Virus record (IMG/VR): IMGVR_UViG_3300011934_000017
Location: 124,001-188,000 of that record
Strand: one strand, 5' to 3'
DNA: 64,000 nucleotides
The position numbers and the translations under genes were made by a program. Positions within the stretch are counted from its first letter, which is position 1; each line of letters starts with the position of its first letter. The notes under the pieces were generated by a model, which was not told the origin of the DNA, did not search any database, and saw nothing but the letters and a program-made list of their open reading frames with translations. This document shows positions 1-64,000 of the stretch, piece by piece.

Positions 1-487
1 CGGGCAATACTGTATTATCAGGCCACCAATCAGGAGGTGGTCGCCTCGTCCACTTGGCAAACGTCTTATCACACAGGTAAAACACATGATATGCTTGAAC
101 GGCATCATCGCATTTATAGGCTTCAGGCATTGCTTGTGCGAAGTCAGTAAGGCCAATATCAGAAAGATTCTTTGGAGGATTCTCTAAGGCTTCTCTACGT
201 TCAAGGTACGTGTTGTGAACTTTGCCGTATCGATACTCGTACTCTGCACAAAGCTCCTCAAACAACTCAAACAACCAAATATAGTTAGACCGTGAAGCAT
301 ACGACCAGAGAGAACAAGGATGCTTTGGATTAAACGACTTGCAAAGGCCATCATGCGTAGCGTTATCTAACAGCAGATGACCTTCGCTCAACATCTGTGC
401 CGTCTCAATAGGCATCTTGATGATATGTTGGTCGCATTGCATTCGTGCGGCTACTTTAGGATTTCGATCCAGCACGAAGATGTTCAC
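1..487 (-). CDS. denV: Pyrimidine-dimer DNA glycosylase / endonuclease V-like (3' end runs off the window; not in ORF track)
   Basis: Manual translation from GTG at 487 (SD AGAGGA upstream): MNIFVLDRNPKVAARMQCDQHIIKMPIETAQMLS...HPCSLW...NYIWL...YGKVH...FAQAMPEAYK...VQAY, the typical Pyr_excise pattern. Confidence 0.85.
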   Translation of the reverse strand, partial: MNIFVLDRNPKVAARMQCDQHIIKMPIETAQMLSEGHLLLDNATHDGLCKSFNPKHPCSLWSYASRSNYIWLFELFEELCAEYEYRYGKVHNTYLERREALENPPKNLSDIGLTDFAQAMPEAYKCDDAVQAYHVFYLCDKTFAKWTRRPPPDWWPDNTVLP

Positions 488-644
488 GATGCGTTCCTCT
501 AAAGAATCTTGAGTCAGGCTTCTTAGGTGTTTCAACTAAAGCGTTAAGCTGTGCACCTAAGTCTTTGGACTGTTTCTGACCTGCCAGAAGTTCTTTGAGA
601 AAATCGTCGTCGCTCATTGTCATAATGCGCTTGTTATTCGTCAT
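456..644 (-). CDS. small hypothetical protein
   Basis: Fills the gap between mgtC and denV with short overlaps; no recognisable motif. Confidence 0.5.
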   Translation of the reverse strand: MTNNKRIMTMSDDDFLKELLAGQKQSKDLGAQLNALVETPKKPDSRFFRGTHREHLRAGSKS

Positions 645-1305
645 ACTTTTCTTCCTTTCGTTCGCGTAAAAGAGTACGGCGTTTTTTAGCCATGCGGATC
701 AAATCACCATCATACCGAGACTTATGGTAGAAAATAAGTTTGGTCGCATCGGCTAGAACATCGTCAAATGAATCTACAACAATCAAGATAATCGCACCGA
801 GAGTTGAAACTTTTATAGCCGTAGCGATAGCACCTACACCAATACATACACCGATCGAGGCTAACAGCCAAACTGTCGCTGCGCTAGTCACACCGTTAAC
901 GCTGCCTTTCTTCGTGAACATCACACCAGCACCAAGAAAGCCAATACCTGAAACGATCTGTCCAATTATGCGGCTTGGATCAGTAACGATAGTAGCATCG
1001 GACATAGGCATATTGTTAGCCATGTGAATTGATACAGCCACAAAGATGTACGAACCTAAAGAAATGAGCATTGACGTTCTCATGCCTATAGGCTTCTTGC
1101 GTAGCTGTCTTTCCCAACCTAAAATGCCGCCACAGAAGAGGGCAGCGAATACGCTTTTCCAGCTTAAAAGACCAAGCTCGGTTATTTGACTCCACACCTC
1201 TTCAATAGATTGACCTGATAAAAGAACCAGAGCAATCGAACCTAGAGCTAGAGGAATGACAGACAAAAAGATTGACGGCATTTTACGCCGTTTGAATATA
1301 ATCAT
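634..1305 (-). CDS. mgtC: MgtC/SapB family membrane protein
   Basis: GGILGWERQ...GMRT..L.SLG, DPSRIIGQIVSGIGFLGAG and GVTSAATVW motifs; several hydrophobic helices. Confidence 0.92.
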   Translation of the reverse strand: MIIFKRRKMPSIFLSVIPLALGSIALVLLSGQSIEEVWSQITELGLLSWKSVFAALFCGGILGWERQLRKKPIGMRTSMLISLGSYIFVAVSIHMANNMPMSDATIVTDPSRIIGQIVSGIGFLGAGVMFTKKGSVNGVTSAATVWLLASIGVCIGVGAIATAIKVSTLGAIILIVVDSFDDVLADATKLIFYHKSRYDGDLIRMAKKRRTLLRERKEEKYDE

Positions 1306-1317
1306 ACAAGATTGCCT

Positions 1318-1818
1318 TTAAGGAGTAGGAAAATCAATATCAAGAAGTTCAGCCGCCTCGATCAAGGTTGCTTCAACTCCTACTATAGTAAAGCGTTTAG
1401 CGCCTTTACCGTATAGAGGTGAGAGTAGAACATTGCTTTTCTCTTCTAAGGCGTTTTCAGTTATCACGCTTTTCTGTTTGCCGTCTAACCAATCAGTTAT
1501 CTGTCGGAATACAGGATAAGATATGCGGCATATTGTCGTTTCTTCCTCCTCTACAAAGTAGTCAACGGTCAACAAAACTCTGCTAATCTTTTCAGACTGA
1601 ACTATCCACGAGTACGTCTTAGGTTCACCTGTTTGTTTGTCAAACGTTTTAGGTGTTCTACGTGTAACGGCAGGGCAACCAAACAATTTAGGAACTTCGT
1701 CGAGTATGCCTATCACCGTGTCTTTCTTGGCTATCTGCTCTTTGATGTTTCGTGTGACGGACGGTGTTTTAACTTCATGACCGTTACGAAATCGAGGACC
1801 ATCTATAAGTCTAAGCAT
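1318..1818 (-). CDS. hypothetical protein
   Basis: 166-aa ORF in tight co-oriented operon. Confidence 0.7.
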   Translation of the reverse strand: MLRLIDGPRFRNGHEVKTPSVTRNIKEQIAKKDTVIGILDEVPKLFGCPAVTRRTPKTFDKQTGEPKTYSWIVQSEKISRVLLTVDYFVEEEETTICRISYPVFRQITDWLDGKQKSVITENALEEKSNVLLSPLYGKGAKRFTIVGVEATLIEAAELLDIDFPTP

Positions 1819-1831
1819 TACAAGGACTCCG

Positions 1832-2347
1832 TTATAAAATAACTTGGGGAAACTGTTGCAATCTTTTCAGATTAACGGCTTTTTGTTGGGGTGTATATTT
1901 CTTAGTGGAATTCCAAGCCCACTGAAGTAAGGCTTGTCGCTGTCTCATTCTTTTGCTTTCATCTTTTAAATTTCCGGACTTGGTAATCTGGCCTTGGTGA
2001 CGCGCAACAAAAGAACACCAGCGATTGATCTGCCACTCGTCTTCTTCGCCAAGTCTTCTACCGTGAAAATAGTTGCAGTACCATTCGAACCAACCGCCGG
2101 GGTCTGTTCGAATCCAACCATTCTTTTTCCACTTGTAAAGAGGCAGACGGGAAGCTACTTCAAACTTGTTGATTGAAACGTCACCCGGCACACCGCGCGG
2201 CAACACGTTCTTATGTTTGTACCACTTCTTGGGCAAACCTTCAATCGCTCTGACATAAGTGCCTTCAAACACACCAAGCTCGATCATCTGTAAAGGCGTA
2301 TAGGAAGGCGTAAACTTTTCAGACCACTCTGGATACTTTCTAGGCAT
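1832..2347 (-). CDS. conserved Trp/Arg-rich protein of unknown function
   Basis: FTP..TP..M...GVF.GTY...DP.GWFEWYC.YF.GRR...D..QI.RW...RQ.LLQWA pattern; first gene behind a conserved promoter. Confidence 0.75.
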   Translation of the reverse strand: MPRKYPEWSEKFTPSYTPLQMIELGVFEGTYVRAIEGLPKKWYKHKNVLPRGVPGDVSINKFEVASRLPLYKWKKNGWIRTDPGGWFEWYCNYFHGRRLGEEDEWQINRWCSFVARHQGQITKSGNLKDESKRMRQRQALLQWAWNSTKKYTPQQKAVNLKRLQQFPQVIL

Positions 2348-2374
2348 AATTGATCACTCTGAGTAAGAATACGC

Positions 2375-2467
2375 GAACGTTAACAAGCGCCGTAACCAAA
2401 TTAACAAGCGCTCTAAGCTCTTGACTAGACGCACTTTCATTATATCATACTCATATATAGAAAGCAA
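2375..2467 (-). promoter_or_regulatory. sigma70-type promoter (TTGCTT-17-TATAAT, extended -10 TG) plus 28-bp downstream element, copy 1
   Basis: -35 at 2467-2462, -10 at 2444-2439, element AATTTGGTTACGGCGCTTGTTAACGTTC at 2402-2375. Confidence 0.85.
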
Positions 2468-2474
2468 ACAAAGC

Positions 2475-2495
2475 AAAAAGGCCCCGTAGGGCCTT
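2475..2495 (-). terminator. intrinsic terminator after recA
   Basis: AAGGCCC-TACG-GGGCCTT followed by T tract on the minus strand. Confidence 0.8.
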
Positions 2496-2499
2496 AGTT

Positions 2500-3990
2500 T
2501 TATTCGTCGTCGTCTTCATCCGATACTGCCGCAGATTTTTTGTTGGTATTGGAAGCACGTTTGAAGTCTACCAAATACTCATAGCCCTTTCCAGTTGCTA
2601 CCTGTTTTCGTAGAAAGTTTCGGAACAACACAGGCTTTTTCATATTCAGTGCATCGCACAGTGTACGAATGTCGGAGCGATCACCTTCAATCATGGTTTT
2701 GAACTGCGTCCATGTCAGTGTGACACCGTCTAAAGGACTCTTGAAGTCTATGTGGTAAGTCTTTTCTTTGCCTGTAGACTTATCACGTTTCGTAACATCA
2801 AAACCACTCAGGAATTTGATCTTCTTACGGGTGCCTCCAACTTGACCTGTCATCTTCAGATATTGATACGCATCCCATGTCGCACAAAAGCCAGTAGCAT
2901 CACCTTCAGCATTCTCAACAACAAGGCGCATCGTGATGGTCTGGTTAGGAACACCCCCAAGCTTGTTCTTGTGGCTGCGAATCTTGATATAGCGGTACGT
3001 ATCATTACCGTCTGCAATAACAGACTCTTCTTCTTCCAACATACCTTTACCGTGCGGAATGCTGACAGAAGACATACGTAGGCGAACGTCTGAGTAAAAC
3101 TTCAGTGCGTCACCGCAAGGCTCAGTCTCGGAAGGACCATACATTGCCATAGGTACTTTACGAAGCTGATTAACGCCGAGTACCACGATACGCTTGGAGC
3201 GCATCATGCCTTTCACACGCTTTAGGCCGTCGGAGAACATACGTGCTTGAAGCGCCAGCGACTTATCGCCTTCTTCTTTCTCGTCTGCAATACCAGGAAG
3301 CATGGCAGGATAAGAGTCAGTAAGAACGATAGCCTGAATACCTCCATCTTCAGCAGGAACACGAAAGCGATTGGTCTTGGTGAAGTATTTCTTGTCGTAT
3401 AAACCTTTAAGCGCTTTCTGATTCTCTTTGGTGTTATCGTAAATGAAATACCATTTGCCGTTCATTCGCACTTTGTCAGGCAAGACTTTACCCATCTTAG
3501 ACAGGTAGTTAAAGAATTTCTCGCCTGTGTCAGGAGCGTAGTAACGAACACGTGGTGCTACTACCCATTCTCCTGTCACGTCATCACGAACACCGAAAAC
3601 TTTCTCTACATCGCCGCTAACACCCATAGAGTGCATGATGTTTTCAATGTAGTCAGCTTGCGAACTACCTTCATAGTCAAAGTAGCTTGCAAAGCCTTTG
3701 AAAGCTTTCTGACCCATGATAGACGCAAGAATGGTCATGGCTGTTGTAGACTTACAGGACTGCTCGCCGCCGAAGCATGTATACCAACCACCACCTAACA
3801 TGCCTCCAGCTAACGCAACATCTAGCGATAGCAGGCCGGTACTGAATCGAGGTTCGTCTTTATCAATAGCCATAGAAGAGAGTCGAAACTTCTTTTCCAT
3901 GCTATCAATTTCAGCATCAATATGGGAGTAGGGATTAAACGCAGGAACCTCAGCTTCTTCAACACTTGTGCTTTTCTTACGCTTTGCCAT
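2500..3990 (-). CDS. recA: RecA/UvsX-like recombinase
   Basis: STG..SLDVAL.GG, Walker A GGEQSCKST, LTDS, ALQARMFS, GVNQLR, GDALKFYSDVRLR. Confidence 0.93.
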   Translation of the reverse strand: MAKRKKSTSVEEAEVPAFNPYSHIDAEIDSMEKKFRLSSMAIDKDEPRFSTGLLSLDVALAGGMLGGGWYTCFGGEQSCKSTTAMTILASIMGQKAFKGFASYFDYEGSSQADYIENIMHSMGVSGDVEKVFGVRDDVTGEWVVAPRVRYYAPDTGEKFFNYLSKMGKVLPDKVRMNGKWYFIYDNTKENQKALKGLYDKKYFTKTNRFRVPAEDGGIQAIVLTDSYPAMLPGIADEKEEGDKSLALQARMFSDGLKRVKGMMRSKRIVVLGVNQLRKVPMAMYGPSETEPCGDALKFYSDVRLRMSSVSIPHGKGMLEEEESVIADGNDTYRYIKIRSHKNKLGGVPNQTITMRLVVENAEGDATGFCATWDAYQYLKMTGQVGGTRKKIKFLSGFDVTKRDKSTGKEKTYHIDFKSPLDGVTLTWTQFKTMIEGDRSDIRTLCDALNMKKPVLFRNFLRKQVATGKGYEYLVDFKRASNTNKKSAAVSDEDDDE

Positions 3991-4003
3991 TCTATAACCT
4001 CAC

Positions 4004-4025
4004 AAAAACTGGCCGAAAGGGCCTT
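4004..4025 (-). terminator. GGCC hairpin plus T tract just upstream of the recA RBS
   Basis: GGCC-CTTTC-GGCC-AGTTTTT on minus strand; short stem. Confidence 0.5.
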
Positions 4026-4032
4026 ACGAAAA

Positions 4033-4100
4033 AGGATACATATCTAATAGTATCGTCTTTTAGATATGTATCCTACTCGCCGAAACTGAACGAGTAGGAT
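4033..4100. repeat. two overlapping perfect inverted repeats (15 bp and 10 bp)
   Basis: AGGATACATATCTAA 4033-4047 / TTAGATATGTATCCT 4060-4074; ATCCTACTCG 4070-4079 / CGAGTAGGAT 4091-4100. Confidence 0.9.
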
Positions 4101-4194
4101 ATTCGTGCCATCTCTATATGTCATCTATACGTTCGGTATTTCTGTCATTGCGCCCGTCTGCAAACTGTTACCACAAAAACAGCGGTTGCGGCGC

Positions 4195-4344
4195 TCACAT
4201 ACTGCCTACTTCTCGGGGCGGCATCAACCTTGAGCAATCTTGATCGTGTTTATAAACGACCTCAGCTACACTACACAGGTTCACGATAATCGGCAGTTGT
4301 GGTACTGCCACCCAAAGCAGTAGGAGAAACAATATGTATAGCAT
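4195..4344 (-). CDS. 49-aa small protein with hydrophobic N-terminus (below ORF-track cut-off)
   Basis: Strong SD TAGGAGA 5 nt before ATG; MLYILFLLLLWVAVPQLPIIVNLC... Confidence 0.5.
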   Translation of the reverse strand: MLYILFLLLLWVAVPQLPIIVNLCSVAEVVYKHDQDCSRLMPPREVGSM

Positions 4345-4377
4345 AAGGATCTCCTATTGTGCTTTGCTCTTTAGGGA

Positions 4378-5481
4378 TTATTCATCCCAGTCGTCTTCAT
4401 CATCATCAAAGGATACTTTCTTCTTCGATGATTTCTTTTTCTTTACAGGCTTTTTCTTCTTCTTCTTAGGTGCTGGCTCGTCTTCATCTTCATCGTCGTC
4501 CAGATCAACCTTCTTTTTCTTTACAGGCTTTTTCTTTTTCTTTACAGGCTTTTTCTTTTTCTTCTTAGGTGCTGGCTCGTCCTCGTCTTCATCTTCATCG
4601 TCGTCCAGATCAACCTTCTTTTTCTTCTTGGTTGACGCGGAAGAACCTAGATCAACATCGTCGTCCAAATCTTCATCCTCGTCATCACCGCCTTCAGACG
4701 TGGATTCGTCGCCAAGAATTTCCATGCGCTTGAAGTCTTCGGCAGCTTGCTTTTCAGACATACGACCTGCAATATCCAAAAGCTCTGGCGTTAGCTGCCA
4801 TACGAGGTACTCGCCTTCTTCATCGCTGAGTGGTGTGCGACCATCGACCTTGTCTGCACTGTACTTGTCAGAACCAGAAGCTTTCGGCTTGTACTTGATA
4901 TTCACGTCAACACCGTACTTCGGATGTGATATATCAAAAGCTTTCTTTTTACCTGTCTTCTTGTTCTTAACGATGTTGGTCTCACCGAGTTCTTGCATAC
5001 GGGAAACCATAGTATTGGTCAGACGGATAACGCGAACAGGAGTCCAAGACTTAGACTTGATATCTTTAAAGCCAGTCTTCTTTTCTTGCTTCGCCAATTC
5101 TGCTTTTCGAGCAGGTTCGTCTTCTTGTAGATCGCGGACGATAGCGTTCACAAGATAAAAGTGCTCGCTACGCATGGTTGCTTCTTGACCACCTTCGGTA
5201 GACAAGTCACAATACGGGCAATGCGCATCAAGCGGCTCTTCTTCGTTTTCTGGATTAAAGCTTACACAGAAACGCGGAATGTTAACCAGCTTCTTTTCTT
5301 TGCCTGCGTAAATCTTGATCCAGTGACGGCGAACAGGTAGAATGTCGGCCTCTAAGAAACGCAGTTGTACCCACTCGTCGGGATGATCGGTAAACTTATA
5401 GATATCTATAAGCTCTTCAAGACGCAACGAATCACGGTTGCCTGTCTTGGGTTTCATTTTACTAAAGCCTTTACCAGACAT
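4378..5481 (-). CDS. single-stranded DNA-binding protein, T4 gp32-like, with blocky acidic/basic tail
   Basis: RFL...RRHW, C...CPYCDL, YLVNAIV pattern as in gp32; lies next to recA; duplicated DDDEDEDEPAPKKKKKKPVKKKK tail. Confidence 0.7.
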   Translation of the reverse strand: MSGKGFSKMKPKTGNRDSLRLEELIDIYKFTDHPDEWVQLRFLEADILPVRRHWIKIYAGKEKKLVNIPRFCVSFNPENEEEPLDAHCPYCDLSTEGGQEATMRSEHFYLVNAIVRDLQEDEPARKAELAKQEKKTGFKDIKSKSWTPVRVIRLTNTMVSRMQELGETNIVKNKKTGKKKAFDISHPKYGVDVNIKYKPKASGSDKYSADKVDGRTPLSDEEGEYLVWQLTPELLDIAGRMSEKQAAEDFKRMEILGDESTSEGGDDEDEDLDDDVDLGSSASTKKKKKVDLDDDEDEDEDEPAPKKKKKKPVKKKKKPVKKKKVDLDDDEDEDEPAPKKKKKKPVKKKKSSKKKVSFDDDEDDWDE

Positions 5482-5524
5482 AGTAATCTCCTGTCAATGA
5501 AATGAAATGAATGTGTTCGAGCAC

Positions 5525-5532
5525 TATTTACA
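5525..5532 (-). promoter_or_regulatory. TGTAAATA motif (candidate phage-sigma promoter)
   Basis: Intergenic, about 45 nt upstream of ssb, correct orientation. Confidence 0.6.
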
Positions 5533-5534
5533 GT

Positions 5535-6551
5535 TTAAGAAATGCCTTCTTCTCGCATCTGGTTTTGCATCAAGGCCAATTCGTCGGCGGTAAAATATTC
5601 ACCTATGTCAAGGTAAAGCCTAGCACACCCAGAAATATCAGCATGTTTAGCTAAGTACATAACGATAGAGTCCGTTTCACCTCGTTCAAAATCGTGGTGT
5701 ATATCTTGGCCGTCACCTAAGACATTGTGCAAGCTTTTGGAGTCGTCTTCACCTGCAAGTTCATCTAGGCTGACGCTGTGATTCATAAAGCCGGTGTTTT
5801 TCTCTGCAATCTTTTTACGGTGGGATTGAGGAACGACATAGGCAATACCGTATTCGTGCTCTACCGTATTGCAGGTCTGAGCATTGAGAATCCACCAATT
5901 TAGATAGGAAGTCAAGGCACCCTTGTTACTATCATACTTATCAATCGCCAGCAAAATGCTTTTAAGAATAGACTGCCGAACATCATGAAAATCAAAATTA
6001 CTTCCGTTTGCATCTATGTGGATTTTGGCTTGCTTGGAAGAAAGCTTTAGATAGTGGTCTAACACTTTGGATCGACATTCATAAAATTTGGCTAAATAGG
6101 AAGCACTGATAGACATAATGCGATAAAAGCCTTGTCTGTCTGTGCGAAGCTGTGAAGCCTGTTTGTCCAATCTTTGCTTTAACTGGAGCCTGTGATTTCT
6201 ATCTGTCGTCATCATAGTGCTGTAGTCAGACAGGTAGTTAGGAAACATACGAAGAACTCTGCCTACGAAAACGTGCAGGAAGGAGCGTTCAAGCCTAGCT
6301 TCTCGTAGGAGTTCGAATTTCTCTGAACGATCCTCAGATACAAGAAACCTACATAGAATTTCTACAGTACGCTCTCTAGGCAAAGAACTGGGTTTTCTTT
6401 TCCTGTTAGCAGACACCAGCACTAAAATATAGGAGACCTGTTCATCAAAAACATCAGAGTTTAATATTATGGGCTCTAAAGCTTTATACAAGAACAGGTC
6501 CATCACTTGCTGGATCTGCTCACCTGTCAAATTTTTAGCAAGCAGAGTCAT
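5535..6551 (-). CDS. phage-encoded sigma70-family RNA polymerase sigma factor
   Basis: Region-2-like DVRQ...LLAIDKYDSNKGALTSYLNWWI; region-3-like SVSLDE. Confidence 0.78.
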   Translation of the reverse strand: MTLLAKNLTGEQIQQVMDLFLYKALEPIILNSDVFDEQVSYILVLVSANRKRKPSSLPRERTVEILCRFLVSEDRSEKFELLREARLERSFLHVFVGRVLRMFPNYLSDYSTMMTTDRNHRLQLKQRLDKQASQLRTDRQGFYRIMSISASYLAKFYECRSKVLDHYLKLSSKQAKIHIDANGSNFDFHDVRQSILKSILLAIDKYDSNKGALTSYLNWWILNAQTCNTVEHEYGIAYVVPQSHRKKIAEKNTGFMNHSVSLDELAGEDDSKSLHNVLGDGQDIHHDFERGETDSIVMYLAKHADISGCARLYLDIGEYFTADELALMQNQMREEGIS

Positions 6552-6559
6552 CGTGTTTC

Positions 6560-7261
6560 CTACTTTTTGAAGTGTTTGCGTACCGCGCGAATGATAAAGC
6601 TGTCGATATTAGTTTTGCTAGGCATGGTACCTGTTTCGGATACGTCCGAAGTGCTTCGGTATGCAATTAAAATATGTTTGGCATTAAGTTCTTCGCCGAC
6701 GATCTTAAAGAAACGATTGGGAATGGAGAATCGAACACCTGCCGTAGCATTGATATACCAGTTCAAGGCTTCTTTGTATTGCTCCAAGTCTTCTTGAAGA
6801 CTTACCTTGTATTCATCCTGCCCTTCTATATAGCGGAGAAGTTCCTTTTGTTCGTGTTTGGCCTCACCAAATTTGTTACGTACTTCATCTAGCGCAGTAA
6901 CGGCTTGTTGGAGCTTAGCCCGTAAAGGTTGTACTTCTTTGTCTTTCGCTTCAAGGTCGGAATTGTGCTGAGCTTCATCCTTATTTTTCTGGGCTTGAAG
7001 CATTTCCACATCGACCAAAGAATCTGCTTCACGCTCAATGAACAGGTCACGTTGAGTACGCAACGCTTTTAGGTTGGCTTCCAACTGCTGACCACGAACC
7101 TGGGACAGATTTAAAGCCTGTTCTGTACGGACAGCCCGTTGATAAAGCTCGTTGTTTTTTGTCGTAACATCGGTCAGTTGAGAACGTAGTTGGCGAATTG
7201 TTTCTTCCAAAGTGAACGGTTCTACGTTTTCAACGACTTCGGTATCTATATTATCAGACAT
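6560..7261 (-). CDS. coiled-coil protein
   Basis: Long heptad-like L/E/Q/K-rich helix. Confidence 0.7.
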   Translation of the reverse strand: MSDNIDTEVVENVEPFTLEETIRQLRSQLTDVTTKNNELYQRAVRTEQALNLSQVRGQQLEANLKALRTQRDLFIEREADSLVDVEMLQAQKNKDEAQHNSDLEAKDKEVQPLRAKLQQAVTALDEVRNKFGEAKHEQKELLRYIEGQDEYKVSLQEDLEQYKEALNWYINATAGVRFSIPNRFFKIVGEELNAKHILIAYRSTSDVSETGTMPSKTNIDSFIIRAVRKHFKK

Positions 7262-7262
7262 T

Positions 7263-7931
7263 TCATTTCTCTTTTCGAATTAGCTCACGAGCGGCCGCTA
7301 CAAGATGTTTGCAAAGACCTGGCGCCATGGACGGGTTTGTTACTACGGGTGGTTCGCCGTTGCCGTACACAATACGACTAGCGCCATGTGCAGCATTGGC
7401 ATACTCAAACGTGAATACATAGGATTCACAACTGCAGGAGCATATAATCTTTCTATGTCGATTAATAGGCTTCTTAGCAGGATTGTTTTCTTTATCCAGC
7501 TCAGCACCTATGATGAAAGTGTTGTGCTTCCGTCGAACTTTGTTCGGTCTAAAAGGGTCGTTCGTTATTGCTACTGCTTTTAACGCAGGCAGTCCAGAAC
7601 GTGTTTTGGTGATCTTCTTTTCGTAAAGCTCAACGTCTTGCGAGTTGTTCACCATGAGTCTTGGTGTGCCACGCACAAGCTGGCGCAACGTCATACCTTT
7701 GCGAGACAAATCCGTTTCAGGTAACTGCTTTGGTGTCTTCGGATTCAGTCCTGATAGCTTGTAAGAATAGTTTGGACGACTCACTTTTGCTTTCTTTGGT
7801 TTTCTCGCTTTAGTCTTGCGTTCCATGTCAGAAGATTTAGACTTTCGCTTTGATGCTTCTACCTTTGCTTTGCTTGGTCGTCTGCTTTTGTTATTTTTGG
7901 ACAAAGGAAGCGCTTTGTGTTTCTTTTTCAT
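7263..7931 (-). CDS. SWIM-type Zn-finger protein with basic N-terminus
   Basis: CSCSCESY...LCKHL (CxC...CKH). Confidence 0.7.
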   Translation of the reverse strand: MKKKHKALPLSKNNKSRRPSKAKVEASKRKSKSSDMERKTKARKPKKAKVSRPNYSYKLSGLNPKTPKQLPETDLSRKGMTLRQLVRGTPRLMVNNSQDVELYEKKITKTRSGLPALKAVAITNDPFRPNKVRRKHNTFIIGAELDKENNPAKKPINRHRKIICSCSCESYVFTFEYANAAHGASRIVYGNGEPPVVTNPSMAPGLCKHLVAAARELIRKEK

Positions 7932-8005
7932 ATAAAACCTCCAGGTTGTCTCTCAAATTACAGAAGCAAAACGCCCTTAAAGTCGAGACATACTAGCTAT
8001 TTACG

Positions 8006-8668
8006 CTATTTGGTTTCAGATTCTTTTTCCACCAAACTGAGAAATTGTAGAATAGAGTCTCTGGACCAGTTGTCAAATGTTTTTCCTACGACCGTTCCAT
8101 CGTACTTGGTTTTTGGATCTAACTTGAACCAGAGAACTTCAATAAGCTCGTCCGTTTCTAAAAGGTCTTCATCTTCTCCTAGAAATTTCGAAGAAGGTCT
8201 TGTGTCTGATCTAACAGTTTCTTCGTGGAAGAGATTGCGCCAGCTTTTAGGTTCTGACTCTTCGAACACCATTTGCTGGCCGGTGTGTTCTACAAGCTTA
8301 GCTTTCGGTCCAATGATGTTACTCATATTTTCCATGATACGGGAAAACACCAGTAAATCCATAGAACTGAAATCATCATCTTTGATGCTGAGTGTGAAAG
8401 TTGCTAGCTTTGCAGTTTCCATCTTGCTCTCCTTAGAATATGGGGATTCTGGTTCAGGAATAGGAGTCTCAACAACATCGAGAATTTTAGACATAAAAAG
8501 CTCGTCCTGTTCACCGTGCAACCAAAGGTGAGAGTCTTCCTCTAGTTCCTCATGAAACGGCTCATAGAACCACTCTAATAAAACCCACTTCTTGAAAGGC
8601 TTTCTATGATTCATAGAGGTCAGTACCCAGTACCAACCTGGCTTTCTATTTTTGTCGTTTGTGTTCAT
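8006..8668 (-). CDS. hypothetical protein (possible internal start at 8422)
   Basis: 220-aa ORF; in-frame ATG at 8422 has SD AAGGAG. Confidence 0.65.
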   Translation of the reverse strand: MNTNDKNRKPGWYWVLTSMNHRKPFKKWVLLEWFYEPFHEELEEDSHLWLHGEQDELFMSKILDVVETPIPEPESPYSKESKMETAKLATFTLSIKDDDFSSMDLLVFSRIMENMSNIIGPKAKLVEHTGQQMVFEESEPKSWRNLFHEETVRSDTRPSSKFLGEDEDLLETDELIEVLWFKLDPKTKYDGTVVGKTFDNWSRDSILQFLSLVEKESETK

Positions 8669-9137
8669 TGATAACCTCGAAGGAGCGCTTAGTTATTTCT
8701 TGATGATGTTCCATCAACTCTTTTCGAACTTCTGTCAAAATGCGACCAAGATGATTTTGACCAGTGCCTTCTACTTTACCCCAGAATCTATCGCCATGAT
8801 TGTTTCCTTCTTCTAACACAGCAGGGTACGTACCGATCAGTGAAATAGATAGATCAGGATTCTGTTTAAATTTCATGCGTACAATATTTTTCATCACGCG
8901 AAGCTTAACGTCTTCCCAGTCTTCACGCATAACAACCTTGTATCCAAAATGCTTTGCTTGCTTGGGCGAAGTAGCTTCAGCGATCTTTCGTTTCATCTGC
9001 CTATCACCAGTCTTGGCTGCCTGATAGGCGTGTTCAGAAGTCGGATAAGTAATGCCCCTACGTTCAATAGGGGCTGCATAGAAGTTGCTGAGGAAAAAAT
9101 ACTTTCCTCGAAAGCGATCAATTAGAGTGACGGTCAT
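8646..9137 (-). CDS. NADAR (YbiA-like) family protein
   Basis: FLSNFY, SEHAYQAAK, W...K..VM....KF.QN, E....DRFWG, G.N.LG..L..VR. Confidence 0.93.
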   Translation of the reverse strand: MTVTLIDRFRGKYFFLSNFYAAPIERRGITYPTSEHAYQAAKTGDRQMKRKIAEATSPKQAKHFGYKVVMREDWEDVKLRVMKNIVRMKFKQNPDLSISLIGTYPAVLEEGNNHGDRFWGKVEGTGQNHLGRILTEVRKELMEHHQEITKRSFEVINEHKRQK

Positions 9138-9540
9138 CTTCTAGCTCCTCTTTCAATAAATCTCTTTCGTCAGGACGTATATTGTGTAGAATTTCAATGG
9201 CACTCTGGATGCGATCTTCTGCCGTCATGATACGACCCTGCACCGAGGAATTACCAAAACGCTTGCTACTTCTAAGTCCTTGGCAGACTGCTACTTGGTC
9301 GGACAGTTTATCTAGCAGGTCATAAAACTCTTTTTCAGGATTTTGCTGGGCTTCGTGCCCAATCTTACGTGCTTTCCACTGAACAACACGCTCTTCAGTG
9401 CTTCTTGGTTCTACGTGCGAATACATAGCATCTTCCGCGTTTTCGAATGCGTTTTTAGGACGCACAACACCTAAAGAAAACAAAGACGGATGCAGGTTGC
9501 GAAAGAAAGAGGTAAATGAGGCTTTACGAAGGATTGACAT
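9118..9540 (-). CDS. hypothetical protein (start trimmed from 9783)
   Basis: ATG at 9540 with SD AAGGA; the longer track ORF overlaps the upstream gene. Confidence 0.65.
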   Translation of the reverse strand: MSILRKASFTSFFRNLHPSLFSLGVVRPKNAFENAEDAMYSHVEPRSTEERVVQWKARKIGHEAQQNPEKEFYDLLDKLSDQVAVCQGLRSSKRFGNSSVQGRIMTAEDRIQSAIEILHNIRPDERDLLKEELEDDRHSN

Positions 9541-9589
9541 GGTGCTTCCTTGTTTTGAACGCGCAACGCGCATTATGTAGAGGTAGAAG

Positions 9590-9835
9590 TTAGATGTTAA
9601 ACGATTGTGATTTTCTGGGATCTGGATCACCGTTGTAGAAATCCCATTCATCACTATTGATAAACCCGAACGTGAAGTCCCAATCAGGAGTGTCTTTAAG
9701 ACGAATAGATTCATTGTTTTTCGTGACGATAATAATCTCCTTGGTTTGGTTATCCCAATACCAGTAGCCAAGAAAGCCAGCACAGGTCATTTTCTTACCG
9801 TGCTTCATCCAGTTAAAAGCTGTTTGGAATCTCAT
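9590..9835 (-). CDS. DUF2829 / Tad2-like small protein
   Basis: M.F..AF..MK.G.K....GYW.W......T...I.SDEW pattern resembles the DUF2829 family. Confidence 0.5.
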   Translation of the reverse strand: MRFQTAFNWMKHGKKMTCAGFLGYWYWDNQTKEIIIVTKNNESIRLKDTPDWDFTFGFINSDEWDFYNGDPDPRKSQSFNI

Positions 9836-9845
9836 AGTATAATCT

Positions 9846-10046
9846 CTAGCCTTCTAATGGTCCGTATTTATGCTTCTTAGCGAATTTGTAACACCACGTT
9901 TCAGAAACCATAGTCGCACAGGTCTGACAGAGAGGCATCACACCGCCTCGCCACCAATACAGCGTTTGCTTTTTACATTTAACGCAATCTTCTATGCCGT
10001 ATTTGAGGAGTTCAGGATCATTTTCTTTGATTACAGGTACAGGCAT
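9846..10046 (-). CDS. small Zn-ribbon protein
   Basis: CVKC...CQTC. Confidence 0.6.
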   Translation of the reverse strand: MPVPVIKENDPELLKYGIEDCVKCKKQTLYWWRGGVMPLCQTCATMVSETWCYKFAKKHKYGPLEG

Positions 10047-10061
10047 CTGGTATCTCCTATG

Positions 10062-10397
10062 CTATAAGCGAAGACTTCTTGCCGACGTAGATCGTGTAGG
10101 CGAGGATTTGACATCAAGGCGATCCGCAATGTTTTGAATTTCTTCCAGTTTAGGAATGTCTTCAGACTCTATTGCTTCTATTTTGCCCAACAGTCGATTG
10201 ATATCCTCTTCACGAGAGCTTGCGTATTTCAAAGCCTCGTCTACCGTATCAAAATCAGGACAAATTTCAGGTGTTTTAGGTTGGGCACCAGAGACCGTAG
10301 AATACTTGGCGTAGACAGCATCATACTTCGCGTTTATACGTGCAACCAGTTCTTTAGCTTTCTTTAGATAGGAAGTTGTTTCTTCAAAGGTACGCAT
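10062..10397 (-). CDS. hypothetical helical protein
   Basis: 111-aa ORF in operon with SD AAGGA. Confidence 0.65.
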   Translation of the reverse strand: MRTFEETTSYLKKAKELVARINAKYDAVYAKYSTVSGAQPKTPEICPDFDTVDEALKYASSREEDINRLLGKIEAIESEDIPKLEEIQNIADRLDVKSSPTRSTSARSLRL

Positions 10398-10406
10398 GAG
10401 GCTTCC

Positions 10407-11078
10407 TTAGTTTTGTTTGAGAATTTTCTTTAGCTTACTATATTTACATTCTTTCGTGACGATACCGACGGTCTTTGCTTTTGTCCTAGAGTGCTGTATA
10501 AACTTGGAGTGTAAGCATGACGTGTCTAAGATTAGACCTGAACTAAAGGCGTCCAAAGCTGCCTTCTCAAAAGATTTTACGTCTACTATGTTTGTGGAAA
10601 GTGCAGGACCGTTGGAGAAGACAAGCGCAAACTTGAAACCATCAGATACAGGCAACAGCTTTAAAAAACTCAGATCGAAGCCTGACTGAAAGGCCGAAAA
10701 CAAAACGCAGTGCAATACGTTAGGTTCTATCAGAATAAAAATCTTTCCGTCGTCTTTAAGAACCCTGCTACAAAAAGTGAAGAAAGGGTCCACGTAGAAA
10801 GCCCATGCTTTAGGATGTAGCAAAGCTCGCACATTGAAGTGATAGTGGTCTGGATATGTCAACACAAGACCAACGGATTTATCACTCAGCTTCCTCATGC
10901 CTTCAGACAGATTGGTATAAAATAAAATGGCAGAGCCGTCATCCGTTTGAAAAGCTTTTTGATCACTGCGCTTAACGCGATCATACGCCGACAGTACGTG
11001 GCCTCCATGTACGTCGCATTCCGAAATAATGGAAACATCTATTGCCGTACAACCACAACTATAGACGTTGATCTTCAC
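10407..11078 (-). CDS. degenerate DNA amino-methyltransferase-like protein
   Basis: LSDKSVGLVLTYPDHY (cf. DLI.TDPPY), RVLKDDGKIFI, GLILDTSCLHS (cf. VLDPF.GSG). Confidence 0.5.
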   Translation of the reverse strand: MKINVYSCGCTAIDVSIISECDVHGGHVLSAYDRVKRSDQKAFQTDDGSAILFYTNLSEGMRKLSDKSVGLVLTYPDHYHFNVRALLHPKAWAFYVDPFFTFCSRVLKDDGKIFILIEPNVLHCVLFSAFQSGFDLSFLKLLPVSDGFKFALVFSNGPALSTNIVDVKSFEKAALDAFSSGLILDTSCLHSKFIQHSRTKAKTVGIVTKECKYSKLKKILKQN

Positions 11079-11449
11079 GACAGCTTTCCTTCGTCTCCGT
11101 CCATAGAGTTATCAGGCGGCACATAGTCGAATTGGCTTTTCATTTCAAAAGACGGACCTACGTAGTCTACAAAAGGAAAGTCTTCTATGTCACCTGACTG
11201 CCAACGTTCAATCGCTTCAACGAATTTGCCAAAAGAAACAAGCACCGCTACTGGTAGATCGGACAGCAGCTTTATCTCCATCATATCAGAGTTAACGACG
11301 GTGAAGCCCATAGCTTTAACGTCCATATCAAAGTAGGATATTAGTCGGTAATCCTCTTCGACAGGCAACACAACATAGGCAGAGCTTTGTACTTCTTGCA
11401 GTTGAGAGTTTAAGTCAAGAATCTCGGACTTTAGATCAGAAAATAACAT
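11075..11449 (-). CDS. hypothetical protein
   Basis: 124-aa ORF overlapping the next gene by 4 nt. Confidence 0.65.
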   Translation of the reverse strand: MLFSDLKSEILDLNSQLQEVQSSAYVVLPVEEDYRLISYFDMDVKAMGFTVVNSDMMEIKLLSDLPVAVLVSFGKFVEAIERWQSGDIEDFPFVDYVGPSFEMKSQFDYVPPDNSMDGDEGKLS

Positions 11450-11450
11450 A

Positions 11451-12155
11451 CTAGCTCCTGTCTATCGAAAACTCCAAAGAGGAAGAAACTAAGTCTTTGG
11501 CGAGGAGTGGTTTATCATGAATGATGCGGCTATCAAACAACGCCATGTATTCATCGTTATCACACACTATGGAAAGAACACGGTTTTTAGCCATCATAAA
11601 GAATGTTTCTGCACCGTTCGCTTCTATGATATCCTGAAGTCTTTTAACTCCTTTCAAAAGGGCTTCTGTGTCAGGATGGGTCTTTAGCAGAATCAAGTGA
11701 TCATACGGAATGGAGCCGGTAGCGGCAAGGTAGTTGTATGTCTTCCAGTGCAAGTCTAGCTTCCACTCCAGTCGTTGGCAAAGCTGGTGCGCATCATGAT
11801 CTTCATACGTAGCAAACCAACGTTGTGGTTCTACCTTTTTCTTCAAGTGACGTATGAACGCAAGCTCTCTGCGGGCTTCGTCAAGGCAAGGCTGTGCGGT
11901 CACCTTACGCGCTTTCTGCTCGTCAATGTTACACTGCGCCAGCATCTTTCCGCTCTTAGACTCTGTATCATCTGAGAGGATAACCTTCGAAGCCAATACT
12001 TTTGCCTGTGCTCGCAAACTTTCAGCCATAGAAGATTGAATGGCAAAGTCTCGATCCTCTTCCAATTCACACAGCACACGGTAGGCTTCATCGCACGTAT
12101 GGCAATTACTCAGAATAAGGTGAGCAATTTCAAACCTTGAATGTTTCCAATGCAT
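11451..12155 (-). CDS. hypothetical helical protein (start trimmed to MHWKHS)
   Basis: ATG at 12155 with SD GGAG. Confidence 0.7.
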   Translation of the reverse strand: MHWKHSRFEIAHLILSNCHTCDEAYRVLCELEEDRDFAIQSSMAESLRAQAKVLASKVILSDDTESKSGKMLAQCNIDEQKARKVTAQPCLDEARRELAFIRHLKKKVEPQRWFATYEDHDAHQLCQRLEWKLDLHWKTYNYLAATGSIPYDHLILLKTHPDTEALLKGVKRLQDIIEANGAETFFMMAKNRVLSIVCDNDEYMALFDSRIIHDKPLLAKDLVSSSLEFSIDRS

Positions 12156-12319
12156 AGTTCTCTCCAAAGCAAAATACCCGTGATGAAAGCAATTCAAAAG
12201 CTAAACTCGAAAGTTCGTTTTGATATTGACTCCCAAACACGGGTATTTATTAACAAGCACCAACATGGTCAGTGCTTGTTGTACCGGCAACGATTTTTAA
12301 TTAGTTTGAAGCGGCAAGC

Positions 12320-12796
12320 TTATAGCTCGTCGTCAAAATCATCGAAGTCGTCAGACTTTGCAGCTTTCTTGGCTTTCTTAGTCTTCTTGCCTTTGGCAGG
12401 AGCAGCTTCATCGGCAGCTTTCTTGGCTTTCTTAGTCTTCTTGCCTTTGGCGGGTGCTTCTTCTTCAGCAGCAGCTTTCTTACCTTTCTTGCCTTTCTTG
12501 CCTTTGGCGGGTGCTTCTTCTTCAGCAGCAGCTTTCTTGCCTTTACCTTTCTTGCCTTTGGCAGGCTTTTCTTCGGCAGCAGCTTTCTTGCCTTTACCTT
12601 TCTTGCCTTTGGCAGGAGCGGCGGCAGCTTCTTCGCCATTTTCTACGACTTCAAGTTGAGCCTGCACGTTTACGATTGCTTCATCGATTTTATTAGCCGC
12701 TTGGCCTAGACTCTTTTCTGAAGCTTGCAAGGCGCGAAGTTCTTTCTTGAGACGTGAAGCTTCGGCGCGCTGTTGAAGTTCTACTGTTTTAGCCAT
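12320..12796 (-). CDS. histone H1-like Lys/Ala-rich protein with tandem repeats
   Basis: Five AAxxxPAKGKKxKKxKK units after an N-terminal coiled coil; ends DDFDDFDDEL. Confidence 0.8.
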   Translation of the reverse strand: MAKTVELQQRAEASRLKKELRALQASEKSLGQAANKIDEAIVNVQAQLEVVENGEEAAAAPAKGKKGKGKKAAAEEKPAKGKKGKGKKAAAEEEAPAKGKKGKKGKKAAAEEEAPAKGKKTKKAKKAADEAAPAKGKKTKKAKKAAKSDDFDDFDDEL

Positions 12797-12852
12797 TTTC
12801 TACTCTCCGAGATTTACTGCAAAAATACAACGTATGTTGTAAGAAGGGATCA

Positions 12853-12880
12853 AAGAACGGAAACAACTTCCGTTCTTTTT
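12853..12880. terminator. hairpin between acidic-protein gene and H1-like gene
   Basis: AAAGAACGGAA-ACAAC-TTCCGTTCTTT. Confidence 0.6.
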
Positions 12881-12887
12881 ATTTACA
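12880..12887 (-). promoter_or_regulatory. TGTAAATA motif
   Basis: Intergenic, upstream of the H1-like gene. Confidence 0.55.
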
Positions 12888-12921
12888 CTTTACCAGGTTT
12901 CTAAAATTAGACGATTAGGAA

Positions 12922-13314
12922 TTATTCGTCCCAGTCATCGTCATCGTCTTCATCTTCATCATCTTCATCATCTTCATCATCTTCATCATCTTCATCATCT
13001 TCATCTTCATCATCTTCATCGTCGTCGAGGTCTTCATCGTCGTCGAGGTCTTCGTCCTCGTCTTCGTCCTCGTCCTCTTCGTCAGCTTCATCTTCATCTT
13101 CATCTTCATCGTCATCGCCGAAGTCATCATCCTCTTCATCATCACCGGAATCATCTTCACCGTCTGGAACGGATTCGGCAACAGCGTCGGTAAGCGTGTC
13201 TAGCGTATAACCAGCAGCCTGGGCTTCGGACAATAGAGTAAGAATTGCGGAAGCAAGCAGTTCTTCCAAGTTCAGTTTTGGAGCTTTTGCTGCGGTTTTC
13301 TTTGACTTCGCCAT
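12922..13314 (-). CDS. highly acidic protein (poly-D/E C-terminal half)
   Basis: Basic N-terminus, short helix, long D/E tract built of 9-nt tandem repeats; ends DDDDWDE. Confidence 0.8.
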   Translation of the reverse strand: MAKSKKTAAKAPKLNLEELLASAILTLLSEAQAAGYTLDTLTDAVAESVPDGEDDSGDDEEDDDFGDDDEDEDEDEADEEDEDEDEDEDLDDDEDLDDDEDDEDEDDEDDEDDEDDEDDEDEDDDDDWDE

Positions 13315-13390
13315 TTTTAATTCCTCAATACTGATAAGATTTAGTCGAGCATATCGACAGATAGTTTTTACACTTTTACTTCAACTTACT

Positions 13391-14059
13391 TCAGAGGTCT
13401 TCGTCATCTAAGTCGTCGTCTTCTTCCTCGTCGTCGTCTTCATCTTCCTCGTCGTCGAGGTCTTCATCTTCCTCGTCGTCGAGGTCTTCATCTTCCTCGT
13501 CGTCCTCGTCCTCCTCTTCATCTTCGAGGTCTTCATCTTCTTCATCAAAATCTTCTTCTACAGGCTTTTTCTTCTTAGCCTTTCGTGAGGACTTTTCGTT
13601 ATCTTCTTCGTCCGCAAAGACTTCGATGTGGACGTTATCGTTTGAAAAGATTGTAGTAATCTCTCCAGTAACGGAATCTTTTACCGTCAAGGTACCTGTA
13701 GCAGCATCGCGGCGAACAAGACCTTTCACCGTGTACATAAGCTCAGACTTGATAAGGGTGATGCTTGACGGCTCACCTGGCTTACCGAAAACTTTGACAA
13801 CATCGCGGATTAAAAATGTTGAAATGCGAGTCTTTTTTGAGGCGTTAGTTTTCTTATGACGAAACACAACGCCTGTTTCATCGTAGGAGACTAGAAAACC
13901 ATTTAGCGTTACAGGTACGCGCATAGCATAGACGTTTACGGTATGTACCGCTTTCTTCGCGTCTAAGCCTACACCAGCTTTGATGCCGCGTAGACGTTTT
14001 GAAATCTTTTCAGACTGTGATAGGCGACCACGAGGTGCGCGTGTTGCTGACTTAGCCAT
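13391..14059 (-). CDS. beta-rich protein with acidic tail
   Basis: Basic N-terminus, globular middle, D/E tract ending DDLDDEDL. Confidence 0.8.
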   Translation of the reverse strand: MAKSATRAPRGRLSQSEKISKRLRGIKAGVGLDAKKAVHTVNVYAMRVPVTLNGFLVSYDETGVVFRHKKTNASKKTRISTFLIRDVVKVFGKPGEPSSITLIKSELMYTVKGLVRRDAATGTLTVKDSVTGEITTIFSNDNVHIEVFADEEDNEKSSRKAKKKKPVEEDFDEEDEDLEDEEEDEDDEEDEDLDDEEDEDLDDEEDEDDDEEEDDDLDDEDL

Positions 14060-14105
14060 TTGAGCTTCCTTCAGATTAAAGAAAATTGCTTGTCTTACGA
14101 ATTAG

Positions 14106-14113
14106 TATTTACA
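14106..14113 (-). promoter_or_regulatory. TGTAAATA motif
   Basis: Between terminator hairpin 14124-14143 and start codon 14059. Confidence 0.6.
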
Positions 14114-14123
14114 CTTTATTGCA

Positions 14124-14143
14124 GAAGGGGCAGATGCCCCTTC
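14124..14143 (-). terminator. GC hairpin after the 14146-15366 gene
   Basis: GAAGGGGCA-GA-TGCCCCTTC. Confidence 0.6.
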
Positions 14144-14145
14144 GA

Positions 14146-15366
14146 TCATACCATCAAAAGAATGTCGGAATTTTCAGGCATCAGCAGTGCGGCTGCTTGC
14201 TGTGCAGTGTTGCCAGCAGGGAACAAACGGTAGATATCGTTATCCAGATCAACCGCACAGTGATGCAAGTAATTCGTGGAGATAATAACCGCTTCGCTTC
14301 CTTCTTCTACTGAGTAATGCTGTAGAAGTTCTACCACAGCAGAATCCAGCAGGTCTTCAGAACTAAAGGCGAAAGTCAGACGGAAGTCATCTTCTTCCAT
14401 GCTTGCGGCTTTAGCGTAGTTAGAAATGATACGCTGAATTGTAGCGAACGGTTTGATCAGCGAAGAGGAGCCTACAAGCAACGGCATCTTCACATTAACA
14501 GCGATGGTCGGACGAATTACGATAGTGCCGTCTTCATCGGTGTCAAACACTGCCCAGGTACCAAAGTGGTAAGATTCTTCGGCAGGAACTGTGTGCGTAG
14601 TAGGAGAAGCCGTAGCATTTACTTCTGTTACGCCAACAGAATCAAGGCCGTCTTCGTCGTCCTCTTCTGTGTCTTCAGTCTCTTCTTCCTGATGGAGTTC
14701 AATGAACTTGAATACAGGGTTCGAAGGATCAGGAAAGGCACCGTACATGATATTGTTGATATCCGCATTCATGTGATCCATCATGGCAGTAACACGATCT
14801 TCTGTGTTAGAGGCAGGACCAAAGAACACAACACTACGGTCAGACATACGGTCAACGTAACGCGCTAGCTCTGCAAGGTTGTCACGAATAAGACCGTACG
14901 GGTTATTCTTTTTACCAATGCCTTTGCGCATCGGGCTGTTCACGCTGTAGAACGCATCACCGATACGAACAACATCAGGAACATCGGCAGTTTCGCGTGA
15001 AACGTTGAGCATGATACGCGGAGCGATTCGCAGGCGCACAGAATCATTGCCTGCAAACAGTTGATTCAAAGTAGGTGCTGTTTCTTCTTCTGCTTCGCCT
15101 TGTTCTGGTTCTTCATCAACTACCATTTGAGTTGATTCGAGTTCAATCTCTGGAACCGATTCAACAGGCTCGCGATCACCTTCTGCGAAAGAACGTGCGG
15201 ACATGGATACGCCGTTATTATCGCGCTTAGCCATAAGCTCTGAAATTTCGGCATCAACATCGCTGTTTTGGGTACGGTTTTGATCAGTCATTTTCTTTAC
15301 CTCTTTTTCGTTTTGGGATACCATCTGCTGGTGAAGCTGGGAGCGTCTACTGCTCACTCTGTCCAT
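14146..15366 (-). CDS. acidic hypothetical protein (alternative start 15291)
   Basis: 406-aa ORF; both ATGs have SD-like sequences. Confidence 0.75.
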   Translation of the reverse strand: MDRVSSRRSQLHQQMVSQNEKEVKKMTDQNRTQNSDVDAEISELMAKRDNNGVSMSARSFAEGDREPVESVPEIELESTQMVVDEEPEQGEAEEETAPTLNQLFAGNDSVRLRIAPRIMLNVSRETADVPDVVRIGDAFYSVNSPMRKGIGKKNNPYGLIRDNLAELARYVDRMSDRSVVFFGPASNTEDRVTAMMDHMNADINNIMYGAFPDPSNPVFKFIELHQEEETEDTEEDDEDGLDSVGVTEVNATASPTTHTVPAEESYHFGTWAVFDTDEDGTIVIRPTIAVNVKMPLLVGSSSLIKPFATIQRIISNYAKAASMEEDDFRLTFAFSSEDLLDSAVVELLQHYSVEEGSEAVIISTNYLHHCAVDLDNDIYRLFPAGNTAQQAAALLMPENSDILLMV

Positions 15367-15376
15367 GTAATGTCTC

Positions 15377-16870
15377 TCACTCGGAAGTAATGATATACAC
15401 TGGAAGCTTCTGTTCTTTATTTACACTTCCCAGTTCTACAGGTCGTGCAATGATTCCAGTGACCTTTTGATCGGGCATACGTTCTGCAAACTTCTCAACG
15501 TATTTACAGTAGGCTTTTTCTGTAAGCGGACCTCCTTTCGTTCTAAGAACCGAGTAGTCGTCAAACAAATTGTCGTTGGTCACAGCAAAACCGTTCGATT
15601 GCAAATGTCGATTAACGTGCTGACCGACAGGTATAGGACGAACGTTACCGCGACTGCCGTAGTAAATGTCAGAAGCGACAAACCTGAAGTAGTTTTCAGG
15701 GCTACGAATGAACTGGTCAATGCGATACTTTGCATTGGCGTCCCGCAGCGAATCGAGGGACCTCTTGAGCTTTTCAATTTTGCTCTGAAGCAGAGGGACA
15801 GCTTTGCCTTGCTTGATTATCTCAGCATTCTTTTTGATAGAAGAGGCGGCAGCTTTAAGTTCGGCTGCCTCTTCGTAATTCTTTTTACGCTTTGCGCGGC
15901 TGTGTTTCTTGCGCGCCTCTTCAAACAGGTCTTTCAGACGTTCTAATTCGGAACCGTCTTTGATTCTTTTAATCTTCTCTTTCTTCTGGTCAATGTCATC
16001 CAATAGATCAACTACTTCAGGGCAGTCTACTATGGGTCTACGTTCTTCGTTCAGAGTACCTAGAAAATAATCGAACAAGGCAGAGACGGACTTAACTTCA
16101 GGTAGATGCGACTTGATGCTGTCTTTCATCGAGTCTGGAACAGTCAGTGTACCAGCCACAACAAAATAGTTTGCAGGACCAGAAAGCAATTCTGATACGT
16201 TACCGTGATAATCAGGATTGATCAGACGTTTGCCGTTAGAGCCAATGTAATTCGGTATGTCTAACTTGATAGCAACATCAAGACTAACGCGCTCACCGTC
16301 TAGGCCACCGATACGCACGTCATACAGGTAACTGTAGCTTCGCTTTTCGGTCTTGTGAATACGATAAACCACAAACATGCGCAGACCTGCGAGAAGTGGT
16401 GATATCAAATAACTGCCTTCAGGCACACCTCGAACAGGCTCTTTTTTGTACTGAGGTAACATCGAGGTATAGATATCATCCAACATCGCAGGATAAGCGT
16501 ATTCTTCAAGATTCGAAATGTGTTTTTTCAAATCACTCTGGCATTCTTCAAACTCAAGAGGACCAGAACCAAGTAGCGCGAAGTTTGCCCACGACATACC
16601 GTGAGCGTCGCTTTCTGGAACACCAAGACCTACAGAATACATCATGGACAGCGTGTACATGTCATCAGTATTACCTGACGTGGCACCTTTAGCAATCTTT
16701 TCGACTACCGTCTTCGCAAGATTAGGCATAATATTTGCGGTCTCTTCATCGGTTAAGTAAAGAGGGAAGTCCAAGATAGAGCCAGGATACGGAGTATGAA
16801 CAACGCAGCGCTCGACCATGAACAAACGGTAAAAAAGATCGCTCAAAGGCTCATGTAACTGATCCATCAT
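15377..16870 (-). CDS. SEL1-repeat plus degenerate NAD-ligase adenylation-like domain with coiled-coil/UVR insert
   Basis: MYTLSMMYSVGLGVPESDAHGMSW (SEL1-like); SPLLAGLRMFVVY, VVAGTL, FVASD, LQSNGF, VTGIIAR in ligase-motif order; NYEEAAELK (UVR-like). Confidence 0.45.
   Translation of the reverse strand: MMDQLHEPLSDLFYRLFMVERCVVHTPYPGSILDFPLYLTDEETANIMPNLAKTVVEKIAKGATSGNTDDMYTLSMMYSVGLGVPESDAHGMSWANFALLGSGPLEFEECQSDLKKHISNLEEYAYPAMLDDIYTSMLPQYKKEPVRGVPEGSYLISPLLAGLRMFVVYRIHKTEKRSYSYLYDVRIGGLDGERVSLDVAIKLDIPNYIGSNGKRLINPDYHGNVSELLSGPANYFVVAGTLTVPDSMKDSIKSHLPEVKSVSALFDYFLGTLNEERRPIVDCPEVVDLLDDIDQKKEKIKRIKDGSELERLKDLFEEARKKHSRAKRKKNYEEAAELKAAASSIKKNAEIIKQGKAVPLLQSKIEKLKRSLDSLRDANAKYRIDQFIRSPENYFRFVASDIYYGSRGNVRPIPVGQHVNRHLQSNGFAVTNDNLFDDYSVLRTKGGPLTEKAYCKYVEKFAERMPDQKVTGIIARPVELGSVNKEQKLPVYIITSE
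15418..15425 (-). promoter_or_regulatory. TGTAAATA motif
   Basis: At the end of the upstream gene, about 50 nt before the 15366 start. Confidence 0.45.
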
Positions 16871-17234
16871 TTTTCTCCACCTGTTTTCGTATTCCGTTTA
16901 CATTGTCTGCAAACTCCAGAATAACATTAATCTCTTCGTCTTCTACTTGGTTATTTACAGCATTGAGAAACAGCTTTCTTTGCATGACACAAATGGCCTC
17001 GTCCGTAATGTGCGTACGGAACGCAACGAGGTCTTCATTAGCATGGATAAAAACATCATTCACCTGCTCTATGAATTTAGGTGAAAGATTGCGTTCACTC
17101 TTTTCAGTCGAGACAAATTCAGGAGAAAACAACACAGGTAAGGGATTGCCTGCTTGTGTTGTACCAGACTCTGATTCCATTATAGCAAAATAACGCTGTA
17201 GAAAAGTTCTTACACTAGGTGTACTCATTTTCAA
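16851..17234 (-). CDS. hypothetical protein
   Basis: 127-aa ORF in operon. Confidence 0.65.
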   Translation of the reverse strand: MKMSTPSVRTFLQRYFAIMESESGTTQAGNPLPVLFSPEFVSTEKSERNLSPKFIEQVNDVFIHANEDLVAFRTHITDEAICVMQRKLFLNAVNNQVEDEEINVILEFADNVNGIRKQVEKNDGSVT

Positions 17235-17268
17235 ACTCCAAAAGAGGCCGAAGCCCCTTGAACGTGTT

Positions 17269-17640
17269 TTACATTTTTGATGCGTCTTTCAGCTTTTTCA
17301 GCGGTGTAATCTTCAGCTTGATAGATGCAGGCTTGGCTTTGAACGTTGTCTCTTCACCGGTGAACGGGCTGATACCTTTACGCGCTTTCTTTGCAGGCAC
17401 TTTCTTGCTGGTAATCTTGAACAGACCGGACAGCATGAACTCACCGATACCACGCTTGCGCACATGACCAAGCATTGTTTCTTCTAGTGCATCCATGACC
17501 TTCTTAACATCTTTCTTGTCCAGCTCAGTCTTCTCTGCCAGATGCTCCAGAAGCTGAGTCTTAGTCATCTTTTCTTTGATGGCCTTGGGAGCAGTTGCTT
17601 TGGTAGCTGCTTTGGCAGTTGCTTTTGGCTTAGTAGTCAT
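17269..17640 (-). CDS. HU/IHF-family DNA-binding protein with Ala/Lys N-terminal tail
   Basis: MTKTQLLEHLAEKTELDKKDV...GLFKI...ARKGISPFTGE...FKAKPA. Confidence 0.92.
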   Translation of the reverse strand: MTTKPKATAKAATKATAPKAIKEKMTKTQLLEHLAEKTELDKKDVKKVMDALEETMLGHVRKRGIGEFMLSGLFKITSKKVPAKKARKGISPFTGEETTFKAKPASIKLKITPLKKLKDASKM

Positions 17641-17671
17641 TTTGAATTCCTTAATAAAATATAAAAGTTGC

Positions 17672-17947
17672 TTAGTGTTGCAGGTCGTTCAGGAGTTTCA
17701 CAATCTTTTCTAGGATGTCACTGCCGTAGCTCTCTACAATATGCGTCTTAGGTGGGTCGCACCGATTAGCGTGAAGCATATCCTCCAGACGCGACACCTC
17801 AGGCTTCAAACTTTTTTGCACCCGTGCCTTGACGCGATGCATGTCATCAGCATGGTGCACTTCGTTTATTTGGAGTTGGTCTTTCAAACTTTTTACCTCA
17901 CGCTCCAATTCCTCGATACGCGCTTGGGCTTCAGCTAATCTACTCAT
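17672..17947 (-). CDS. small coiled-coil protein (start trimmed to MSRLAE)
   Basis: The longer track ORF includes hairpin 17975-17994. Confidence 0.65.
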   Translation of the reverse strand: MSRLAEAQARIEELEREVKSLKDQLQINEVHHADDMHRVKARVQKSLKPEVSRLEDMLHANRCDPPKTHIVESYGSDILEKIVKLLNDLQH

Positions 17948-17974
17948 GACAGTTTCTTGAAAAGTTTGCAGATG

Positions 17975-17994
17975 GGCGGGGCATCTGCCCCGCC
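17975..17994 (-). terminator. GC hairpin after the 18005-19582 gene
   Basis: GGCGGGGCA-TC-TGCCCCGCC. Confidence 0.55.
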
Positions 17995-18004
17995 GTGTCA
18001 CTAC

Positions 18005-19582
18005 TTACAGGGCGTCGTCAAAATCATCGAAGTCGTCTTCGTCTTCGTCTTCGTCTTCGTCTTCGTCTTCGTCTTCAAACTCTTCCTCGTCTTCTTCTAG
18101 GTCATCTTCGTCCTCGTCTTCAAATTCTTCTTCATCGTCTTCATCTTCAAACTCTTCCTCGTCGTCTGCTTCGTCCTCGTCTTCGTCCTCCTCTAGGTCA
18201 TCTTCAAATTCTTCTTCATCGTCGAGGTCCAGATCATCTTCTACCTCTTCTACCGTGTCTTCGATAATCTCCATGCGTACAACTTTTGCTAGATCAACCA
18301 GCTTGACCTCTTCAGTGTCGAGCACGAACAGAACAACTTTTGACTTGGCGTCGGAGAAGCCGATAACGAGGGCTTCACTGCCACGGTACTCAAGCTTGGT
18401 ACCAATGTCAACTTCATCGCCAAGCTTCGGCTCGATCACATCGTCAAAGTTTGCATCCCAGCCTTCGATGGCGCGCGCAATCTTTTTGGTGTCTAACGCA
18501 TCACCTACGATAGCTGCAATCTTTTCTAGGCGAGTATCGTCTTCAGTAGACGATTCTTCGGCTTCAGTCATTGCGGCCGCGTATGCCTCAATATCTTCTT
18601 CAGAGGCGTTGGTGGGCAACAGACCGATTTGAAGGGTCAGGCGTTCTTCGTTGTACATGCCGCCGGTAGTCGCTACGGTCAGGTCAAGACCTGTCAGGTC
18701 TTTCAAGATGTTGCCAATGTTGTCACGCACCGCGTCTTCAATCTTTTTAGTCATCGCATCGTTGAAAGTTGACACAGGCTTCAGCTTCTTGGTGTCACCG
18801 CTTGCGCCACGCTTGCGGCGCTTGATGCCAGAGCTTTCTTTATCTTCGGCAGCGGGCTGCTTGGGCTGCTTGGGTGCTTTCTTTTTGCTGTTCAAAAGTT
18901 CACGCAGCTCGGCGACTTTGACACCACGTGCTTCAGTGCGATCTTCGATCTTACCAGCATCGACCAGTGCTGTGATAAGCTCCTTGCGTGTCATCTTTTT
19001 CTCAGAAGACGCTGCAGGCTGCTTCGGCTGCTTAGGTGCTTTCTTTTTCGCGTGAAGTTCACGCAGTTCCTCGATGGACACGCCTTTGGCTACGCGACGG
19101 TTGCTAATCTTGCCAGCATCTACCAGCGCTGTAATCAGTTCTGTACGTGTCATCTTTTTCTCAGAAGAGGCAGCAGGCTGCTTCGGCTGACGTGGCTGCT
19201 TGGGCTTCTTCTTAGACAACTTTTCTACCATGCTGCGAAGTTCTGTGATGAGAATGCCTTTGGAGTCGGAGCGCTTTTCAAACTTCTTGGCTTCAACGAG
19301 GGCGGTGATGCAATCGCGGCGAGTCATCTTGCTTGCGTCATTTTTCATATCTTTATCTCCGGTTGTCTTGGGTGTAGTTGTCTTGGGTGCATCTTTTGCA
19401 GGGCTGTCGCCAAGCTGCACAAGACCACGTCCTTTCTTTTTCACGTCAGCGGCTTGCACAACGATGCCGCCTTTGGTCTTGTAAGATACGCGACCGACCT
19501 TTGCGATGCGATCTTTTGAATCGTCTGCCAGGGTGATGCTCATGCCTTCGAATGACTGGTCTGCTTTTTGACGTGTAGCCAT
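18005..19582 (-). CDS. repeat protein: three helix-loop-helix (HeH/Rho-N-like) units with PKQP linkers and an acidic tail
   Basis: KMTRxxxITALVxAxKxxxRxxxxGxxxxELR x3; ends DDFDDFDDAL; ATG at 19582 with SD GAGAG. Confidence 0.8.
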   Translation of the reverse strand: MATRQKADQSFEGMSITLADDSKDRIAKVGRVSYKTKGGIVVQAADVKKKGRGLVQLGDSPAKDAPKTTTPKTTGDKDMKNDASKMTRRDCITALVEAKKFEKRSDSKGILITELRSMVEKLSKKKPKQPRQPKQPAASSEKKMTRTELITALVDAGKISNRRVAKGVSIEELRELHAKKKAPKQPKQPAASSEKKMTRKELITALVDAGKIEDRTEARGVKVAELRELLNSKKKAPKQPKQPAAEDKESSGIKRRKRGASGDTKKLKPVSTFNDAMTKKIEDAVRDNIGNILKDLTGLDLTVATTGGMYNEERLTLQIGLLPTNASEEDIEAYAAAMTEAEESSTEDDTRLEKIAAIVGDALDTKKIARAIEGWDANFDDVIEPKLGDEVDIGTKLEYRGSEALVIGFSDAKSKVVLFVLDTEEVKLVDLAKVVRMEIIEDTVEEVEDDLDLDDEEEFEDDLEEDEDEDEADDEEEFEDEDDEEEFEDEDEDDLEEDEEEFEDEDEDEDEDEDEDDFDDFDDAL

Positions 19583-19617
19583 GATGATATCTCTCTCTGT
19601 ATTTGCTTGCTTAAATT

Positions 19618-19709
19618 GAACGTTAACTAGCACCGTAACCAAATTTCTATCTGCTCGTTTTGGCTCGCTGCTACATCTTCATTATATCACATCTACAACC
19701 GCTCTGCAA
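19618..19709 (-). promoter_or_regulatory. sigma70-type promoter plus 28-bp element, copy 2
   Basis: TTGCAG-17-TATAAT (19686-19681); element 19645-19618. Confidence 0.85.
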
Positions 19710-19797
19710 CAACTTTCTGCTGTGGTGGTGTGAGGTGTGCTGTGGTGCAGTCGAATCAAAGATTGCACGGTGAGGGGGCGCTGCCCCCTCTGGTATA

Positions 19798-20169
19798 TCA
19801 GCTTTCTAGTTCGCGTACGGTCTGTGCCACGTAGCTGTCTTCTCCGAGCAAGGTCGCTAATCTTTTCGCCAGCGCTACATGACCAGGAAAATCTTTCCAG
19901 GACTTGGTGCGACCCTCAAAGACCACATCAACGTAGGATGCCAGCGCTGAAAAGTTCTTGCGCTTGTGGCCATGCAGAGAAAAGACTTGCAGGTACGGAC
20001 CAGATACTTGGCTGTGGTTTTCGATCATTTCGAAAATGTAGCCTCGGTCCTCAACGATGATAACGTGGGTGTGCTCACCCTGATCATCAACGTCTTCCAG
20101 TTCAAACTTTTCACCGCCCTGTGCTACCAGTGCTTCTTCCATTGCTAAGATGTCGGCTAGCTGAGTCAT
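19798..20169 (-). CDS. early protein, paralog family member A
   Basis: GGEKFELE.D..G...VI / AL...VD....KSW...HVALA.RL. Confidence 0.8.
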   Translation of the reverse strand: MTQLADILAMEEALVAQGGEKFELEDVDDQGEHTHVIIVEDRGYIFEMIENHSQVSGPYLQVFSLHGHKRKNFSALASYVDVVFEGRTKSWKDFPGHVALAKRLATLLGEDSYVAQTVRELES

Positions 20170-20200
20170 GATGTTGCCTCTTCAATTTACAGTTTAGGTT

Positions 20201-20292
20201 GAACGTTAACAAGCGCCGTAACCAAATTGCGCTGCTCTCGTTTTTGCTTGGTCTTACATCTTCATTATATCACATCTGAGACCACACCACAA
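20201..20292 (-). promoter_or_regulatory. sigma70-type promoter plus 28-bp element, copy 3
   Basis: TTGTGG-17-TATAAT (20269-20264); element 20228-20201. Confidence 0.85.
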
Positions 20293-20319
20293 CGACTTTC
20301 TGCTGTGGTGTGGTGCGTA

Positions 20320-20694
20320 TTAGCGCATGTGGAGCGCTTCTTTTGCCTCGGGTACAAAATTCGCATCAGGAGCAAACTCTACCAGGCGTACAACTAGAGC
20401 CACGTGGGTGCTAGATTCTACCCACGACTTGATGCCGGGTAGCTGTGCTGGTGAGGCCCAGAGAAGATCAAGTGCCGACACCAATGAGTCAATATCATCA
20501 TAGGCATCCGTCAGTTTAAAAGTTCGTATTCTCTGGCTGTCACCGTCTGCGGACGATTCGAACAACACCGCACTGCCGTCTTTCGGAAGCAGGATCACGG
20601 CAGTATAATCACCGGTCTGATCTGGGCATTCTAGTTCGAACCGCTCACCGCCGATCTGAAGCAGTGCGTTTTCCATAGCTGTCATGAAATGCAT
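20320..20694 (-). CDS. early protein, paralog family member B
   Basis: GGERFELE.PD..G.YT.VI / LD..W...KSW...HVALV.RL. Confidence 0.8.
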   Translation of the reverse strand: MHFMTAMENALLQIGGERFELECPDQTGDYTAVILLPKDGSAVLFESSADGDSQRIRTFKLTDAYDDIDSLVSALDLLWASPAQLPGIKSWVESSTHVALVVRLVEFAPDANFVPEAKEALHMR

Positions 20695-20701
20695 GTTGTC
20701 A

Positions 20702-20798
20702 CCTCTACAAACTTTACAAGGCAGCGAACATCAACAAACGCCGTAACCAAGTTCTGCTGTGCTCGCTGAGGGGTTGGTACTACATCTTCATTATATCA
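20702..20798. repeat. 97-bp perfect direct repeat, copy 1 (RBS, 28-bp element and extended -10 promoter; promoter copy 4)
   Basis: Identical to 23922-24018; element 20753-20726, -10 at 20795-20790. Confidence 0.95.
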
Positions 20799-20825
20799 CG
20801 TCAGGAGTCAAAAGAACAGCATTTT

Positions 20826-21155
20826 CTATGAGGCGGTCTTTACAATGCTTGGTATGCTCGATTCGGGTACGATTTCTGCTAGACGTTGGGCTAACTTGAC
20901 GTGGATGGGACAGTCTAACCAGCAGCGCTTACCACTGTTTTTTGACCCCCAGAAAAGATCGACGTGCCAGGCCAGTGCTTCGAAATTGCTTCGGGATGTG
21001 GCTGCATCTTTTAAAAAGATCACCTCTTGAACGCTACAATCATCAAAATAGGTACAAGCTGTAGCTCTACCTTGACTGGCTTCTAACATGACCACGATGC
21101 AAAAATCGGAATCAATCTGCTCAAGGGCGAATCTTTCAAGGTGGTTAACGGGCAT
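20826..21155 (-). CDS. early protein, paralog family member C
   Basis: ERFALE...D / FEALA.HVD.FW...CW.D.P.HVKLA.RL. Confidence 0.75.
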   Translation of the reverse strand: MPVNHLERFALEQIDSDFCIVVMLEASQGRATACTYFDDCSVQEVIFLKDAATSRSNFEALAWHVDLFWGSKNSGKRCWLDCPIHVKLAQRLAEIVPESSIPSIVKTAS

Positions 21156-21165
21156 AATGGTTCTC

Positions 21166-21489
21166 CTAGTAGAGTAGTTTGCGAAGCGCTTTGGCGCCAG
21201 AACAAGAGGCAGTACCTAAGCCTGCCTCTAAGTGCAGGTAATGATAGAGTGCATCCCAATGAAAGGTACCTCTATCCGTTTCGGGATAGAACGCTTTAGT
21301 CGATAGAAAAGTCTGGCCGTTACTCTGAAGGTCTCCGTGAAGTACAACGACCGTACATTCTTCACTGTAGAAAACGTCTGTCTTGGGATACAAAAGCGGA
21401 CCTTCAATCGCGCTGTTTCGGAAGAGAAAGTGTGTGAAGTCAGTATCGGACTTCAAAGACTGGACTAACCTATCAATATGTTTTTGCAT
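21166..21489 (-). CDS. hypothetical protein
   Basis: 107-aa ORF in operon. Confidence 0.65.
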   Translation of the reverse strand: MQKHIDRLVQSLKSDTDFTHFLFRNSAIEGPLLYPKTDVFYSEECTVVVLHGDLQSNGQTFLSTKAFYPETDRGTFHWDALYHYLHLEAGLGTASCSGAKALRKLLY

Positions 21490-21499
21490 CTTTACATCC

Positions 21500-22255
21500 T
21501 CAGTTTTTATGTATCATGTAGTCGGCAACGATCTTGGCAGCGTCACGTCCTACAGAGTCATCATTAGCCAGATGTATATTCAGGCGTAGCATATCTTCAT
21601 GCTGTCCAAAATGTCCCCACATGTTTTCATACTCGTCTTTGGTAGGTGCACCTCGATCCAAAAAGCTTGATTGACCTCCGCTTTTCGTCAACTGACACCA
21701 GCGACCGAAAACACCTGTCTGTGACTCCAGAATAATCTCAAAGACGATCAGGCTAACGCGAATATAACGCATAGCAGGATCATTATGAAACATGACAGGT
21801 ATATCCACGTACATTCTTGAAGTGGGATGATCTTGACCTAACAGGTAAGAGTTTAGTCGCAGAGGCAGCTTCGTTCCTGGGCGCAGCGGGTGGTCAAACC
21901 AGCGTAGTGAGTGTGCGAAGTATTTATCCAGGTGTGTCTTATCGATCAGTGGGTAGAAAGGGGCACCAACTGCTTTTACAGGACGGGGCCATTCGCGGTT
22001 CTCCAAAGAGAACATCGAAGGTGCGCAAATAACATCAGGTGAATCCAGTGAGGCGACGGAATACCCGTGTGTAGAAAAGGCAGGCTTCAACCGAAGCTCG
22101 TTATACATGAAATCCAAGATCAACTTTCCACCTTCTTCGATAGTCTCACCTGCGTCTTCGAACACATACTCCATGTAGAAATAAGGAATCGAATGGCCTT
22201 CTTTACTGAGTGAGGCACCTTGAATCAAATTTTCTAAATACAAGCGGTCGTTCAT
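21500..22255 (-). CDS. hypothetical protein
   Basis: 251-aa ORF with SD GAGG. Confidence 0.7.
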   Translation of the reverse strand: MNDRLYLENLIQGASLSKEGHSIPYFYMEYVFEDAGETIEEGGKLILDFMYNELRLKPAFSTHGYSVASLDSPDVICAPSMFSLENREWPRPVKAVGAPFYPLIDKTHLDKYFAHSLRWFDHPLRPGTKLPLRLNSYLLGQDHPTSRMYVDIPVMFHNDPAMRYIRVSLIVFEIILESQTGVFGRWCQLTKSGGQSSFLDRGAPTKDEYENMWGHFGQHEDMLRLNIHLANDDSVGRDAAKIVADYMIHKN

Positions 22256-22265
22256 AATTAGTACC

Positions 22266-22532
22266 TCATTTACGGTTAGTTCTTAGGTGAACGCTGCGAT
22301 CTGGAAACGGCGGTGAAACACGTCCCAGAATCTTCACAACATAGGACATTCGTATGTTGAAAGTTCTTGACGACATAGGACACCAAACAGTAAGCTCGGC
22401 CATTCCAGAACGTGCTCCGTTTAGATTTAACATGCCAGGCGAAAGCAACAACACAGTATAATCGGGATCACCGTTGTTCCCAAGAATCTGTAGCCACGTA
22501 CCGCTCATTAAATTGTCAGTGCCTAGTTTCAT
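22266..22532 (-). CDS. hypothetical protein (start trimmed; ATGA-coupled to upstream gene)
   Basis: ATG 22532-22530 overlaps TGA 22531-22529 and has SD GGAG. Confidence 0.65.
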   Translation of the reverse strand: MKLGTDNLMSGTWLQILGNNGDPDYTVLLLSPGMLNLNGARSGMAELTVWCPMSSRTFNIRMSYVVKILGRVSPPFPDRSVHLRTNRK

Positions 22533-23080
22533 TTCTTTGCTCCAAGTTGTTTTTCCAACGACCGATAAAGCTCTTCTTTTCGCTGCTGTATTGTCAGTTC
22601 CATCTGGCAAAGTTCGTGATACTCCATAAGCGCTACAGCCTTTTCACCTATATTCAACGCGGTAGGTGACTCTCTCTCTTCGACGCGAGGTTGAGAAGCA
22701 ATCTCTTTGTGCTCGGCCAGGTGTTCTGGATTAATCACTCTACGTCCGTGTGCCAAACCGATACGATAACCATACGACGCTCTGCCGTGCATGTACTTTG
22801 GTTGAATACGACGATTGGTGCGATATACATCGGAAAGTCCTTTTCTATGTGCTTGACTCAATACCGAAGAAATGGCAGAAATAAAAGAACGTACATCGTG
22901 GCTTTCTAGGCTTTCAATCTTTATGCATTGCCGATCGAGAATGCAGAAAGCAATGTCAACCGAGGTGTAGAAAACGGACGAGTCAACATTTACCATAGCA
23001 CCGAGAGTGCCAATCACACGGGTTCTAAAACCGTAATCAAGGATATTTGAGACGCGCTTATCTGAGAATGTTTGAAACAT
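22529..23080 (-). CDS. hypothetical protein
   Basis: 183-aa ORF with SD GGAG. Confidence 0.7.
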   Translation of the reverse strand: MFQTFSDKRVSNILDYGFRTRVIGTLGAMVNVDSSVFYTSVDIAFCILDRQCIKIESLESHDVRSFISAISSVLSQAHRKGLSDVYRTNRRIQPKYMHGRASYGYRIGLAHGRRVINPEHLAEHKEIASQPRVEERESPTALNIGEKAVALMEYHELCQMELTIQQRKEELYRSLEKQLGAKK

Positions 23081-23130
23081 GATACAACTCCAAGAATAAA
23101 AGAAGTGAGGGACATCGCGCCCCTCTAGGT

Positions 23131-23421
23131 TTAACCGTACGTGAAAAGAAACGACTCGCCGTCTTTCTTGAGACGAATGGCTCGAATCAGTGGACCGAAC
23201 GAATCGCTTTCAAGATCATACCACTTACCTGCGGCAAACCCTTTGGCCTTAAAAAGATTTGTCGCTGTCTCCTCTCACGACTCAAAACTTTTTGCTATAC
23301 AAGGTAAACCATGTTCCACTCTGTGCTTGTTAGCGTGGCGGATAACGTCATGCGTCATACAGAAGCCTGACTCGTCGGACGTATCAAGCTCCGGGAAATC
23401 ATCAATCGTTAAATGAGGCAT
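23131..23421 (-). pseudogene. 96-codon frame split by one in-frame TGA (23277-23275)
   Basis: SD GGAG + ATG at 23421; MPHLTIDDFPEL...KSFES*EETATNLF...LFTYG-TAA stays in one frame. Confidence 0.55.
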
Positions 23422-23434
23422 AGTCTTTCTCCAG

Positions 23435-23455
23435 AAAAGCGGGGCCTAGCCCCGC
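23435..23455 (-). terminator. intrinsic terminator
   Basis: GCGGGGC-TAG-GCCCCGC-TTTT on the minus strand. Confidence 0.75.
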
Positions 23456-23464
23456 GAGTAGAAG

Positions 23465-23914
23465 TTAGAAACAGTTCTTGATTGCGCCCATCACTTCAGG
23501 CAAGCGACCAGTAACAAGCGAACTTTCGTACATGAATTTCGGCTGAGCACCGTTGAACACATCGTGCTCGGTGTTTTCATCTTCAATGAAGGCTAGGTAC
23601 ATATCGCTGTTGACAGAACTCTGGCCAACAGGCAAGCGACCGTGCTTGATGTTGAAGGTACCAGGCTCAACTTCTGCACCGAGCATGACAACGACTCGGC
23701 GACGATCAATAAGACCAATACTGAATCCTTCTGCAAACTCTGTATCGTGTAGTTTCACCGAAGCCACGTCCTGTTCAGACACACCAGAAAGGTCATGTGC
23801 AAACTTCGCAAGCTCGCGGCAGGCAGAAATCGAACCGGCTTTCATATCTTCACCGAGGCGTGAAATAACAGACCAGATAATACCGAGACCAGAAATTTTA
23901 TCGTATGCGTACAT
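23465..23914 (-). CDS. hypothetical early protein
   Basis: Directly behind repeat copy 2 (RBS GAGG). Confidence 0.75.
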   Translation of the reverse strand: MYAYDKISGLGIIWSVISRLGEDMKAGSISACRELAKFAHDLSGVSEQDVASVKLHDTEFAEGFSIGLIDRRRVVVMLGAEVEPGTFNIKHGRLPVGQSSVNSDMYLAFIEDENTEHDVFNGAQPKFMYESSLVTGRLPEVMGAIKNCF

Positions 23915-23921
23915 GATATAT

Positions 23922-24018
23922 CCTCTACAAACTTTACAAGGCAGCGAACATCAACAAACGCCGTAACCAAGTTCTGCTGTGCTCGCTGAGGGGTTGGTAC
24001 TACATCTTCATTATATCA
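23922..24018. repeat. 97-bp perfect direct repeat, copy 2 (promoter copy 5; -35 TTGTAT at 24038-24033)
   Basis: Identical to 20702-20798. Confidence 0.95.
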
Positions 24019-24038
24019 TACCCAGCACCTGAATACAA

Positions 24039-24314
24039 CTACTGAAGCAGGAGCTCAAGATCAGCTAGGCTGGTACCTAGAATAGCATCCTCAGAGAAAG
24101 TTGAAATAAGCCGTGCGTTATACCAATGAGCGCTGGGATGCTCGTTAGGTATCTTACGACACATCTGCGCCATTACGTACATGGCAAAGTGCGGGTATTC
24201 GTATGCTGAATAGCTTTCAGGATTATCCGGCATCTTCATACCCGAGTTGGAAGCTGCTTGAGCCAGACTGCGAATATCCATGAGGGCGTTGAAGTCTTCG
24301 GTACGCTTATTCAT
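24039..24314 (-). CDS. hypothetical protein
   Basis: ATG at 24314 with SD GGAG. Confidence 0.7.
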   Translation of the reverse strand: MNKRTEDFNALMDIRSLAQAASNSGMKMPDNPESYSAYEYPHFAMYVMAQMCRKIPNEHPSAHWYNARLISTFSEDAILGTSLADLELLLQ

Positions 24315-24582
24315 CTTCTTCTCCAATTAGTTCTTCACGTTTAGCAACACGAATGGCTTTCTTGACGGCAGCCAGCAGATCGTACAGGTCTTCGACAGGT
24401 ACTGACAAGCCTTTCGAGGTAGGTGCAAACTTTTCCATCTTCTCCGTCTTGTAGTAGCGACGAAGATCAACCATAGACTTCTCTTCAAACTCGTTTATGA
24501 CCATTCGCACCTCTGAACCTTTAGCGCTGTTCAGGCGAGCGATACGATGAACGGAGTTAGGCTTAACGTAGTTCTTAGGCAT
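24307..24582 (-). CDS. PC4/p15 (transcriptional coactivator-like) ssDNA-binding protein
   Basis: EVRMVINEFE...VDLRRYY......PTSKGLSV. Confidence 0.85.
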   Translation of the reverse strand: MPKNYVKPNSVHRIARLNSAKGSEVRMVINEFEEKSMVDLRRYYKTEKMEKFAPTSKGLSVPVEDLYDLLAAVKKAIRVAKREELIGEEDE

Positions 24583-24631
24583 GATAAAAATCCTTTGCAG
24601 AATAGCCCCGGACTGTCCGGAGCATGAGAGT

Positions 24632-24967
24632 TTATACGGAAAAGATTACGTCGTACTTGGAGAGGAGAACAGGTCCCAATTCCCAGACGTAAGCATCATA
24701 CAGGAAGTCATTGTCTTCCTGCTTGCTCCAAGTTTCTTGCTTCTCGATCCAGTCGATCATCTGATCCACAGTATCAAAGAAGGCAGCGTGAATATTCCCC
24801 CAGCCACAAGGCCACGCTTTCTTGCGATACACGCAGGCATACACAGCGGTGTCTGGCCAGATATGCCCATGAAGATCGTGGTCTTCAATGTGCGACTGAA
24901 GGGCCGATACAAACTTTTCAGGTGCAGTTGAAAATACGGTACCGGGCTGCTGAATGATGTAGGGCAT
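24632..24967 (-). CDS. hypothetical early protein
   Basis: SD GGAG; first gene behind promoter copy 6. Confidence 0.7.
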   Translation of the reverse strand: MPYIIQQPGTVFSTAPEKFVSALQSHIEDHDLHGHIWPDTAVYACVYRKKAWPCGWGNIHAAFFDTVDQMIDWIEKQETWSKQEDNDFLYDAYVWELGPVLLSKYDVIFSV

Positions 24968-24988
24968 GATGTTTCTCCAAGATACAAG

Positions 24989-25080
24989 GAACGTTAACTA
25001 ACGCCGTAACCAAATTGCGTTACGCTCGTTAGGGGCAGGTGCTACATCTTCATTATATCACAATTTAAGCTGTCCTACAA
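24989..25080 (-). promoter_or_regulatory. sigma70-type promoter plus 28-bp element, copy 6
   Basis: TTGTAG-17-TATAAT (25057-25052); element 25016-24989. Confidence 0.85.
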
Positions 25081-25106
25081 GGACTCTAATTGCTGAGGAG
25101 AATACT

Positions 25107-25583
25107 ATGCATTTCTACGATGAAATTCAAAAGAACAAACCACGCAAGGTCGAGGTAGAAAAAGCACCGACCGACGTTTTGATTCTGAAGCGGGAGTACA
25201 TGCGCGAAGGCACACACGGTACGTTTATCTTTCCCGACGGCAGCAAGCTAGACACTCTGGAGCTTCCGTGGAACGATAACAAGCAACGGGTGTCCTGCAT
25301 TCCCGAAGGAAAGTATAAGCTGAGAAAGCGTTACTCTCCTGTCGTGAAGCGATCTTCTGGAAATGAGTTCGCTAACGGGTGGGAAGTAACAAACGTAGAG
25401 AACAGGACCTACATCATGATTCACCCTGGAAACTACGTGCGCAACTTCTTAGGTTGTATTGGTGTTGGGTTGAGTAAAGGTTTCCAAGGCAACTCACCTG
25501 TCATCTGGAACAGCCGTGCAGCTTTTCGCAAGTTCATGGCTAAGATGAAAGTTCACGAAGAGTGGACGCTTATCGTAGAGTAA
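25107..25583 (+). CDS. DUF5675 family protein (putative L,D-transpeptidase-fold cell-wall enzyme)
   Basis: R......T.G......TLELPW.DN....SCIPEG.Y...R.YI.IHPGN......GCI.VG. Confidence 0.85.
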   Translation: MHFYDEIQKNKPRKVEVEKAPTDVLILKREYMREGTHGTFIFPDGSKLDTLELPWNDNKQRVSCIPEGKYKLRKRYSPVVKRSSGNEFANGWEVTNVENRTYIMIHPGNYVRNFLGCIGVGLSKGFQGNSPVIWNSRAAFRKFMAKMKVHEEWTLIVE

Positions 25584-25584
25584 C

Positions 25585-25624
25585 AAAAAGCCCCGCTATC
25601 CTTAATTGGACGCGGGGCTTTTTT
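25585..25624. terminator. bidirectional terminator between convergent genes
   Basis: AAAAAGCCCCGC...GCGGGGCTTTTTT. Confidence 0.85.
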
Positions 25625-26147
25625 ATCGGTGACGCACTCTGTTTTTGCCGCAGCGACGACAAGGTCTTGGAGCTATTGACCTGCGAATGATGTTGAGATT
25701 CTTGTTCTGTGGTGTGATGCTTGCTGTAGACTGACCGAACTTGGCAGCGTGTCTCTCCATGACTAGACTCTCATTAAACATATCCTTGTACGACCATGCT
25801 TTTTGGTGTGCAAGCTCCCATGCGGGAATATCAATAGCTTCGTCTAGTAGAGACAGTACCATTCCCCGTGGTATTACTTTCTGCGGCTTTCCCTGACCTA
25901 CCTTGAGCACTGTGCAATCATCTTCGGCAATAACAATCGGGGAATGATGCTCGATGTTATTGTTGATGATAAGGTAGTGATCTTTGCCTTCTGTGCCGGG
26001 AGAACGAAAAGCAGGAACGCGCAACCAAGAGTCTTCCCACGGTTCTTCAGTCTTTGGGTCCCAAGGCAAATTCCAAGAACGCAGAAAGACCAAGACGTAA
26101 GCGTTGAAAGTGATATTGCTGGGATTGTTGTGAACGTAGACTTCCAT
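25623..26147 (-). CDS. hypothetical protein with C-terminal CxxC
   Basis: 174-aa ORF with SD GAGG. Confidence 0.7.
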   Translation of the reverse strand: MEVYVHNNPSNITFNAYVLVFLRSWNLPWDPKTEEPWEDSWLRVPAFRSPGTEGKDHYLIINNNIEHHSPIVIAEDDCTVLKVGQGKPQKVIPRGMVLSLLDEAIDIPAWELAHQKAWSYKDMFNESLVMERHAAKFGQSTASITPQNKNLNIIRRSIAPRPCRRCGKNRVRHR

Positions 26148-26155
26148 ATAAACCT

Positions 26156-27715
26156 CTACAATGTAAGACCCGACTTCACTTTGTCCGGATTCTTCAGATA
26201 AGCCGCAACACGCTTCTGTGTGTCTTTAGCTGCGCGAGCACCAGGGTCTTTCAAGTCTTTAGTCAGACCTTCAATTTCTTTTCGTAAGGCTGCAATCTTT
26301 GTTTTCAGATCGGCTGCTTCCAACTTAGCCAGCTTACGCACCTGACGATTCAGAATGATAGTGGCGTCTGCTTCGGGCATCTTCATTGCCTTGGCCAGTG
26401 TCGCGTCAGGATTATCTGCTACCAGCACTTTAGGCAGCACCTTCAACAACTTCTCCATATTCTCAACAGCGAACAGGTAGACCTCTTGTAAGTGAAGCTC
26501 TTTCTTGGCTTTCTCAAGCAGGTTCTCAACCAACCGTAGCTCCAGAGCAATGCGATACTTGATCCAAGCACTAAAGAACTTGTCGTATCCAAGATAGTGG
26601 AAAGCATTGCGGTCATCTTCTTTTCGAACCGTGATACCAAGACGATAGCTTACTTTACTGGTAGTCTGCTTTTCTACCTTCTCTACAATATCGTAGAAGT
26701 CTTCAGTGCCGAGACCTTTCTGGCACTCAATGATAAACAAGGCGCCGTACGGGCCACTGCCTTTAGACTTCTTGCCTTGCTTGCTGTAACACTTGCGAAC
26801 ACCGTCAATGTTGCTAATCTTTTCCAGTGTCTTATCAATCTGGACAGTAGATGACAAACCAGAAGGAACGAAAGAACGGATGTATAGGGTCTTCTTATCG
26901 TAGTCCTCTTCAAACAGCGGAGCATACGTAACACTGCCTTTGCCTGTCTTTACCATTTCCTCCATGTCGGCTCTTTCAATAGACGCATCGCATCCCCAAG
27001 CGTGTTGCACCTCTAGCATAGATGCTAACTTCTTGGAGCTAATCGTCTTGCCTTTGAGCAGTGCAATAACTACCTTGGCTACGCTGCGAAACGAGAAGCT
27101 TGGGTTACCTGCGCGAACGCCGTATGCTGGCGCTGGTATGTTACCATTAAACAATGCATACGGTAGTAGTGATGGAAGAAACAGGGGAATCGTATCGTCA
27201 CCACTGAAGTTGGGAACCTTCGGCACAACCTCTAAGTAGTCACGGTCTAGCATGAAGCTATTCGTAAACTTACTCATACGTGCTTCAGTGTAACGCTGAG
27301 CAGCAGGAGGATTGATCGGTGTACCCCAGTTACCTTGACCGTCTACCGCAGGTGGCATTGTGTTTGCAATCGTAACCATCGCACCGTAAGCAGCGCTATC
27401 ACCATGCGGGTGATATTTACCGATGGTGTCACCAACAGTACGTGCAGACTTTTTATACGAGCTGGACGGACGCAAGTTAAGACCAGCTAATGACCAAAGT
27501 AATGCGCGGTGCACAGGCTTCAGACCGTCACGATAATCGGGTACCGCACGATCTTCTACAACGTAGGCACCGTAGATGCTAAGTGCTTCGGCTGTGAACT
27601 TGTCTAAGCCTTGGTCCCGTAATGTGGTGTCAGTGATACCAGGCATCGGGAAAATAGACAGGTCATCAGTCTTTGCAACTTGAGTGGTCTTTGCTTTGCG
27701 TGTTTGCTTTACCAT
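26156..27715 (-). CDS. gyrA: type IIA topoisomerase subunit A (GyrA/ParC-like), no C-terminal pinwheel
   Basis: DGLKPVHR, KKSARTVGDTIGKYHPHGD, GQGNWG, AAQRYTEARMS (catalytic Tyr). Confidence 0.95.
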   Translation of the reverse strand: MVKQTRKAKTTQVAKTDDLSIFPMPGITDTTLRDQGLDKFTAEALSIYGAYVVEDRAVPDYRDGLKPVHRALLWSLAGLNLRPSSSYKKSARTVGDTIGKYHPHGDSAAYGAMVTIANTMPPAVDGQGNWGTPINPPAAQRYTEARMSKFTNSFMLDRDYLEVVPKVPNFSGDDTIPLFLPSLLPYALFNGNIPAPAYGVRAGNPSFSFRSVAKVVIALLKGKTISSKKLASMLEVQHAWGCDASIERADMEEMVKTGKGSVTYAPLFEEDYDKKTLYIRSFVPSGLSSTVQIDKTLEKISNIDGVRKCYSKQGKKSKGSGPYGALFIIECQKGLGTEDFYDIVEKVEKQTTSKVSYRLGITVRKEDDRNAFHYLGYDKFFSAWIKYRIALELRLVENLLEKAKKELHLQEVYLFAVENMEKLLKVLPKVLVADNPDATLAKAMKMPEADATIILNRQVRKLAKLEAADLKTKIAALRKEIEGLTKDLKDPGARAAKDTQKRVAAYLKNPDKVKSGLTL

Positions 27716-27726
27716 AACAACCCCTT

Positions 27727-29772
27727 TTAATCTTTAAGACCGAGTAAGCGACGACGATAAACAGCATCTTCAGCCACAACACCGCGGAAGAAACGCTCCT
27801 GCTCTTTGTCAGCAAACGGATTGATTCGAATCATCTTACGTGTACCAGGATTGAATGCGATCGGTTCAAGGTATGTTTCATCAACTTCACCCCAACCTTT
27901 GATACGTACAATATCTTTATCTTTCACTGAGGCTGGCGCTTGTGCTCGTGCTTCTGCAAACGTCATACCGCCGTAAAGTTTGTTATTCTTTACAACTGCG
28001 TAAAGCGGAGCTTCGATACACCACACGCGGCCTTCTTTGAACATATCTGGCAACAGGCGATAGATAGCAGCTAGATACAGGACAGCAATGTGACCACCAT
28101 CTGGATCAGGGTCAACCAAAAGAATGACGTTCGCTGTGCGCAACTTTGCCGTGGACAGCGTTGGGTTCTCTGCTTTAGGGTCAAGTGTCTTTACATCAGC
28201 ACCAAGGGCCGTAAGCATCTGCTGAATTTCAGAGTGTGCCAGCACTTTAGACAACGGTGCTTTGAGAGCATTCAGCGGCTTACCACCAGCGGGAAGCACC
28301 TCTTGGTAGTCAGAGTTGCGAGCATCAATCGCGGTTCCAGCCGCGCTGTCACCCTCCACAATATAGAGTTCACGTTCACTGGGCTTGGCACGATCAGCGA
28401 CAGCAAGACCTGCAGGAAGCGCAGAGCCTTTAGTCTTCTTTTTCACATCAGCCATAGAACGCACAACAGCCGCAAGATCGGTACGACCTTTACCCATAGC
28501 CTGTGCGCGTTTAACGATGGCTTTAGCGGTCTTCTTATTTTTATCAAAATACTCTTCAATCGCAGGAAGCAAAGCATCGTAAACTTCACGGTCTACTTTC
28601 GACGCCAGCTTATCTTTTACCTGAGACGTATACTGTGCCCCATGCATTCGAAAGTCAAACAGACCTGTAAGGCCAATCAGCAGGTCAGAGCCTTTGAAGC
28701 CGAGCGCACGACCTTTACCTTTGGTAGTAGGTGTGAAGGGCTTGATTGCTTGTACGACAGCATCCGTAAAGCCTTTAACGTGCCAACCACCGTCGGCCGT
28801 GGGACTTGTATTGACAAAGCTCAAAAAGTTGTCGATATCAGGATGATCTGCCCATGTCACTGCGCAGCTAATGTAGTCGGACTTGAATGTGAATGGTTTG
28901 CCAAGCGGCGTAAGCTCTCGGCTATCACACATGGTCTTGGGAATCCATGAAAGGTCTTTCTTATTCTGAAAGACAGCACTCTTAACTTTTTCTTTGCGCA
29001 CGACTGTAAGGCGAATGACCAGACCTGGATTAAGATTAGCCATGTACTTCAACCAATCAGCAACTTTCTTTGCGTCAGGTTCTGCCTTAACAAAATTCTT
29101 GGGCAGCTTCTTTCCACGTCGTGCGGATTCTGACACTACATCTTGGTCAAGGCGACACGCGATAATAGTGCCGTACTTCTGGACTTTCTTGTCTTTCAAA
29201 AGCGCCATAACATCAGCGTCAACTTTCTTTACTTTGACAGGATGATCGCCTTTGGTGGTAATCTCACCTTGCTCGAAGCTTTGATAGACCAGATTGCCGT
29301 TGTAAGTAGACCATGCGCGTAGACTTGAACTGATAGCATTCACGGCAGCTACACCTATACCGTGTGTGCCCGCACTGGTCTTGTAGGCTTTGTCGTTGAA
29401 CTTACCGCCTGCGTGTGTGCGTGTCAGTGCAGCGGTCATGATTGTAATCTTTTCACCGCTTTTCAATTTCTTAAAGTCGGTTGGAATACCACCTGCACCA
29501 TCGGCAACAACTAACAGGTCATTATCATAGTCGATGACCACTTCGATCAGATTGTTACGACCGCTGATATGTTCGTCGTAGGAGTTGTCAACTTTTTCTT
29601 TCAGAGCACGGCGAGCCATTTCTTCACCAAGCTCACCTAGGTACATGGTAGGGTTGGCGCGGATACCTGAAAGTCCCTCCATTATTTCGAAGCCTTCTTG
29701 TGAAGCTGACTTCTTTTTAGTTTTCGAAGAGCCTGTCACGTCTACCTCTTGAACACCTTTCTTTCTGGCCAT
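27727..29772 (-). CDS. gyrB: type IIA topoisomerase subunit B (GyrB/ParE-like)
   Basis: EKVDNSYDE, DGAGGIP, HAGGKF, GTHGIGV (GHKL ATPase); EGDSAAG, DPDPDGGHI (TOPRIM); KGWGE. Confidence 0.95.
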   Translation of the reverse strand: MARKKGVQEVDVTGSSKTKKKSASQEGFEIMEGLSGIRANPTMYLGELGEEMARRALKEKVDNSYDEHISGRNNLIEVVIDYDNDLLVVADGAGGIPTDFKKLKSGEKITIMTAALTRTHAGGKFNDKAYKTSAGTHGIGVAAVNAISSSLRAWSTYNGNLVYQSFEQGEITTKGDHPVKVKKVDADVMALLKDKKVQKYGTIIACRLDQDVVSESARRGKKLPKNFVKAEPDAKKVADWLKYMANLNPGLVIRLTVVRKEKVKSAVFQNKKDLSWIPKTMCDSRELTPLGKPFTFKSDYISCAVTWADHPDIDNFLSFVNTSPTADGGWHVKGFTDAVVQAIKPFTPTTKGKGRALGFKGSDLLIGLTGLFDFRMHGAQYTSQVKDKLASKVDREVYDALLPAIEEYFDKNKKTAKAIVKRAQAMGKGRTDLAAVVRSMADVKKKTKGSALPAGLAVADRAKPSERELYIVEGDSAAGTAIDARNSDYQEVLPAGGKPLNALKAPLSKVLAHSEIQQMLTALGADVKTLDPKAENPTLSTAKLRTANVILLVDPDPDGGHIAVLYLAAIYRLLPDMFKEGRVWCIEAPLYAVVKNNKLYGGMTFAEARAQAPASVKDKDIVRIKGWGEVDETYLEPIAFNPGTRKMIRINPFADKEQERFFRGVVAEDAVYRRRLLGLKD

Positions 29773-29802
29773 AATACAATTCCTGATATCGATTGTCTTC
29801 TA

Positions 29803-29810
29803 TATTTACA
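29803..29810 (-). promoter_or_regulatory. TGTAAATA motif
   Basis: Between terminator and gyrB start. Confidence 0.6.
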
Positions 29811-29824
29811 CTAATCTCAGAAAC

Positions 29825-29855
29825 AAAAAGACCTCACAATTAAGGAGGTCTTTTT
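29825..29855. terminator. intrinsic terminator
   Basis: AAAAAGACCTC-ACAATTAAG-GAGGTCTTTTT. Confidence 0.85.
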
Positions 29856-29875
29856 GATATTGCTTTAGCGATTGA

Positions 29876-30244
29876 TCACGGTGCATAGTCCATCAGCATT
29901 TCTGCTAATGTTTCACAGTTTCGGCGAGTAAACTTCATACGCGCTTTTTTCATGTAATCCGCACAAAGATCAATAATCTCGCCTTCATCTTCTACATCTT
30001 CCATGTCTGGAAGTTCTTCACCAGTGGTCGTCTGAATACGATCCCGAACGTAGTCGTCAAGAAAGTTTGCAAACTTTTGGCGCTTACTCATTCCCATCAT
30101 CCGAGAAGAACCATAGTCTGTCTGGTTGCTGATTTCCAAAATCATTGCATCTTGTTTCTTCACGTCTCTAGGAACATTACCATCAATAGCGTTTTTGATA
30201 CATTCAGGAATATCGGAAGCGGCGGTGCTGATATAAACTTTCAT
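29876..30244 (-). CDS. hypothetical protein
   Basis: 122-aa ORF, SD GAGG; starts MKVYISTA. Confidence 0.7.
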   Translation of the reverse strand: MKVYISTAASDIPECIKNAIDGNVPRDVKKQDAMILEISNQTDYGSSRMMGMSKRQKFANFLDDYVRDRIQTTTGEELPDMEDVEDEGEIIDLCADYMKKARMKFTRRNCETLAEMLMDYAP

Positions 30245-30260
30245 AGTATAAACCTCTGAG

Positions 30261-30695
30261 TTAAGACTTTATTGAGCTAAGTAACGAAAACACATCAAGA
30301 CCGCGAAACAGATAATCAACAGGTGCTTCCCACAATATGACTCTATTGCCTCGCGTATCAATGCGCACCACGTTGAAATAAATTATGTTGTTTTCCGCAC
30401 TTAACACGATGTTGGCTATGGCGGACAACGGCCCTACAATGTCCAACTGAAGTTCAGCACCGTCTCGAAAAGAAAATCGAATACGGTATTGAGGAAACAC
30501 TGTGCGAAGATAGTCTATAAGATCAGAAGCATTTTTCTGAAACATAGGATCAACAAGAGGATTGTATTGTACGTCCGCACGATTGCGAAAGTCTTCCCGT
30601 GCGGACATATTTAAAAGAACGAGCTTATGGACGATAAACGCGCCATCTACAATGACGTTCCGCGTGTCTGGAGCTAAGCTATAAGCGCTGGTCAT
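30261..30695 (-). CDS. hypothetical protein
   Basis: SD GAGGTG; behind promoter copy 7. Confidence 0.7.
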   Translation of the reverse strand: MTSAYSLAPDTRNVIVDGAFIVHKLVLLNMSAREDFRNRADVQYNPLVDPMFQKNASDLIDYLRTVFPQYRIRFSFRDGAELQLDIVGPLSAIANIVLSAENNIIYFNVVRIDTRGNRVILWEAPVDYLFRGLDVFSLLSSIKS

Positions 30696-30710
30696 AATTC
30701 ACCTCAATCT

Positions 30711-30784
30711 AAACGTTAACTAAGTCCGTAACCAAGTTTAAAAGTTCTCTATAATGGAGCTGTCTTGCTTTTACAGTATATCAC
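30711..30784 (-). promoter_or_regulatory. extended -10 promoter (GTGATATACT) plus 28-bp element, copy 7
   Basis: -10 at 30780-30775; element 30738-30711; -35 not evident. Confidence 0.75.
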
Positions 30785-30804
30785 GTTTAGAAAGAAAAAG
30801 ATAG

Positions 30805-31617
30805 TTAAATCGACCGTGCGTTTTCTCGCTGCCAGAACGTAGCGATGGTCTTCACACCCCCAATCACTGGAGTGCCCCCATGCAGACTGTTTGGGTCTAT
30901 AGAGCCTGTATCATTAATGTTGGCGAAGAACACAGCATCACCTTTCTGAGGAGATACTTCGAAGCCAGCTTTCGGAAAAGAAGTTTTACCTCCAGAATTA
31001 GCTGCGTGTAGATAGACCACGGTAGTACCTACTCTTTGACCACCTCCGTTTAAATGCTTTTTAGAGCCTTCGATATTGGGATTAAACCAGTCATAGTGCG
31101 GCTTGTATTGTTGTCCTATTTCATATCGTAGAATCTGAAACAGTTCTGAATTTTCTACAGGCCATTGGGTCATTGTGGATATGCGATTAGCCACATCATT
31201 CAATACAGGGCATTCCTCATACGTAAGATGGCAACCAGAAGAGGTACGTGCGTCATGCTTCACACTACCTCCACCTTCATAGTCCACAACACCAGAAGGC
31301 TTCAGTCCTTTTTGTTCTGTTGCCTCTAGTATTGTATCGGCTTCTTGTTCTGAAATAAGTCCACGAATTAAAACGGCATGTGGGTTGTTTAAACGGCACA
31401 GAACATGGATATCGTGACCGCCAATAGAAAAATGATCTTCAACGATGCGAGGTCGTGACACTTCAAAGCCAAAAGCTTCGGCTAACGCTTCTGAAGCATC
31501 TGAAGGAGACCAACAAATTCTTACCATTTCTAGTTTCAGTTGCGTTCTGTCACAGCCACGAGAAACGCTTTCCTCGAGCCAGTTACGCCAATCAGTACCA
31601 TGCATATCCATCTTCAT
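30805..31617 (-). CDS. 2OG-Fe(II) dioxygenase, prolyl 4-hydroxylase-like
   Basis: QILRYEIGQQYKPHYDWF (HxD), GQRVGT..VYL, GGKTSFP, SLHGG.PV..G.K. Confidence 0.92.
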   Translation of the reverse strand: MKMDMHGTDWRNWLEESVSRGCDRTQLKLEMVRICWSPSDASEALAEAFGFEVSRPRIVEDHFSIGGHDIHVLCRLNNPHAVLIRGLISEQEADTILEATEQKGLKPSGVVDYEGGGSVKHDARTSSGCHLTYEECPVLNDVANRISTMTQWPVENSELFQILRYEIGQQYKPHYDWFNPNIEGSKKHLNGGGQRVGTTVVYLHAANSGGKTSFPKAGFEVSPQKGDAVFFANINDTGSIDPNSLHGGTPVIGGVKTIATFWQRENARSI

Positions 31618-31625
31618 AGAAATAC

Positions 31626-32201
31626 CTAATCCAAAGAAAATTCTGAAAATGCGGAGTAGTCATCAAACTTATGCATATTGTGGTCGCTTAGAAAGTCCGT
31701 CAGCAACACAGGATTTTTCTTAGAGCCACCGAGAATTACATTAGCTATCCAACGTCCGTATTTACCTGACTTTTTAGTTCGTATAACGTAGCTTTTGTTC
31801 AGCAGTAGGTCTTCCGCCATTTGAGAAGCTAAGATACCGTGTGCAAGTTCCGCAGCGTTAGCTGACCGCCACGTAGGTTCAGGAGTATCGAAGTCTTCAA
31901 GACGGAAAGTCTCTTGTACGGATACGTTGAAACCAAGATCGACGTTGGCCTCAAACGTATCACCGTCGATGATACGTGTTATGGTAGCACGATAATAAAA
32001 TAAGTCTTGGCCTTCGAAGATCAACGTGGCTTCTATAGCATCTGCCTTTTCCTTGTACTCTTTGTTCCAAGCGTGAAGCACAACATCTTGATGATGAAAG
32101 GCACCGCACTTAGGACATTCAGTAACGAAGTATGGCACAGGGAACCACGAAAGCGTTCCATCACAATCCTCACTAGGACAAGGTGAAGTAATTGCATTCA
32201 T
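31626..32201 (-). CDS. SNase/thermonuclease-family nuclease with N-terminal Zn ribbon
   Basis: RIIDGDTF..VDLGF...RL..FDTPE...KYGRW; CPSEDC...CPKC. Confidence 0.85.
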   Translation of the reverse strand: MNAITSPCPSEDCDGTLSWFPVPYFVTECPKCGAFHHQDVVLHAWNKEYKEKADAIEATLIFEGQDLFYYRATITRIIDGDTFEANVDLGFNVSVQETFRLEDFDTPEPTWRSANAAELAHGILASQMAEDLLLNKSYVIRTKKSGKYGRWIANVILGGSKKNPVLLTDFLSDHNMHKFDDYSAFSEFSLD

Positions 32202-32206
32202 AAAGG

Positions 32207-32632
32207 TTATTTACCTAACATCTTAACATGAGAAACAAGAAAGTTTTGGACATTGTTCACATACTGAGGAACAGTAGGGAGCTTAGCTACCTGTAAAAAC
32301 GCTCTCACATGTTGAGGCTCAATAGGCACATCGACGCCAACAGTACCCTTGTCACTCCATACGACTTTTTGAAAACGTTTCCAGATAACGTCTCGGAAGA
32401 ATTGATGTACCATAGCTTGAAAGCGTTTATCTTTGGCCACCAAGCTGTATGTACGTCCTATAAAGTCGAGCACATCAGGCGCTTGCTTGGGCTTTATGGT
32501 GCCGTTTCTAAGATCGAGGAGGGTATCTTTATCTTTTGCGGAGGAACACTCTGCAATAAAGTCAAGGGAGCCGTCAATATTGTTGCTCGCCTGAATTGTT
32601 CTAGTTTTAGCCATGCTAAGTTCAATCTGCAT
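32207..32632 (-). CDS. hypothetical protein
   Basis: 141-aa ORF; starts MQIELSMA. Confidence 0.7.
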   Translation of the reverse strand: MQIELSMAKTRTIQASNNIDGSLDFIAECSSAKDKDTLLDLRNGTIKPKQAPDVLDFIGRTYSLVAKDKRFQAMVHQFFRDVIWKRFQKVVWSDKGTVGVDVPIEPQHVRAFLQVAKLPTVPQYVNNVQNFLVSHVKMLGK

Positions 32633-33116
32633 CTTCTTCTCCTTCGTCTTCTGAGTCTTCTTCTAGGTCTGCATCCTCGTCTTCCTCTTCTCCTAGGTCT
32701 GCATCCTCGTCAGCATCTTCGTCTGGCTCGTCATCATCTGCATCGTCATCTGACTCGCCATCATCGTCCCCATCATTGGCATCGCCGCCATCAGCATCAT
32801 CGGCATCATCGTCGGCATCATCATCACCAGCATCGTCATCACCTTTTTCTTTGGAATCATCGTCATCAAGATCAAGACCTTTAGTAAGATCGTCACCTTC
32901 TTCTTCGGGCTTCTCTTCACCATCTTTCTTTTCTTCACCTTTTTCTTTTTGCTCTTTCTTAGCTTCTTCTTTCTTCTGCTCTCGGTCTTCTTTCTTTTCT
33001 TCTGCCTCTTCTTCTTCGGAAGGCTCAGTTTGAATAGCCGTTCCAGGATCGGTAGGTCCATAAGAAGCTAACACTTCGCGCATGGAGTTTTCATCAAATG
33101 ATATGGAAATAAACAT
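32622..33116 (-). CDS. acidic low-complexity protein
   Basis: SD AGGTG; starts MFISISFD; E/K block followed by D/A/E tract. Confidence 0.7.
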   Translation of the reverse strand: MFISISFDENSMREVLASYGPTDPGTAIQTEPSEEEEAEEKKEDREQKKEEAKKEQKEKGEEKKDGEEKPEEEGDDLTKGLDLDDDDSKEKGDDDAGDDDADDDADDADGGDANDGDDDGESDDDADDDEPDEDADEDADLGEEEDEDADLEEDSEDEGEEDAD

Positions 33117-33128
33117 GTTCTTCACCTG

Positions 33129-34166
33129 CTATTCGATATTTATGGCTGAAATAAGCTCTTGCTTATCTTCCTCGTCGGAAGGGTGTTCAGACATAAAATC
33201 TTTGAGTGTTTTTCGGAGTTTCTTATCGTTAAAGCAGACACCTAACATAGGACATTCCTTATAGTAGGCAATCTCTTTCTCATAAAACGCCAACGTCTTG
33301 CAAGGTTTATGCTTTATTGCCTTATCTGGATTTTGTTGTTTGAAGCTTTCTACTCCAGCCTTAAACTTCAATCTTTCGTTCTTTATGAGCGCCGCGCATT
33401 CTTCGTCCCACTTGTCTGTCCAGGTTTCTGAGTATTCGAAGAAATTAAACGGGTTGTCGCGGCTAAAATAAATCAGACTAAATCCTGCAATATCCATGTT
33501 GTACTTCTTCTTCAGAACCCAACAGTATGTAGGAAGCTGCTTTAAGTGACCTCTCTGAGGAAGCTTACCGCTGTCCATTTTATTCTTGGTGGTAGTCTTA
33601 TAATCCGCTACCCAGTATCTTCCATCTTGCATCTTTATGATACAGTCAATATGACCCTTTAAACCGCGGTAATTGATTTCTTTCTCAACGTACTCCATAC
33701 CGCTTTTGCATATAGGGCACTTATTATTTGTACTATTCTTCCGTGTGAGCTTTCCTTTACGCACTATTTGACCGTGTTTGTCGTAAAGATCGAGTCCTCT
33801 GGCACCTTTTTTGCATTTATGATTAATGCACTTCCAGTCACCAAAAATCTTTCCAGAAAAACCCATGTGAAATTGAATGTTCTCGTGGGCTTTTGTGCCT
33901 ATAGAGGTGAAGTAGTCCCCTGAGGCGGAACACTCGCTCTCGAAATAACCTATAGAGGCTCCTTTTGTAAGCTTCATGAAAACTAATATGCTACACAAAG
34001 GAAAAGCAGAGGGTCTATACTCAGGTCTTCTTCCTTCTTTTGTAGAGTATACGTTTTCCATAGCGTTCTCGTAGAGCTTGCCCGCTATAGATGTGGCTTT
34101 TGATCGTCTCGGAGGAAAACCACCTTTGGTAAACGTTTTCTTCTTAGGGATACGTGAATTAAACAC
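33129..34166 (-). CDS. Cas4-like / PD-(D/E)XK exonuclease (solo)
   Basis: RPS..P.C, GT..H, GHIDC...ADYKT, QL.TY, C-terminal C...CP...C; internal CxxC. Confidence 0.85.
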   Translation of the reverse strand: MFNSRIPKKKTFTKGGFPPRRSKATSIAGKLYENAMENVYSTKEGRRPEYRPSAFPLCSILVFMKLTKGASIGYFESECSASGDYFTSIGTKAHENIQFHMGFSGKIFGDWKCINHKCKKGARGLDLYDKHGQIVRKGKLTRKNSTNNKCPICKSGMEYVEKEINYRGLKGHIDCIIKMQDGRYWVADYKTTTKNKMDSGKLPQRGHLKQLPTYCWVLKKKYNMDIAGFSLIYFSRDNPFNFFEYSETWTDKWDEECAALIKNERLKFKAGVESFKQQNPDKAIKHKPCKTLAFYEKEIAYYKECPMLGVCFNDKKLRKTLKDFMSEHPSDEEDKQELISAINIE

Positions 34167-34179
34167 AAGTGAATCCTCG

Positions 34180-34216
34180 TGTAAATATAGTCATTATTTA
34201 CACATAAATGTAAATA
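34180..34216. promoter_or_regulatory. three TGTAAATA motifs in the divergent Cas4-like/primase gap
   Basis: Plus 34180-34187, minus 34195-34202, plus 34209-34216. Confidence 0.6.
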
Positions 34217-34249
34217 GCATCTATATAAATTACAGCTTGGGATGTTTGC

Positions 34250-35230
34250 ATGAGCGATGCCCGTCAAATAATATTCGATGAAATAACGTCCAAGATAGGT
34301 GGTAGCAAAAAGCTGGCTGGCGACACCTATATGATATGTTGCCCTTACCACAGCGACAGCACACCGTCTGGAGGTATCAACCTGGCGGTAGAGTCGAACA
34401 TACCACTAGGCTACTATCACTGCTTTGGTTGTGGAGAGAAACGTCATTGGAACTCATTGGCTGAGACGCTAGGTCTTCACCAGTTCAAAGATTGGGAATT
34501 GTCTTTCAAAGGAAATGGAGGCACAGAAAAGAGAAAATCAAAGACGGTAACCTATGAGACACATAAACAAGAATTGCGTCGGTCACTCAACACGTATGAA
34601 AGCATCGACTGGCCTGCGAATATGTCATGGCGAGGCTATAACGGTACCCTACTGCGTAAGCTTGGTGGCGTCTTTTATAATGATCCGATGACAGATCAAG
34701 TAATGCTGTTCTTTCCTGTGTACATAAATAAAAAGTACAAAGGTGGCGTAAGAGCTTACCTAGAAAAACAAACAAACGGCCTTAGCTATCTGACAACGAA
34801 AGGAGAGTGGGTAAAAGACTACGGTCTTCTTGGTTACGAGTACATAAAACGTATTATGCGAAAGCGACAGTATACTGCGGTCGTGCTTGTTGAAGGACCA
34901 AGAGATATGCTTCGACTGATAGACAACAAGATACCTGCATTGGCTGTACTAGGTTCCGAAAACTTCTCAGAGAAAAAGCTTTTACGTGTGCTGGCGCTTA
35001 ATTCTTATATAGAAACAATATACGTGATGCCAGATAACGATAAAGCAGGAACCAAGATGTACTCAATCGTTAAACGAGTAGCCAAAGATATGGTAAAAGT
35101 GAAAAGACTGAAGCTGCCTCGTGAGAAAGACATGGAAGGCAATCTGATTAAAATGGATCCAGATGATGCACCGATCGGTCTTATTCAGCAAGTGAAAAAG
35201 ATTATAGAAGCAAGCCGAAAAGCCGCGTAA
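34250..35230 (+). CDS. dnaG: DNA primase (Zn finger plus TOPRIM)
   Basis: CPYH.D..PS...HCFGC; LVEGPRD; MPDNDKAG. Confidence 0.92.
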   Translation: MSDARQIIFDEITSKIGGSKKLAGDTYMICCPYHSDSTPSGGINLAVESNIPLGYYHCFGCGEKRHWNSLAETLGLHQFKDWELSFKGNGGTEKRKSKTVTYETHKQELRRSLNTYESIDWPANMSWRGYNGTLLRKLGGVFYNDPMTDQVMLFFPVYINKKYKGGVRAYLEKQTNGLSYLTTKGEWVKDYGLLGYEYIKRIMRKRQYTAVVLVEGPRDMLRLIDNKIPALAVLGSENFSEKKLLRVLALNSYIETIYVMPDNDKAGTKMYSIVKRVAKDMVKVKRLKLPREKDMEGNLIKMDPDDAPIGLIQQVKKIIEASRKAA

Positions 35231-35252
35231 TAAAAACACACAGTTCAGACAC

Positions 35253-35280
35253 AAAAAAGGCCGCATTTGCGGCCTTTTTT
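35253..35280. terminator. bidirectional terminator
   Basis: AAAAAAGGCCGCA-TT-TGCGGCCTTTTTT. Confidence 0.9.
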
Positions 35281-35306
35281 GTGTCTATGGTAAATGCTTA
35301 GAAGAT

Positions 35307-35927
35307 TTATTCGTCTTCCATTACATCCATAGCTTCGACACACCATGCTTTCAGCTCGGCACTGGATGTGTTATCCATGAGGTACTGGACGTCTTTTGCG
35401 TTCATTGTATCAAGCTTAGTCTCAAGCTCTACAATCAAGTCCTCAACGCCTTCTTCTGAAGCGCGTAGCAGAATGTTTTGTACAAACTGGCTAACGTCAT
35501 CTTTGGCTTTCGGAGGCTCTGCGTTAACGCTTTCTTCGACAGGTGCTTGGAAGCTCAGGTCGTTGTCTTCTTGCAGAACGTCGAAGATGCGGTCGTATTC
35601 TTTCTGGGCACGAGGATCTTGTAGAAATTCCTCTGCGCTTTCGCTGCTAACGATATGTACGAAACCGCGAGCAACCAAACGACGGAAGTTAGGGTTGCGA
35701 AGAACGTCTTCTTTGGTAGCAAAGGTAGATAGATCGACCGGAATGAAAGTAACCGGTACCTGTACAGAAATTTTCTGTTGACCAGAATCTACCACAACAA
35801 AGTTTACGTTGCCGCGCGGATTGCTTTTGTTCAGCACGTAAATTTGTGAAGAGTCAGACTTTTCAGCCTGTGCTACGTTTTGACGATCCATTTTTACTTT
35901 AATAGGCATTATTGTCTCCTCAGACAA
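35307..35927 (-). CDS. hypothetical protein
   Basis: 206-aa ORF overlapping the upstream stop; SD GAGG. Confidence 0.75.
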   Translation of the reverse strand: MSEETIMPIKVKMDRQNVAQAEKSDSSQIYVLNKSNPRGNVNFVVVDSGQQKISVQVPVTFIPVDLSTFATKEDVLRNPNFRRLVARGFVHIVSSESAEEFLQDPRAQKEYDRIFDVLQEDNDLSFQAPVEESVNAEPPKAKDDVSQFVQNILLRASEEGVEDLIVELETKLDTMNAKDVQYLMDNTSSAELKAWCVEAMDVMEDE

Positions 35928-36474
35928 CGTTATTGAAAAGGGTGTTTCCAGAGTCCAGAATCTTCAAAGCTTTTTGTGCAGCTAGAAAATCCTTATTGCT
36001 AAGTTGAAGGGCGTCTTTGAGTTTGAATTTGGCTCCTACTATTGAGGTTGTAAGGCTTTCATCAAATATCAGAGTAAGCATCCAAGTTTCGAAATGAAGC
36101 TTTTTCAGAGTCAAAGGTTCAGAGGTTATCAGGTCGTCGATTATATTGGATTTGCCTTCTACATAATTGAAACCATCTGTCTCTGTTTTTGTTTCAGTCA
36201 GAACAGAAATAATCCGCTGTAACATAATCAAATGTTTAACCTGCTCAACAGCCCTTTTTCTCAGTTTAGTAACGTCTTTTACCGAAAGCTCCTTGTGCGG
36301 AAACTTGTAGTGTAAGAGTTCATGGTCCGAAAAAGGCTTGTCTTCAGAACTAAACGTTATGTCTAGCCCTAAACAGTTATTCCGTGTTCGTGTTGAGTGG
36401 AACTTGCACGTAGTAACGCAACACTTGGTCTTAAACTTGTAACCTGAATGCAAAGGGCACGTCTTTATTTCCAT
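35920..36474 (-). CDS. Cys/His-rich N-terminus hypothetical protein
   Basis: CPLH...CC..TCKFH...C. Confidence 0.7.
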   Translation of the reverse strand: MEIKTCPLHSGYKFKTKCCVTTCKFHSTRTRNNCLGLDITFSSEDKPFSDHELLHYKFPHKELSVKDVTKLRKRAVEQVKHLIMLQRIISVLTETKTETDGFNYVEGKSNIIDDLITSEPLTLKKLHFETWMLTLIFDESLTTSIVGAKFKLKDALQLSNKDFLAAQKALKILDSGNTLFNNVV

Positions 36475-36499
36475 GAAACCTCCAGTCCGCGTAGTAGTG

Positions 36500-36507
36500 T
36501 ATTTACA
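36500..36507 (-). promoter_or_regulatory. TGTAAATA motif
   Basis: At the ruvC stop, about 25 nt upstream of start 36474. Confidence 0.55.
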
Positions 36508-37087
36508 ACTTTGGACTAGATTCGAAGTGGTTTAGGAAAGAGTTTAGTCTGTTAGGTCCTTCCAAACATTCAAATGGTTCTAAGTCAAAATGCTTGCAAG
36601 CATGATAGATTCCCATAAGCGAACAGTCCAGTTCGTGCACCGTTTTTCTTTCAGCTTTTGGCAGAGGTTTTACCAGCTCTTTGAGTTCATCGTAAAGCTC
36701 ATTCAGAGGTTTAACGTCTTCCTCTTTGAACCTTCGGTTGAAGCTGTTCTTCCAGGTCGATGCGGTGTACAGATGGAGTTGCGGGTACAAAGTCACAAGA
36801 ATACCGAGCATCATGTTGATGGACTCTATGGTAATTCCTTTGAGACCTCTTGATTGAAAGCGTTCAGCAACAACCAAATCAAAAGGACCGAACTCGCTTT
36901 CCAGACTAAGAATTTCTGCCATGAAGCTGCGATACTCGTTACGAATCGTAGCAGGGTTTTTAATCGTGTCGTAAACAAGCTTGGTTCCCATAACGCGAAT
37001 TTTTAAGCGGGAGCTTGATGCGAGTTTAATAACGGATGCGGCGTAGTTTGTGGTGCCGGGGTCCATTGAGAGTACAGTTATTGTCAT
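36503..37087 (-). CDS. ruvC: RuvC-like Holliday junction resolvase
   Basis: VLSMDPGTTNYA, VVAERF, TWK, HELDC; ATG at 37087 with SD GGAGG. Confidence 0.8.
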   Translation of the reverse strand: MTITVLSMDPGTTNYAASVIKLASSSRLKIRVMGTKLVYDTIKNPATIRNEYRSFMAEILSLESEFGPFDLVVAERFQSRGLKGITIESINMMLGILVTLYPQLHLYTASTWKNSFNRRFKEEDVKPLNELYDELKELVKPLPKAERKTVHELDCSLMGIYHACKHFDLEPFECLEGPNRLNSFLNHFESSPKL

Positions 37088-37172
37088 GGGGACCCTCCAT
37101 AGGTATATAGCGCAAATTACTAAACGAAGGTCTGATAATTTCAATTACATGCTAGAGTCTCAGGAGAATGAC

Positions 37173-38327
37173 ATGGCTAGAATACGCAGAGGTACGGGAG
37201 GCAAGCTCCGTAAAAATGCAAAGAACTTTACGCACAAACAAGCGCAAGCACGTTTGCAAGAAACGGTAGCACCCTTTAACAAACAGGTAGATAACTCGCT
37301 ACGAGTAAATGCTGTAGAGATTGATTATTACCAGACACAAAACAAAATAGGCAGACCATGTACTTGCGACAAGATACAAATATATGATGAACAAAAGACG
37401 CGAGACGGTGGCAGCAATTCAAATCATATAGAACCAGTTGTACCTACCGTAGACGAAGACAGTAGCTCAAGATTAGATATTGAGCTTCAGGACGACAATC
37501 TGTTTGGTGATGGGCCTGCTGAAAAGCTGTACGGTGAAAACGTATATGATGTTAGTGGTTCCGACAATCTGAAAGACGACGATATTCCTGACGAAATATA
37601 TCGAAACATGTTGGCAGGCGAAGGCGACGTAGCCATGTCTGAAACCTCCATGTTCGGTTCAAATGCTAACTGTGGAATATGCTATCGTGTAGGTTTCCAG
37701 CCGGGGTACAAGTCATACGGCAAACAGCGTACATTGTTGACCACGTGGGACATTAAAGACATAAGCAGTTATAATGTTGTCACGACCGAGACACCTAATA
37801 AGATGCGGCGTCAAGGCCCCAAAACAGACTACACGTTTGTTGAGTTCACCTTGTTCGTTCCGAAGTATTTCAAGTCTTGTATTTTCAGCATTCGAAACAA
37901 CACACAGATTCTACAAGGTGAGCGGATTCGAGCGTTTAACCAACCGCTGACTTTGAAAACGTTGAAAGACAATGCAGGCAAAGAAATTGTGGTTCGAGTG
38001 GATGCGTTGGAGTTCACGCATATTGTTGTCGAGTTTGATCTAGGTGTTCAAAAGACATATGCCAATCTAGGACCAGAAAGCCAAGCGCTTGACTATTCCA
38101 AGATGGATGCGCTTTCAAACTTTCCTTTAGTTCTTCCTCCTTCTATTCACGAGGTCAATACAGGTGATGTTATAGTCATCAAAGACCGAAAACTGGTACT
38201 AAAAATCATAGACCTGGAGAGAAAGATAACAGCAGATAAGAGGCAATTAGAATGGACAGTTCAAACTCGACTAATCCAAAAAACAGAACCCTTGAGAGAC
38301 ATTGCGAAGGGCATGAAGATTCTGTAG
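37173..38327 (+). CDS. probable virion/structural protein
   Basis: SD CAGGAG before ATG 37173; CTC and CGIC..VGF..GY motifs; beta-rich C-terminus; function is inference. Confidence 0.7.
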   Translation: MARIRRGTGGKLRKNAKNFTHKQAQARLQETVAPFNKQVDNSLRVNAVEIDYYQTQNKIGRPCTCDKIQIYDEQKTRDGGSNSNHIEPVVPTVDEDSSSRLDIELQDDNLFGDGPAEKLYGENVYDVSGSDNLKDDDIPDEIYRNMLAGEGDVAMSETSMFGSNANCGICYRVGFQPGYKSYGKQRTLLTTWDIKDISSYNVVTTETPNKMRRQGPKTDYTFVEFTLFVPKYFKSCIFSIRNNTQILQGERIRAFNQPLTLKTLKDNAGKEIVVRVDALEFTHIVVEFDLGVQKTYANLGPESQALDYSKMDALSNFPLVLPPSIHEVNTGDVIVIKDRKLVLKIIDLERKITADKRQLEWTVQTRLIQKTEPLRDIAKGMKIL

Positions 38328-39742
38328 GAAGAAAGAATTACATTGTCACCGTAAAAAGAAATGTCGTCAAAGAAGACGTGCTGGATGAATTACAGCGCCC
38401 AGAATGCGGATGCGTCCATCGAAGCGTCGAAGTAACCGACTTCCAATCGTTGAGCAGAAGGAATTTCACAGTAGCTTTGACTGTGGAAGAGCGGGATATC
38501 CTGAGAGAAAGCGACAATGTGGTTGATGTTGTTTTGGAAGAAGGCTTCAATAGAATGAAGCCTGTGCTTGAAGAGCAACTGATTAATCCTGCTTTTGAGA
38601 ATAGCGCTTCAAGCACCCACGACAACTGGGCTCTGGATCATTGTGCGTTTCGAAACGGATACAAGTACATTTACTCGCACACCGGAAAGAACGTAGACAT
38701 AATCTTCATTGACTCAGGTGTGGACCCTAATCACTCTGAGTTCGAACAGAACGGTGTATCCAGAGTCCGCGTTATTGAATGGGAAGCTGGACAGTTCAGC
38801 ACTAAGCCAGATCAATACGTAGACACGGAGGGTCATGGGACTGGTGTGTCTAGCTGTGGTGTAGGCAAAAGACAAGGCTTCGCAAAAGACAGTGACATAT
38901 ATAGCATAAAGATTTTTGATAATGATGCCTACAGCCCGTTAAAAGCGTTGCAGCTTGCGCGTACTTGGCACAATCAAAAGACGAACGGTCGTCCTACCAT
39001 AGTGAACAATAGCTGGGGATATTCAGCGGAGTATCCACCTGGGCATCCTAAAGCAGGACAAAAGCATCCTGTTCAAGTAGCTGTGATAGATGCTGAAATC
39101 GAATCCATGATAGACGCGGGCATTATAGTAGTAAGCGCAGCAGGAAATGAAAATCACCACGTAGCCGCAGAAGGCACTGCCGAATACGATGATTTTTACT
39201 ACACAGACAGCAGCGGTAACTACACCGAAATTATGGAGGATGCTGCATACTTTGATAGGAACAATCGATACACGCCGGGCGGTTCTGCCGAGACGATATG
39301 CGTTGGTTCAATAGGTGAGTTCTATCCTACTTCCAGATTCATAAGGTCATGGTTTTCTAATTTTGGAAGTAGGGTAGACATATTTGCTCCAGGACGTGTG
39401 ATTCAGTGTGCTCAGTCCTTAACAACAAACGATCTAAAGAAAACCAATGGTACTTCTTTTTCTTCCGGCATTCTGAGCGGTATAATTGCGCTTTGGTTAG
39501 AGATAAACCCGACTGCGAATCAAATGGATGTTAGAAAATGGCTGAGTAGGCATGCCTTTTCAAGCGAGGTCGTAGGCAGTTTAGAAGGTGCAGAAAATCA
39601 AACAGCCAGAGTATTGTTCAACGGTGTCAGAGCAGCTAAAGACACTCCTCATACAATACTGTTGAAGCAAGGTAATCAATGGTATCCAGTACAACATATA
39701 ACCAGCAATAAACGAGCCGTATATGGCAGGAGAATTTCATGA
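38252..39742 (+). CDS. subtilisin-like S8 serine protease
   Basis: Triad motifs IFIDSGV (D), GHGT (H), NGTSFS (S); oxyanion AAGNE; I9-like NYIVTVK prodomain. Confidence 0.9.
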   Translation: MDSSNSTNPKNRTLERHCEGHEDSVGRKNYIVTVKRNVVKEDVLDELQRPECGCVHRSVEVTDFQSLSRRNFTVALTVEERDILRESDNVVDVVLEEGFNRMKPVLEEQLINPAFENSASSTHDNWALDHCAFRNGYKYIYSHTGKNVDIIFIDSGVDPNHSEFEQNGVSRVRVIEWEAGQFSTKPDQYVDTEGHGTGVSSCGVGKRQGFAKDSDIYSIKIFDNDAYSPLKALQLARTWHNQKTNGRPTIVNNSWGYSAEYPPGHPKAGQKHPVQVAVIDAEIESMIDAGIIVVSAAGNENHHVAAEGTAEYDDFYYTDSSGNYTEIMEDAAYFDRNNRYTPGGSAETICVGSIGEFYPTSRFIRSWFSNFGSRVDIFAPGRVIQCAQSLTTNDLKKTNGTSFSSGILSGIIALWLEINPTANQMDVRKWLSRHAFSSEVVGSLEGAENQTARVLFNGVRAAKDTPHTILLKQGNQWYPVQHITSNKRAVYGRRIS

Positions 39743-40356
39743 ACGACAAGAGCCTAGAAATTTCAAAGAACATGGTAGTATTAGCACGTCGTCGCAAAGG
39801 TAAAGGAAAGAAGCGTGGTTCAGCGCGTAGCCAGATGCTAAAGATGGTCATGCCTATGCTTTCCCGTGAACATGGAGAGAAACTAGCAGAAGCTATCGAA
39901 CACAATAACGTAAGTCTGCTACGCCGCACATGGGATTCAATTAAACATGATCTATCGGAAAAGCTGGCGAATGAAGCTACTGCCAGCGACTTTGCTTCTG
40001 AAGTCCAAGAAATCTTTGATAAAGTCTTTAAAGACCTTGAAGAAGAGTTTCTTTCACAATCAGCGTCTAAGAACAGAGGACGTTTGTTAACAGGCACCGC
40101 GCGTATTCCCTCTTTGACTCGTGATCTAATTGCAGATGGTTATGTTGAATTTACCGATGCAAAAAATAACGTCTATACTGTGACTATCACGCAGCTTGGT
40201 GTTAAGAAAGTTGGAAATCCTCAACCAATAATCTATGCAGGCGCTTTAATTACCTCTGATTCCGGAATGAAAGAAGGTATATCTGCTTCTGGAATTTATG
40301 CTGACGTTTGTTCGGAGATTATTATTTCTGCTATGTCGCTGTCAGAAAACGATTAA
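39739..40356 (+). CDS. hypothetical protein
   Basis: ATGA-coupled to the protease gene. Confidence 0.75.
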   Translation: MNDKSLEISKNMVVLARRRKGKGKKRGSARSQMLKMVMPMLSREHGEKLAEAIEHNNVSLLRRTWDSIKHDLSEKLANEATASDFASEVQEIFDKVFKDLEEEFLSQSASKNRGRLLTGTARIPSLTRDLIADGYVEFTDAKNNVYTVTITQLGVKKVGNPQPIIYAGALITSDSGMKEGISASGIYADVCSEIIISAMSLSEND

Positions 40357-40372
40357 ACCTACCGAAACCTCT

Positions 40373-40400
40373 AAAAAGGGCGGCAAATGCTGCCTTTTTT
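40373..40400 (+). terminator. intrinsic terminator
   Basis: AAAAAGGGCGGC-AAAT-GCTGCC-TTTTTT. Confidence 0.75.
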
Positions 40401-41360
40401 CGTGTCTGAAGCGTGACGCTGAAACATCAAATGTAACAGAGTGTTAACCATGCAAAAGCACTCTACAGGGCTGTTTGAAAGCATTGGGGGCGTCATCCAT
40501 GCAAAACCAATGCTTTTGCATGTCTGTAAGCAAAATACCTTGTTACAATTCGTTACAAAAAAGTTTTGTGTGGAAGAAATGCGTTTTTAGACCGTTTGGA
40601 GCCTCTGTCCTGTTAAAAAACGTCAAAATATCAACCTTGTTTTTTAGACGCCTTAAAATCAGGCTAAAAATCACTCATTTTTAACGATTTCCTCAAAACC
40701 AAAAAGTGTCAATACGCAGTATTGGCGCAGATTGCGTTGAGCAGCAAAGCGTGAAGAGCTAAGCGAGGCGCAGCCGAGCATTAGCGATGATGCTTGAGTA
40801 ATGCCTCAGCAAACAAGAGACGCTAGGCGGCGCGAACACTTAGAGCCCGTCTCGTCCAGAAGCGTTGAGCGCAGCGAATAAGCGAAGGGGTTCCAAGCGA
40901 AGCGTTAAGCGTTCCAAGCGCTGCGAGGCAGCGCGATAGCAACGAGCGTAGCGAGTTGCTTAAAAGAACCTATCCTACGCGATCCTACGACTGATTCATT
41001 TAAAGAACGTTAAGCAATTAAAAATTGCATTCTTTTGGATCATGTTAAAACAGGCCGAACTCTGTCTTTGCTAAGACCATAGCAGACCTTAAAACAAGGT
41101 GAATTAATAGGACGTGTGGAATTAAATGAGCCAGTCGTAGGACTGCGTAGTGTTGTATAATGTTAAAGGTCCAACTCGCTACGCTCGTCGTCCCTAACGC
41201 TGCTTCGCAGCGTTTCTCTAATCCTTTCCGCTTCGCGGTACCGCGGGCTAACGCCCGCTCTCGCTCACTTCGTTCGCTCACCTTAAAAAACCTAATTTGT
41301 CAGTTCAAAAATCAAAGTCTTTTCAAGACAAACTTTTTAAATGAAAAACTTTTGTTGCGC
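40401..41360. other. about 1-kb non-coding region, candidate replication origin
   Basis: A/T tracts, then a purine-rich GCGAAGC/GAGCG flank, an AT-rich core and a mirror pyrimidine-rich hairpin flank; 17-bp inverted repeat 40942-40958 / 41172-41188. Confidence 0.5.
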
Positions 41361-41368
41361 GCTTTAAG

Positions 41369-41376
41369 TGTAAATA
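41369..41376 (+). promoter_or_regulatory. TGTAAATA motif upstream of the modification operon
   Basis: 33 nt before ATG 41410. Confidence 0.6.
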
Positions 41377-41409
41377 TTGAACAGATTATATGGAAAACCG
41401 GAGATTACG

Positions 41410-42885
41410 ATGGGAAAACAGTTACCCGAAGAGCTAAGGTATCAGCTTCTTGTTTTCGACTATAAGAAAGCTAACAAGGCACGCAAGCTCTGGAAAAAAC
41501 GTAAAGGAGATAAGGATAAAGAAGCCCATAAAAAGTTTTGCTATGGATTAGGAGCAAAGCTAGACGTTTCTCCGAAAGTAGTTAGCTTCATCGTCAAAAA
41601 CAATAAATGGGCAGATCAAAAGCCCGCAGAGCATGTAAAATCATTACCAACAGGCCTTCAAGAATACGATAAACCTTCTTTGAAGCCTGAAGCCTTAGTC
41701 AGAGGAAGAGAATTATACATATCTCCTAAAAACTGGCGCAGGCTCAACGAGCATTACACCAAAGGAAAAATAAAGAAAGCTATTGTTCGCGCTGTTAGAA
41801 AGCTAGATTTACCTGCACCTGTTCAACCTATAAGCCAAGAGCAAGCAGATGATAGCTTTCGAGCACTGAAAAAGTTGCGTTCTGACAGCATGATAAAACG
41901 TATGCCTACCTGCACACGGTGGGATTATAAATACGGTATTTCCGACGTTGTTATTGACGCACCTCGAACAGGAAACGAATGCTCAAACTTTTATCATCAG
42001 GAGTCACGTTGGTGGTGCGACTATCAGAGTATTCCGTCACCGATGAAAGTATGGAATTCTGATCTTCACATGTATTCCATGATGAATGCTTTATGGACGT
42101 TGAAGTTTAAGAAGATTACAGGACCAGAGCTTCGCACAGCTATAAGTGTCCGTAAATATGTGGCTAGTCAGTTTAAACCTTCTGCCGCCAAAGCGTTTTA
42201 CGAGCTATTTGACTGCAAGCACGTTTACGATCCTTCCAGTGGCTGGGGAGACCGTCTAGCAGGCTTCATGGCAGCTAAATGCACCAAGTCCTATTGCTCT
42301 ACGGATCCCAACAGCAGACTGTACGACGACTATGAATTGCAGAAAAATCGGTACGGTGGAAAGAAAGAAATAAACATGTACTGTCACGGTAGTGAAATCA
42401 AAGGTGGTGTTCGCAAGATGTACGGACACAGAGTTGATACTGTCTTTACTTCGCCTCCTTATTTCAATGCCGAACGCTACAGCGAAGACGAAGGCCAAAG
42501 CTTTAGGCAGTTTGATGAAATAAGTGCGTGGCGTGAAAATTTCCTGTTTCCTTCTTTGAAAAATGCGTGGAATGCTTTGACTTCAGAAGGTGAACGCGGT
42601 GGCATTCTAGCAATCAATATTTCGGACATATACAACTCTTCGGATAAAACTCGCGGTGAGATATGCGACCCTATGAACGATTACATATCTTCGCTGAAAG
42701 GTGCTCGATACATCGGTTGTATTGGTTTGCGTCTAGCTAAACGTCCTGAGAGCGGTGCACTTGAAGGTAAACAAGGTGCAAGTATCGAACCTATCTGGGT
42801 CTGGGCTAAAGGTGGCTCTTGGGAGCTAGACGATTATATAGATAACGGATTTAAGACTAAGAAAGTAAAAGGTCTTTGGGGATAA
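41410..42885 (+). CDS. DNA amino-methyltransferase (N4-C/N6-A type)
   Basis: FKPS.AK, SAM motif YDPSSGWGDRL, catalytic FTSPPYF; SD GGAG before ATG 41410. Confidence 0.85.
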   Translation: MGKQLPEELRYQLLVFDYKKANKARKLWKKRKGDKDKEAHKKFCYGLGAKLDVSPKVVSFIVKNNKWADQKPAEHVKSLPTGLQEYDKPSLKPEALVRGRELYISPKNWRRLNEHYTKGKIKKAIVRAVRKLDLPAPVQPISQEQADDSFRALKKLRSDSMIKRMPTCTRWDYKYGISDVVIDAPRTGNECSNFYHQESRWWCDYQSIPSPMKVWNSDLHMYSMMNALWTLKFKKITGPELRTAISVRKYVASQFKPSAAKAFYELFDCKHVYDPSSGWGDRLAGFMAAKCTKSYCSTDPNSRLYDDYELQKNRYGGKKEINMYCHGSEIKGGVRKMYGHRVDTVFTSPPYFNAERYSEDEGQSFRQFDEISAWRENFLFPSLKNAWNALTSEGERGGILAINISDIYNSSDKTRGEICDPMNDYISSLKGARYIGCIGLRLAKRPESGALEGKQGASIEPIWVWAKGGSWELDDYIDNGFKTKKVKGLWG

Positions 42886-42886
42886 T

Positions 42887-43597
42887 ATGGCACATATCAT
42901 TGAAGCAAACAGTATCGACAGTCTTTGGTATCGTACTATGAATACCTTACTGACTGAAGGCGATAAGATTAGCGGTATTCAAGAAATTCCTAATCTGATC
43001 TTGGTTCTTAAAAAGAATTTTCGATCCTCTGAGTTTTTCGATAAAGAGTTTCGTCGTATTTTTGGAGACGAACGAATAGACTTTGCATCTTCTGTAACGT
43101 TTGTTCCTCCGAAAGAAGGCATGGTAAGTCCTTCATACGAACAGAATGAGCCCAAAGCTAAGTGGACGAAAACTTACTGGGGTCGTATGATCAGTTTTGA
43201 CGGAAGTGTTAATCAGATTGAGGAAGCAATCAAAAAGCTTTCTAAAGGTAAGAATACCAAGATGATTTCTATAGGTATTTATGCGCCTTCTTCCGATCAT
43301 CGCAAAGTCATGGGTGGTGTGCCTTGTATGACTGCTATCGATATAAAGCCTAGAAATGGAAAGATTGATCTATCTGTTTTCATGAGGTCTATGCGATTCT
43401 CTAAGTCGGGTTATGGAGACGTTCATGCCTTGTGTGAACTAGGTAAATATATCTGTGAGCGCTCTAACATGGAAATGAACAGCCTCACCATGTTTGCGAC
43501 CTCTGGACACACTTTTTACTCTGGTGAAGAGTTTACAAACTGTAAAGCTCTTATGGAATCAATGAAAGAACGCAAAGCAGAGAAGGTAAGAATATGA
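42887..43597 (+). CDS. thymidylate-synthase-fold nucleotide-modifying enzyme (atypical)
   Basis: YWGRM...NQI, VPC (nucleophile Cys), RNGKI...FMRS, final D eleven residues after R, GHTFY. Confidence 0.75.
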   Translation: MAHIIEANSIDSLWYRTMNTLLTEGDKISGIQEIPNLILVLKKNFRSSEFFDKEFRRIFGDERIDFASSVTFVPPKEGMVSPSYEQNEPKAKWTKTYWGRMISFDGSVNQIEEAIKKLSKGKNTKMISIGIYAPSSDHRKVMGGVPCMTAIDIKPRNGKIDLSVFMRSMRFSKSGYGDVHALCELGKYICERSNMEMNSLTMFATSGHTFYSGEEFTNCKALMESMKERKAEKVRI

Positions 43598-44409
43598 AGC
43601 TCAGCCTTAATAATCCAGTTGAAACCCATCGTATTGGCAAATACGAAGTCTTTGTCAAGCGTGATGATATGATGGGTGATAATAAAATTCTTCCACCTTG
43701 GGGAAAGATGGACGCCATTGATAGTATTCTTCAAAGAATGGATCTTAGCGTACCTCTTATACAACTGAATGTCTTTGGTTCTTGGAGTGGTTGGGCACTC
43801 GCACGTCTCGCTAAAAAGTATGATTGCGAAGTACATGTGGTTCATCCTAAGACGAAGAAAATCACTGACGACTATATAGGTGTGATGGAAGAAGCAGGTG
43901 CTATCATTCATCCTATTCGACATAATATGATGCGCGTTTTGTACGCTCAGACGAACAACAGGGCGAAAGAAGAAGGTATGAGAATGCTGCCGTATGCATT
44001 CAACACACCGAAATATCTAAACGCTATGGCAAGACGTTTACGCGCTACTTTAGAAGAGCTGGGTCCCATAGATAACTTGGTGGTAAGCTCTGGTAGTGGT
44101 GTGACTGTTACGGGACTGTCTAAACCTTTTCTTGATCTAAATCCTAAAGGTCAAGTCTACACTGTTTGCGTTTCGTCCGAAAATTCGATTCGTAAAACGT
44201 TTAACAGTCGTGAAGTCAGCACTGATCCTGTTCACATTATCAAGTCACCGTATGAGTTTGGTGATACGATGCCTAAAGTTGAAGTTCCTTTCTCTTGTAA
44301 TCAGTTTTGGGATAAGAAAGCTTGGCATTGGTTGACGGAGAACAAGAGCATTCTTAAAGGTAAGCGTACACTGTTCTGGAATCTAGGTGGTGAGTATACA
44401 TTTTTGTGA
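43594..44409 (+). CDS. PLP-dependent fold-type II enzyme (ACC deaminase/D-Cys desulfhydrase-like)
   Basis: VFVKRDD...WGK, VVSSGSGVT..GL, LFWNLGG. Confidence 0.8.
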   Translation: MKLSLNNPVETHRIGKYEVFVKRDDMMGDNKILPPWGKMDAIDSILQRMDLSVPLIQLNVFGSWSGWALARLAKKYDCEVHVVHPKTKKITDDYIGVMEEAGAIIHPIRHNMMRVLYAQTNNRAKEEGMRMLPYAFNTPKYLNAMARRLRATLEELGPIDNLVVSSGSGVTVTGLSKPFLDLNPKGQVYTVCVSSENSIRKTFNSREVSTDPVHIIKSPYEFGDTMPKVEVPFSCNQFWDKKAWHWLTENKSILKGKRTLFWNLGGEYTFL

Positions 44410-44420
44410 GGATTGAATAA

Positions 44421-45263
44421 ATGGGCAAGCCGAAAGTTAAAGAATGTTTGATACGTAACCTGGAAAGATATGACGGACCTTTTGCTGTTCTTCTGTCGGG
44501 TGGTGCAGACAGTCACGCTAATCTTTTCGCATTACTTGAGATGGGCGCAGACGTACACGTATATAGCTGCACCTTAGAAGACAGGGAAAGCAGGGATTTT
44601 ATTTGTGCTCGCAGGACTGCTGAAATCTTTGATCTACCTTTCACACCTGTTATTTTACCTACAGACCTCGACCAGCTCCTTGTAGATATTCGAGAGAACA
44701 TGAGTCTTATCGGAACAAAAGGCAAGGTAGAGGTAGAAGCTTTATGGGCGTTTCGTAAAGCCGTTGATATTATAACAGAACCTAGTATCGTCAGCGGTCT
44801 GTCAGCAGGTATGTATTTTTGTTTGACCAAGAAAGGCAGCATACACTACGCACATACAGGAAGAATCGACGAATATCGTAGAGAGACATTTAAAAGAGCC
44901 TCTAATCCTAATAATCAAGGGGCCAAGATGAAACGATATTCGAAAAGCGTTGGAAAGAAGTGGATAAATCCTTGGATAACCCGAGGAATGCTAAAGACGT
45001 TCTTAGGAACTACATGGGAAGATGTAAATAAACCACGACAAAAAGAAGCGATCCGCGCAGACTTTGAAAAATACTTTGCAAAAACCAAAGTGTTTAATCA
45101 ACGAGACATGCACAAAGGTGATAGCGGTATGTCTGAGCTATTCGCTAAATTGTTGGAAGACCCTAAGGTAAATGTTAGGAATCATAAATCTGTTGTTGGT
45201 ATCTACAATATGATACGAGCAGAAGAGCTGGCCAGAGTAAATAAAGGCCCTGGCTTGTTCTAG
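44421..45263 (+). CDS. asparagine-synthetase C-terminal-like PP-loop ATP pyrophosphatase (no glutaminase domain)
   Basis: AVLLSGGADS, D...AR..A..F.L, VSG.SAG, NPW, KE..R..F. Confidence 0.8.
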   Translation: MGKPKVKECLIRNLERYDGPFAVLLSGGADSHANLFALLEMGADVHVYSCTLEDRESRDFICARRTAEIFDLPFTPVILPTDLDQLLVDIRENMSLIGTKGKVEVEALWAFRKAVDIITEPSIVSGLSAGMYFCLTKKGSIHYAHTGRIDEYRRETFKRASNPNNQGAKMKRYSKSVGKKWINPWITRGMLKTFLGTTWEDVNKPRQKEAIRADFEKYFAKTKVFNQRDMHKGDSGMSELFAKLLEDPKVNVRNHKSVVGIYNMIRAEELARVNKGPGLF

Positions 45264-45275
45264 TCGGAGAATGCA

Positions 45276-45938
45276 ATGCTTACTTTCCAACATTTAGATA
45301 AACTCACCATAAACGAATTTTTTGAAAGCGACTTGTTTTTTGAGTTGCACTCTCTGTCTGGTATGAGCATATTTAGCGGTAGTACGGAAACAGTAAAAGA
45401 GAAATTGCTAGATTCTGTACACAACCAACAAGAAAAGGTTTCACACAACCTCGTATGTTCGAATGGAAAACCTGTTGGTTTCTTTTCTTTGAAGACGCAC
45501 AGTACCTACTTTTACTACGACACCTTTACAGATACAGTAGAAGACTTAGGTAATGCGGTAGAGTTTTCTAGTTGGTTTGTTTCTAGTAGCTATAAAAATC
45601 TAGTTTCTCCTACCGCCGCTATAATGAGAAAAAGCTTAGAAATGGCAAGTGACATTGGACGCATTGCTGTGTTTGGTGTGCGAGCACAGTATTACGAAGA
45701 CGGTACTCCAATGTTTCTTTCTGCGAATAGAGATTGTTGGAGTCACGAACCGCGACCAGACTACAATATATCTAATGGGCCTAAAAACTTGTCTGTGACG
45801 CATCCTTCTTTTCATCCTGATTCTTTTGGTATTTTAAAAGCTGCTCACCTGTTTGGCTTTAATATGTTTGGTTTAGATGCTTACGACGGGAGTCCTAAAT
45901 ATCGCAAGTTTCTTTCTTCAATGAAATCTGTTGAATGA
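45276..45938 (+). CDS. GNAT-like protein
   Basis: NGKPVGFFSL...EFSSWFVSSSYK...IMRKSLEMA follows GNAT strand/helix order; weak. Confidence 0.45.
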   Translation: MLTFQHLDKLTINEFFESDLFFELHSLSGMSIFSGSTETVKEKLLDSVHNQQEKVSHNLVCSNGKPVGFFSLKTHSTYFYYDTFTDTVEDLGNAVEFSSWFVSSSYKNLVSPTAAIMRKSLEMASDIGRIAVFGVRAQYYEDGTPMFLSANRDCWSHEPRPDYNISNGPKNLSVTHPSFHPDSFGILKAAHLFGFNMFGLDAYDGSPKYRKFLSSMKSVE

Positions 45939-45982
45939 GATTCTGCAATATCCACTATGTAATGGTTTGATGAGGATAAATA

Positions 45983-46963
45983 ATGTCGATTACCGTAGAA
46001 AAAGACGATTATATAATCGTTCGTTACCGCAACAAGTCCGTTCTTTGTTTTGTGTTGAATGGAAAAAGCTGTAGAGGCGTTATAGAAAAAACGCTTCATA
46101 CCGATGATCCTGAGAATATCACTTACGAAAGTGAAAACGTTCTCTGTAATCTGGGTCCCAACCCACAAAATGGCAAAATCTACGGCATTGATGTTACACC
46201 GTATCGAAGCACCATAGATACAAAGACGTTTGGCCCCATTCATCTATTCCGTGACGTTCCTAAAAAGGAGCTTAAAGCGCTTCGTTCTGCAATGAAGACG
46301 GTGCACAAGAAATTTGAGAAAGAGGCGAGCACTGCCTTTCTACCTTTGTATCAAATGCACATTCTACCGAAGAAGGGCAAGTATGCAGGGTCATATCTAG
46401 CCAAGTCTAAAGGCAGTGAAGTATGGGACCAGATTAAACTGCATCCCGACACATTCGTTGATCCTATCTATAACGAATACCTGATTGCCCACGAGTTTGC
46501 ACACGGCCTCTGGTACCGCTGTGTGCCTATGGATATCCGAGCTAAGTGGATCAATCTATATCAAAAGCGTCGTAAGCTAAACTCTATTAATCAAAAGCAT
46601 CTGGACGAGCTTTACCAAGAGCTTATGCGTTATGAAGGTGGTATTCGTGATTACATCAAAGAAGTAGCCGACGATGAAGAAAAACTGGTAATCAAGGAAG
46701 TGTTGAACTACTTCAAGCGTTACCAGAGTATGTCTTCAGATGATGTGGAGCTCTTGTTGTTACATGATAGTGGCAAGCTTGCTGATATGTGGCCGAGCCG
46801 TGCTCTACTATCAGAGACCAGTCCCGACATTTCCACCTATTCTATGGTCAAGGTAGAAGAATTTTTTGCAGAGGCTGTGGCTTATCATTTTACAGGAAGA
46901 ACGTTACCTAAAGATGTTCAGAAAGGCATTTCTATCACCTTCAAAAAGTGCAAACAAGCTTAA
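45983..46963 (+). CDS. zincin-like metallopeptidase
   Basis: AHEFAHG (HExxH) and distal EEFFAEA. Confidence 0.75.
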   Translation: MSITVEKDDYIIVRYRNKSVLCFVLNGKSCRGVIEKTLHTDDPENITYESENVLCNLGPNPQNGKIYGIDVTPYRSTIDTKTFGPIHLFRDVPKKELKALRSAMKTVHKKFEKEASTAFLPLYQMHILPKKGKYAGSYLAKSKGSEVWDQIKLHPDTFVDPIYNEYLIAHEFAHGLWYRCVPMDIRAKWINLYQKRRKLNSINQKHLDELYQELMRYEGGIRDYIKEVADDEEKLVIKEVLNYFKRYQSMSSDDVELLLLHDSGKLADMWPSRALLSETSPDISTYSMVKVEEFFAEAVAYHFTGRTLPKDVQKGISITFKKCKQA

Positions 46964-47009
46964 TTCTAGCAGGGAAGCTTTTTAGCTTCCCTTTTTTAGG
47001 TTCAAATAG

Positions 47010-47017
47010 TGTAAATA
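47010..47017 (+). promoter_or_regulatory. TGTAAATA motif
   Basis: Intergenic, 35 nt before ATG 47053. Confidence 0.55.
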
Positions 47018-47052
47018 TTACTCAATATAACGCTATACTTAAGGCAATACTC

Positions 47053-47766
47053 ATGAACCTAACTAAAATCATGGAAAACAATTCAAGGCTGTTCTCTCAC
47101 GTTATAATCCCTAGACGAAGCGCTCCTACAAAAATTCGTCCCATTTTACCTCTCAAGATTAAGTTTCTAACAAAACCTAATTCTAAGCAAATCCTTTATT
47201 CTGGTTTGTACTTTTGCATTCCAGATAATCTTCTGTTTTACGAAATGGACTTACTAGAAAAGGCAATTATAAGCAGGTTGCCTGACATTTCTCAACCTTT
47301 GAACATACCGTATAGTCTGGTTACGAAACTAGATCCGTCATTTTATGGATACATAAATGGATTTCACGTCGAAGACAATAAGGCTTATATAGAATCTGCG
47401 AATTGTCTTTTTGTTAATCCTGACTCACCTTTATTACCTACGTCGCTCGAAGACCCTGCTTATGGTGTACTGCTTCCCCTTTATGAGGCGTCTGCTTGCT
47501 TATCTTATCTGTTAGCTTCCATATCCCTATATAGAGCTGGTGACTTTGATACTCTACCTACGATGCTAGAGAAGACTTGGAGTAAAGTAGAAAAAGCTTC
47601 AGGTGTAAATATGACTAAAGCATCTTTCATCGACGGTATGTTTAGAATCGGTCCTGACTTATTTGGTAACTCTATAGAAGATGATTGTGTGGCTCCCGGA
47701 CTTGCGCATCTTCTAGGTAGCTTTTTGTCTTTAGATACTGACGTGTCGAAACATTTGGAGTGGTAA
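47053..47766 (+). CDS. hypothetical protein (start trimmed)
   Basis: The track ORF's GTG start overlaps the upstream gene; first ATG is at 47053. Confidence 0.65.
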   Translation: MNLTKIMENNSRLFSHVIIPRRSAPTKIRPILPLKIKFLTKPNSKQILYSGLYFCIPDNLLFYEMDLLEKAIISRLPDISQPLNIPYSLVTKLDPSFYGYINGFHVEDNKAYIESANCLFVNPDSPLLPTSLEDPAYGVLLPLYEASACLSYLLASISLYRAGDFDTLPTMLEKTWSKVEKASGVNMTKASFIDGMFRIGPDLFGNSIEDDCVAPGLAHLLGSFLSLDTDVSKHLEW

Positions 47767-47768
47767 TC

Positions 47769-48914
47769 ATGGCTAAGAAAGCAAAAGCAGCACCAATTGA
47801 GACAACTACTAGCGGTGCACTGGCTGTAAAATACAGACCTGCAAAACTGAAAGACTTGTCTGGTCAACCACATATCACTACTCAGCTAAAAGGCATGTTC
47901 AAGTCTCGAAAAGTACCTGGCGCTTTTTTGATTGAAGGTCAAACAGGCGGCGGTAAGACGACTCTAGCGCGTATCATTCATAGGTACTTGAACTGCGAGA
48001 AAGGTACGGCTTGCGGTAAATGTGAGTCATGCCGTATTGACCCTAAGAACCATCCTGATCTTGTTGCTATAAACGCAGGTACTGATGGTAAAGTAGACGA
48101 CATTCGAAAGCTTGTCAAAGGTGCGCGTGTTGCTCCTTACCACAACAAACGTATTATCCTGATCGACGAGGCACATAAGCTAACAGGTGCTGCGGCAGAA
48201 GCTTTGCTGGTACCTTTGGAAGAACCAAGTCGTGATACCATCTGGATTTTGTGTACAACGAATCCTGAAAAGATGCTACCTACGATGATCAATCGTTGTG
48301 TGCATTTCACAATGAAGCCAGTCGAGCACCAAGATATCGTTAGTCGCCTTACTTTCATTGCAGAGAAAGAGAAAGTAGATTTAAGCGGGGAAGACGGTCA
48401 AGAAGCTTTGAGCCTGATCGCTGACTTTTCCAACGGCAGTATGCGTCATGCTGTAGCGCTTCTGGAGTCTGTGCTTTATGCTGTCGCTGGCGGTGCAGAT
48501 ATCAGTAACAAAGAGGTACTGTCGGCGTTTATTCAAAACTCCGAAGTTGATTTAGACAAGGCTGCCGTCAGTCTAGTCGCTGCACTAATGAATAATGATC
48601 TTAAAGGTGCTATTCGCTTTGTACGTAAAGCAGGTAACACACGCGGTCTTGTAAGCAAGTCACGTTGGTTAATTGACTACTGTATAGGCGCTAAGACTAA
48701 GACAGCCAAGTTCAAGCCGTACTCCGGTCGATTGTTTGAGAAGCTGGTCTCCGACAAAGGTATTGACGTTCGATTGGATGCTTTGCTGTTGCTTCAGATG
48801 ACCATTGTCGATGCTGAAATGAAGATGAATAGCACGTCCATCGATGAATCCGTTATTCTCCAAACAGCTATCGCCAAATACGCCTTCGATAATGTTGAGG
48901 AAGAGGAAGAGTAA
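47769..48914 (+). CDS. dnaX: clamp-loader AAA+ subunit, DNA Pol III gamma/tau-like
   Basis: KYRP...GQ, GGGKTT.AR, CGKCESC, IDEAH.L, LEEP, TTNP...NRC. Confidence 0.93.
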   Translation: MAKKAKAAPIETTTSGALAVKYRPAKLKDLSGQPHITTQLKGMFKSRKVPGAFLIEGQTGGGKTTLARIIHRYLNCEKGTACGKCESCRIDPKNHPDLVAINAGTDGKVDDIRKLVKGARVAPYHNKRIILIDEAHKLTGAAAEALLVPLEEPSRDTIWILCTTNPEKMLPTMINRCVHFTMKPVEHQDIVSRLTFIAEKEKVDLSGEDGQEALSLIADFSNGSMRHAVALLESVLYAVAGGADISNKEVLSAFIQNSEVDLDKAAVSLVAALMNNDLKGAIRFVRKAGNTRGLVSKSRWLIDYCIGAKTKTAKFKPYSGRLFEKLVSDKGIDVRLDALLLLQMTIVDAEMKMNSTSIDESVILQTAIAKYAFDNVEEEEE

Positions 48915-51292
48915 TGATAGAAGTCGATTCCTTTATTCTCCGAAATATCGTCTACTTCAACGAAGCCAAAGTTCCTGTACGTAAGAATAATGGTTTCGTT
49001 ATCATTTCTGGTCTAAACAAAGACAGTCGTATTGCAGAAGATCAAAACAACGGTGCAGGTAAGTCATTGCTTTGGTCGGCGTTTCCTAACGCATTGTACG
49101 CGGCTGCTCCTTCTAGCACAGCTAAGAACACAAAGAAGGACATGCTGGACAGTTCTAAGTCTGAGATTGAAATACGTTTTAAGAACAACAGGCAGCAGAA
49201 GGTAAAGGTAGTTCAAAAGCCTTCTAAGTGGCTAGTGTACGAAGAAGAACCTGATGGTTCCCTGAAAGATATCAAGTCACACCGCGTATCTAATCAGCAA
49301 GAAAAAATAGCAGAACACTTTCCTCTTTCACAGGACGAGTTCTATGCTTACACATACCTATCCAGTATTCAAGGCCAGCGCCTGCACTTTCAAGTAGAAA
49401 AGCCTGCTGAACGCCTTAAGTTTATCACTTCTATTTTTCAGTTAGATGCTTATGACAAGCTGAAGAAATATTTTACCAACATGCTTGGTAGAATCAAGGA
49501 TGAACAGACTAGGTTCTCCGTTCTTGAGTCGAAGCTTTTAAACGCTAACGTCCAGCTTGAAAGAATCCAATGGACTGAAGAATCAGTAGAGAAAGCCAAG
49601 AGAGCCAAGGAAAGCTTTGCTGATCTAAAAGTGAGGCGTGATAGTATAGCAAGAAGCGTTTCTAAAGGTGAGACACGAGTAGGTCAAATAAAGTCTTTGG
49701 TTCGTCTGCTAGAAAAGAAAGAAGCGTTAGGTATTCCAGAAGATACCGATGTTGACGATATGAAAGCCAAGCTTTGTGTACGGATGAAAATCATTCGAGA
49801 CTATGAAGCTTACCTCAAGGAGCTAAAATCGTACCAAAAGCGTGTGTCTAAAATCGAAGAGGCTTTGGAAGAACTCAACACCAAAGACTTGACCGATAAA
49901 AAGACGTTGAACAAAAAGCTTCCTAAGCTTCACAGTAAAGCAGAAGATTTGGTTGCTGATATTGAAAGGGCGCGGGAAAGCGAACGTAAAAGAAGCAGGC
50001 TTGCCGATAAAGTAAAAGAGTGCCGTAAAGAACTCAAAAGCTTAGGCTTCTCCTCTGCTGATGACGTTGATACAGATACCGATTTGGACGATGATATTTC
50101 TATCTGTCGTACCACACTCCAGTTAAAGAAGCTTTTAGACTCCAGCTCCGACTCTACTTGTCCTACCTGTATGCAGTCAGTAGACCTGAAGTCCATCAAG
50201 ACCAGTGTTAAGAAAGCAGAAAAGCGTCTGAAGAAACTGGAGACATTGAACAAGGCACGGCGTGTTCTTACCGAGCTGCAAGACTTTGAAACAGAGCTAG
50301 AGTCTGTGGAGAAAGTTGATTCTGTCGATAGTCTAAAAGAAACATTGAATGATACCAAATCGAAAATTCAAGCTGCCGAGAAAGAACTCAAATTGCACGG
50401 TCGCTTGCAAGAATTAAAAGAACAGCTTGCGGAAGAGGAAGAACCTAAGGCACCTAAAAAGACGCCACCTAAAAACGCCTCCATAGATGACATAGATGAA
50501 AAGCTGGCGCTGTTGAATGAGTTTGCCAAGATCGACCATTCTATCGAAGTGTTGATCGACGGTAGTAGCTTTTTGCTAAAGGCTTCCAAGAGTCCTGAGA
50601 AAGCATTGTCTAAGACCAAGATACAGTTAGATGATCTTTCGGCACAACTGGCTAAGCTTGATGCCGCCTATAAGATGGTGTCTAAACTTGTTAGTGAGTA
50701 CGACCTGCGTCTCGGCGAATACAGGGTTCTTTCAAAACAGAAGATTGAGCTGGAAGCCGAGTTAGAAGAGATTAAACCTATTCTTGAAAAGAGGGACCTG
50801 TACAAAGCACTAGAAAAAGCGTATAGCGCAAAAGGCTTGAAAGTATCTAAGGCTAATGAGATTGTACGTCTATTGGAAGCCAACCTGAATCGTTACTCTA
50901 ATCTGATCTTTGCAGAACCATTTACGTTCAAAGTATACGCGACTGAGCAAGGTGTCTTTTGCGACGTAGACCGAAACTCTGGTAAAGATTCTGATGTGCG
51001 CCTGCTTTCCGGCTCCGAGTCTGATAGTTTCCGTCTGCTGTTTATGCTAAGTCTATTACTTATGGTTCCGTCAGATCGCCGTACAAACTTCGTGGTGTTA
51101 GATGAACCTGAGTCACACATGGATCCCAGAACGCGCAATCTGTTTGCAGAGCGTTACATTCCTTTTCTACGCGAAGTAGTTCCACACCTATTCTTGATTA
51201 CTCCACAAGACCATCATATCTATAGTGACTTTGATCATTGGACTGTCGAGAAAGCTAACGGTGTTTCTACTCTCAAAATCAATTCACTGTAA
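48914..51292 (+). CDS. sbcC: SbcC/Rad50/gp46-like ABC ATPase
   Basis: NGAGKS, long coiled coils, Zn hook CPTC, LSGSE, LDEPESHMD. Confidence 0.93.
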   Translation: MIEVDSFILRNIVYFNEAKVPVRKNNGFVIISGLNKDSRIAEDQNNGAGKSLLWSAFPNALYAAAPSSTAKNTKKDMLDSSKSEIEIRFKNNRQQKVKVVQKPSKWLVYEEEPDGSLKDIKSHRVSNQQEKIAEHFPLSQDEFYAYTYLSSIQGQRLHFQVEKPAERLKFITSIFQLDAYDKLKKYFTNMLGRIKDEQTRFSVLESKLLNANVQLERIQWTEESVEKAKRAKESFADLKVRRDSIARSVSKGETRVGQIKSLVRLLEKKEALGIPEDTDVDDMKAKLCVRMKIIRDYEAYLKELKSYQKRVSKIEEALEELNTKDLTDKKTLNKKLPKLHSKAEDLVADIERARESERKRSRLADKVKECRKELKSLGFSSADDVDTDTDLDDDISICRTTLQLKKLLDSSSDSTCPTCMQSVDLKSIKTSVKKAEKRLKKLETLNKARRVLTELQDFETELESVEKVDSVDSLKETLNDTKSKIQAAEKELKLHGRLQELKEQLAEEEEPKAPKKTPPKNASIDDIDEKLALLNEFAKIDHSIEVLIDGSSFLLKASKSPEKALSKTKIQLDDLSAQLAKLDAAYKMVSKLVSEYDLRLGEYRVLSKQKIELEAELEEIKPILEKRDLYKALEKAYSAKGLKVSKANEIVRLLEANLNRYSNLIFAEPFTFKVYATEQGVFCDVDRNSGKDSDVRLLSGSESDSFRLLFMLSLLLMVPSDRRTNFVVLDEPESHMDPRTRNLFAERYIPFLREVVPHLFLITPQDHHIYSDFDHWTVEKANGVSTLKINSL

Positions 51293-51302
51293 GGGTACCA
51301 CC

Positions 51303-51635
51303 ATGTTCCGTCAGCGATTTTCTTGTCTGAATCTTCCTCAGCACCAGTTCAACGATACGTTTCGACTTTGGTTATCGGACTTGGATATCGCTAGACCCTT
51401 TTTGTTGGATGCTGATTGTGAAGAGTATTTTGTAATAGGTCAAAACGCTTTCAGCTTCATTGTACGTATGGAAGATCGAAGCTACCATTCTGTGCCTGCA
51501 CAAGGATTAGATAATTATCTAGGCTTGCTAAACAATGTAAAAGTCTACGGTAACGCATTAAGCAAATCCGATAATAAAAAAGCTTTTGACCTACACGACA
51601 ACGACATTGAATATAGGATAGAATACAAATGTTAG
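51303..51635 (+). CDS. hypothetical protein
   Basis: ATG at 51303 after AAGGG. Confidence 0.6.
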   Translation: MFRQRFSCLNLPQHQFNDTFRLWLSDLDIARPFLLDADCEEYFVIGQNAFSFIVRMEDRSYHSVPAQGLDNYLGLLNNVKVYGNALSKSDNKKAFDLHDNDIEYRIEYKC

Positions 51636-52387
51636 TTCTTGGTTCCGCTAACCACTCTCCCGATTTTATTTTGGTTTACCTGAAAAAGAAACTCAAAGCA
51701 GAAGAAAACAGAATAGCGCTGATAGCCTCCGAGACACGTATAGTAAACAAACGAAAGCCTTTCGACTTCTATATTTTTCTGAATCCTAAGGCGTTGCGTC
51801 GGAACCTGAAAATCGTGAATAAATTGGACAGTGTAGGTATTGTTTGCGGTCCACCTATTGAGCTAAACAACTTCGAAAATTTAATGCCTTTAGATCACGA
51901 AGAGTCTGACTCTCCACATCTGGAGGCTTTTTTGTTGGACACAATAGATAGAAACTCCTTTAAGCCGAAACAGTCACAACCTATTGTGTATCGTTCTATT
52001 GACTATGCTATGGTTGTGCAGGACAAAGTGGAGTCTTTTACAGGTATCCTCACGTCTTTTATGACGTTTGTTTATACGATGCCTAGCTCTTCGCACCAGA
52101 AACCCGTTAAAGAATTGGCGTGTAAATGGTTGGTCAGCGGAGCGTCTTTGGAGCAGCTAGAGAAAAAGCTCCAAGAGCTAACGAAAGACGTATACCTTAC
52201 AGATAAGCAGAAGGCCCGATTCCTTTCGTTGTTGAGTTCTGAATCGGCATTGGCATACAAGGACGCCTTACAAGAAGCTAAACAATACTCCATAGACAGC
52301 ATAGATTTCCGCAATATTGCAGACAAGCATTCCGTGTCAGCTTACGAAATGCGCTATATGCTGTCCGTTGTAAAAGCTCTGAAGTAG
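51629..52387 (+). CDS. hypothetical protein in the replication block
   Basis: 252-aa ORF overlapping the previous stop. Confidence 0.7.
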   Translation: MLVLGSANHSPDFILVYLKKKLKAEENRIALIASETRIVNKRKPFDFYIFLNPKALRRNLKIVNKLDSVGIVCGPPIELNNFENLMPLDHEESDSPHLEAFLLDTIDRNSFKPKQSQPIVYRSIDYAMVVQDKVESFTGILTSFMTFVYTMPSSSHQKPVKELACKWLVSGASLEQLEKKLQELTKDVYLTDKQKARFLSLLSSESALAYKDALQEAKQYSIDSIDFRNIADKHSVSAYEMRYMLSVVKALK

Positions 52388-52395
52388 TGTAAATA
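52388..52395 (+). promoter_or_regulatory. TGTAAATA motif
   Basis: In a 31-nt gap upstream of 52419. Confidence 0.6.
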
Positions 52396-52418
52396 GTTTC
52401 TACACAAGGAGATTAATA

Positions 52419-52604
52419 ATGCCTAAAAATTGCTGTAACGAATCGCTTGCTCTTGTATCGGTATACGATGCTCCTGAATCGGGCTATGCGTATAATCTGT
52501 TTGTCTGCCAGTCTTGCGGCACCATAATCAAAGAAGATGTTTGGAGCAATTCAGGCACCTTGACAGTAAAGACAAACGGTGAGGTAGTACATGAGCGTTC
52601 TTGA
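52419..52604 (+). CDS. small Zn-ribbon protein
   Basis: SD AAGGAG; NCC...CQSCG. Confidence 0.65.
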   Translation: MPKNCCNESLALVSVYDAPESGYAYNLFVCQSCGTIIKEDVWSNSGTLTVKTNGEVVHERS

Positions 52605-53655
52605 GGGTATTGCAACTGCGGACTGGCATTTTGGTGGACTAGCTAAGCACTTTCCAGATCACGTTCAACGGACCATATACGAAATAGACAAGGTATATCG
52701 GTACGCTATAGAGAACGGTATTCAACACGTATTTATGCCGGGTGATGTTAGCGATACACCACACATGCCTTACGAAGTGTATATCGCGCTTGTCCTGTTC
52801 CTTAAGAAATACGACGGTCTGATTAATACCTATTACATTCCTGGCAATCACGATTTTTCAGACGTTAAGAAAACAAGCATGGACCTTCTTAACGTTCTTT
52901 ACCAAAATCAGTTCTTCGAGACATTCCATCTACATCTACAGTACAAAGAAGATGAAATTGATGGGGTGCCTATTAATTTCCTTCCTTATCCTATGAAAGA
53001 AGCGCCTGCTTCTAATATTCCTCACCTAAATTTCTCTCACATAACATATAACGGCGCCATTGGTGATAACGGACGCAAGCTTAGGGTAAACGACGAGTTT
53101 ATACAGAATCCCGGTGATTTTAATATAAGTGGGCATATTCACCAGTACCAGTATATGAAGTCTAAGCGAGCCGTTTATTGTGGTAATCCATTTCAGAAAA
53201 ACTTTGGAGAGAAACTGCCAAAAGGCTCCATTCATTTCAAAGCTTCTGGTGGAAAAGAGAAGATTGGATTTAAGCACAAATTTGTAGACAACAAACCTGA
53301 CTTCAAGCTTCTTAACATCAAGATAGAAAGCAGGGATGACTTTGCAAAACTATCTACATCCGATGCTTATCGCTACAAACTATGGATAGCTCCGGGTATC
53401 GAACTTCCCAAAGACTTGCGTGTTCGCTTCCCTAACATAACAGGTGGCATTTTCGATCTTGAGTCCAAGGTAAAAACAAAAGAGATTGAAGCCGCTAGAG
53501 ATTTGGCTACGGGTTCTGTTTCGAACAGAGTAGACCTTACTTCTGGTCTTAAAACTTATATGAAGAAATCTGGCTTCAAAAAGAGAGAATACCAAGAAGC
53601 CAAGTCTATAGTCAAGCAAGCCGCCAACGAACTCGGTTTAGATTTAGGAGAATGA
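52591..53655 (+). CDS. sbcD: SbcD/Mre11/gp47-like metallophosphoesterase nuclease
   Basis: ADWH, GDVSD, GNHDF, SH, GHIH. Confidence 0.92.
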   Translation: MSVLEGIATADWHFGGLAKHFPDHVQRTIYEIDKVYRYAIENGIQHVFMPGDVSDTPHMPYEVYIALVLFLKKYDGLINTYYIPGNHDFSDVKKTSMDLLNVLYQNQFFETFHLHLQYKEDEIDGVPINFLPYPMKEAPASNIPHLNFSHITYNGAIGDNGRKLRVNDEFIQNPGDFNISGHIHQYQYMKSKRAVYCGNPFQKNFGEKLPKGSIHFKASGGKEKIGFKHKFVDNKPDFKLLNIKIESRDDFAKLSTSDAYRYKLWIAPGIELPKDLRVRFPNITGGIFDLESKVKTKEIEAARDLATGSVSNRVDLTSGLKTYMKKSGFKKREYQEAKSIVKQAANELGLDLGE

Positions 53656-53656
53656 A

Positions 53657-54004
53657 ATGCCAAAACGTCTTTATTATATCTGCGATCCTAATTTACCCGT
53701 AGCGACTCCTAAACGTATTCAGCTTTCGGGTCGTTGTCTTCATTTTTTCGATCTGAAGGACCTAACGTACATAGGACAATCTTATGGAGCTTTAGCTCTA
53801 TCGCATAGAGGTATTTCTATCTGTGTAGGTCTTGAAATGGCTAAGAAACTTTCCAGCCGGAACAAAGATTACGTGTACGTGTTTGACACATTAAATATAG
53901 AAGTAAGCGATACTGAAGCCTTTTGTCGATCCATAATAGAAATGTTACGTGATAGAATGGAGGCGACTTGGTATCCGCCTGCAGGATTTGAAAGAGGAGT
54001 CTGA
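53657..54004 (+). CDS. hypothetical protein
   Basis: 115-aa ORF with SD AGGAG. Confidence 0.65.
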   Translation: MPKRLYYICDPNLPVATPKRIQLSGRCLHFFDLKDLTYIGQSYGALALSHRGISICVGLEMAKKLSSRNKDYVYVFDTLNIEVSDTEAFCRSIIEMLRDRMEATWYPPAGFERGV

Positions 54005-54106
54005 TTTATATAAATGTAGGAGTTTCTTTGGTTTTGTAATTTATCTATGAAAAGTCGCTATATACTTTTCCTACTTTATCCGACAAATAGTAATTTGTTA
54101 ATGTCA

Positions 54107-54147
54107 CTGAAGCATAGAGTGACCCGGGCGCAAGCTCTATGTTTCAG
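54107..54147 (+). other. 13-bp RNA hairpin in the 5' leader of the basic-protein gene
   Basis: CTGAAGCATAGAG 54107-54119 / CTCTATGTTTCAG 54135-54147 (one G-U pair). Confidence 0.6.
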
Positions 54148-54190
54148 AAGCATTGCTCATTGATAAGTTTCAAAAACTGGAGGCTCCAAC

Positions 54191-55084
54191 ATGGCCACTC
54201 GTAATAAAGTAAAAGATCCGCTTGACAAGAAAAAGCGGAAAAAGGTAGACAATAGTCCTGAAGCCAAAAAGCGTCGTAAAGACGCGAAAAAGGACTACAA
54301 CAAAAACAAGAACAAGGCCAAGCAATCGCGTAAGAAAGCTGAAGCCAAAATGACGCCTAAGCAGGAACGTCTGAAGAAAGAACGTGGTTACGTCCTACGT
54401 CTTCGGAATAAAGGCGTCAGTGAAGCTGAAGTTAAGCGCAAGCTGAAAGATTACCGTGCCAAGCTGAAAGGCGAGCCTACTTCTGCGGCCAAACGCAAAG
54501 CAGCTACAAAAGCTCTACGTGAAAAATTCGGCGCAGCCCGTAAAAAGATCATTTCCGATCGTCGGGAAGCTCGCGGTATTTACAAGAAAGCTCGTGAAGC
54601 CAACAAGAAGTTGGAGTCACCGGCCAAGCGTAAAGCCGCTAACTTGAAAGCTAAAGGTAAGTTCCAGAAAAAGCTTGCTGCTCTGACTAAGCGCCGTACT
54701 AAGCTTATCGAGTCTCGCAAGAAAGCTTCTGAGAATATTAAGGCCAAGTATCCTCGTGCCCCTCGTGCAACGGGCGGTAAGAAGCCTACTCCTACGAAGC
54801 CGAAGCCGGGACGCAAGCCTGGCAGTCGCAAGCCTGCTGATAAACTTCCGCCGAAGAAAGATGGCCGTAAAAAGCCGAAAACCGGTGATAAGAAGCCAAA
54901 AGCTGGAGGCACAGGCAAGAAAGGCGGAGACCGTAAGCCAAAAGCTGGAGGCAAGAAGCCAACTTTGAAGACTGATGGACCGAAGCCCGGCGGCAAGAAG
55001 CCGAAAGCTGGAGGCACAGGCAAGAAAGGTGGAGATCGTAAGCCGAAAGCTGGCGCTAAAGTACCACGTCGCGCCAAGAAGTAA
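54191..55084 (+). CDS. extremely basic K/R/A/G/P-rich protein (protamine/histone-like)
   Basis: SD GGAGG; repeated KKPKAGGTGKKGGDRKPKAG units. Confidence 0.8.
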   Translation: MATRNKVKDPLDKKKRKKVDNSPEAKKRRKDAKKDYNKNKNKAKQSRKKAEAKMTPKQERLKKERGYVLRLRNKGVSEAEVKRKLKDYRAKLKGEPTSAAKRKAATKALREKFGAARKKIISDRREARGIYKKAREANKKLESPAKRKAANLKAKGKFQKKLAALTKRRTKLIESRKKASENIKAKYPRAPRATGGKKPTPTKPKPGRKPGSRKPADKLPPKKDGRKKPKTGDKKPKAGGTGKKGGDRKPKAGGKKPTLKTDGPKPGGKKPKAGGTGKKGGDRKPKAGAKVPRRAKK

Positions 55085-55122
55085 AACGCTATCAAGCTTA
55101 GTTAAGTACGGCTAATGCCGTG

Positions 55123-55162
55123 AAACGCGCAATAAGGCCGAGCCCTGTTGCGCGTTTTTTTT
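55123..55162 (+). terminator. intrinsic terminator
   Basis: AAACGCGCAA...TTGCGCGTTT followed by T tract. Confidence 0.75.
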
Positions 55163-55180
55163 GTTTCCAAGGAATTTTTT

Positions 55181-56281
55181 ATGAGCACACCACTAAAAAT
55201 TGCAGACCAGAGTCAGAATATGGAAGACCTGCGCAATGCCCGTTCTTATAATGATATTGTGGTTGTTTTAACTCGCATAATGACAGCATCAAATTCTATT
55301 CGCTCTAAAGTATCCAAATATCTGCTAAAAGTTTCCAATACTGATCTTGATATTGATTCTGGTGAAATTCAATTTGATAGAGGTGATCTACGTAAGGTAC
55401 ATGCGGATCTAACTACACTCGAAGTGGCTGTTTATGAAGTGCGTTATGCCCGATCTATAGTCCACATTGTACCTTCCGACGAAAAGCTAAGTAAGCTGGA
55501 AACTTTATTCACTCGACTAGACAATCAGTTGGTTCGTTCGAAAAACACTTGCTTTAAATACTTGGACGAGGTAGGTAAACGTTTAGAGCCTGAAAAACTT
55601 CAAGATTTCTATACCTTTGTTACCAAGGTTCTGTCTCGCAGTCTTCCTCAAGTACGTATTTCTACGTTTTTGATTCCTACACCTGATGATAAGACTTCCA
55701 TCGTTCGTTACATAGTTCTCAGAGGCTTGACCACAAAAGGCGGTTATACTGTCCCAGAGTTTCTGATAGCGCTTCATGCCCAAAACAATTTTGATGACTC
55801 TTATTCCTATCTCATTTCTTTTCCTGTTCGTCCGCTAGATACGGAGAACAAGGTATCGATAGCTTCGAAAGGTAAACTGGAAAGTCTGTTGAGAGATAAG
55901 ATATCTAACCTATTTCAGGTGAAAAAAGTAAAGTCTATCTCCATTAAGACTCGCAGACCTATTGAATTGTTGTCCAGTGTACGTTCTGTGGAAGTTGACA
56001 GAGGGGAAGTAAGAGTGAACCTCGAATCAGGCTCAACAGGTTCTGACATAAACCAGATTCTAAGTCGTTGCCTGCCTTTACTTCATGCTGCCTTTGAGAC
56101 AAAAGACCCTAGAATTGACATTCTACACAGGGTAGAGGCCAAGTCTGACGGTTCAAAACTGATCACATTTCTTGTGGCTAATCGTAATTTTCATGATAAG
56201 AAGGCTCTTGATGCGTTTCGAGACGTTTTGAATCTTGGAAACGAATCTTACACCAATCTACTCAATTCACTGGACGACTAA
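55181..56281 (+). CDS. probable virion protein
   Basis: ATG at 55181 with SD AAGGA; context inference. Confidence 0.7.
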   Translation: MSTPLKIADQSQNMEDLRNARSYNDIVVVLTRIMTASNSIRSKVSKYLLKVSNTDLDIDSGEIQFDRGDLRKVHADLTTLEVAVYEVRYARSIVHIVPSDEKLSKLETLFTRLDNQLVRSKNTCFKYLDEVGKRLEPEKLQDFYTFVTKVLSRSLPQVRISTFLIPTPDDKTSIVRYIVLRGLTTKGGYTVPEFLIALHAQNNFDDSYSYLISFPVRPLDTENKVSIASKGKLESLLRDKISNLFQVKKVKSISIKTRRPIELLSSVRSVEVDRGEVRVNLESGSTGSDINQILSRCLPLLHAAFETKDPRIDILHRVEAKSDGSKLITFLVANRNFHDKKALDAFRDVLNLGNESYTNLLNSLDD

Positions 56282-56282
56282 T

Positions 56283-57470
56283 ATGCTACCCAATTTCATG
56301 AAAAAATTGCGGTCTTTCCGCGATGTTTTGAACTTCATTCGCACGGCTCCTGCTGCTGCTATAATGCGTCTTTTTACTTCGCGTAAAAGCAAATATGATG
56401 AACTAATGCGCAAGGTAGATGGATTCGTTACTATCCTTGAGGCCAGCGACAACGTAACTACTCTCGATGTGTCTGGAGGACCTGTAAAGAAAGGCGGAAA
56501 GACTGTAAGCTTTAAAGACCGTGCTGCCGTACCTATCGACAACTTCAAGGTACCGAATCGGAGTAAGCTTGCCGAAGACGTTCAACTGTTTGAAGGATTG
56601 GAGCAGTCCCTCGAAGAGCTTGAAGCAATGATGCTTGGTATCAGAAACCGAAAAGATCCTGCATCCCGCAAGTTTATGAAAGAAATGAAAGAATATCACG
56701 TTAACATGACCAAACAACGGGATAAACTTCACGATGCTATGGATGACCTGTCCAATAAGCATCTTCCGCCTGAAATGAAAAAGCTGATTGCGGCACTGCT
56801 TCGACACGTCGATGCCACTATTCCTAAGGATTCTTACGAAGGCATGAGTCGTGACGTGTATGTTACCTCTCACAATTCTTTAGGTAACGACAAAGACAAC
56901 GAGCCTATAGAGTTTACCTGTTATCTGTATATAGAAGGTCTGATGGAAGATGCTTTTAGAACAAAAGAGTTGATTTTGGTACTTACAGGTACTGTTCATG
57001 AAGACGTATCGAAAGCAGGTTCTTCCTTCTATCTGACATTCAACCTCACTGCTCTGACACGTTTTGCTAATCCAGGTGCTTTCAAAGAAGGCAAAGATTT
57101 AGCAGGTACCAATCTATCTAGTCTGATCAAGTCTATGGAGAAAGAAGCTACTCGCCTTATTTCTATGAACTCTATGATGCCGCATATTGGACGTAGAAAG
57201 CTGAAAGCAACACCTCAGCAGATTCAATACAGCGGCATTATGGACGTTGACGGTGTACTGGACGTTGGTGTTGAAGAGGACAATGTTGTTATCAAAGTCA
57301 TCGATATGGACGACGATGTTATCAACGAAGATCTGTGGCCCGAAATCATCGTCTATCTGCGCAAGGTACTTCGTGCGCCTCGCAAGTCCTCTTTCGTATA
57401 CACAATAGAGAAAGCAAAAGGCGTTAAGTATATTCGGGTATCCAGCGTAAACAACCCAGCGAGTGTTTAA
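56283..57470 (+). CDS. probable virion protein
   Basis: ATG 1 nt after the upstream stop; context inference. Confidence 0.7.
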   Translation: MLPNFMKKLRSFRDVLNFIRTAPAAAIMRLFTSRKSKYDELMRKVDGFVTILEASDNVTTLDVSGGPVKKGGKTVSFKDRAAVPIDNFKVPNRSKLAEDVQLFEGLEQSLEELEAMMLGIRNRKDPASRKFMKEMKEYHVNMTKQRDKLHDAMDDLSNKHLPPEMKKLIAALLRHVDATIPKDSYEGMSRDVYVTSHNSLGNDKDNEPIEFTCYLYIEGLMEDAFRTKELILVLTGTVHEDVSKAGSSFYLTFNLTALTRFANPGAFKEGKDLAGTNLSSLIKSMEKEATRLISMNSMMPHIGRRKLKATPQQIQYSGIMDVDGVLDVGVEEDNVVIKVIDMDDDVINEDLWPEIIVYLRKVLRAPRKSSFVYTIEKAKGVKYIRVSSVNNPASV

Positions 57471-57493
57471 GTCACCGCTCAGGAGGTGACATA

Positions 57494-58498
57494 ATGTATA
57501 TTCATCAAAGAGCTGGGTTCATCCATCAAAGAACTGGCTCAAACTTTCGAGTAACACCTTGGCCGACTTCTGGCGCAGGGCATTTTCGACTATTTAACAA
57601 ACCTAAGCTAAGCACCGATCTATCTGTTATTGCGGAGTATATAGCGGAAGCCCTTTTCAATACTAACAGAGCGTTCGTTAGGCATTCCACTTTCACACTG
57701 GTCAATGTTGTGTCACCTATCGCTAATCTCAGCTATGGGTACAACAAAGAACCGTATGAATCCATACGTCGTTTTCATCCCCTGTCATTTACGTTCGCGT
57801 TTACTCGACGTGATACTTACAACGGTGTGTATCGCCCTCGTTTTATGCTGCGTCCGTATCCTCAAACTACATTCTGGGGATTCACGTTATTAGGAAATTC
57901 TGACTTTCTCACAGTCAATATTCCTAAGCGTGTTATGAGAGAAGCGGGACTACTCATTCCCAACATGCGTGAAATGGAATGGCTGTACATGGCGATAGGA
58001 GCTTTCTCTAAAGGCTTTGCACGACAGTTTGATTTCTATACGACGAAAGGAATGTTTCGACAGAAGCCTATTTCCGTAGAAGTAGCTAAAAGTAGATTCT
58101 ATCACGCTCGCTTTCAAGCCATGTTAAAGCGGGTGCCTTATAACTACTGGGGCTACAACAGGGATATGTGGCAGCTTGCTCCCAACTTCATTAGTCCTCG
58201 TGCTGCAAACGAAGACTTTCTGGACTTCTACTGCCGCTATCTGTCGGAAGAGTTTTACGAACAGTACAAGACCAACAATGTTAAACGCATTGAACGTGCA
58301 GCCCGTGATTACCTGAAGCCAGGTGTACAGCAAGCGATTAATGCTGTTAACGCACAGTCGATTCCTGATAACCCTAGTAGAAATTTCTTGACCGTTCAAC
58401 ACATGCTAGACAACAATATCAGCAGTCTAGGCAGAAAAACTGGTGTGGATAACATCGTTCAAGATTTACTATCCAACAACTTTGGAGAAGATTCATGA
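57494..58498 (+). CDS. aromatic/Arg-rich hypothetical protein
   Basis: Strong SD AGGAGGT. Confidence 0.75.
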   Translation: MYIHQRAGFIHQRTGSNFRVTPWPTSGAGHFRLFNKPKLSTDLSVIAEYIAEALFNTNRAFVRHSTFTLVNVVSPIANLSYGYNKEPYESIRRFHPLSFTFAFTRRDTYNGVYRPRFMLRPYPQTTFWGFTLLGNSDFLTVNIPKRVMREAGLLIPNMREMEWLYMAIGAFSKGFARQFDFYTTKGMFRQKPISVEVAKSRFYHARFQAMLKRVPYNYWGYNRDMWQLAPNFISPRAANEDFLDFYCRYLSEEFYEQYKTNNVKRIERAARDYLKPGVQQAINAVNAQSIPDNPSRNFLTVQHMLDNNISSLGRKTGVDNIVQDLLSNNFGEDS

Positions 58499-59730
58499 GT
58501 AACGTTGTTTCCGTACTAGAAGGTGATACGTGTACGCTTGTTGAGCAGTTTGTGGATGACTTTGAGGATCCACTGTCGCTTGCCAACACTGAAGCGGGTC
58601 CAATGATTCGGGTGTACGATGATGATCATGACTTGATTGTAGAGCAGATTGCTGTACCAGATCATAAAGGTCAACCTGGTGATTGGTCTGTTGATATCAC
58701 AATTCCTCAGATCGGTCTGACTGAAAAGAAACAGTTCACTGTCATTTGGACGTTCAAGACTTCAGACAATGAGGTGCACCGCTCCAAGCAAGCCATCTTT
58801 GTTGAACCCGATAGCGAAACCCGTGAGTCGGATATAATCGTTGTGGTAGGGCGTGATCGTATCATGCAGGTAGCACTGCCTGTAGACTTCACACCAACCG
58901 TAGTTGAGACACCTGGTGATCCTGCAACAAAGACTCCTGCTGTTCGAGGTGTAGAAGGTGACACTCTTCGATTCTCATTATTCCGCAACAATATTCCTTT
59001 GTTCGGCGAAGAGGGTCTTATTTATGGCGCCAAAGACTCGGGTATTAAGCTTACGCAGCATATAGGTAAGACCGTTGCTACGCTGCCTGCTTCAGTAGGA
59101 AAAGCTAAGCTTGAACCTCTGATTTTGATGGTAGACTATTCAAAGCCCGGCATGATCATACCCACTACGTTGACGTACAAGGTGTGGCCTATAACGCCTC
59201 AAGTTTTGATTGCTGCTTCTCAGATGGAAGACTTCATCAACAAGGCGCGTATTCAAAACGTCATTCCAGAGCTTGATTACACTCAGCCTGATTTGATTCA
59301 ATACCTGTATCGAGGTCTAGCGTTACTTAATTCGTTTCCTCCTCACACAACGAATTTTACTGGTACCAACATGCAGGGTATTTTGTTGGATGCTTGGTTG
59401 CAGTGTAGTTCTTACTACGCATTAGCCTCACAGCTTCAGGCAGAAGGCGCAATGGCTTTTGACTTCTCAGGTCAAACCGTAAGCCTTAACATTGACCGTA
59501 CTCCTGCTATCGAAAGTGCGTTAGGTCGGGTAGAGACCGCATTAGATCAAAACGTTAAACCACTTAAAAAGCTACTTGCTAAAGCAGGCGTTCTTGATGG
59601 TGACGGTTCAGCAGGCGGTCAAGCTATAAACGGTGCGCATCATCTGGGTACTTTGGGCGTTATGAATGCTCCTACTACACGTCTTCCACATGCTGGGCAC
59701 AAAGGTTCCTGGTTCCGTCCATTCTATTAA
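58495..59730 (+). CDS. probable head-tail connector/neck protein
   Basis: Ig-like N-terminal strands; C-terminal helical region AFDFSGQ.VSLNIDRT; role is inference. Confidence 0.55.
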   Translation: MSNVVSVLEGDTCTLVEQFVDDFEDPLSLANTEAGPMIRVYDDDHDLIVEQIAVPDHKGQPGDWSVDITIPQIGLTEKKQFTVIWTFKTSDNEVHRSKQAIFVEPDSETRESDIIVVVGRDRIMQVALPVDFTPTVVETPGDPATKTPAVRGVEGDTLRFSLFRNNIPLFGEEGLIYGAKDSGIKLTQHIGKTVATLPASVGKAKLEPLILMVDYSKPGMIIPTTLTYKVWPITPQVLIAASQMEDFINKARIQNVIPELDYTQPDLIQYLYRGLALLNSFPPHTTNFTGTNMQGILLDAWLQCSSYYALASQLQAEGAMAFDFSGQTVSLNIDRTPAIESALGRVETALDQNVKPLKKLLAKAGVLDGDGSAGGQAINGAHHLGTLGVMNAPTTRLPHAGHKGSWFRPFY

Positions 59731-59742
59731 TAGGTATTTACT

Positions 59743-61077
59743 ATGATTATTCATCACGATAACACTGTCCTCGCTGCTGCCAATAAGGATCCGCGCAATT
59801 ATGGTTGGTACGAACTCACGGGCGCAAAAGCTACCTTCGAACATGCTCACAAGACACATGAGCTAATTCTATCTCGCGGTGAGAAATATGGCCTTAAGGA
59901 GTACCGAGGTAAAGTATTTCTAGTAGACGGCAGTGATTTGAGTATTCAATTCAGTCTTACACTGGATGAAGCTACTAAGCTTGTTAAGAAGTCTAAGCCT
60001 TGGTCAGGAAAGATCAGTCGCTACAAAGTAAATGCTGGCGCTCCTAAGCTGTCTGGACCTAAAGCTTCTGGACCTAAAACGATTGTTACAACGCCTAGTT
60101 CTGCTCCCAGCGATTCGCTAAAAGGCTTAGACATTCTAAAAGCATTAGGCAAAAGTAAACCAGAAAGTGACAAAGAAAACGGTATTTCGTTTAAGCGCGT
60201 TGTCGCTTCTGGTACTCCATCTACTGTAATGCGTAAGCTCACTAAGATGGGTTTGGCTAAAGCGCAAAAACATAATGAGGAGCCTTTTGTTGAGTGCGAT
60301 GACGGTGTTCTGCTCGTCAAACGTCACGAGTTGAAAGAATCGCTTATCATGTTCTTCAAGCCTACGACATGGAAAAAGTATAAGAACCTAGAAGCACAGC
60401 CTGTTAAGACTCCGAAGACGCCTAAGACTCCTAAAGAGCCCGTGTCCGCTCGTCCTCCAAAGCCACCTAAGACTACAACTACTAATTCAGGTCAAAAGGT
60501 ACAGCACACACCTCGTACGGAAGCTGTCAAACTGATGGATTCTGTTAACGGAGCACCTCTAAGTGCAACGTCTATGCCTGTAGAGCTAAAAGACCCTGAA
60601 GTTTATGCAGCGTCCTTGTACGGTCGTGAAGTTAGCACAGGGCGTCGAACATCTCCTAGATCCGTGACTACTGTAGGTTATGCTCACATCAAAGGCAAAT
60701 TCTGTCTTGTCGGAGTCTCCACCAGTATGAAAGGTGTCAATATTGTAGGCTTTCCCCTCACTGATGTAGAGAAACATGCTACAAAACGACTTCAGGATCC
60801 TCAGCTTTCTTATAAAGATTTCTTGTATATGAGGAATTTAGCTTCAAATGAAATAAACAACATTCATGAGCGCAGAGCCAACACCAAAGAGGAATCCCAC
60901 GAGAAGTTTGAACGTATGAATCCGCAACCGGGTATGCGAGCCACTATTAAGTTTTCCAACGGAACGCAGTCTACGACTATCGTAGATGTACGACGTTCTG
61001 ACGCTACTATTGGAATTAAGGGAAGTGGCAAGAAGCTTCGTTGGATTCCAATGAGCATGGTAAAGTTTGTTGAATAA
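59743..61077 (+). CDS. probable virion protein, shared N-terminal domain paralog 1
   Basis: VLAAANKDPRNYGWY...GEKYGLK..RG..F..D...GKI; PKTPK linker. Confidence 0.75.
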   Translation: MIIHHDNTVLAAANKDPRNYGWYELTGAKATFEHAHKTHELILSRGEKYGLKEYRGKVFLVDGSDLSIQFSLTLDEATKLVKKSKPWSGKISRYKVNAGAPKLSGPKASGPKTIVTTPSSAPSDSLKGLDILKALGKSKPESDKENGISFKRVVASGTPSTVMRKLTKMGLAKAQKHNEEPFVECDDGVLLVKRHELKESLIMFFKPTTWKKYKNLEAQPVKTPKTPKTPKEPVSARPPKPPKTTTTNSGQKVQHTPRTEAVKLMDSVNGAPLSATSMPVELKDPEVYAASLYGREVSTGRRTSPRSVTTVGYAHIKGKFCLVGVSTSMKGVNIVGFPLTDVEKHATKRLQDPQLSYKDFLYMRNLASNEINNIHERRANTKEESHEKFERMNPQPGMRATIKFSNGTQSTTIVDVRRSDATIGIKGSGKKLRWIPMSMVKFVE

Positions 61078-61092
61078 CTCTGGGATTCCATT

Positions 61093-62721
61093 ATGATAAC
61101 GCAAATGTATAGAGAGGTTCTTTCTGCTTCTAATCGAGATCCTCTACAGTATGATTGGTACAAGGTAGTTTCTGACACAAAGACCAAGATTGATCTTGGC
61201 ACTGTCGTCATGGAGCTATCTAAGGGTGAGAAGTTTGGCATCAAGAAGACACGCGGCTCATTCTTCATTATTGACGAAGACAACCTCGCTAAGCAGTATA
61301 AGGTAGAAGAACGTCACGTCAACCGTATTTTGAAACGTTCGAATTCTTTCCGAGGTAAAATCGACGGAATTAAGGTGGGCGGAGCTTCGAGTTCTGCTAA
61401 AGAGCCTCGTGCTCCGAAGCAACCCAAAGAGCCTGTAACACCTAAAGCACCTAGTGCCCCGAAGCGACCTAAAGAGTCTGCAACACCTAAAGCACCTAGA
61501 GAGACTTCAGGTATAATACGAAGAAGGCCCAAACAGCCTAAACAACCTGAATCTTCTGATGGACCTAAGGCACCTAAACAACCTAACGCACCGAAGCAGC
61601 CTCGTGCTCCTAAGCAGCCCAAAGAACCTAAGCAGCCCAAAGAACCTAAGTCGTCTACTATAACACGTAGAGCACCTAAAGAGCCTGTTATCGACGACGA
61701 GCTGGATACGGACATTGATGACGAGCTGGACGAAGACTGGGAAGAAGAAGACCTCGATCTTGAAGGGGATGAGGACTTAGAGGATGAGGACTTAGAGGAT
61801 GAGGACTTAGAGGAAACTGTTAACGCAAAGCCTGATATCAACGACGATGACGACGCTTTGTTAGCAGCTTTTCCTAAAGCTAGAGGGCGTATAAGAAAGA
61901 AAACTCCTTATCAGAAAATGTTAGAAGAGGACGCAGCAGAAGAACAAGCGGCCCGTGAGGTTAGGAAAGAAGAAGTCAAGCCGTCTCCTGTATATGATGC
62001 TCCCGCACCTGTGAAGCGCGATATATCGAAGATTAAAGTTCCTTCTGTTTCCGAACTTCCACAACCTATTGACGATGCCGATTTTAAAAGGCTCGCAAAG
62101 GCCGCGCAAGCCCTTTCTATTGCATTGTCTCGTAAAGAAAATTCTTTGCCGAAAGAGTCTCAAGAAGTTTTAACTTGGCTCAACGCTTTGACTTCCAATA
62201 TCTCTCCGCTTGAAGAGGAATTTGCAGTCAAATTCCCTAAGAGAAGCATGTGGCCTTCCATCGAAGAGTTTAGAAACTTCCTTAACGACTGTCTGCAAAA
62301 CGCCTTAAATCGCACAGTGTCTTTGGCTGTGGGTAACATTGAAAACGAAGTTGACCTTCTTTTGGGCGAGTATGCTGAGCATAAATTCCAAGAAAGCGCT
62401 TGGCGAGCCAACATCACCAAGACAGAGTACCATATCGAAGATGTGCTAAGCAATCTAGGCTTTGAACAGAAAGACGACTCTGCCGTTCTAACTTTGGATT
62501 CGTCCTCTTTTATTCAAGCAGCGTATAACCCAGAAGGCAAAGGCATCAAATTAGAGGTTCAGAAACACAGCTTGCAGCAGGTAGAGACTCAACCCGATGA
62601 TGAAGGTCTTGTTAAGAAAACCGAGAAGATTTTACCTGACGGTCCAGCTAAAAAGCTTCTAATTCCTTTCTCAAAAACTGCTAAAGCCAATATAGAGCGC
62701 CTAGTAAACGCTGTTCGGTAA
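61093..62721 (+). CDS. probable virion protein, shared N-terminal domain paralog 2, with PKQP repeats and acidic tract
   Basis: VLSASNRDPLQYDWY...GEKFGIK..RG..F..D...GKI; (DEDLE)3 encoded by a 15-nt tandem repeat at 61768-61812. Confidence 0.75.
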   Translation: MITQMYREVLSASNRDPLQYDWYKVVSDTKTKIDLGTVVMELSKGEKFGIKKTRGSFFIIDEDNLAKQYKVEERHVNRILKRSNSFRGKIDGIKVGGASSSAKEPRAPKQPKEPVTPKAPSAPKRPKESATPKAPRETSGIIRRRPKQPKQPESSDGPKAPKQPNAPKQPRAPKQPKEPKQPKEPKSSTITRRAPKEPVIDDELDTDIDDELDEDWEEEDLDLEGDEDLEDEDLEDEDLEETVNAKPDINDDDDALLAAFPKARGRIRKKTPYQKMLEEDAAEEQAAREVRKEEVKPSPVYDAPAPVKRDISKIKVPSVSELPQPIDDADFKRLAKAAQALSIALSRKENSLPKESQEVLTWLNALTSNISPLEEEFAVKFPKRSMWPSIEEFRNFLNDCLQNALNRTVSLAVGNIENEVDLLLGEYAEHKFQESAWRANITKTEYHIEDVLSNLGFEQKDDSAVLTLDSSSFIQAAYNPEGKGIKLEVQKHSLQQVETQPDDEGLVKKTEKILPDGPAKKLLIPFSKTAKANIERLVNAVR

Positions 62722-62814
62722 TCCTGCCCTATGTTGTGCTGTTGAAAACCTGTCCAATATCGTAATTTAACTTGCTATAGCAAGCATTTACCTTCCTATG
62801 TAGGAGAATCAAAA

Positions 62815-63693
62815 ATGAGTAACCACTCACGTTCCGTTGTGAACACCATGGTATCCGAACTCAATCGCAGCAAGAAGCCGCGTATCAATATTGTTGATGT
62901 TCAGCGTACCGCAAACGAAGGCTACGCTCGAATCACCGCCTCCGTTACCCACACTACTGCCAGCCGAAACGACCACGATCTGGTCATGCAGGCTATCAGT
63001 GATGTTGCTGGCGCTAAAGTTCGTCCAGTCGAAGGGTCTTTTCACGCACTGGCCTCCAGCGATGTTGGTGACACCATTACAGGTATCGTTACGTCAAATC
63101 CTGAGACTGTTGCATACGATGAAGCCGACTCGCAATTCAAGGCTGTATCAAGCAACATGTTTATGGATGAAGAAGAACAGCTTTGGGCACTTCGTACTAC
63201 CGAAGCTGGTGATCTGCTGGTCAAGAGTCGCGGCAAAGAAGACGCTGATATCATTGCAGACCTAATGACCAGCCTTTCAAGCTCCGATGTTGGCACTCTG
63301 GCGTTCGAAGCAACCGCTTCTGCTAACCGTGACAAGGGTGTACGTAACAGTGTAGAAGGCGGTGACTTTCTTTCATTCGTTAATCCGCAGACTGAGCAAG
63401 TTGAGTTCGGTGCTGTTGTTGCATCCGTGTTAGATTATAACGGCTCTGAAATGAATCAACTGGTTGTCCAATCTTCGAACGGATCCTCTCCTGTTCAGAT
63501 TGACCGTGCTTTGGCTCTTGGTGTGTTCGACGACGTAGACTACGATGATTCTGGTCTGATCGACGAAAATAGTGTCGAGGCTTCTGCTCACACGTTGGAC
63601 TTCATTGCGTCTTACTACCAGAAAGTCTTTCAGCGCGATCCTTCGTACTTCGATAAGTTCATGGAACGTTGGATGAACCACAAGTTCTGCTAA
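62815..63693 (+). CDS. probable structural (head-associated) protein
   Basis: SD TAGGAG, highly biased codons, own terminator; function is inference. Confidence 0.75.
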   Translation: MSNHSRSVVNTMVSELNRSKKPRINIVDVQRTANEGYARITASVTHTTASRNDHDLVMQAISDVAGAKVRPVEGSFHALASSDVGDTITGIVTSNPETVAYDEADSQFKAVSSNMFMDEEEQLWALRTTEAGDLLVKSRGKEDADIIADLMTSLSSSDVGTLAFEATASANRDKGVRNSVEGGDFLSFVNPQTEQVEFGAVVASVLDYNGSEMNQLVVQSSNGSSPVQIDRALALGVFDDVDYDDSGLIDENSVEASAHTLDFIASYYQKVFQRDPSYFDKFMERWMNHKFC

Positions 63694-63700
63694 GTCTACT

Positions 63701-63727
63701 GGGGGAACTTTTCGTTCCCCCTCTTTT
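63701..63727 (+). terminator. intrinsic terminator
   Basis: GGGGGAAC-TTTTC-GTTCCCCC-TCTTTT. Confidence 0.75.
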
Positions 63728-63742
63728 GGAGGTTAGTCGCCT

Positions 63743-64000
63743 ATGGCTCGCAAAAAAGGAGCAACTGAGATAGATGTATCAGGCAGTGGGTTTATTGATG
63801 ATCGAGGTCGTCATGTTAACACTGATATACCTGAAGACGCGCGCCGTTCTAGCTCTGGTAAATCCAACTCGAAGCAACGCTTAAAGGATAAGCAAAGCAA
63901 GGCGGCTAAACGCAAAAAGGAGATTGAAGAGGAGAACGAGCAAGCTAAAGCACCTTCACAGCGTAAGAAGAAAAAGAAGAAAGAAGACACGTATTCCTTA
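63743..64000 (+). CDS. 5' part of a gene running off the window (not in ORF track)
   Basis: SD GGAGGT; MARKKGATEIDVSGSGFIDDRGRHV...; open to window end. Confidence 0.8.
   Translation, partial: MARKKGATEIDVSGSGFIDDRGRHVNTDIPEDARRSSSGKSNSKQRLKDKQSKAAKRKKEIEEENEQAKAPSQRKKKKKKEDTYSL

What the first reader, a model, noticed from the sequence alone, without database searches (positions are those of the whole stretch)
2375..30784. 28-bp element with an invariant TTGGTTACGG core, fixed 35-36 nt downstream of the -10 box in seven promoters
Seen: copies at 2375-2402, 19618-19645, 20201-20228, 20726-20753, 23946-23973, 24989-25016 and 30711-30738. The sense consensus is AAYTTGGTTACGGNNYTWGTTRAYGTT, and the 10-nt core is identical in all seven. 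Each lies 35-36 nt downstream of a TG-n-TATAAT (once TATACT) -10 box, while its distance to the start codon varies from 15 to 35 nt. The sequence between the -10 region and the element varies. So the element is tied to RNA polymerase geometry, not to the ribosome. The RNA can form a small GUUAC/GU(U)AAC hairpin, and the DNA holds partial palindromes (GTTAAC, AACGTT). Inference: it may be a nut/put-like antitermination or pause signal in the nascent RNA at about +29 to +56, or an operator that lets one phage protein switch off all early promoters together. Possible trans factors are the PC4-like protein (24307-24582), the HeH-repeat protein (18005-19582) and the sigma factor.
Basis: partly seen in the sequence, partly recalled or inferred. 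Interest (0 to 1): 0.85.

Follow-up and report, generated by a model that had tools for sequence, protein, structure and literature searches.

The report
Conserved site just downstream of phage promoters
Seven strong promoters of an uncultured jumbo phage related to Pseudomonas phage PaBG each carry the same unstructured sequence about 30 bases into the transcript; it is conserved across the whole clade, most likely as the docking site of a still unknown regulator that controls this promoter class together.

Summary
Seven exact TTGGTTACGG cores lie on the minus strand, none expected by chance. Each sits 38-39 nt after a TGnTATAAT (once TATACT) extended -10 box. These are the only copies in the 220-kb source contig.

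The phage is a PaBG-like jumbo phage. The element is conserved in relatives whose neighbouring proteins are no longer alignable. It has three blocks in fixed register: CGAGC, about 10 nt, TGGTTAYG, N4, TWG-n-T-n-A-S-G-T-T.

The nut/put reading is therefore not supported.

The -10-to-core gap is constant within a genome but differs between lineages (29-40 nt). In PaBG and its close relatives most promoters carry a second, inverted copy on the other strand with no consistent ORF behind it. That copy lies at the same distance from an overlapping antisense -10.

This points to a transcription-level, probably DNA-level, site rather than a translational signal. My best reading (0.4) is a promoter-proximal operator for a clade-specific regulator. 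A single-stranded RNA motif (0.25) remains open.

The PC4-like and HeH proteins have no PaBG homologue, so they are poor candidates. The element is undescribed and of moderate interest.

The parts
2376..2467 (-). Promoter-leader cassette 1. -35 TTGCTT 2462-2467; -10 TATAAT 2439-2444 with TG; GAG block 2411-2413; core 2390-2399; block 3 TTGTTAACGTT 2376-2386. It is preceded by an intrinsic-terminator-like hairpin after the RecA/UvsX-like gene and drives ORF 1832-2347.
   Evidence: the model R1 match was listed (E = 5.8e-08, a sequence the model was built from)
19619..19709 (-). Cassette 2. -35 TTGCAG 19704-19709; -10 19681-19686; core 19633-19642; block 3 19619-19629. It drives 18005-19582 (525 aa), 17672-18001 and probably the HU-like gene 17269-17640.
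20202..20292 (-). Cassette 3. -35 TTGTGG; -10 20264-20269; core 20216-20225; block 3 20202-20212. It drives ORFan 19798-20169.
20727..20818 (-). Cassette 4. -10 20790-20795; core 20741-20750; block 3 variant TTGTTGATGTT 20727-20737. It drives ORFan 20320-20694, a paralogue of 19798-20169. Positions 20702-20798 are identical to 23922-24018.
23947..24038 (-). Cassette 5. -35 TTGTAT; -10 24010-24015; core 23961-23970; block 3 23947-23957. It drives ORFan 23465-23914, which ends at a terminator-like hairpin at 23455-23439.
24990..25080 (-). Cassette 6. -35 TTGTAG; -10 25052-25057; core 25004-25013; block 3 24990-25000. It drives 24632-24967, then the PC4-like gene 24307-24582 and 24039-24326.
30712..30803 (-). 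Cassette 7. -10 TATACT 30775-30780; core 30726-30735; block 3 30712-30722. It drives 30261-30695, 29876-30244 and the topoisomerase II operon 26156-29772. It occupies the same position ahead of the topoisomerase operon as the PaBG cassette at 108.8 kb.

Best explanation
The element is the downstream half of a roughly 90-bp promoter module that defines one class of host-RNA-polymerase promoters in PaBG-like jumbo phages. The module runs: extended -10, about 25-30 transcribed bases, then the blocks CGAGC, about 10 nt, TGGTTAYG, N4, TWG-n-T-n-A-S-G-T-T.

I read the conserved blocks as a sequence-specific, unstructured binding site (an operator) for one clade-specific factor, probably phage-encoded. 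The site starts at about +17 and ends at about +55, just beyond the downstream edge of promoter-bound polymerase.

When occupied, it would hold or block polymerase leaving the promoter. That would switch all 7-8 promoters of the class together, most likely off after the early or delayed-early phase. In the PaBG subclade the promoters are of the symmetric, bidirectional type, and the same site is placed at the same distance on both sides, so both exits are controlled.

Shown: the conservation, the register, the promoter coupling, the lack of RNA structure, and the inverted copies with no consistent ORF behind them. Inferred: that recognition is on DNA, the sign of regulation, and the identity of the factor.
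For: 1. Selection on sequence, not structure. Positions T14, G16, T18, A20, G22-T24 and G-11/C-10, none of which was used to select the copies, are 78-100% conserved in 32 non-redundant copies from at least 8 genomes. RNAalifold finds 0 pairs and no column pair covaries.
2. Strict promoter coupling. All 7 window copies, all 13 PaBG sites (0.35 expected) and all copies in relatives lie at a set distance from a -10 box. None is isolated and none lies in the late-gene arm of PaBG.
3. The gap to the -10 is held to within 1 nt inside the window (38-39) and to 31-34 nt across about 25 PaBG-like promoters, although the intervening sequence is unrelated. The distance to the start codon runs from about 5 to more than 50 nt.
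4. The two short-gap variants differ from their genome's norm by 9-10 nt, about one helical turn: L129 30 against 40, L170 29 against 38.
5. In PaBG, 6 of 7 sense sites have an inverted copy on the other strand, usually 72-74 nt away. These copies keep GGTTAYG-N4-TWG-N3-A-S-G. They lie after the stop codon or terminator of the upstream co-directional gene, with no consistent ORF behind them. This excludes a purely translational role.
6. The element is absent from more distant relatives that keep the same topoisomerase operon (AD1, L134, L137, L174, L176). The partner is therefore probably clade-specific rather than a universal host machine.
Against: - No cognate DNA-binding protein was identified. 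The only recognisable DNA binders in the window (HU-like 17269-17640, PC4-like 24307-24582) have no PaBG homologue.
- The site has neither dyad nor clear direct-repeat symmetry.
- It always lies inside the transcript and in the sense orientation of its own -10, so an RNA or non-template-strand reading fits the same facts. The inverted copies also lie at the right distance from an antisense -10 and could simply be leaders of antisense RNAs.
- The gaps of 29-30, 31-34 and 38-40 nt do not share one helical phase across lineages.
- In roughly a third of the PaBG-like copies the AGG of block 3 sits 5-11 nt before the ATG and probably serves as the Shine-Dalgarno. Part of the conservation there is therefore RNA-level.
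- No transcription start sites are mapped.
Confidence: 0.4

Rival explanations
1. Single-stranded RNA motif in the 5' leader. A phage or host RNA-binding protein, or a trans RNA, would recognise UGGUUAYG-N4-UAG in the unstructured leader and set translation or stability of all messages of the class. T4 RegA does this on many early mRNAs.
For: - The motif is always transcribed and always in the sense orientation.
- The window leaders are unusually unstructured, with z-scores at or above 0 in five of six.
- The motif is unstructured, like RegA operators.
- Block 3 doubles as the Shine-Dalgarno, 5-11 nt before the ATG, in roughly a third of PaBG-like copies.
- The core resembles the RegA SELEX consensus around UUGUUAUG. 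This comes from my memory and was not tested.
Against: - Inverted copies with no gene behind them are conserved.
- The distance to the start codon is 40-60 nt in the window, outside a ribosome footprint.
- The distance to the 5' end, not to the ATG, is what is held constant.
- No RegA-like family (nor any other RNA-binding family) appeared among the ~50 window ORFs scanned.
- No complementary anti-core sequence exists in the window.
Confidence: 0.25
2. Cis-acting elongation signal read by the polymerase that transcribes it. This could be a pause, antitermination or factor-loading site, acting either as nascent RNA (nut/put-like) or as the non-template DNA strand in the bubble (ops/RfaH-like).
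For: - The position is fixed relative to the start of transcription in both directions of the bidirectional promoters.
- Copies without a downstream gene fit a signal that acts on polymerase rather than on a gene product.
- Operons with internal or terminal terminator-like hairpins follow some cassettes.
Against: - No conserved hairpin exists, so boxB and put structures are absent.
- boxA and ops consensus sequences do not match the cassettes.
- The consensus-pause and -10-like readings fail at their key positions: position 19, the A-11 equivalent, is A in only 16 of 32 copies, and there is no G at -10 relative to the conserved YG.
- No NusG/KOW family hit was found in the ORFs scanned.
- Several cassettes drive a single short gene.
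Confidence: 0.12
3. Second, tandem promoter. The core would be an activator box or an alternative-sigma element (like the T4 MotA box at -30), with block 3 as a weak -10, so that the genes are also transcribed later from inside the leader.
For: - The core (WWnTGGTTAYG) loosely resembles the T4 MotA box (tttTGCTTtA); this is from memory.
- T18-n-A20-S-G-T23 can be read as TAnnnT in half of the copies.
- The phage encodes its own sigma-70-family factor at 5535-6551.
Against: - The A-11 equivalent is not conserved (16 of 32).
- The spacing from box to hexamer is 8-10 nt, not 11-13.
- In many relatives the ATG follows block 3 by 5-9 nt, so such a transcript would lack the Shine-Dalgarno.
- The element is absent from the late-gene arms.
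Confidence: 0.08
4. Relic of cassette spread. The promoter cassettes would be mobile or recombining modules (like T4 PeSL cassettes or MITE-like inverted-repeat elements), and the core would be conserved only by recent copying.
For: - There is a 97-nt identical pair within the window.
- The cassettes cluster in a hyperplastic ORFan region, 16.9-25.6 kb, that has no PaBG homologues.
- Paralogous ORFans follow cassettes 3 and 4.
- Inverted-repeat architecture occurs in PaBG-like genomes.
Against: - The core and block 3 are kept across genomes in which the spacer and flanks are saturated with changes.
- Cassettes in the same positions (after the RecA/UvsX-like gene and ahead of the topoisomerase operon) keep the core between the window and PaBG.
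- Sense and inverted copies form two distinct conserved subtypes rather than copies of each other.
Confidence: 0.05

Closest known systems
Multi-copy asymmetric phage operators: mycobacteriophage L5 gp71 'stoperators' and P1 C1 operators (from my knowledge of the literature)
   Same: A short asymmetric conserved sequence is present in many copies. It lies in short intergenic regions inside transcription units, in one orientation relative to transcription, and lets one protein control many units.
   Different: - Those belong to temperate phages and have known repressors; stoperators need no fixed distance to a promoter.
- Here there are only 7-8 copies, each at a fixed distance from a -10 box, in a lytic-type jumbo phage.
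- No repressor has been identified.
GalR OE/OI-type operators that bracket a promoter (from my knowledge)
   Same: In PaBG-like relatives two copies of the site flank the promoter on either side, just outside the polymerase footprint.
   Different: - The gal operators are dyad-symmetric sites 113 bp apart that loop with HU.
- Here the sites are asymmetric, inverted, about 72 nt apart and centred on overlapping -10 boxes.
- The window lineage has only the downstream copy.
T4-type PeSL cassettes (promoter-early stem-loop; Arbiol et al. 2010, from memory)
   Same: Repeated regulatory cassettes with an early sigma-70 promoter flank small ORFan genes in a hyperplastic region. Near-identical copies suggest recombination between them.
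   Different: - PeSLs are defined by a stem-loop followed by a promoter and have no conserved element downstream of the start site.
- Here only cassette 1 (and PaBG 20.6 kb) has the upstream terminator hairpin, and the conserved part is downstream.
Lambda nut / HK022 put / RfaH ops
   Same: A conserved signal sits in the leader of several operons, co-oriented with transcription.
   Different: There is no boxB or put-type structure, no boxA or ops sequence match, and no N, NusG or RfaH-like protein found.
T4 RegA translational operators
   Same: An unstructured U/G/A-rich RNA motif is shared by many early messages.
   Different: - RegA sites overlap the start codon.
- Here the motif is 27-60 nt upstream of the ATG and also occurs with no consistent ORF behind it.
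- No RegA family protein was seen.
Symmetric bidirectional bacterial promoters (Warman et al. 2021, from memory)
   Same: In PaBG-like relatives the -10 hexamers of the two strands overlap by 5 bp with an offset of 1 (for example CATTAT over TATAAT at PaBG 98.44 kb).
   Different: That work describes the promoter symmetry only. The conserved element at equal distance on both sides is additional.

Membership tests
Sigma-70 extended -10 promoter | TGn immediately upstream of a TATAAT-like hexamer | tested here: met
   TGaTATAAT in six copies and TGaTATACT in one
Sigma-70 extended -10 promoter | -35-like TTGnnn at 16-18 nt | tested here: met
   TTGCTT, TTGCAG, TTGTGG, TTGTAT and TTGTAG at 17 nt in 5 of 7 copies. 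This feature is not needed for extended -10 promoters.
Sigma-70 extended -10 promoter | Transcription actually starts about 7 nt downstream | not testable with these tools
   No transcriptome or TSS data are available.
Lambda nut site | boxB stem-loop | tested here: not met
   RNAalifold finds 0 pairs on 31 copies. The proposed 4-bp hairpin shows no covariation, and its outer pair is broken in 21 of 31.
Lambda nut site | boxA consensus (CGCUCUUA / UGCUCUUUAACAA) | tested here: not met
   No sense-strand match within 3 mismatches falls in any cassette.
Lambda nut site | N-type arginine-rich antiterminator protein | not tested
   Small ORFans were not examined for arginine-rich motifs.
HK022 put RNA | Conserved two-stem-loop RNA of about 65-70 nt | tested here: not met
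   There is no consensus structure. Window leaders fold no better than shuffles. No Rfam family matches.
RfaH ops element | GGCGGTAGnnTG on the non-template strand | tested here: not met
   No match within 2 mismatches falls in any cassette.
RfaH ops element | A NusG paralogue encoded with it | tested here: inconclusive
   No NGN/KOW Pfam hit appeared among the ~50 window ORFs scanned. Only 64 of 220 kb was seen.
Multi-copy asymmetric operator (stoperator / P1 C1 type) | Conserved asymmetric site, many copies, one orientation relative to transcription | tested here: met
   Seven copies in the window and 7-8 sense copies in PaBG, all co-oriented with their -10 box.
Multi-copy asymmetric operator (stoperator / P1 C1 type) | A cognate sequence-specific repressor | tested here: inconclusive
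   None was identified. The HU-like and PC4-like proteins are not conserved in PaBG. PaBG annotates Arc-like and other regulators outside the region compared.
T4 PeSL cassette | Stem-loop (terminator) directly followed by an early promoter, repeated around ORFans | tested here: inconclusive
   An upstream hairpin is seen only at cassette 1 and at PaBG 20.7 kb. Repetition around ORFans is met.
T4 RegA operator | Site overlaps the translation start | tested here: not met
   The core lies 40-60 nt before the ATG in the window. Inverted copies have no consistent ORF behind them.
T4 MotA-dependent middle promoter | Box at -30 plus TAnnnT 11-13 bp downstream | tested here: not met
   The A-11 equivalent is A in only 16 of 32 copies, and the spacing is 8-10 nt.
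Any Rfam family | Covariance-model match | tested here: not met
   No gathering-score hit in the window. Only chance-level hits at E above 1 in 19.5-25.2 kb.

The most novel reading that the evidence does not exclude
The element is not an operator but a new kind of promoter-proximal signal read by the elongating host polymerase itself or by a phage factor riding on it. It would act as unstructured nascent RNA or as the non-template strand, and would convert polymerase leaving these promoters, in either direction, into a modified state (paused, terminator-resistant or terminated). It would be an ops/put-like system without hairpins in jumbo phages that encode no RNA polymerase of their own.
Probability: 0.12. 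Interest if true: 0.85.

Novelty: new variant of a known kind. Interest (0 to 1): 0.55.

Why it matters
PaBG-like jumbo phages encode no recognisable RNA polymerase of their own, only a sigma factor (PMC7412058). How they time gene expression is unknown, and no promoter or regulatory motif has been described for them.

This element defines a whole promoter class. That class drives the fast-evolving ORFan region and also conserved replication and recombination operons. It is as strongly conserved as the -10 box itself, so it marks a central control point.

It gives a concrete handle. A 25-40 nt bait could be used to fish out the regulator in the cultured member PaBG on P. aeruginosa PAO1. It is also a simple sequence tag for recognising this promoter class in metagenomic jumbo-phage contigs. 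If the factor acts on polymerase rather than on DNA, it would be a new elongation-control mechanism.

Tried and rejected
Rejected.
- **A 5' terminal hairpin between the start site and the core.** It is significant in about half of the relatives (z at or below -2 in 13 of 32) but absent from the window copies. It is therefore not part of the core function.
- **Rfam.** Nothing found.
- **Leader peptide or stop-codon reading of the conserved TAG/TRA.** The frames are inconsistent across copies (by eye on the, 30 sequences). Short ORFs from the core ATG occur in only 3 of 6 PaBG inverted copies.
- **Pairing of the core with the 16S rRNA 3' region.** I recalled only 6-8 bp, in regions that are base-paired in the ribosome, and the T/A variation at core position 6 would break it. 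This was not pursued or tested.
- **CsrA/RsmA GGA sites.** The GG at positions 9-10 is not conserved.
- **IHF, DnaA, sigma-dependent pause and consensus pause.** Key positions are not met.
- **Phage HU-like protein (17269-17640) as a TF1-like binder.** It is an attractive idea, because the gene probably lies in a cassette-driven operon. However, it has no homologue in cultured phages or in PaBG.
- **BLAST of cassettes against cultured phages.** Only PaBG itself is found.
- **Literature.** The core string appears only in unrelated papers, none about phage regulation. The PaBG paper describes no promoters.
- **Metagenome scan.** It found no relative closer than 78% in topoisomerase, so no short-range substitution analysis was possible.


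Full report
**1. The observation**

The 24-nt degenerate consensus matches the same seven places, with 0.00 expected from shuffles. A looser version of the pattern finds only these seven in the whole 220,237-nt source contig, IMGVR_UViG_3300011934_000017.

Each core lies 38-39 nt after the last base of a TGaTATAAT box (TGaTATACT at 30726). Five of the seven also have TTGnnn exactly 17 nt upstream of the -10, so these look like strong sigma-70-type promoters. The distance from the end of the element to the ATG is 16-36 nt.

Two qualifications apply:
- Copies 20741 and 23961 lie in a 97-nt identical duplication, so there are six independent copies.
- The spacer is not free. GAAGATGTAG follows the -10 in five copies, and a (C/A)GAG block sits at a fixed distance before the core in all seven.

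All strong extended -10 boxes between genes on this strand carry the element.

**2. The genome**

The window encodes the following:

| Coordinates | Protein |
|---|---|
| 26156-29772 | T4-type topoisomerase II, two subunits |
| 2500-3990 | RecA/UvsX-like protein |
| 5535-6551 | Sigma-70-family factor |
| 33129-34166 | PD-(D/E)XK nuclease superfamily (PDDEXK_1); its PaBG counterpart gp152 is annotated 'CRISPR/Cas system associated' |
| 24307-24582 | PC4-like protein |
| 17269-17640 | HU-family protein |

The window has no near-identical cultured relative. It is syntenic with Pseudomonas phage PaBG at 81-147 kb. PaBG-group phages have no recognised RNA polymerase, only a sigma factor (PMC7412058).

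Window 16.9-25.6 kb holds five cassettes and has no PaBG homologues. It is a hyperplastic ORFan region bounded by conserved genes. The other two cassettes sit after the RecA/UvsX-like gene and ahead of the topoisomerase operon. PaBG has cassettes at both of those positions.

**3. The element in relatives**

I fetched loci around the topoisomerase gene from viral and metagenomic contigs and ran pattern scans. The element appears in every member of one subclade: L129/L169, L170/L178, L130, L131, L132 with its 277-kb contig, L136/L172/L001, L147, L158, L171 and PaBG itself.

Thirty-two non-redundant copies, aligned without gaps, show three blocks in fixed register:
- CGAGC at -14 to -10 relative to the core start (G-11 in 27 of 32).
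- W-W-n-TGGTTAYG, the core.
- After four free positions, T14 (31 of 32), W15, G16 (30 of 32), T18 (32 of 32), A20 (32 of 32), S21, G22, T23 and T24 (29-30 of 32).

Only the core positions were used to select the copies.

The neighbouring small proteins of these genomes are mostly no longer alignable. The element is therefore under purifying selection about as strong as that on the -10 box.

More distant relatives that keep the topoisomerase operon lack the element (AD1, L134, L137, L174, L176, L177). AD1 promoters have a 5' hairpin but no core.

**4. RNA structure**

- The seven window leaders fold no better than shuffled sequence, and each folds differently.
- On 31 aligned copies RNAalifold predicts no base pair.
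- A scan of all column pairs found no helix, only one lineage-linked pair.
It does not exceed the shuffle control, and its outer pair is broken in 21 of 31 sequences.
- About half of the relatives have a significant small hairpin between the predicted start site and the core. Its sequence and position vary, and the window copies lack it.
- Rfam has nothing.
- boxA and ops consensus sequences do not match the cassettes.

Structured-RNA readings (nut boxB, put) are therefore not supported. What is conserved is primary sequence.

**5. Geometry**

| Lineage | Gap from -10 to core (nt) |
|---|---|
| Window | 38-39 |
| L129 | 40 in four copies, 30 in one |
| L170 | 38 in three copies, 29 in one |
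| PaBG-like (about 25 promoters) | 31-34 |

In the PaBG-like group the intervening sequence is unrelated between promoters.

The gap is thus tightly held within a genome but is not universal. The two short variants differ by 9-10 nt, about one helical turn. By contrast, the distance from the element to the start codon runs from about 5 to more than 50 nt. In roughly a third of the PaBG-like copies the AGG of block 3 sits 5-11 nt before the ATG and probably acts as the Shine-Dalgarno. In the window, L129 and L170, block 3 reads TAACGTT and a separate Shine-Dalgarno lies further downstream.

**6. Inverted copies**

In the complete PaBG genome a relaxed block 2-3 pattern finds 13 sites against 0.35 expected. 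Seven are sense copies on the minus strand. The model adds a degenerate eighth, after the UvsX-like gene. Six are inverted copies on the plus strand, five of them 72-74 nt from their partner.

- The two -10 hexamers overlap by 5 bp on opposite strands. Each direction therefore has the element at the same gap.
- The inverted copies lie just after the stop codon or terminator of the upstream co-directional gene. They have no annotated or consistent ORF behind them.
- They keep GGTTAYG-N4-TWG-N3-A-S-G but form their own subtype, so they are not mere copies of their partners.
- The same architecture is seen in L130, L131, L132, L136 and L172. It is absent from the long-gap lineage (window, L129, L170).
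- No site is isolated from a promoter. None lies in the late-gene arm or in the 235-258 kb block of PaBG.

**7. Interpretation**

A conserved, unstructured, asymmetric sequence is tied to the promoter rather than to the gene, and it is kept even where no gene follows. That rules out a purely translational element and argues for action at the level of transcription.

The simplest reading is an operator. One clade-specific regulator would bind just beyond the downstream edge of promoter-bound polymerase, and in PaBG-like genomes on both sides of a bidirectional promoter. It would control the whole class of 7-8 promoters together. I give this 0.4.

It is not proven that recognition is on DNA. The sites are always transcribed and always co-oriented with a -10 box. 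A single-stranded RNA motif (0.25) or a signal read by the elongating polymerase (0.12) fits much of the same evidence. A tandem second promoter (0.08) and a pure duplication relic (0.05) are unlikely, for the reasons given under the rivals.

**8. Trans factors**

The HU-family protein that I noticed in the cassette-2 operon has none either. The sigma factor is conserved (E = 1e-104), but according to the PaBG paper it is also shared with relatives outside the clade that carries the element. PaBG annotates Arc-like and other small regulators in its 235-258 kb block. I could not test whether they co-occur with the element.

**9. Comparison and novelty**

In function the element most resembles multi-copy asymmetric phage operators (L5 stoperators, P1 C1 operators). 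In genomic setting it resembles T4 PeSL cassettes. In the PaBG subclade it resembles operators that bracket a promoter. It fails the defining tests for nut, put, ops, RegA operators and MotA-type promoters (see the membership table).

I found no description of it. The core string occurs only in unrelated papers, none about phage regulation. The PaBG genome paper reports no promoters.

I rate it a new variant of a known kind, a phage promoter-linked control site, and of moderate interest. It is a clean, testable handle on gene regulation in a poorly understood jumbo-phage group, and PaBG on PAO1 is available as an experimental system.

Noticed in passing
L130 17302, L136 13788, L151, L158, L159, L170 (3 copies), PaBG 20.55, 81.24, 108.78 and 117.58 kb; window 12 copies, e.g. 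17963 (+), 23805 (-): The motif (GAAA)AGTTTGCA(CA), sometimes AGTTAGCA, recurs 5-25 nt downstream of block 3 in many relatives' leaders. As an 8-mer it is about six-fold over-represented in the window (12 copies against about 2 expected). Some copies are intergenic, next to terminator hairpins or upstream of late genes; others lie in-frame as K-F-A codons. It may be a separate phage promoter or regulatory motif.
   Followed up: partly
PaBG whole genome (L180, L179, L138, L181-L183); also L132, L136, L164, L171: CGAACATG is a recurrent start-codon context in PaBG. About 45 copies are spread over the genome, and many coincide with annotated gene starts, including topoisomerase, the major head protein and gp160. 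This looks like a clade-specific conserved spacer between the Shine-Dalgarno and the ATG. It is nearly absent from the window (2 copies).
   Followed up: partly
window 17269-17640 (-): A phage-encoded HU-family DNA-binding protein (Pfam Bac_DNA_binding, E = 6.8e-16). Its best solved relatives are HU, the ASFV histone-like protein pA104R and SPO1 TF1. The gene probably lies in the operon driven by cassette 2. It is conserved in L129 but has no homologue in cultured phages, PaBG included.
   Followed up: partly
window 16900-25600: A hyperplastic region of ORFans without PaBG homologues, bounded by conserved genes. It contains the tandem paralogues 19798-20169 and 20320-20694, each with its own cassette, and the 97-nt identical cassette pair 20702-20798 / 23922-24018. 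This suggests recombination between cassettes.
   Followed up: partly
L147, L149, L151, L153, L158, L161, L163, L167, L001; PaBG 4.4 and 20.6 kb: Promoters of the PaBG-like subclade share a conserved upstream motif, AC(K)ACTGAT(Y)GCAG-N3-TGnTATAAT, in place of a TTGACA-like -35. This may be contact with a phage factor or with the phage sigma.
   Followed up: no
L168 (Dickeya phage AD1) 11807 and 15634: AD1 has its own repeated promoter cassette, GAATAGTCTTAT-n-TGATATAAT followed by a 5' hairpin, ahead of and after the topoisomerase operon. It has no TGGTTAYG element.
   Followed up: no
window 634-1305 (-), 8646-9137 (-), 31626-32201 (-): Accessory genes: an MgtC-family membrane protein (E = 3e-33), a NADAR-domain protein (E = 3e-27) and a staphylococcal-nuclease-like protein.
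   Followed up: no
L130 7361-7456 (+): At the topoisomerase-operon promoter of L130 the inverted and sense copies share a perfect 15-nt stretch, TGGTTACGGCCATAG, including the otherwise free N4 positions. In a read-through transcript the two arms could form a long-range duplex. PaBG shows a 20-of-25 match at the promoter in the same position.
   Followed up: no

What the first reader, a model, noticed from the sequence alone, without database searches (positions are those of the whole stretch)
2500..19582. Shared acidic-aromatic C-terminal tips and blocky charge patterns across replication and nucleoid proteins
Seen: SSB ends FDDDEDDWDE and the 12922-13314 protein ends DDDDDWDE. The H1-like protein ends DDFDDFDDEL and the 18005-19582 protein ends DDFDDFDDAL. 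The 13391-14059 protein ends DDLDDEDL and RecA ends SDEDDDE. These form two matched pairs on unrelated proteins. Several proteins combine poly-Lys and poly-Asp/Glu blocks. Established: the E. coli SSB tip (DFDDDIPF) is a hub-binding motif, and blocky polyampholyte regions promote phase separation. Inference: this may be a phage-encoded interaction code that builds a shell-less replication condensate, or decoys that titrate host SSB-tip-binding enzymes.
Basis: partly seen in the sequence, partly recalled or inferred. Interest (0 to 1): 0.7.

Follow-up and report, generated by a model that had tools for sequence, protein, structure and literature searches.

The report
Shared acidic-aromatic tips on phage DNA proteins
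In a 220 kb jumbo phage, several unrelated DNA-coating proteins end in long charged floppy tails capped by two short conserved acidic-aromatic end-motifs; these look like shared docking tags, related in principle to the known tips of single-strand-binding proteins, but their binding partners are still unknown.

Summary
All six C-termini are as described. The two matched pairs beat shuffles of each protein's own tail (p about 0.001).

They recur in independent relatives. The gp32-type SSB and a small polyacidic protein keep a W-acidic tip. The lysine-rich "H1-like" protein and a 525-aa repeat protein keep FxxFxxxL.

The tips are unique sequence capping slippage-prone tandem-repeat tails, which change length freely between genomes. 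Most of these genes carry their own copy of the group's middle/late promoter motif.

Best reading: two classes of selected C-terminal docking motifs on disordered tails of a co-regulated replication/nucleoid module of PaBG/Lu11-type ("Lupandier") jumbo phages. This is the same principle as E. coli SSB-Ct, T4 gp32 and the T7 gp2.5/gp4 tails.

- **Receptors:** not identified; one complex prediction gave no answer.
- **Condensate idea:** physically plausible (very blocky charge; no shell, tubulin or phage RNA polymerase genes found) but untested.
- **Host-decoy idea:** unlikely here, because the tips lack the bacterial ...IPF signature that other branches of this SSB family do carry.
- **F pair:** also shows DNA-level concerted evolution.

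It is a new variant of a known kind.

The parts
2500..3990 (-). UvsX/RecA-like recombinase (496 aa), short acidic end SDEDDDE with no aromatic residue
   Evidence: PF00154 at 4e-23 and phrog_97 at 1e-52. An acidic end is conserved in 13 of 14 orthologs, and the gene always sits just downstream of SSB.
4717..5481 (-). SSB core (residues 1-255): gp32-type OB fold with conserved Cys/His
   Evidence: phrog_15004 at 1.5e-116. Model pLDDT 88.7. Foldseek matches the RB69/T4 gp32 core, 2a1k_A at E 7.5e-6 and 1gpc, probability 1.0. C88, P89 and Y90 are invariant; C72, C91 and H53 nearly invariant.
4381..4716 (-). SSB disordered tail (112 aa) of alternating poly-Lys and poly-Asp/Glu blocks, each acidic block opening V-D/S-L/F-DDD
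   Evidence: Charge blockiness z = 13.8 against shuffles. A 105-nt unit repeats 1.9 times at 92% identity over 4432-4626.
4381..4410 (-). SSB tip FDDDEDDWDE (W class)
   Evidence: Lies outside the tandem array. W falls in the last 1-6 residues in 11 of 12 compared genomes. 43 of 120 family members end W + acidic.
5526..5535 (-). Promoter-like motif AACTGTAAAT, 45 nt upstream of SSB
   Evidence: Same core as Lu11's annotated 'putative middle/late promoter' CTGTAAAT.
5535..6551 (-). Phage sigma factor, conserved neighbour of SSB
   Evidence: PF04542 at 6e-5. Annotated RNA polymerase sigma factor in PaBG, Lu11, HRDY3, Y3 and AD1.
12320..12796 (-). 'H1-like' protein (158 aa): about 55-aa helical N-terminus, Lys/Ala-rich repeats, acidic-aromatic tip
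   Evidence: phrog_36478 at 1.4e-13. A 54-nt unit repeats 4.7 times over 12360-12613. No histone domain in Pfam.
12323..12352 (-). H1-like tip DDFDDFDDEL (F class)
   Evidence: In 12 of 12 genomes the only aromatic residues of the 25-140-aa tail lie in the last 2-11 residues, spaced i and i+3 in 11 of them. The tip lies outside the tandem array.
12881..12890 (-). Promoter-like motif AAGTGTAAAT, 85 nt upstream of H1-like
12922..13314 (-). acid130: about 45-aa helical N-domain, about 80 residues of Asp/Glu, tip DDDDDWDE
   Evidence: No family hit. 88% acidic tail. 6/9-nt repeats over 12934-13117, stopping right at the W codon. An aromatic residue sits in the last 2-6 positions in 9 of 11 orthologs, W in 7, including NCTB.
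13366..13375 (-). Promoter-like motif AAGTGTAAAA, 52 nt upstream of acid130
   Evidence: The same motif follows the p222 stop codon in L016, L021, L023 and L024.
13391..14059 (-). p222: about 150-aa beta-rich domain, Lys block, polyacidic tail, tip DDLDDEDL
   Evidence: phrog_22271 at 5e-16. The tip class [LF]-acidic(3-4)-L is kept in window, L016 and L021; L022 and L023 keep only the terminal L. It is lost in L024, and the tails of Lu11 and HRDY3 end in Lys.
14107..14116 (-). Promoter-like motif AAGTGTAAAT, 48 nt upstream of p222
14146..15366 (-). p406, conserved unknown protein of the cluster, with its own promoter motif at 15419-15428
   Evidence: Synteny with relatives. Motif. No informative fold lead.
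15377..16870 (-). p497, conserved cluster member with a ligase-like nucleotidyltransferase fold
   Evidence: phrog_35683. Model pLDDT 71.7. Foldseek matches NAD+-dependent DNA ligase adenylation domains, probability 1.0, E 1.7e-4, TM 0.26-0.40.
17269..17640 (-). HU-type DNA-binding protein with a Lys/Ala-rich N-terminal extension
   Evidence: PF00216 at 7e-16. In relative L016 the HU domain is fused to the same helical repeats found in p525.
18005..19582 (-). p525: N-terminal basic region, about 53-aa helical repeats (18849-19201), globular C-domain, polyacidic tail, tip DDFDDFDDAL (18008-18037)
   Evidence: A 159-nt unit repeats 2.2 times. Tail plus F tip are present in window, L016 (DDDFADFDEDL) and L021 (DDDFDDFDDEL). 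The F tip is absent in PaBG, Lu11, HRDY3 and NCTB. The 24 nt encoding DDFDDFDD are identical to those of the H1-like gene.
24307..24582 (-). PC4-like (ssDNA-binding fold) protein with acidic end GEEDE
   Evidence: PF02229 at 5e-9. Listed in the proteome scan.
47760..48914 (+). Clamp-loader subunit with acidic end FDNVEEEEE
   Evidence: PF13177 at 3e-34 and phrog_5846 at 3e-95.

Best explanation
The tips are selected short linear docking motifs. They cap repeat-generated, intrinsically disordered, highly charged tails on a co-regulated set of DNA-coating proteins of a PaBG/Lu11-type ('Lupandier') jumbo phage.

There are two classes:
- W class: acidic run, then W, then 1-4 acidic residues. It sits on the gp32-type SSB and on a small polyacidic protein.
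- F class: F-x-x-F-acidic-(L) at the C-terminus. It sits on the Lys-rich H1-like protein and the 525-aa repeat protein, with p222's [L/F]-acidic-L end as a looser relative.

Inferred mechanism, by analogy with E. coli SSB-Ct, the T4 gp32 C-terminal domain and the T7 gp2.5/gp4 tails: the aromatic side chain(s), flanking carboxylates and the free C-terminus insert into a basic/hydrophobic pocket on a partner, or on a DNA-binding cleft. The long tail acts as a flexible, charge-patterned tether. Two proteins with the same tip would then address, and compete for, the same site.

Shown: the motifs exist, they are non-random, they are conserved while the tails drift, and the genes share a promoter motif.
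Inferred: that the tips bind, and that each class has one receptor.
Unknown: what the receptors are.
For: 1. Non-random in the window: p about 0.0006-0.001 against shuffles of the proteins' own tails.
2. Conservation across independent genomes while tail lengths change (SSB tails 103-232 aa, H1-like 61-140 aa, acidic protein 50-105 aa):
   - H1-like keeps its only tail aromatics in the last 2-11 residues in 12 of 12 genomes.
   - SSB keeps W in the last 1-6 residues in 11 of 12.
   - The acidic protein keeps an aromatic in the last 2-6 in 9 of 11.
3. The tips are unique sequence lying just outside the tandem-repeat arrays that build the tails.
4. The W pair is kept with different synonymous codons in the window and L021. 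L021's F pair keeps identical ...EL with different codons and different stop codons. Both point to protein-level constraint.
5. acid130 has no recognisable DNA-binding domain on which its tip could act in cis, so its SSB-like tip argues for a trans target.
6. The SSB core has the gp32 fold. Acidic C-terminal regions of gp32 and T7 gp2.5 are documented protein-docking elements, and in T7 two unrelated proteins share one polymerase patch (PMC11551737, PMC12339929).
7. Within this one SSB family the tip switches between discrete classes: W-acidic 43, [IVL]PF 10, F-acidic 11, basic 28 of 120. That is what an exchangeable address label would look like.
8. A shared middle/late-type promoter motif sits 45-85 nt upstream of SSB, H1-like, acid130, p222 and p406.
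Against: - No receptor was found. The only complex prediction (SSB core with acid130) returned 'no answer'.
- The pairing is clade-limited. In PaBG and L024 the acidic protein ends in F rather than W, and in Lu11 and HRDY3 it has no aromatic. p525 orthologs in PaBG, Lu11, HRDY3 and NCTB lack the F tip. p222 tails are basic in Lu11 and HRDY3.
- The F pair shows DNA-level identity in the window: 24 of 24 nt, with a chance of about 0.0045 for the eight synonymous choices. A similar identity occurs in L021. Part of the match is therefore copying, not independent convergence.
- Aromatic residues in acidic tails could be needed only for generic cis autoinhibition.
- Relatives are homologous, so conservation counts are not independent events.
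Confidence: 0.6

Rival explanations
1. Cis-only autoinhibition. Each acidic-aromatic tip folds back on its own protein's basic DNA-binding surface (the SSB cleft, the H1-like Lys repeats, p525's basic N-terminal half) to tune DNA affinity. The tips look alike because the physics is the same, not because they share a partner.
For: Tail-to-core autoinhibition is established for T4 gp32, T7 gp2.5 and E. coli SSB (PMC12339929 notes that the gp2.5 tail sits in its own DNA groove in models; PMC12893549). SSB, H1-like and p525 all combine a basic DNA-binding part with an acidic end.
Against: acid130 has no recognisable DNA-binding part yet carries the SSB-type W tip in window, L016, L019, L021, L022, L023 and NCTB. 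Two discrete motif classes with fixed spacing (F-x-x-F; W followed by 1-4 acidic residues) are more specific than generic charge neutralisation needs.
Confidence: 0.25
2. Condensate scaffold. Polycations (H1-like, the HU N-tail, p525's N-half, the SSB Lys blocks), polyanions (acid130, the p222 and p525 tails, the SSB Asp blocks) and DNA coacervate into a shell-less replication/nucleoid compartment, with the tips acting as specific stickers.
For: - Extreme charge blockiness of the SSB tail (z = 13.8) and of H1-like (z = 6.7).
- Internal pseudo-tip repeats give multivalency: V-D-L-DDD blocks in the window, KWDEDDD and KFDDDED repeats in L023 and L024.
- No chimallin, tubulin or multisubunit RNA polymerase hits in a genome estimated complete.
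- The genes are co-regulated.
- E. coli SSB phase-separates through its linker and tip (PMC7584906), and a first phage LLPS case was reported in 2026 (PMC13401047).
Against: No experimental or structural evidence exists for this phage group. Blocky polyampholytes may simply collapse intramolecularly. Sequence composition alone cannot show phase separation.
Confidence: 0.2
3. Neutral by-product. Replication slippage and gene conversion among GAY-rich low-complexity tracts generate and homogenise tails and tips, and the matches have no function.
For: - All tails are tandem arrays.
- The 24 nt under DDFDDFDD are identical in H1-like and p525, including a TTT codon that no other H1-like ortholog uses at that position.
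- L021 shows the same within-genome identity.
- The p525 F tip and tail are clade-specific.
- A 6-nt indel variant of the p222 tail appears in public contigs.
Against: - The tips lie outside the arrays.
- The aromatic positions survive divergence down to 47% SSB identity (NCTB) while everything upstream changes.
- The W pair differs at synonymous sites.
- L016's F pair differs in sequence (DDFDDFDDFDEEL against DDDFADFDEDL) yet keeps the F-x-x-F-x-x-x-L register.
Confidence: 0.12
4. Host-hub hijack or decoy. The tips mimic the host SSB C-terminus, to recruit or titrate host SSB-interacting enzymes.
For: Other branches of this same phage SSB family end in DDIPF, DVPF or DIPF, which is the bacterial SSB-Ct signature (10 of 120; also L003 and L007). 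Both tip classes here begin with an F/L-DDD element reminiscent of DFDDDIPF.
Against: Neither class ends in [IVL]-P-F, and the terminal Pro-Phe is the critical determinant of SSB-Ct recognition (established knowledge; PMC10164576, PMC10018359). The phage encodes its own Pol I, DnaB, clamp, clamp loader and UvsX. The host is unknown (stromatolite metagenome).
Confidence: 0.08

Closest known systems
E. coli SSB C-terminal tip (SSB-Ct, ...DFDDDIPF) as interaction hub
   Same: An acidic run plus aromatic or hydrophobic residues at the very C-terminus of an SSB, behind a disordered linker. It is conserved while the linker drifts. The linker and tip of EcSSB also drive condensation (PMC7584906, PMC10164576).
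   Different: - The core here is gp32-type, not the bacterial homotetrameric OB fold.
- The tip is W-acidic and lacks Pro-Phe.
- The linker consists of alternating Lys and Asp blocks rather than Gly/Gln/Pro.
- The same tip also sits on a second protein that is not an SSB.
T7 gp2.5 (SSB) and gp4 (helicase-primase) acidic, Phe-terminated tails sharing one basic patch on gp5 polymerase
   Same: Unrelated replication proteins of one phage carry look-alike acidic-aromatic C-terminal tails that address one site (PMC12339929 and references there). This is the closest precedent for 'matched tips'. DnaB here also ends acidic-aromatic (DDDYALS).
   Different: The matched partners here are not helicase and SSB. 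They are SSB with a polyacidic protein, and a Lys-rich nucleoid-type protein with a repeat protein. There are two separate classes, and the receptor is unknown.
T4 gp32 C-terminal (A) domain
   Same: Same core fold and same domain logic of basic N-terminus, core and acidic C-terminal protein-docking region. A gp32 C-terminal helix docks on Dda through V258, L262, F265 and D263 (PMC11551737).
   Different: gp32's mapped Dda contact lies at residues 248-270, not at the extreme tip. gp32 has no poly-Lys/poly-Asp block linker and no W tip.
RPA70N-binding acidic/aromatic motifs and the DNA mimic DSS1 (eukaryotes)
   Same: Short acidic motifs with spaced aromatic or Leu residues on many unrelated proteins dock in one basic OB-fold cleft. 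DSS1 is a small, very acidic, aromatic-bearing protein described as a DNA mimic acting on RPA (PMC7641332, PMC11329725). This is a functional analogy for acid130 beside SSB and UvsX.
   Different: There is no homology. That RPA70N ligands resemble DDFDDFDDEL is my recollection, not a test. Binding of acid130 to the SSB core was not supported or refuted.
Sliding-clamp-binding C-terminal tips shared by T4/RB69 gp43, gp33 and gp55 (recalled from memory)
   Same: Unrelated proteins share an acidic/hydrophobic C-terminal tip that docks on one hub. The phage encodes a divergent beta-clamp (G000:204570-205760).
   Different: Clamp motifs are more hydrophobic and less acidic. Clamp binding was not tested here.

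Membership tests
T4 gp32-type SSB | OB-fold core with the gp32 topology | tested here: met
   Model pLDDT 88.7. Foldseek: 2a1k_A at E 7.5e-6, 1gpc at 1.1e-4, probability 1.0, TM 0.48-0.58. A sequence profile against the PDB found nothing, so the relationship is visible only by fold.
T4 gp32-type SSB | Zinc-binding Cys/His cluster in the core | tested here: inconclusive
   C88 is invariant; C72, C91 and H53 are nearly invariant in 24 homologs, with a CPYC motif. Metal binding and equivalence to gp32 His64/Cys77/Cys87/Cys90 were not checked structurally.
T4 gp32-type SSB | Acidic C-terminal protein-interaction domain | tested here: met
   112-aa tail with 37% Asp/Glu and an acidic tip. Actual partner binding was not tested.
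Bacterial SSB-Ct hub motif | C-terminal D-D-D-[IVL]-P-F | tested here: not met
   The window SSB ends DDWDE. No protein of the genome ends in [IVL]PF after an acidic run. 10 of 120 relatives of the SSB do.
RecA/UvsX recombinase | RecA ATPase core | tested here: met
   PF00154 at 4.2e-23 and phrog_97 at 1.2e-52.
Linker histone H1 | Winged-helix globular (H15) domain flanked by Lys-rich tails | tested here: not met
   No Pfam domain, only phrog_36478 of unknown function. The N-terminus looks like a helical or coiled-coil segment. The resemblance is compositional (Lys/Ala repeats) only.
HU/IHF | Bac_DNA_binding domain | tested here: met
   PF00216 at 6.8e-16 for 17269-17640.
Nucleus-forming jumbo phages (Chimalliviridae) | Chimallin shell protein, PhuZ tubulin, multisubunit phage RNA polymerases | tested here: not met
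   phiKZ gp54 gives no match at E <= 1. PF00091 tubulin: none. PF00623 RNA polymerase: none. The genome has direct terminal repeats and is estimated 100% complete. These were single-sequence or Pfam searches only, so very remote homologs cannot be excluded.
[quoted passage not shown] | Shared gene content and synteny: sigma-SSB-UvsX block, Pol I plus beta-clamp, DnaB | tested here: met
   Identities to PaBG: SSB 59%, UvsX 56%, sigma 52%, Pol I 58%, clamp 38%, with the same gene order. The group is defined in PMC7412058.
Sel1/TPR peptide receptors (considered for p497) | Several Sel1/TPR repeats recognised by profile | tested here: not met
   Only an Atlas feature lead at 0.84. No Sel1 or TPR hit in Pfam at E <= 1 in 5 orthologs. 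The fold search points to ligase adenylation domains instead.

The most novel reading that the evidence does not exclude
A shell-less phage 'chromatin' or replication compartment. Co-expressed polycations (H1-like, HU, the repeat protein p525), polyanions (acid130, p222) and a block-charged gp32-type SSB would coacervate with phage DNA. Two orthogonal C-terminal address labels (W class and FxxF...L class) would decide which clients or enzymes are recruited. acid130 would act as a DSS1- or prothymosin-like mimic or chaperone that competes with the SSB tip.
Probability: 0.15. Interest if true: 0.85.

Novelty: new variant of a known kind. Interest (0 to 1): 0.58.

Why it matters
Acidic-aromatic C-terminal tips are how SSBs organise replication, recombination and repair enzymes in bacteria, T4 and T7. 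Here the same device appears in two conserved flavours. It is also shared with proteins that are not SSBs: a polyacidic protein, a Lys-rich DNA-coating protein and a repeat protein. All of them lie in a poorly studied, widespread jumbo-phage group that builds no protein nucleus.

If each tip class has a receptor, this gives a compact, testable wiring diagram for how such phages organise their replicating DNA. It also gives a natural system for studying how short motifs evolve at the ends of repeat-driven disordered tails, including tip-class switching to the host-like IPF ending.

Two cultivable relatives (PaBG on PAO1, Lu11 on P. putida) carry the conserved H1-like and SSB tips, so the idea can be tested directly.

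Tried and rejected
- **Complex prediction of SSB core (alignment A1) with full-length acid130:** 'no answer', score 0.00, controls not run. This is not evidence either way.
- **p497 as a TPR/Sel1 'carboxylate-clamp' receptor for the tips:** the Atlas lead scored 0.84. Pfam did not confirm it in 5 orthologs, and the fold search points to ligase adenylation domains. Dropped.
- **Phyletic test (do the acidic/basic cluster and the W-tip SSB co-occur?):** not discriminating. NCTB and the Yersinia phage, whose SSBs end in poly-Lys, still have the cluster elsewhere in the genome.
- **Searches that found nothing:** the viral-contig scan with p406; the word search with acid130 residues 1-50; the exhaustive profile search with the 50-residue acid130 N-domain; the SSB profile against PDB sequences.
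- **No informative domain match:** p525 repeats against PDB and Pfam; p222 N-domain in the Atlas; p406 in the Atlas.
- **Pfam beta-clamp and UDG models on the genome:** nothing. The clamp was found only through PaBG's annotated homolog.
- **Public reads:** only assembler contigs are available, and they break inside the tails, so there is no population-level test of tip against tail variability.
- **PaBG literature:** it does not discuss these genes. PaBG's 14 abundant virion proteins do not include the orthologs (PMC7412058), which argues weakly against a virion role.
- **Similarity just after the stop codons of SSB and acid130 (TCCCTAA / TTCCTAA):** not followed up further. Downstream promoter elements explain similar cases in relatives.

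Full report
**What the window is.** The window is bases 124,001-188,000 of a 220,237-bp virus record with direct terminal repeats, estimated complete. Public runs that hold it are stromatolite metagenomes. By protein similarity and synteny it belongs with the 'Lupandier' jumbo phages (Lu11, PaBG, NCTB, and the Erwinia and Dickeya phages). Identities to PaBG are SSB 59%, UvsX 56%, sigma 52%, Pol I 58% and beta-clamp 38%, with the same sigma-SSB-UvsX order (group defined in PMC7412058). No chimallin, tubulin or multisubunit RNA polymerase homolog was found. So it is not a nucleus-forming phage by those hallmarks.

**Checking the observation.** The genome-wide scan of 215 called genes finds only 10 with at least 6 acidic residues among the last 10. 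They are the five tailed proteins (SSB, acid130, p222, H1-like, p525), UvsX, DnaB (ends DDDYALS), a clamp-loader subunit, a PC4-like ssDNA-binding-fold protein, and one unknown. The five tailed proteins share six non-acidic residues in register within their last ten positions. Shuffling each protein's own last 15-30 residues matches that in 11-19 of 20,000 trials. They have no detectable homology to each other. Charge blockiness is extreme in the SSB tail (z = 13.8), clear in H1-like (z = 6.7) and weak in p222. The acid130 and p525 tails are plain polyacid.

**What the proteins are.**
- **SSB.** It has no Pfam hit, but it belongs to phrog_15004. A confident model (pLDDT 88.7) matches the RB69/T4 gp32 core, with a conserved Cys/His cluster. 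It is a gp32-type SSB with a 112-residue tail of alternating Lys and Asp/Glu blocks.
- **'RecA'.** This is a UvsX-like recombinase. Its short acidic end is an ordinary family trait, conserved in orthologs.
- **'H1-like' protein.** It has a helical N-terminus and 18-residue Lys/Ala repeats, with no histone domain.
- **acid130.** A roughly 45-residue helical domain followed by about 80 Asp/Glu.
- **p222.** A small beta-rich domain, then a Lys block, then polyacid.
- **p525.** It has 53-residue helical repeats that by eye resemble helix-extended-helix DNA-binding motifs. This is unconfirmed. In one relative the same repeats are fused to HU.
- **Between them.** An HU gene, and two conserved unknowns. 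One of these (p497) has a ligase-like nucleotidyltransferase fold.

**Are the tips conserved?** Yes, and this is the key result.
- Among 120 SSB homologs, the close clade (72-90% identity) always ends in a hydrophobic residue, 5-7 Asp, W, then 1-4 acidic residues.
- Family-wide, the ends fall into discrete classes: W-acidic 43, basic 28, F-acidic 11, [IVL]PF 10, acidic only 7.
- I fetched seven metagenomic relatives at 66-90% SSB identity (L016, L017, L019, L021, L022, L023, L024) and compared them with PaBG, Lu11, HRDY3 and NCTB.
- The H1-like protein keeps its only tail aromatics within the last 2-11 residues in 12 of 12 genomes, usually as DDFDDF(DDF)D-x-L.
- SSB keeps W in the last 1-6 residues in 11 of 12.
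- The acidic protein keeps an aromatic in the last 2-6 residues in 9 of 11, and W in 7. That includes NCTB, whose SSB itself ends in poly-Lys.
- p525 orthologs in L016 and L021 end DDDFADFDEDL and DDDFDDFDDEL.
- p222 keeps [L/F]-acidic-L in window, L016 and L021, and a terminal L in L022 and L023.
- Meanwhile tail lengths roam: SSB 103-232 residues, H1-like 61-140, the acidic protein 50-105.
- Tandem Repeats Finder shows every tail is a slippage-prone array. The tips are unique sequence sitting just outside those arrays.

**Limits of the pairing.**
- At about 66% SSB identity (L024) and in PaBG, the acidic protein ends in F rather than W. In Lu11 and HRDY3 it has no aromatic.
- p525 orthologs outside the close clade lack the F tip. 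NCTB keeps an acidic tail, but PaBG, Lu11 and HRDY3 do not.
- p222 tails are basic in Lu11 and HRDY3.

So the deeply conserved elements are the SSB aromatic-acidic tip and the H1-like FxxF tip. The exact 'matched pairs' are a feature of the window's clade.

**DNA level.** In the window, the 24 nt encoding DDFDDFDD are identical in H1-like and p525, including a TTT codon not used at that position by other H1-like orthologs. The chance of eight equal synonymous choices is about 0.0045. L021 shows the same within-genome identity. This is concerted evolution, most simply gene conversion between GAY-rich tracts. However, L021's two tips then diverge in the last two codons and the stop codon while keeping ...EL. 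L016's pair differs in sequence but keeps the F-x-x-F-x-x-x-L register. The W pair differs at synonymous sites in every genome. Copying therefore contributed to the F pair, but protein-level constraint is needed to explain the whole pattern.

**Co-regulation.** The motif AA[GC]TGTAAA[AT] has the same core as Lu11's annotated 'putative middle/late promoter'. It lies 45-85 nt upstream of SSB, H1-like, acid130, p222 and p406, one copy per gene. The exact 9-mer AAGTGTAAA occurs 5 times in the window against 0.9 expected. The same motif follows the p222 stop codon in relatives.

**Mechanism.** The best-supported reading is that these are C-terminal short linear docking motifs on disordered tethers. 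That is the principle established for three systems:
- E. coli SSB-Ct (PMC10164576, PMC10018359).
- The gp32 C-terminal region, for which a Dda complex has been solved (PMC11551737).
- T7, where the acidic Phe-ended tails of gp2.5 and gp4 use one basic patch on the polymerase (PMC12339929).

acid130 has no evident DNA-binding part, so its SSB-type tip argues for a trans target and for competition with SSB. The switch of this SSB family's tip to the host-like DDIPF in other branches shows that the tip behaves as an exchangeable address. It also suggests that the W tip addresses phage proteins, not host proteins. I could not identify receptors:
- The TPR/Sel1 lead for p497 failed.
- A phyletic test was uninformative.
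- The single complex prediction gave no answer.

A condensate is physically reasonable. The system has block polyampholyte SSB, polycations, polyanions and multivalent internal pseudo-tips, and no shell genes. It would be timely, because LLPS in phage development was first shown only in 2026 (PMC13401047). Nothing here tests it, though. Host-enzyme decoys are unlikely for these tip classes, because the Pro-Phe signature is absent.

**Verdict.** This is a new variant of a known kind, of moderate-to-good interest, and it can be tested in PaBG or Lu11.

Noticed in passing
window 4334-5158 (+) and 12141-12659 (+): Long antisense ORFs (274 and 172 aa, full of poly-Ser/Phe/Leu) run opposite the SSB and H1-like low-complexity tails. 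They are artefacts of repeat composition, and a naive longest-ORF gene caller picked one over the real H1-like gene.
   Followed up: yes
window 15377-16870 (-): p497, conserved across the phage group, has a predicted fold resembling the adenylation (nucleotidyltransferase) domain of NAD+-dependent DNA ligases and RNA ligases, with an inserted long helical segment. No obvious K-x-D-G motif was seen, so it could be an unrecognised or inactive ligase-like enzyme.
   Followed up: partly
L016:17594-17941 and L022:11346-11684 (relatives); absent from window 3991-4377: Some relatives carry an Acb2/Tad1-hairpin (anti-CBASS/Thoeris sponge-like) gene inserted between SSB and UvsX. The window has only a 387-bp gap there, with no ORF of 50 aa or more.
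   Followed up: no
L024:11299-14217, L015:21298-24801, L023:6472-8193 and L023:20301-end: Inteins (Intein_splicing, LAGLIDADG) interrupt UvsX and other replication genes in several relatives. The window's UvsX is intein-free.
   Followed up: no
window 634-1305 (-), 8646-9137 (-), 24307-24582 (-): Three unusual cargo genes. The ortholog of the first gene carries PF02308 (MgtC) in L017 and L018. The orthologous position of the second carries PF08719 (NADAR) in L018 and L019. The third hits PF02229 (PC4-like ssDNA-binding fold) directly.
   Followed up: partly
window about 36000: GC skew and AT skew flip sign at about 36 kb (negative before, positive after), coinciding with a switch of coding strand. 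This is a divergence point of transcription and possibly replication.
   Followed up: no
window 13419-13525: Public assembler contigs from two stromatolite runs include a variant of the p222 acidic tail with a 6-nt deletion (at 13467) and two substitutions, at roughly a third of local depth. The contigs also break inside all the low-complexity tails. This may be real tail-length polymorphism or repeat mis-assembly.
   Followed up: partly
G000:117735-119105 (outside the window), L002:26924-28390, L023:18022-19422: The DnaB-type helicase also ends in an acidic run plus a conserved aromatic motif (DDDYALS, GDYALA, HAYALE). This is a possible third tip class, reminiscent of the T7 gp4 tail.
   Followed up: partly
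L023:10001-11488 and L024:10001-11224: In these relatives each acidic block of the SSB tail opens with an aromatic residue (repeated KWDEDDD or KFDDDED). The tail therefore carries several internal copies of a tip-like motif.
   Followed up: partly
window 4368-4380 and 12912-12924: The bases just after the stop codons of SSB and acid130 are similar (TAA TCCCTAA against TAA TTCCTAA). In L021 the two downstream regions are also alike (TCCCGTCTGAC against TCCCATCCGAC). This may be a shared regulatory element or a trace of copying.
   Followed up: no

What the first reader, a model, noticed from the sequence alone, without database searches (positions are those of the whole stretch)
5525..52395. 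TGTAAATA: probable promoter for the phage sigma factor
Seen by eye: minus-strand copies at 5525, 12880, 14106, 15418, 15501, 16952, 29803, 34195 and 36500, and plus-strand copies at 34180, 34209, 41369, 47010, 47604 and 52388. Most sit in short gaps, 20-90 nt ahead of a start codon and in the right orientation, often just after a terminator. Downstream genes are replication, nucleoid and modification genes, and none of them has the 28-bp element. Established: T4 late promoters are a lone TATAAATA box read by the phage sigma gp55. Inference: this is an analogous middle/late promoter class for the sigma at 5535-6551.
Basis: partly seen in the sequence, partly recalled or inferred. Interest (0 to 1): 0.6.

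Follow-up and report, generated by a model that had tools for sequence, protein, structure and literature searches.

The report
Conserved jumbo-phage replication-gene promoter box
TGTAAATA is a real, strongly enriched promoter-type box in front of this jumbo phage's DNA-replication genes; it is shared with distant relatives and was already predicted in phage Lu11, but which phage factor reads it is still not shown.

Summary
TGTAAATA occurs 18 times in the window (about 2 expected) and 34 times in the complete 220-kb phage genome. It is the most upstream-enriched 8-mer: 22 of 34 copies lie 10-90 nt before a co-oriented start codon. A purine 7 nt downstream and Shine-Dalgarno sites as close as +11 place it at the -10 region, with no -35 element. 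It precedes SSB, topoisomerase II, primase, a Cas4-like nuclease, clamp loader, SbcCD, DNA polymerases, a helicase, ligase and dNTP enzymes, so it marks a replication ('middle') regulon rather than a late one. The same box is the top upstream word in Yoloswag, Vibrio phage GR11A, Xanthomonas PhiXhv-16 and (core GTAAATA) P. putida phage Aura, and it occupies the sigma-to-SSB gap in 10 of 10 relatives. Lu11's GenBank record already calls it a 'putative middle/late promoter'. The link to the sigma at 5535-6551 is plausible but unproven. That protein has a sigma70-like fold and no recognisable region 4. However, the genome also has an early class (TGaTATAAT), a separate late box (TAATTT, before virion genes) and a probable second sigma-like gene. 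The sigma gene itself lies inside TGTAAATA-driven units.

The parts
5525..5532 (-). TGTAAATA copy in the 53-nt gap between the sigma gene and SSB (4378-5481); 43 nt before the ATG
   Evidence: SSB by PHROG; the syntenic gap carries the box or a 1-2 mismatch variant in 10 of 10 relatives
10441..10448 (-).
12880..12887 (-). Intergenic copy, 83 nt before the ATG of 12320-12796; followed by a stable hairpin that would lie in the 5'UTR
14106..14113 (-). Intergenic copy just after a hairpin, 46 nt before the ATG of 13391-14059
15418..15425 (-). Copy in the 3' end of ORF 15377-16870, 51 nt before the ATG at 15366
15501..15508 (-). Intragenic co-oriented copy, poor flanks (12-13 bits or less); probably not functional
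16952..16959 (-). Copy 81 nt before the ATG of 15377-16870, inside or overlapping a weak upstream ORF; possible promoter
29803..29810 (-). Intergenic copy just after a terminator hairpin, 30 nt before the topoisomerase II (GyrB-like) gene 27727-29772
34180..34187 (+). Distal of two plus-strand copies before the primase gene (34250-35230), in a divergent junction
34195..34202 (-). Minus-strand copy in the same divergent junction, 28 nt before the Cas4-like nuclease gene (33129-34166)
   Evidence: the Cas4-like orthologue in GR11A also follows the box
34209..34216 (+). Proximal copy, 33 nt before the primase ATG
36500..36507 (-). Copy overlapping the stop codon of 36503-37087, 25 nt before the ATG of 35920-36474
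41369..41376 (+). Intergenic copy (best PWM score in the window), 33 nt before 41410-42885; the operon includes a thymidylate-synthase-like gene
45023..45030 (+).
47010..47017 (+). Copy just after a terminator (46971-46992), 35 nt before 47053-47766; the operon continues with clamp loader and SbcC
   Evidence: the clamp loader in GR11A also follows the box
47604..47611 (+). Intragenic copy 157 nt before the clamp-loader gene; weak flanks; doubtful
52388..52395 (+). Copy starting right after the stop codon of 51629-52387, 23 nt before 52419-52604 and then SbcD. The Shine-Dalgarno site starts 11 nt after the box, so the start site must lie within 10 nt of it
54577..54584 (-).
7998..8005 (-). One-mismatch variant CGTAAATA with good flanks, 66 nt before 7263-7931, the first gene of the unit that ends with the sigma gene
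13365..13372 (-). One-mismatch variant TGTAAAAA, 50 nt before 12922-13314
40707..40714 (+). One-mismatch variant TGTCAATA (the form found before PaBG's SSB gene), intergenic
5535..6551 (-). Sigma70-family gene (338 aa), the candidate reader of the box. Regions 1.2-NCR-2-like, a disordered linker and a small C-terminal bundle; no recognisable region 4 HTH

Best explanation
TGTAAATA, with an A-rich 5' flank (a-a-A-[G/C]-TGTAAATA) and a purine 7 nt downstream, is the -10-region element of a phage-specific promoter class with no -35 element. It drives the DNA-replication, recombination and nucleotide-metabolism ('middle') regulon of this RNAP-less jumbo phage. Shown: enrichment, position, orientation, regulon content, and conservation of both box and regulon across a wide clade. 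Inferred: host core RNA polymerase reads it with a phage-encoded sigma-family subunit, most likely the protein encoded at 5535-6551. That protein has a sigma70-type region 2 and no region 4. Its gene lies within the same regulon, so it would reinforce its own synthesis after a first supply by read-through or basal transcription. Transcripts would start about 7 nt after the box. This is the phiEco32 gp36 pattern: a sigma made from a middle gene, lacking region 4, that reads a single element with start sites 6-8 bp downstream. Early genes use host sigma70 at TGaTATAAT promoters, and virion genes use a separate TAATTT box.
For: - Enrichment and position.
- -10 placement: a purine at +7 in 90 of 108 copies in own, Yoloswag and Lu11 (p = 1e-12), and in 15 of 18 copies in PhiXhv-16. 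The Shine-Dalgarno site starts 11 nt after the box at 52388. No conserved position within 20 nt upstream beyond the A-tract.
- Both divergent junctions carry outward-facing copies, at window 34180-34216 and genome 95182/95208. This argues for initiation rather than RNA processing.
- Regulon. The same orthologues (SSB, Cas4-like nuclease, clamp loader) follow the box in GR11A.
- Conservation: it is the top upstream word in Yoloswag, GR11A, PhiXhv-16 and Aura. The sigma-to-SSB gap carries it in 10 of 10 relatives, and 34 of 35 copies in six metagenomic loci are co-oriented with the genes.
- Not host-type: two-hexamer sigma70 sites are not enriched, and a distinct perfect extended -10 class exists.
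- No phage RNAP and no gp55 or gp33.
- Sigma: fold matches to sigma70. Its most conserved stretch is region 2.3/2.4 plus the following segment. It co-occurs with the box in all seven genomes, including PhiXhv-16 where the second sigma-like gene is not detected.
- Precedent: PMC8948821.
Against: - There is no transcript data: only DNA runs from stromatolite and microbial-mat metagenomes hold the sequence.
- The sigma gene sits 1-3 genes downstream of a TGTAAATA-type box in L057-L060, GR11A and Yoloswag. It has no early promoter within 13 kb here or 38 kb in GR11A. By cascade logic it could instead be a product of this regulon that reads the next class.
- A separate late box (TAATTT) needs a reader.
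- A second, probably sigma-like protein is conserved in six of seven genomes.
- TAAATA lacks the T at -7 expected for a sigma70-type region 2, and PaBG tolerates C or G at box position 4, so the register is uncertain.
- At the junction heading the sigma operon, this genome and its two closest relatives have TGTAATTT rather than TGTAAATA.
Confidence: 0.55

Rival explanations
1. TGTAAATA is a middle promoter, but the window's sigma does not read it. It is read by the second sigma-like protein (genome 119527-120666, outside the window) or by host sigma70 holoenzyme altered by an early phage protein. The sigma at 5535-6551 is made from this regulon and reads the late TAATTT box, as T4 gene 55 does: it sits among replication genes and directs late transcription.
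For: - The sigma gene lies within TGTAAATA-driven units in all relatives and is far from early promoters.
- TAATTT precedes both tail-sheath genes, a virion structural protein and a tail protein. It fits the TAnnnT rule expected of a sigma70-like region 2 that keeps the Y..WW residues.
- Residues 137-243 of the second protein align to sigma2 domains (RpoE Z 8.3, rmsd 2.8 A over 83 residues; SigE, SigR, sigma28), and two-domain sigma hits span 141-379. It is conserved as far as GR11A and Aura. The PaBG authors reported an HHpred sigmaE-like hit for its homologue (PMC7412058).
Against: - The second protein shows no sigma signal by Pfam or PDB sequence search, and Foldseek is not significant. Z around 8 is middling for a helical protein.
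- It appears to have a sigma4-like C-terminal domain, yet neither box has a -35 partner.
- It is undetected in PhiXhv-16, which keeps both the box and the sigma.
- TAATTT is much less enriched in GR11A (11 of 72) and Aura (2 of 9) than TGTAAATA, while the sigma's region 2 is its most conserved part.
- phiEco32 shows that a middle-gene sigma can read middle promoters.
- No known factor re-specifies -10 recognition by sigma70.
Confidence: 0.3
2. The box is not an initiation signal. It is a site for a DNA-binding regulator or nucleoid protein, or an RNA-level signal (processing or stability site) in polycistronic transcripts.
For: - Two junctions hold inverted pairs that could look like operators: TGTAAATA-N7-TATTTACA at 34180-34202 and TGTAAATA-N18-TATTTACA at genome 95182-95215.
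- Lu11 has many intragenic copies with the full extended consensus.
- Some copies lie in the last codons of upstream genes.
Against: - The motif is asymmetric and strand-locked to the downstream gene: 29 of 34 copies here and 34 of 35 in relatives.
- The spacing of the two inverted pairs differs (7 vs 18 nt), as expected for back-to-back promoters rather than one operator.
- Divergent junctions have no upstream transcript to process, yet they carry copies facing both ways.
- The distance to the ATG varies from 23 to 83 nt, so it is not a translational operator.
- The purine at +7 is conserved.
- Several copies follow terminators, where re-initiation is needed.
Confidence: 0.08
3. The excess is a compositional or coding artefact with no function.
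For: Four of the 18 window copies are intragenic or antisense and look like chance matches.
Against: - 0 of 100 shuffles reach 18 copies.
- No same-composition word is as frequent, and the positional bias has p = 3e-17.
- The box was rediscovered independently as the top upstream word in four other genomes with 45-55% GC.
Confidence: 0.01

Closest known systems
Lu11 'putative middle/late promoter' (GenBank NC_017972 regulatory features; Adriaenssens et al. 2012, J Virol 86:6369; paper not held, annotation read)
   Same: Same core (C)TGTAAATA with an A-rich 5' flank. Same syntenic site between the sigma gene and SSB. Same phage group, and a sigma orthologue at 46% identity.
   Different: Lu11's annotated 16-mer extends 3' to a GTA that is only weakly present here. 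The class is a prediction in Lu11 too, with no start sites mapped. Lu11 has many intragenic copies. The record does not separate middle from late, whereas here virion genes carry a different box.
phiEco32 gp36-dependent middle/late promoters (single element tAATGTAtA; PMC8948821)
   Same: A single conserved element with no -35. Start sites 6-8 bp downstream (a purine at +7 is predicted here). A phage sigma without region 4 that is itself a middle-gene product. Host sigma70 reads the early promoters.
   Different: A different sequence and an unrelated small podovirus. gp36 is experimentally proven and serves late genes as well. Here nothing has been tested, and late genes have their own box.
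T4 late promoters (TATAAATA read by gp55 with gp33 and the gp45 clamp; established knowledge)
   Same: An 8-bp lone -10-region box that differs at one position (G for A at position 2). The sigma gene is embedded among replication genes.
   Different: The regulon is replication genes, not virion genes. No gp55 or gp33 homologue is detectable. The candidate sigma is a 338-aa protein with a sigma70-like fold rather than a 185-aa minimal factor.
Bacterial extended -10 promoters (TGnTATAAT, sigma70; established knowledge)
   Same: A TG dinucleotide just 5' of an A/T-rich hexamer, and independence from a -35 element.
   Different: The TG abuts the hexamer or, in the other register, T-12 and T-7 are missing. 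A true extended -10 class (TGaTATAAT with a TTG -35) coexists in the same genome as the early class.
SPO1 cascade (host sigmaA early, gp28 middle, gp33/34 late; established knowledge, PMC13401047 abstract)
   Same: Three promoter tiers and possibly two phage sigma-like proteins on host core RNAP.
   Different: SPO1 promoters are bipartite (-35 and -10). The second sigma here is only a structural inference.

Membership tests
Lu11-type middle/late promoter class of PaBG/Lu11-group ('Lupandier') jumbo phages | Core sequence CTGTAAATA with an A-rich 5' flank | tested here: met
   Own consensus is a-a-A-[G/C]-TGTAAATA; Lu11 is aaaAC-TGTAAATA
Lu11-type middle/late promoter class of PaBG/Lu11-group ('Lupandier') jumbo phages | Located shortly upstream of genes and co-oriented with them | tested here: met
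   22 of 34 copies lie 10-90 nt upstream; 29 of 34 are co-oriented
Lu11-type middle/late promoter class of PaBG/Lu11-group ('Lupandier') jumbo phages | Host genome belongs to the group (orthologous sigma, SSB, RecA synteny) | tested here: met
   Sigma is 52% identical to PaBG and 46% to Lu11; the order sigma-SSB-RecA is conserved
Lu11-type middle/late promoter class of PaBG/Lu11-group ('Lupandier') jumbo phages | Downstream GTA at +5 to +7 of the annotated 16-mer | tested here: inconclusive
   Clear in Lu11 (A at +7 in 30 of 40 copies). Here only the purine at +7 is conserved (27 of 34)
Lu11-type middle/late promoter class of PaBG/Lu11-group ('Lupandier') jumbo phages | Transcription actually starts there at middle times | not testable with these tools
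   No RNA runs hold the sequence; no transcriptomics found for any relative
T4-type late promoter system | Box TATAAATA | tested here: not met
   G at position 2 in the enriched word. The T4 form TATAAATA appeared only as scattered one-mismatch matches in the relatives' loci; its enrichment in this genome was not tested
T4-type late promoter system | gp55-type minimal sigma and gp33 co-activator encoded | tested here: not met
   phrog_234, phrog_12791, phrog_254 and PF16805 give no match at E <= 1 in the complete genome
T4-type late promoter system | Drives virion (late) genes | tested here: not met
   Downstream genes are replication and nucleotide-metabolism genes; only the portal and a doubtful tail-tube copy are structural
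T4-type late promoter system | Lone -10-region element without a -35 | tested here: met
   No conserved upstream positions; purine at +7; Shine-Dalgarno site within 11 nt
Sigma70 extended -10 promoter | TGn followed by a TAnnnT hexamer | tested here: not met
   TG-TAAATA lacks the spacer base and the T at -7. A separate class with a perfect TGaTATAAT exists
T4 MotA-type middle promoter | Activator box near -30 plus a sigma70 -10 element | tested here: not met
   No conserved -10 downstream of the box. The box lies 23-30 nt from the ATG at several genes, with the Shine-Dalgarno site in between
Sigma70 family (ORF 5535-6551) | Region 2 with the conserved aromatic melting residues | tested here: met
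   Sigma70_r2 scores 23.2 bits in hmmscan (cut-off 24) and 25.9 bits in the genome search. The Y..WW motif aligns to SigA. phrog_17569 E = 3e-113
Sigma70 family (ORF 5535-6551) | Sigma fold | tested here: met
   Model pLDDT 83. The top 29 Foldseek hits are sigma70 chains (E about 1e-4, prob 1.0), including 1SIG
Sigma70 family (ORF 5535-6551) | Region 4 HTH for -35 recognition | tested here: inconclusive
   No Pfam region 4 hit. The C-terminus is a 50-aa bundle that is truncated in the GR11A and Aura orthologues. The domain was not folded or searched on its own
Sigma70 family (ORF 5535-6551) | Binds host core RNAP and confers promoter specificity | not testable with these tools
   Needs biochemistry

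The most novel reading that the evidence does not exclude
TGTAAATA and the conserved sigma70-like protein form an ancient, host-independent middle-transcription module. It is shared by a superclade of RNAP-less jumbo phages infecting Pseudomonas, Erwinia, Dickeya, Xanthomonas, Vibrio and uncultured mat bacteria. The 8-bp box and its replication regulon have stayed fixed while the sigma diverged to 24% identity. The module would sit in a three-tier cascade: a host extended -10 early class, then an autoregulated phage sigma on TGTAAATA, then a second phage sigma-like factor on the TAATTT late box.
Probability: 0.3. Interest if true: 0.6.

Novelty: new member of a known kind. Interest (0 to 1): 0.45.

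Why it matters
Most jumbo phages have no RNA polymerase of their own and are assumed to redirect the host enzyme with their own sigma factors, but no promoter-sigma pair has been shown for this large group. A box this well conserved, with a defined regulon and a defined candidate sigma, makes that question testable in culturable relatives (Yoloswag, Lu11, GR11A). It also gives annotators a simple marker for middle-gene units in metagenomic jumbo-phage contigs. It does not reveal a new kind of mechanism.

Tried and rejected
- Public reads: one search found only DNA contigs from stromatolite and microbial-mat metagenomes and no RNA. Read laying was therefore not used, since contigs cannot show 5' ends.
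- Literature: the Lu11 announcement is not held. A full-text search for the 8-mer returned only primer noise. No transcriptomics turned up for any relative.
- Host-type promoters: consensus scans were at or below shuffle level. They also missed the real early class, because its -35 matches only 3 of 6 positions.
- Continuum of boxes: I considered one continuum TGTAA[A/T]T[A/T] and rejected it. The intermediates TAAATT (5 of 83) and TAATTA (2 of 38) are not upstream-enriched.
- Phyletic profiling to separate the two sigma-like genes was not decisive. Both are present in six of seven genomes, and only PhiXhv-16 lacks a detectable second one.
- Distance from early promoters was also not decisive: neither gene is close to one.
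- MotA-like -30 box reading: rejected on spacing.
- Phage-encoded RNAP reading the box: no beta, beta' or T7-type hit. phiKZ-type subunits are very divergent and could escape Pfam, and the T7-type model rang in no control genome.
- My simple gene caller works poorly on Lu11 (only 6 of 40 copies counted as upstream), so Lu11's positional figures were not used.
- Complex prediction, the large representative search and the protein atlas were not needed.
Full report
**Context.** The window is bases 124001-188000 of a complete 220,237-bp phage genome with direct terminal repeats and 44% GC. The only public runs that hold the sequence are stromatolite and microbial-mat metagenomes. The ORF at 5535-6551(-) is 52% identical to the 'RpoD subfamily sigma' of Pseudomonas phage PaBG, 46% to Lu11 gp174 and 37-41% to the Yoloswag and Alexandra Erwinia phages. 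This is the 'Lupandier' group of jumbo phages (PMC7412058). The gene order sigma-SSB-RecA is conserved.

**Observation.** Three more exist at 10441(-), 45023(+) and 54577(-).
- The window holds 18 copies against 2.15 expected, and the genome holds 34.
- No word made of the same letters is as frequent (279 controls, maximum 30).
- 22 of 34 copies lie 10-90 nt before a co-oriented start, against 7.4% for the controls (p = 3e-17). 29 of 34 copies face the same way as the nearest gene.
- In an unbiased scan of all 8-mers, TGTAAATA is the most upstream-enriched word (p = 3e-18).
- A PWM built from the promoter-like copies adds only five near-matches. Three are intergenic and co-oriented: CGTAAATA at 7998, TGTAAAAA at 13365 and TGTCAATA at 40707.
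- In the window 14 of 18 copies are promoter-like. Three are intragenic (15501, 45023, 47604) and one is antisense (54577).
- A strong hairpin lies directly upstream of only 5 of 22 promoter-like copies, against 7% of random windows. 'Often after a terminator' is therefore an overstatement.

**Anatomy.**
- The consensus extends 5' as a-a-A-[G/C]-TGTAAATA. Nothing further upstream is conserved, so there is no -35 element.
- Seven nucleotides after the box there is a purine in 27 of 34 copies here, 28 of 34 in Yoloswag, 35 of 40 in Lu11 (pooled p = 1e-12) and 15 of 18 in PhiXhv-16. This is what a start site would look like if TAAATA occupies -12 to -7.
- At 52388 the Shine-Dalgarno site begins 11 nt after the box. 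The box therefore cannot be a -30 activator site.
- Both divergent gene junctions carry outward-facing copies, at window 34180/34195/34209 and genome 95182/95208. The spacing differs (7 vs 18 nt), as expected for back-to-back promoters and not for one operator or an RNA-processing site.

**Regulon.** Genes directly downstream are SSB, topoisomerase II, the Cas4-like nuclease, primase, a thymidylate-synthase-like operon, the clamp-loader/SbcC operon and SbcD in the window. Elsewhere in the genome they are the ligase operon, dCMP deaminase, thymidylate synthase, a 2004-aa helicase and two DNA-polymerase genes. Only the portal gene and a doubtful tail-tube copy are structural. This is a replication ('middle') regulon, not a late one.

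**Other promoter classes in the same genome.**
- Early class. The element is therefore a 5'UTR feature of host-type early transcripts. Window copies are at 2439, 19681, 20264, 20790, 24010 and 25052, with a variant near 30703.
- Late class. TAATTT (often [G/C]TAATTT or TATAATTT) lies 12-90 nt upstream of a start in 20 of 61 copies. It precedes both tail-sheath paralogues, a virion structural protein and a tail protein.
- The two phage boxes are discrete. The intermediates TAAATT and TAATTA are not enriched.
- Classical two-hexamer sigma70 sites are at or below shuffle level here and in three relatives.

**Conservation.**
- Lu11's GenBank record annotates 16-mers beginning CTGTAAATA as 'putative middle/late promoter', one of them in the gap before SSB. 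It separately annotates sigma70-like early promoters.
- TGTAAATA is the top upstream word in Yoloswag (24 of 34 within 100 nt of a start, p = 2e-21) and in Vibrio phage GR11A (22 of 28, p = 4e-22). It is among the top words in Xanthomonas phage PhiXhv-16 (tCC-TGTAAATA). Its core is the top word in P. putida phage Aura (GTAAATAG, 10 of 11). In these three phages the sigma is only 24-26% identical.
- PaBG (56% GC) keeps a degenerate gAAAC-TGT-n-AA.
- The sigma-to-SSB junction carries the box or a 1-2-mismatch variant in 10 of 10 genomes. In six metagenomic relatives 34 of 35 exact copies face the same way as the genes.
- In GR11A the box precedes the orthologous SSB, Cas4-like nuclease and clamp loader, plus a helicase, a clamp and a Holliday-junction resolvase. 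No virion genes follow it. GR11A also has a clear early class, TTGCA-N17-TGGTATAAT.

**Who reads it?**
- The genome has no detectable RNAP beta or beta' subunit or T7-type RNAP and no gp55 or gp33 homologue.
- It has one Sigma70_r2 hit, the window ORF. Its model (pLDDT 83) matches E. coli sigma70 chains, including the 1.2-NCR-2 fragment 1SIG.
- It keeps the Y..WW melting residues.
- Its most conserved stretch across seven phages is residues 201-240, which is region 2.3/2.4 plus the following HEYG segment.
- After a disordered linker it ends in a small helical bundle with no recognisable region 4. This bundle is truncated in GR11A and Aura. That suits a single-element promoter, as argued for phiEco32 gp36 (PMC8948821).

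**Three facts keep the assignment open.**
- First, a second protein (genome 119527-120666, a homologue of PaBG gene 112) is conserved in six of seven genomes. Its model aligns to sigma2 domains, and in several rows to sigma2 plus sigma4. The Z values of 6-8 are middling for a helical protein, and neither a sequence-level signal nor a significant Foldseek hit was found.
- Second, the sigma gene always lies one to three genes downstream of a TGTAAATA-type box and far from any early promoter. That fits positive autoregulation, with phiEco32 gp36 as a middle-gene precedent. It fits equally a T4-like cascade in which the sigma reads the next class.
- Third, at the junction heading the sigma operon, this genome and its two closest relatives carry TGTAATTT while the others carry TGTAAATA.

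**Verdict and odds.** On balance I put about 0.85-0.9 on 'promoter of the replication regulon'. I put about 0.55 on 'read by the window's sigma', alone or together with the late box. I put about 0.3 on 'the sigma reads the late box and another factor reads TGTAAATA'. The element is a new member of a promoter class already predicted in Lu11. What this analysis adds is the -10 placement, the replication-only regulon, the three-tier layout and the unexpectedly wide conservation. None of these has been tested experimentally.

Noticed in passing
window 2439, 19681, 20264, 20790, 24010, 25052 (-), variant near 30775; 28-bp element at 2367-2403, 19610-19646, 20193-20229, 24981-25017, 30703-30739: Early promoter class: an invariant TGaTATAAT (perfect extended -10) with a TTG-type -35 at 17 bp. 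About 35 nt downstream lies the conserved element AATTTGGTTACGGCGCT-GTTAACGTTC, which is therefore in the 5'UTR just before small ORFs. It may be an operator or an RNA element for early-gene shut-off.
   Followed up: partly
window 7955, 34227, 37114 (-), 62763 (+); genome 20394, 68803, 107627, 212740 and others: A second phage-specific box, (G/C)TAATTT(A/G), sometimes TATAATTT. 20 of 61 copies lie 12-90 nt upstream of a start. It precedes tail-sheath, virion and tail genes, so it is a probable late promoter class. It is also enriched in Yoloswag (GCTAATTT), Lu11 (TAATTTAA) and PhiXhv-16.
   Followed up: partly
genome 119527-120666 (-), 3.3 kb left of the window (L054:3524-4666): A conserved 380-aa protein (phrog_19229, homologue of PaBG gene 112). 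Residues 137-243 of its model align to sigma2 domains (RpoE Z 8.3), and two-domain sigma hits span 141-379. It is a probable second, very divergent sigma-like factor.
   Followed up: partly
window 12922-13314, 13391-14059, 18005-19590, 4378-4700 (all -): Long runs of GAT/GAA-type codons give poly-Asp/Glu tails in several proteins, including the SSB C-terminus. ORF 12320-12796 has five 54-57-nt Lys/Ala-rich repeats (12352-12624) and looks histone H1-like. These are possibly nucleoid or DNA-mimic proteins.
   Followed up: no
window 20692-20798 and 23912-24018; 19611-19732, 20194-20315, 24982-25103: Near-identical 107-nt (96%) and 122-nt repeats that hold the early promoter plus leader. They suggest duplication of early-gene cassettes.
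   Followed up: no
L058:12345-15263 and 7660-9336; L059:7543-9264: Relatives carry inteins (with a LAGLIDADG domain in one) in RecA and in a gene two positions upstream of the sigma gene. The window's orthologues have none.
   Followed up: no
L056:12376-12723: One relative has an Acb2/Tad1-hairpin (anti-CBASS/Thoeris sponge) family gene inserted between SSB and RecA.
   Followed up: no
Lu11 record, e.g. L001:2034, 2388, 15278: Lu11 has many copies with the full extended consensus (aaaAC-TGTAAATA) inside annotated genes, in the sense orientation. They could be internal promoters, or the box may have another role there.
   Followed up: no
L055 (GC 55%), positions 241, 1637, 2413, 7524, 11028, 18048: In this GC-richer close relative the recurrent form is TGTAAAGA rather than TGTAAATA. 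Aura uses GGTAAATAG and PaBG uses AAACTGTnAA. This is natural variation that could be used for sigma-promoter covariation analysis.
   Followed up: no
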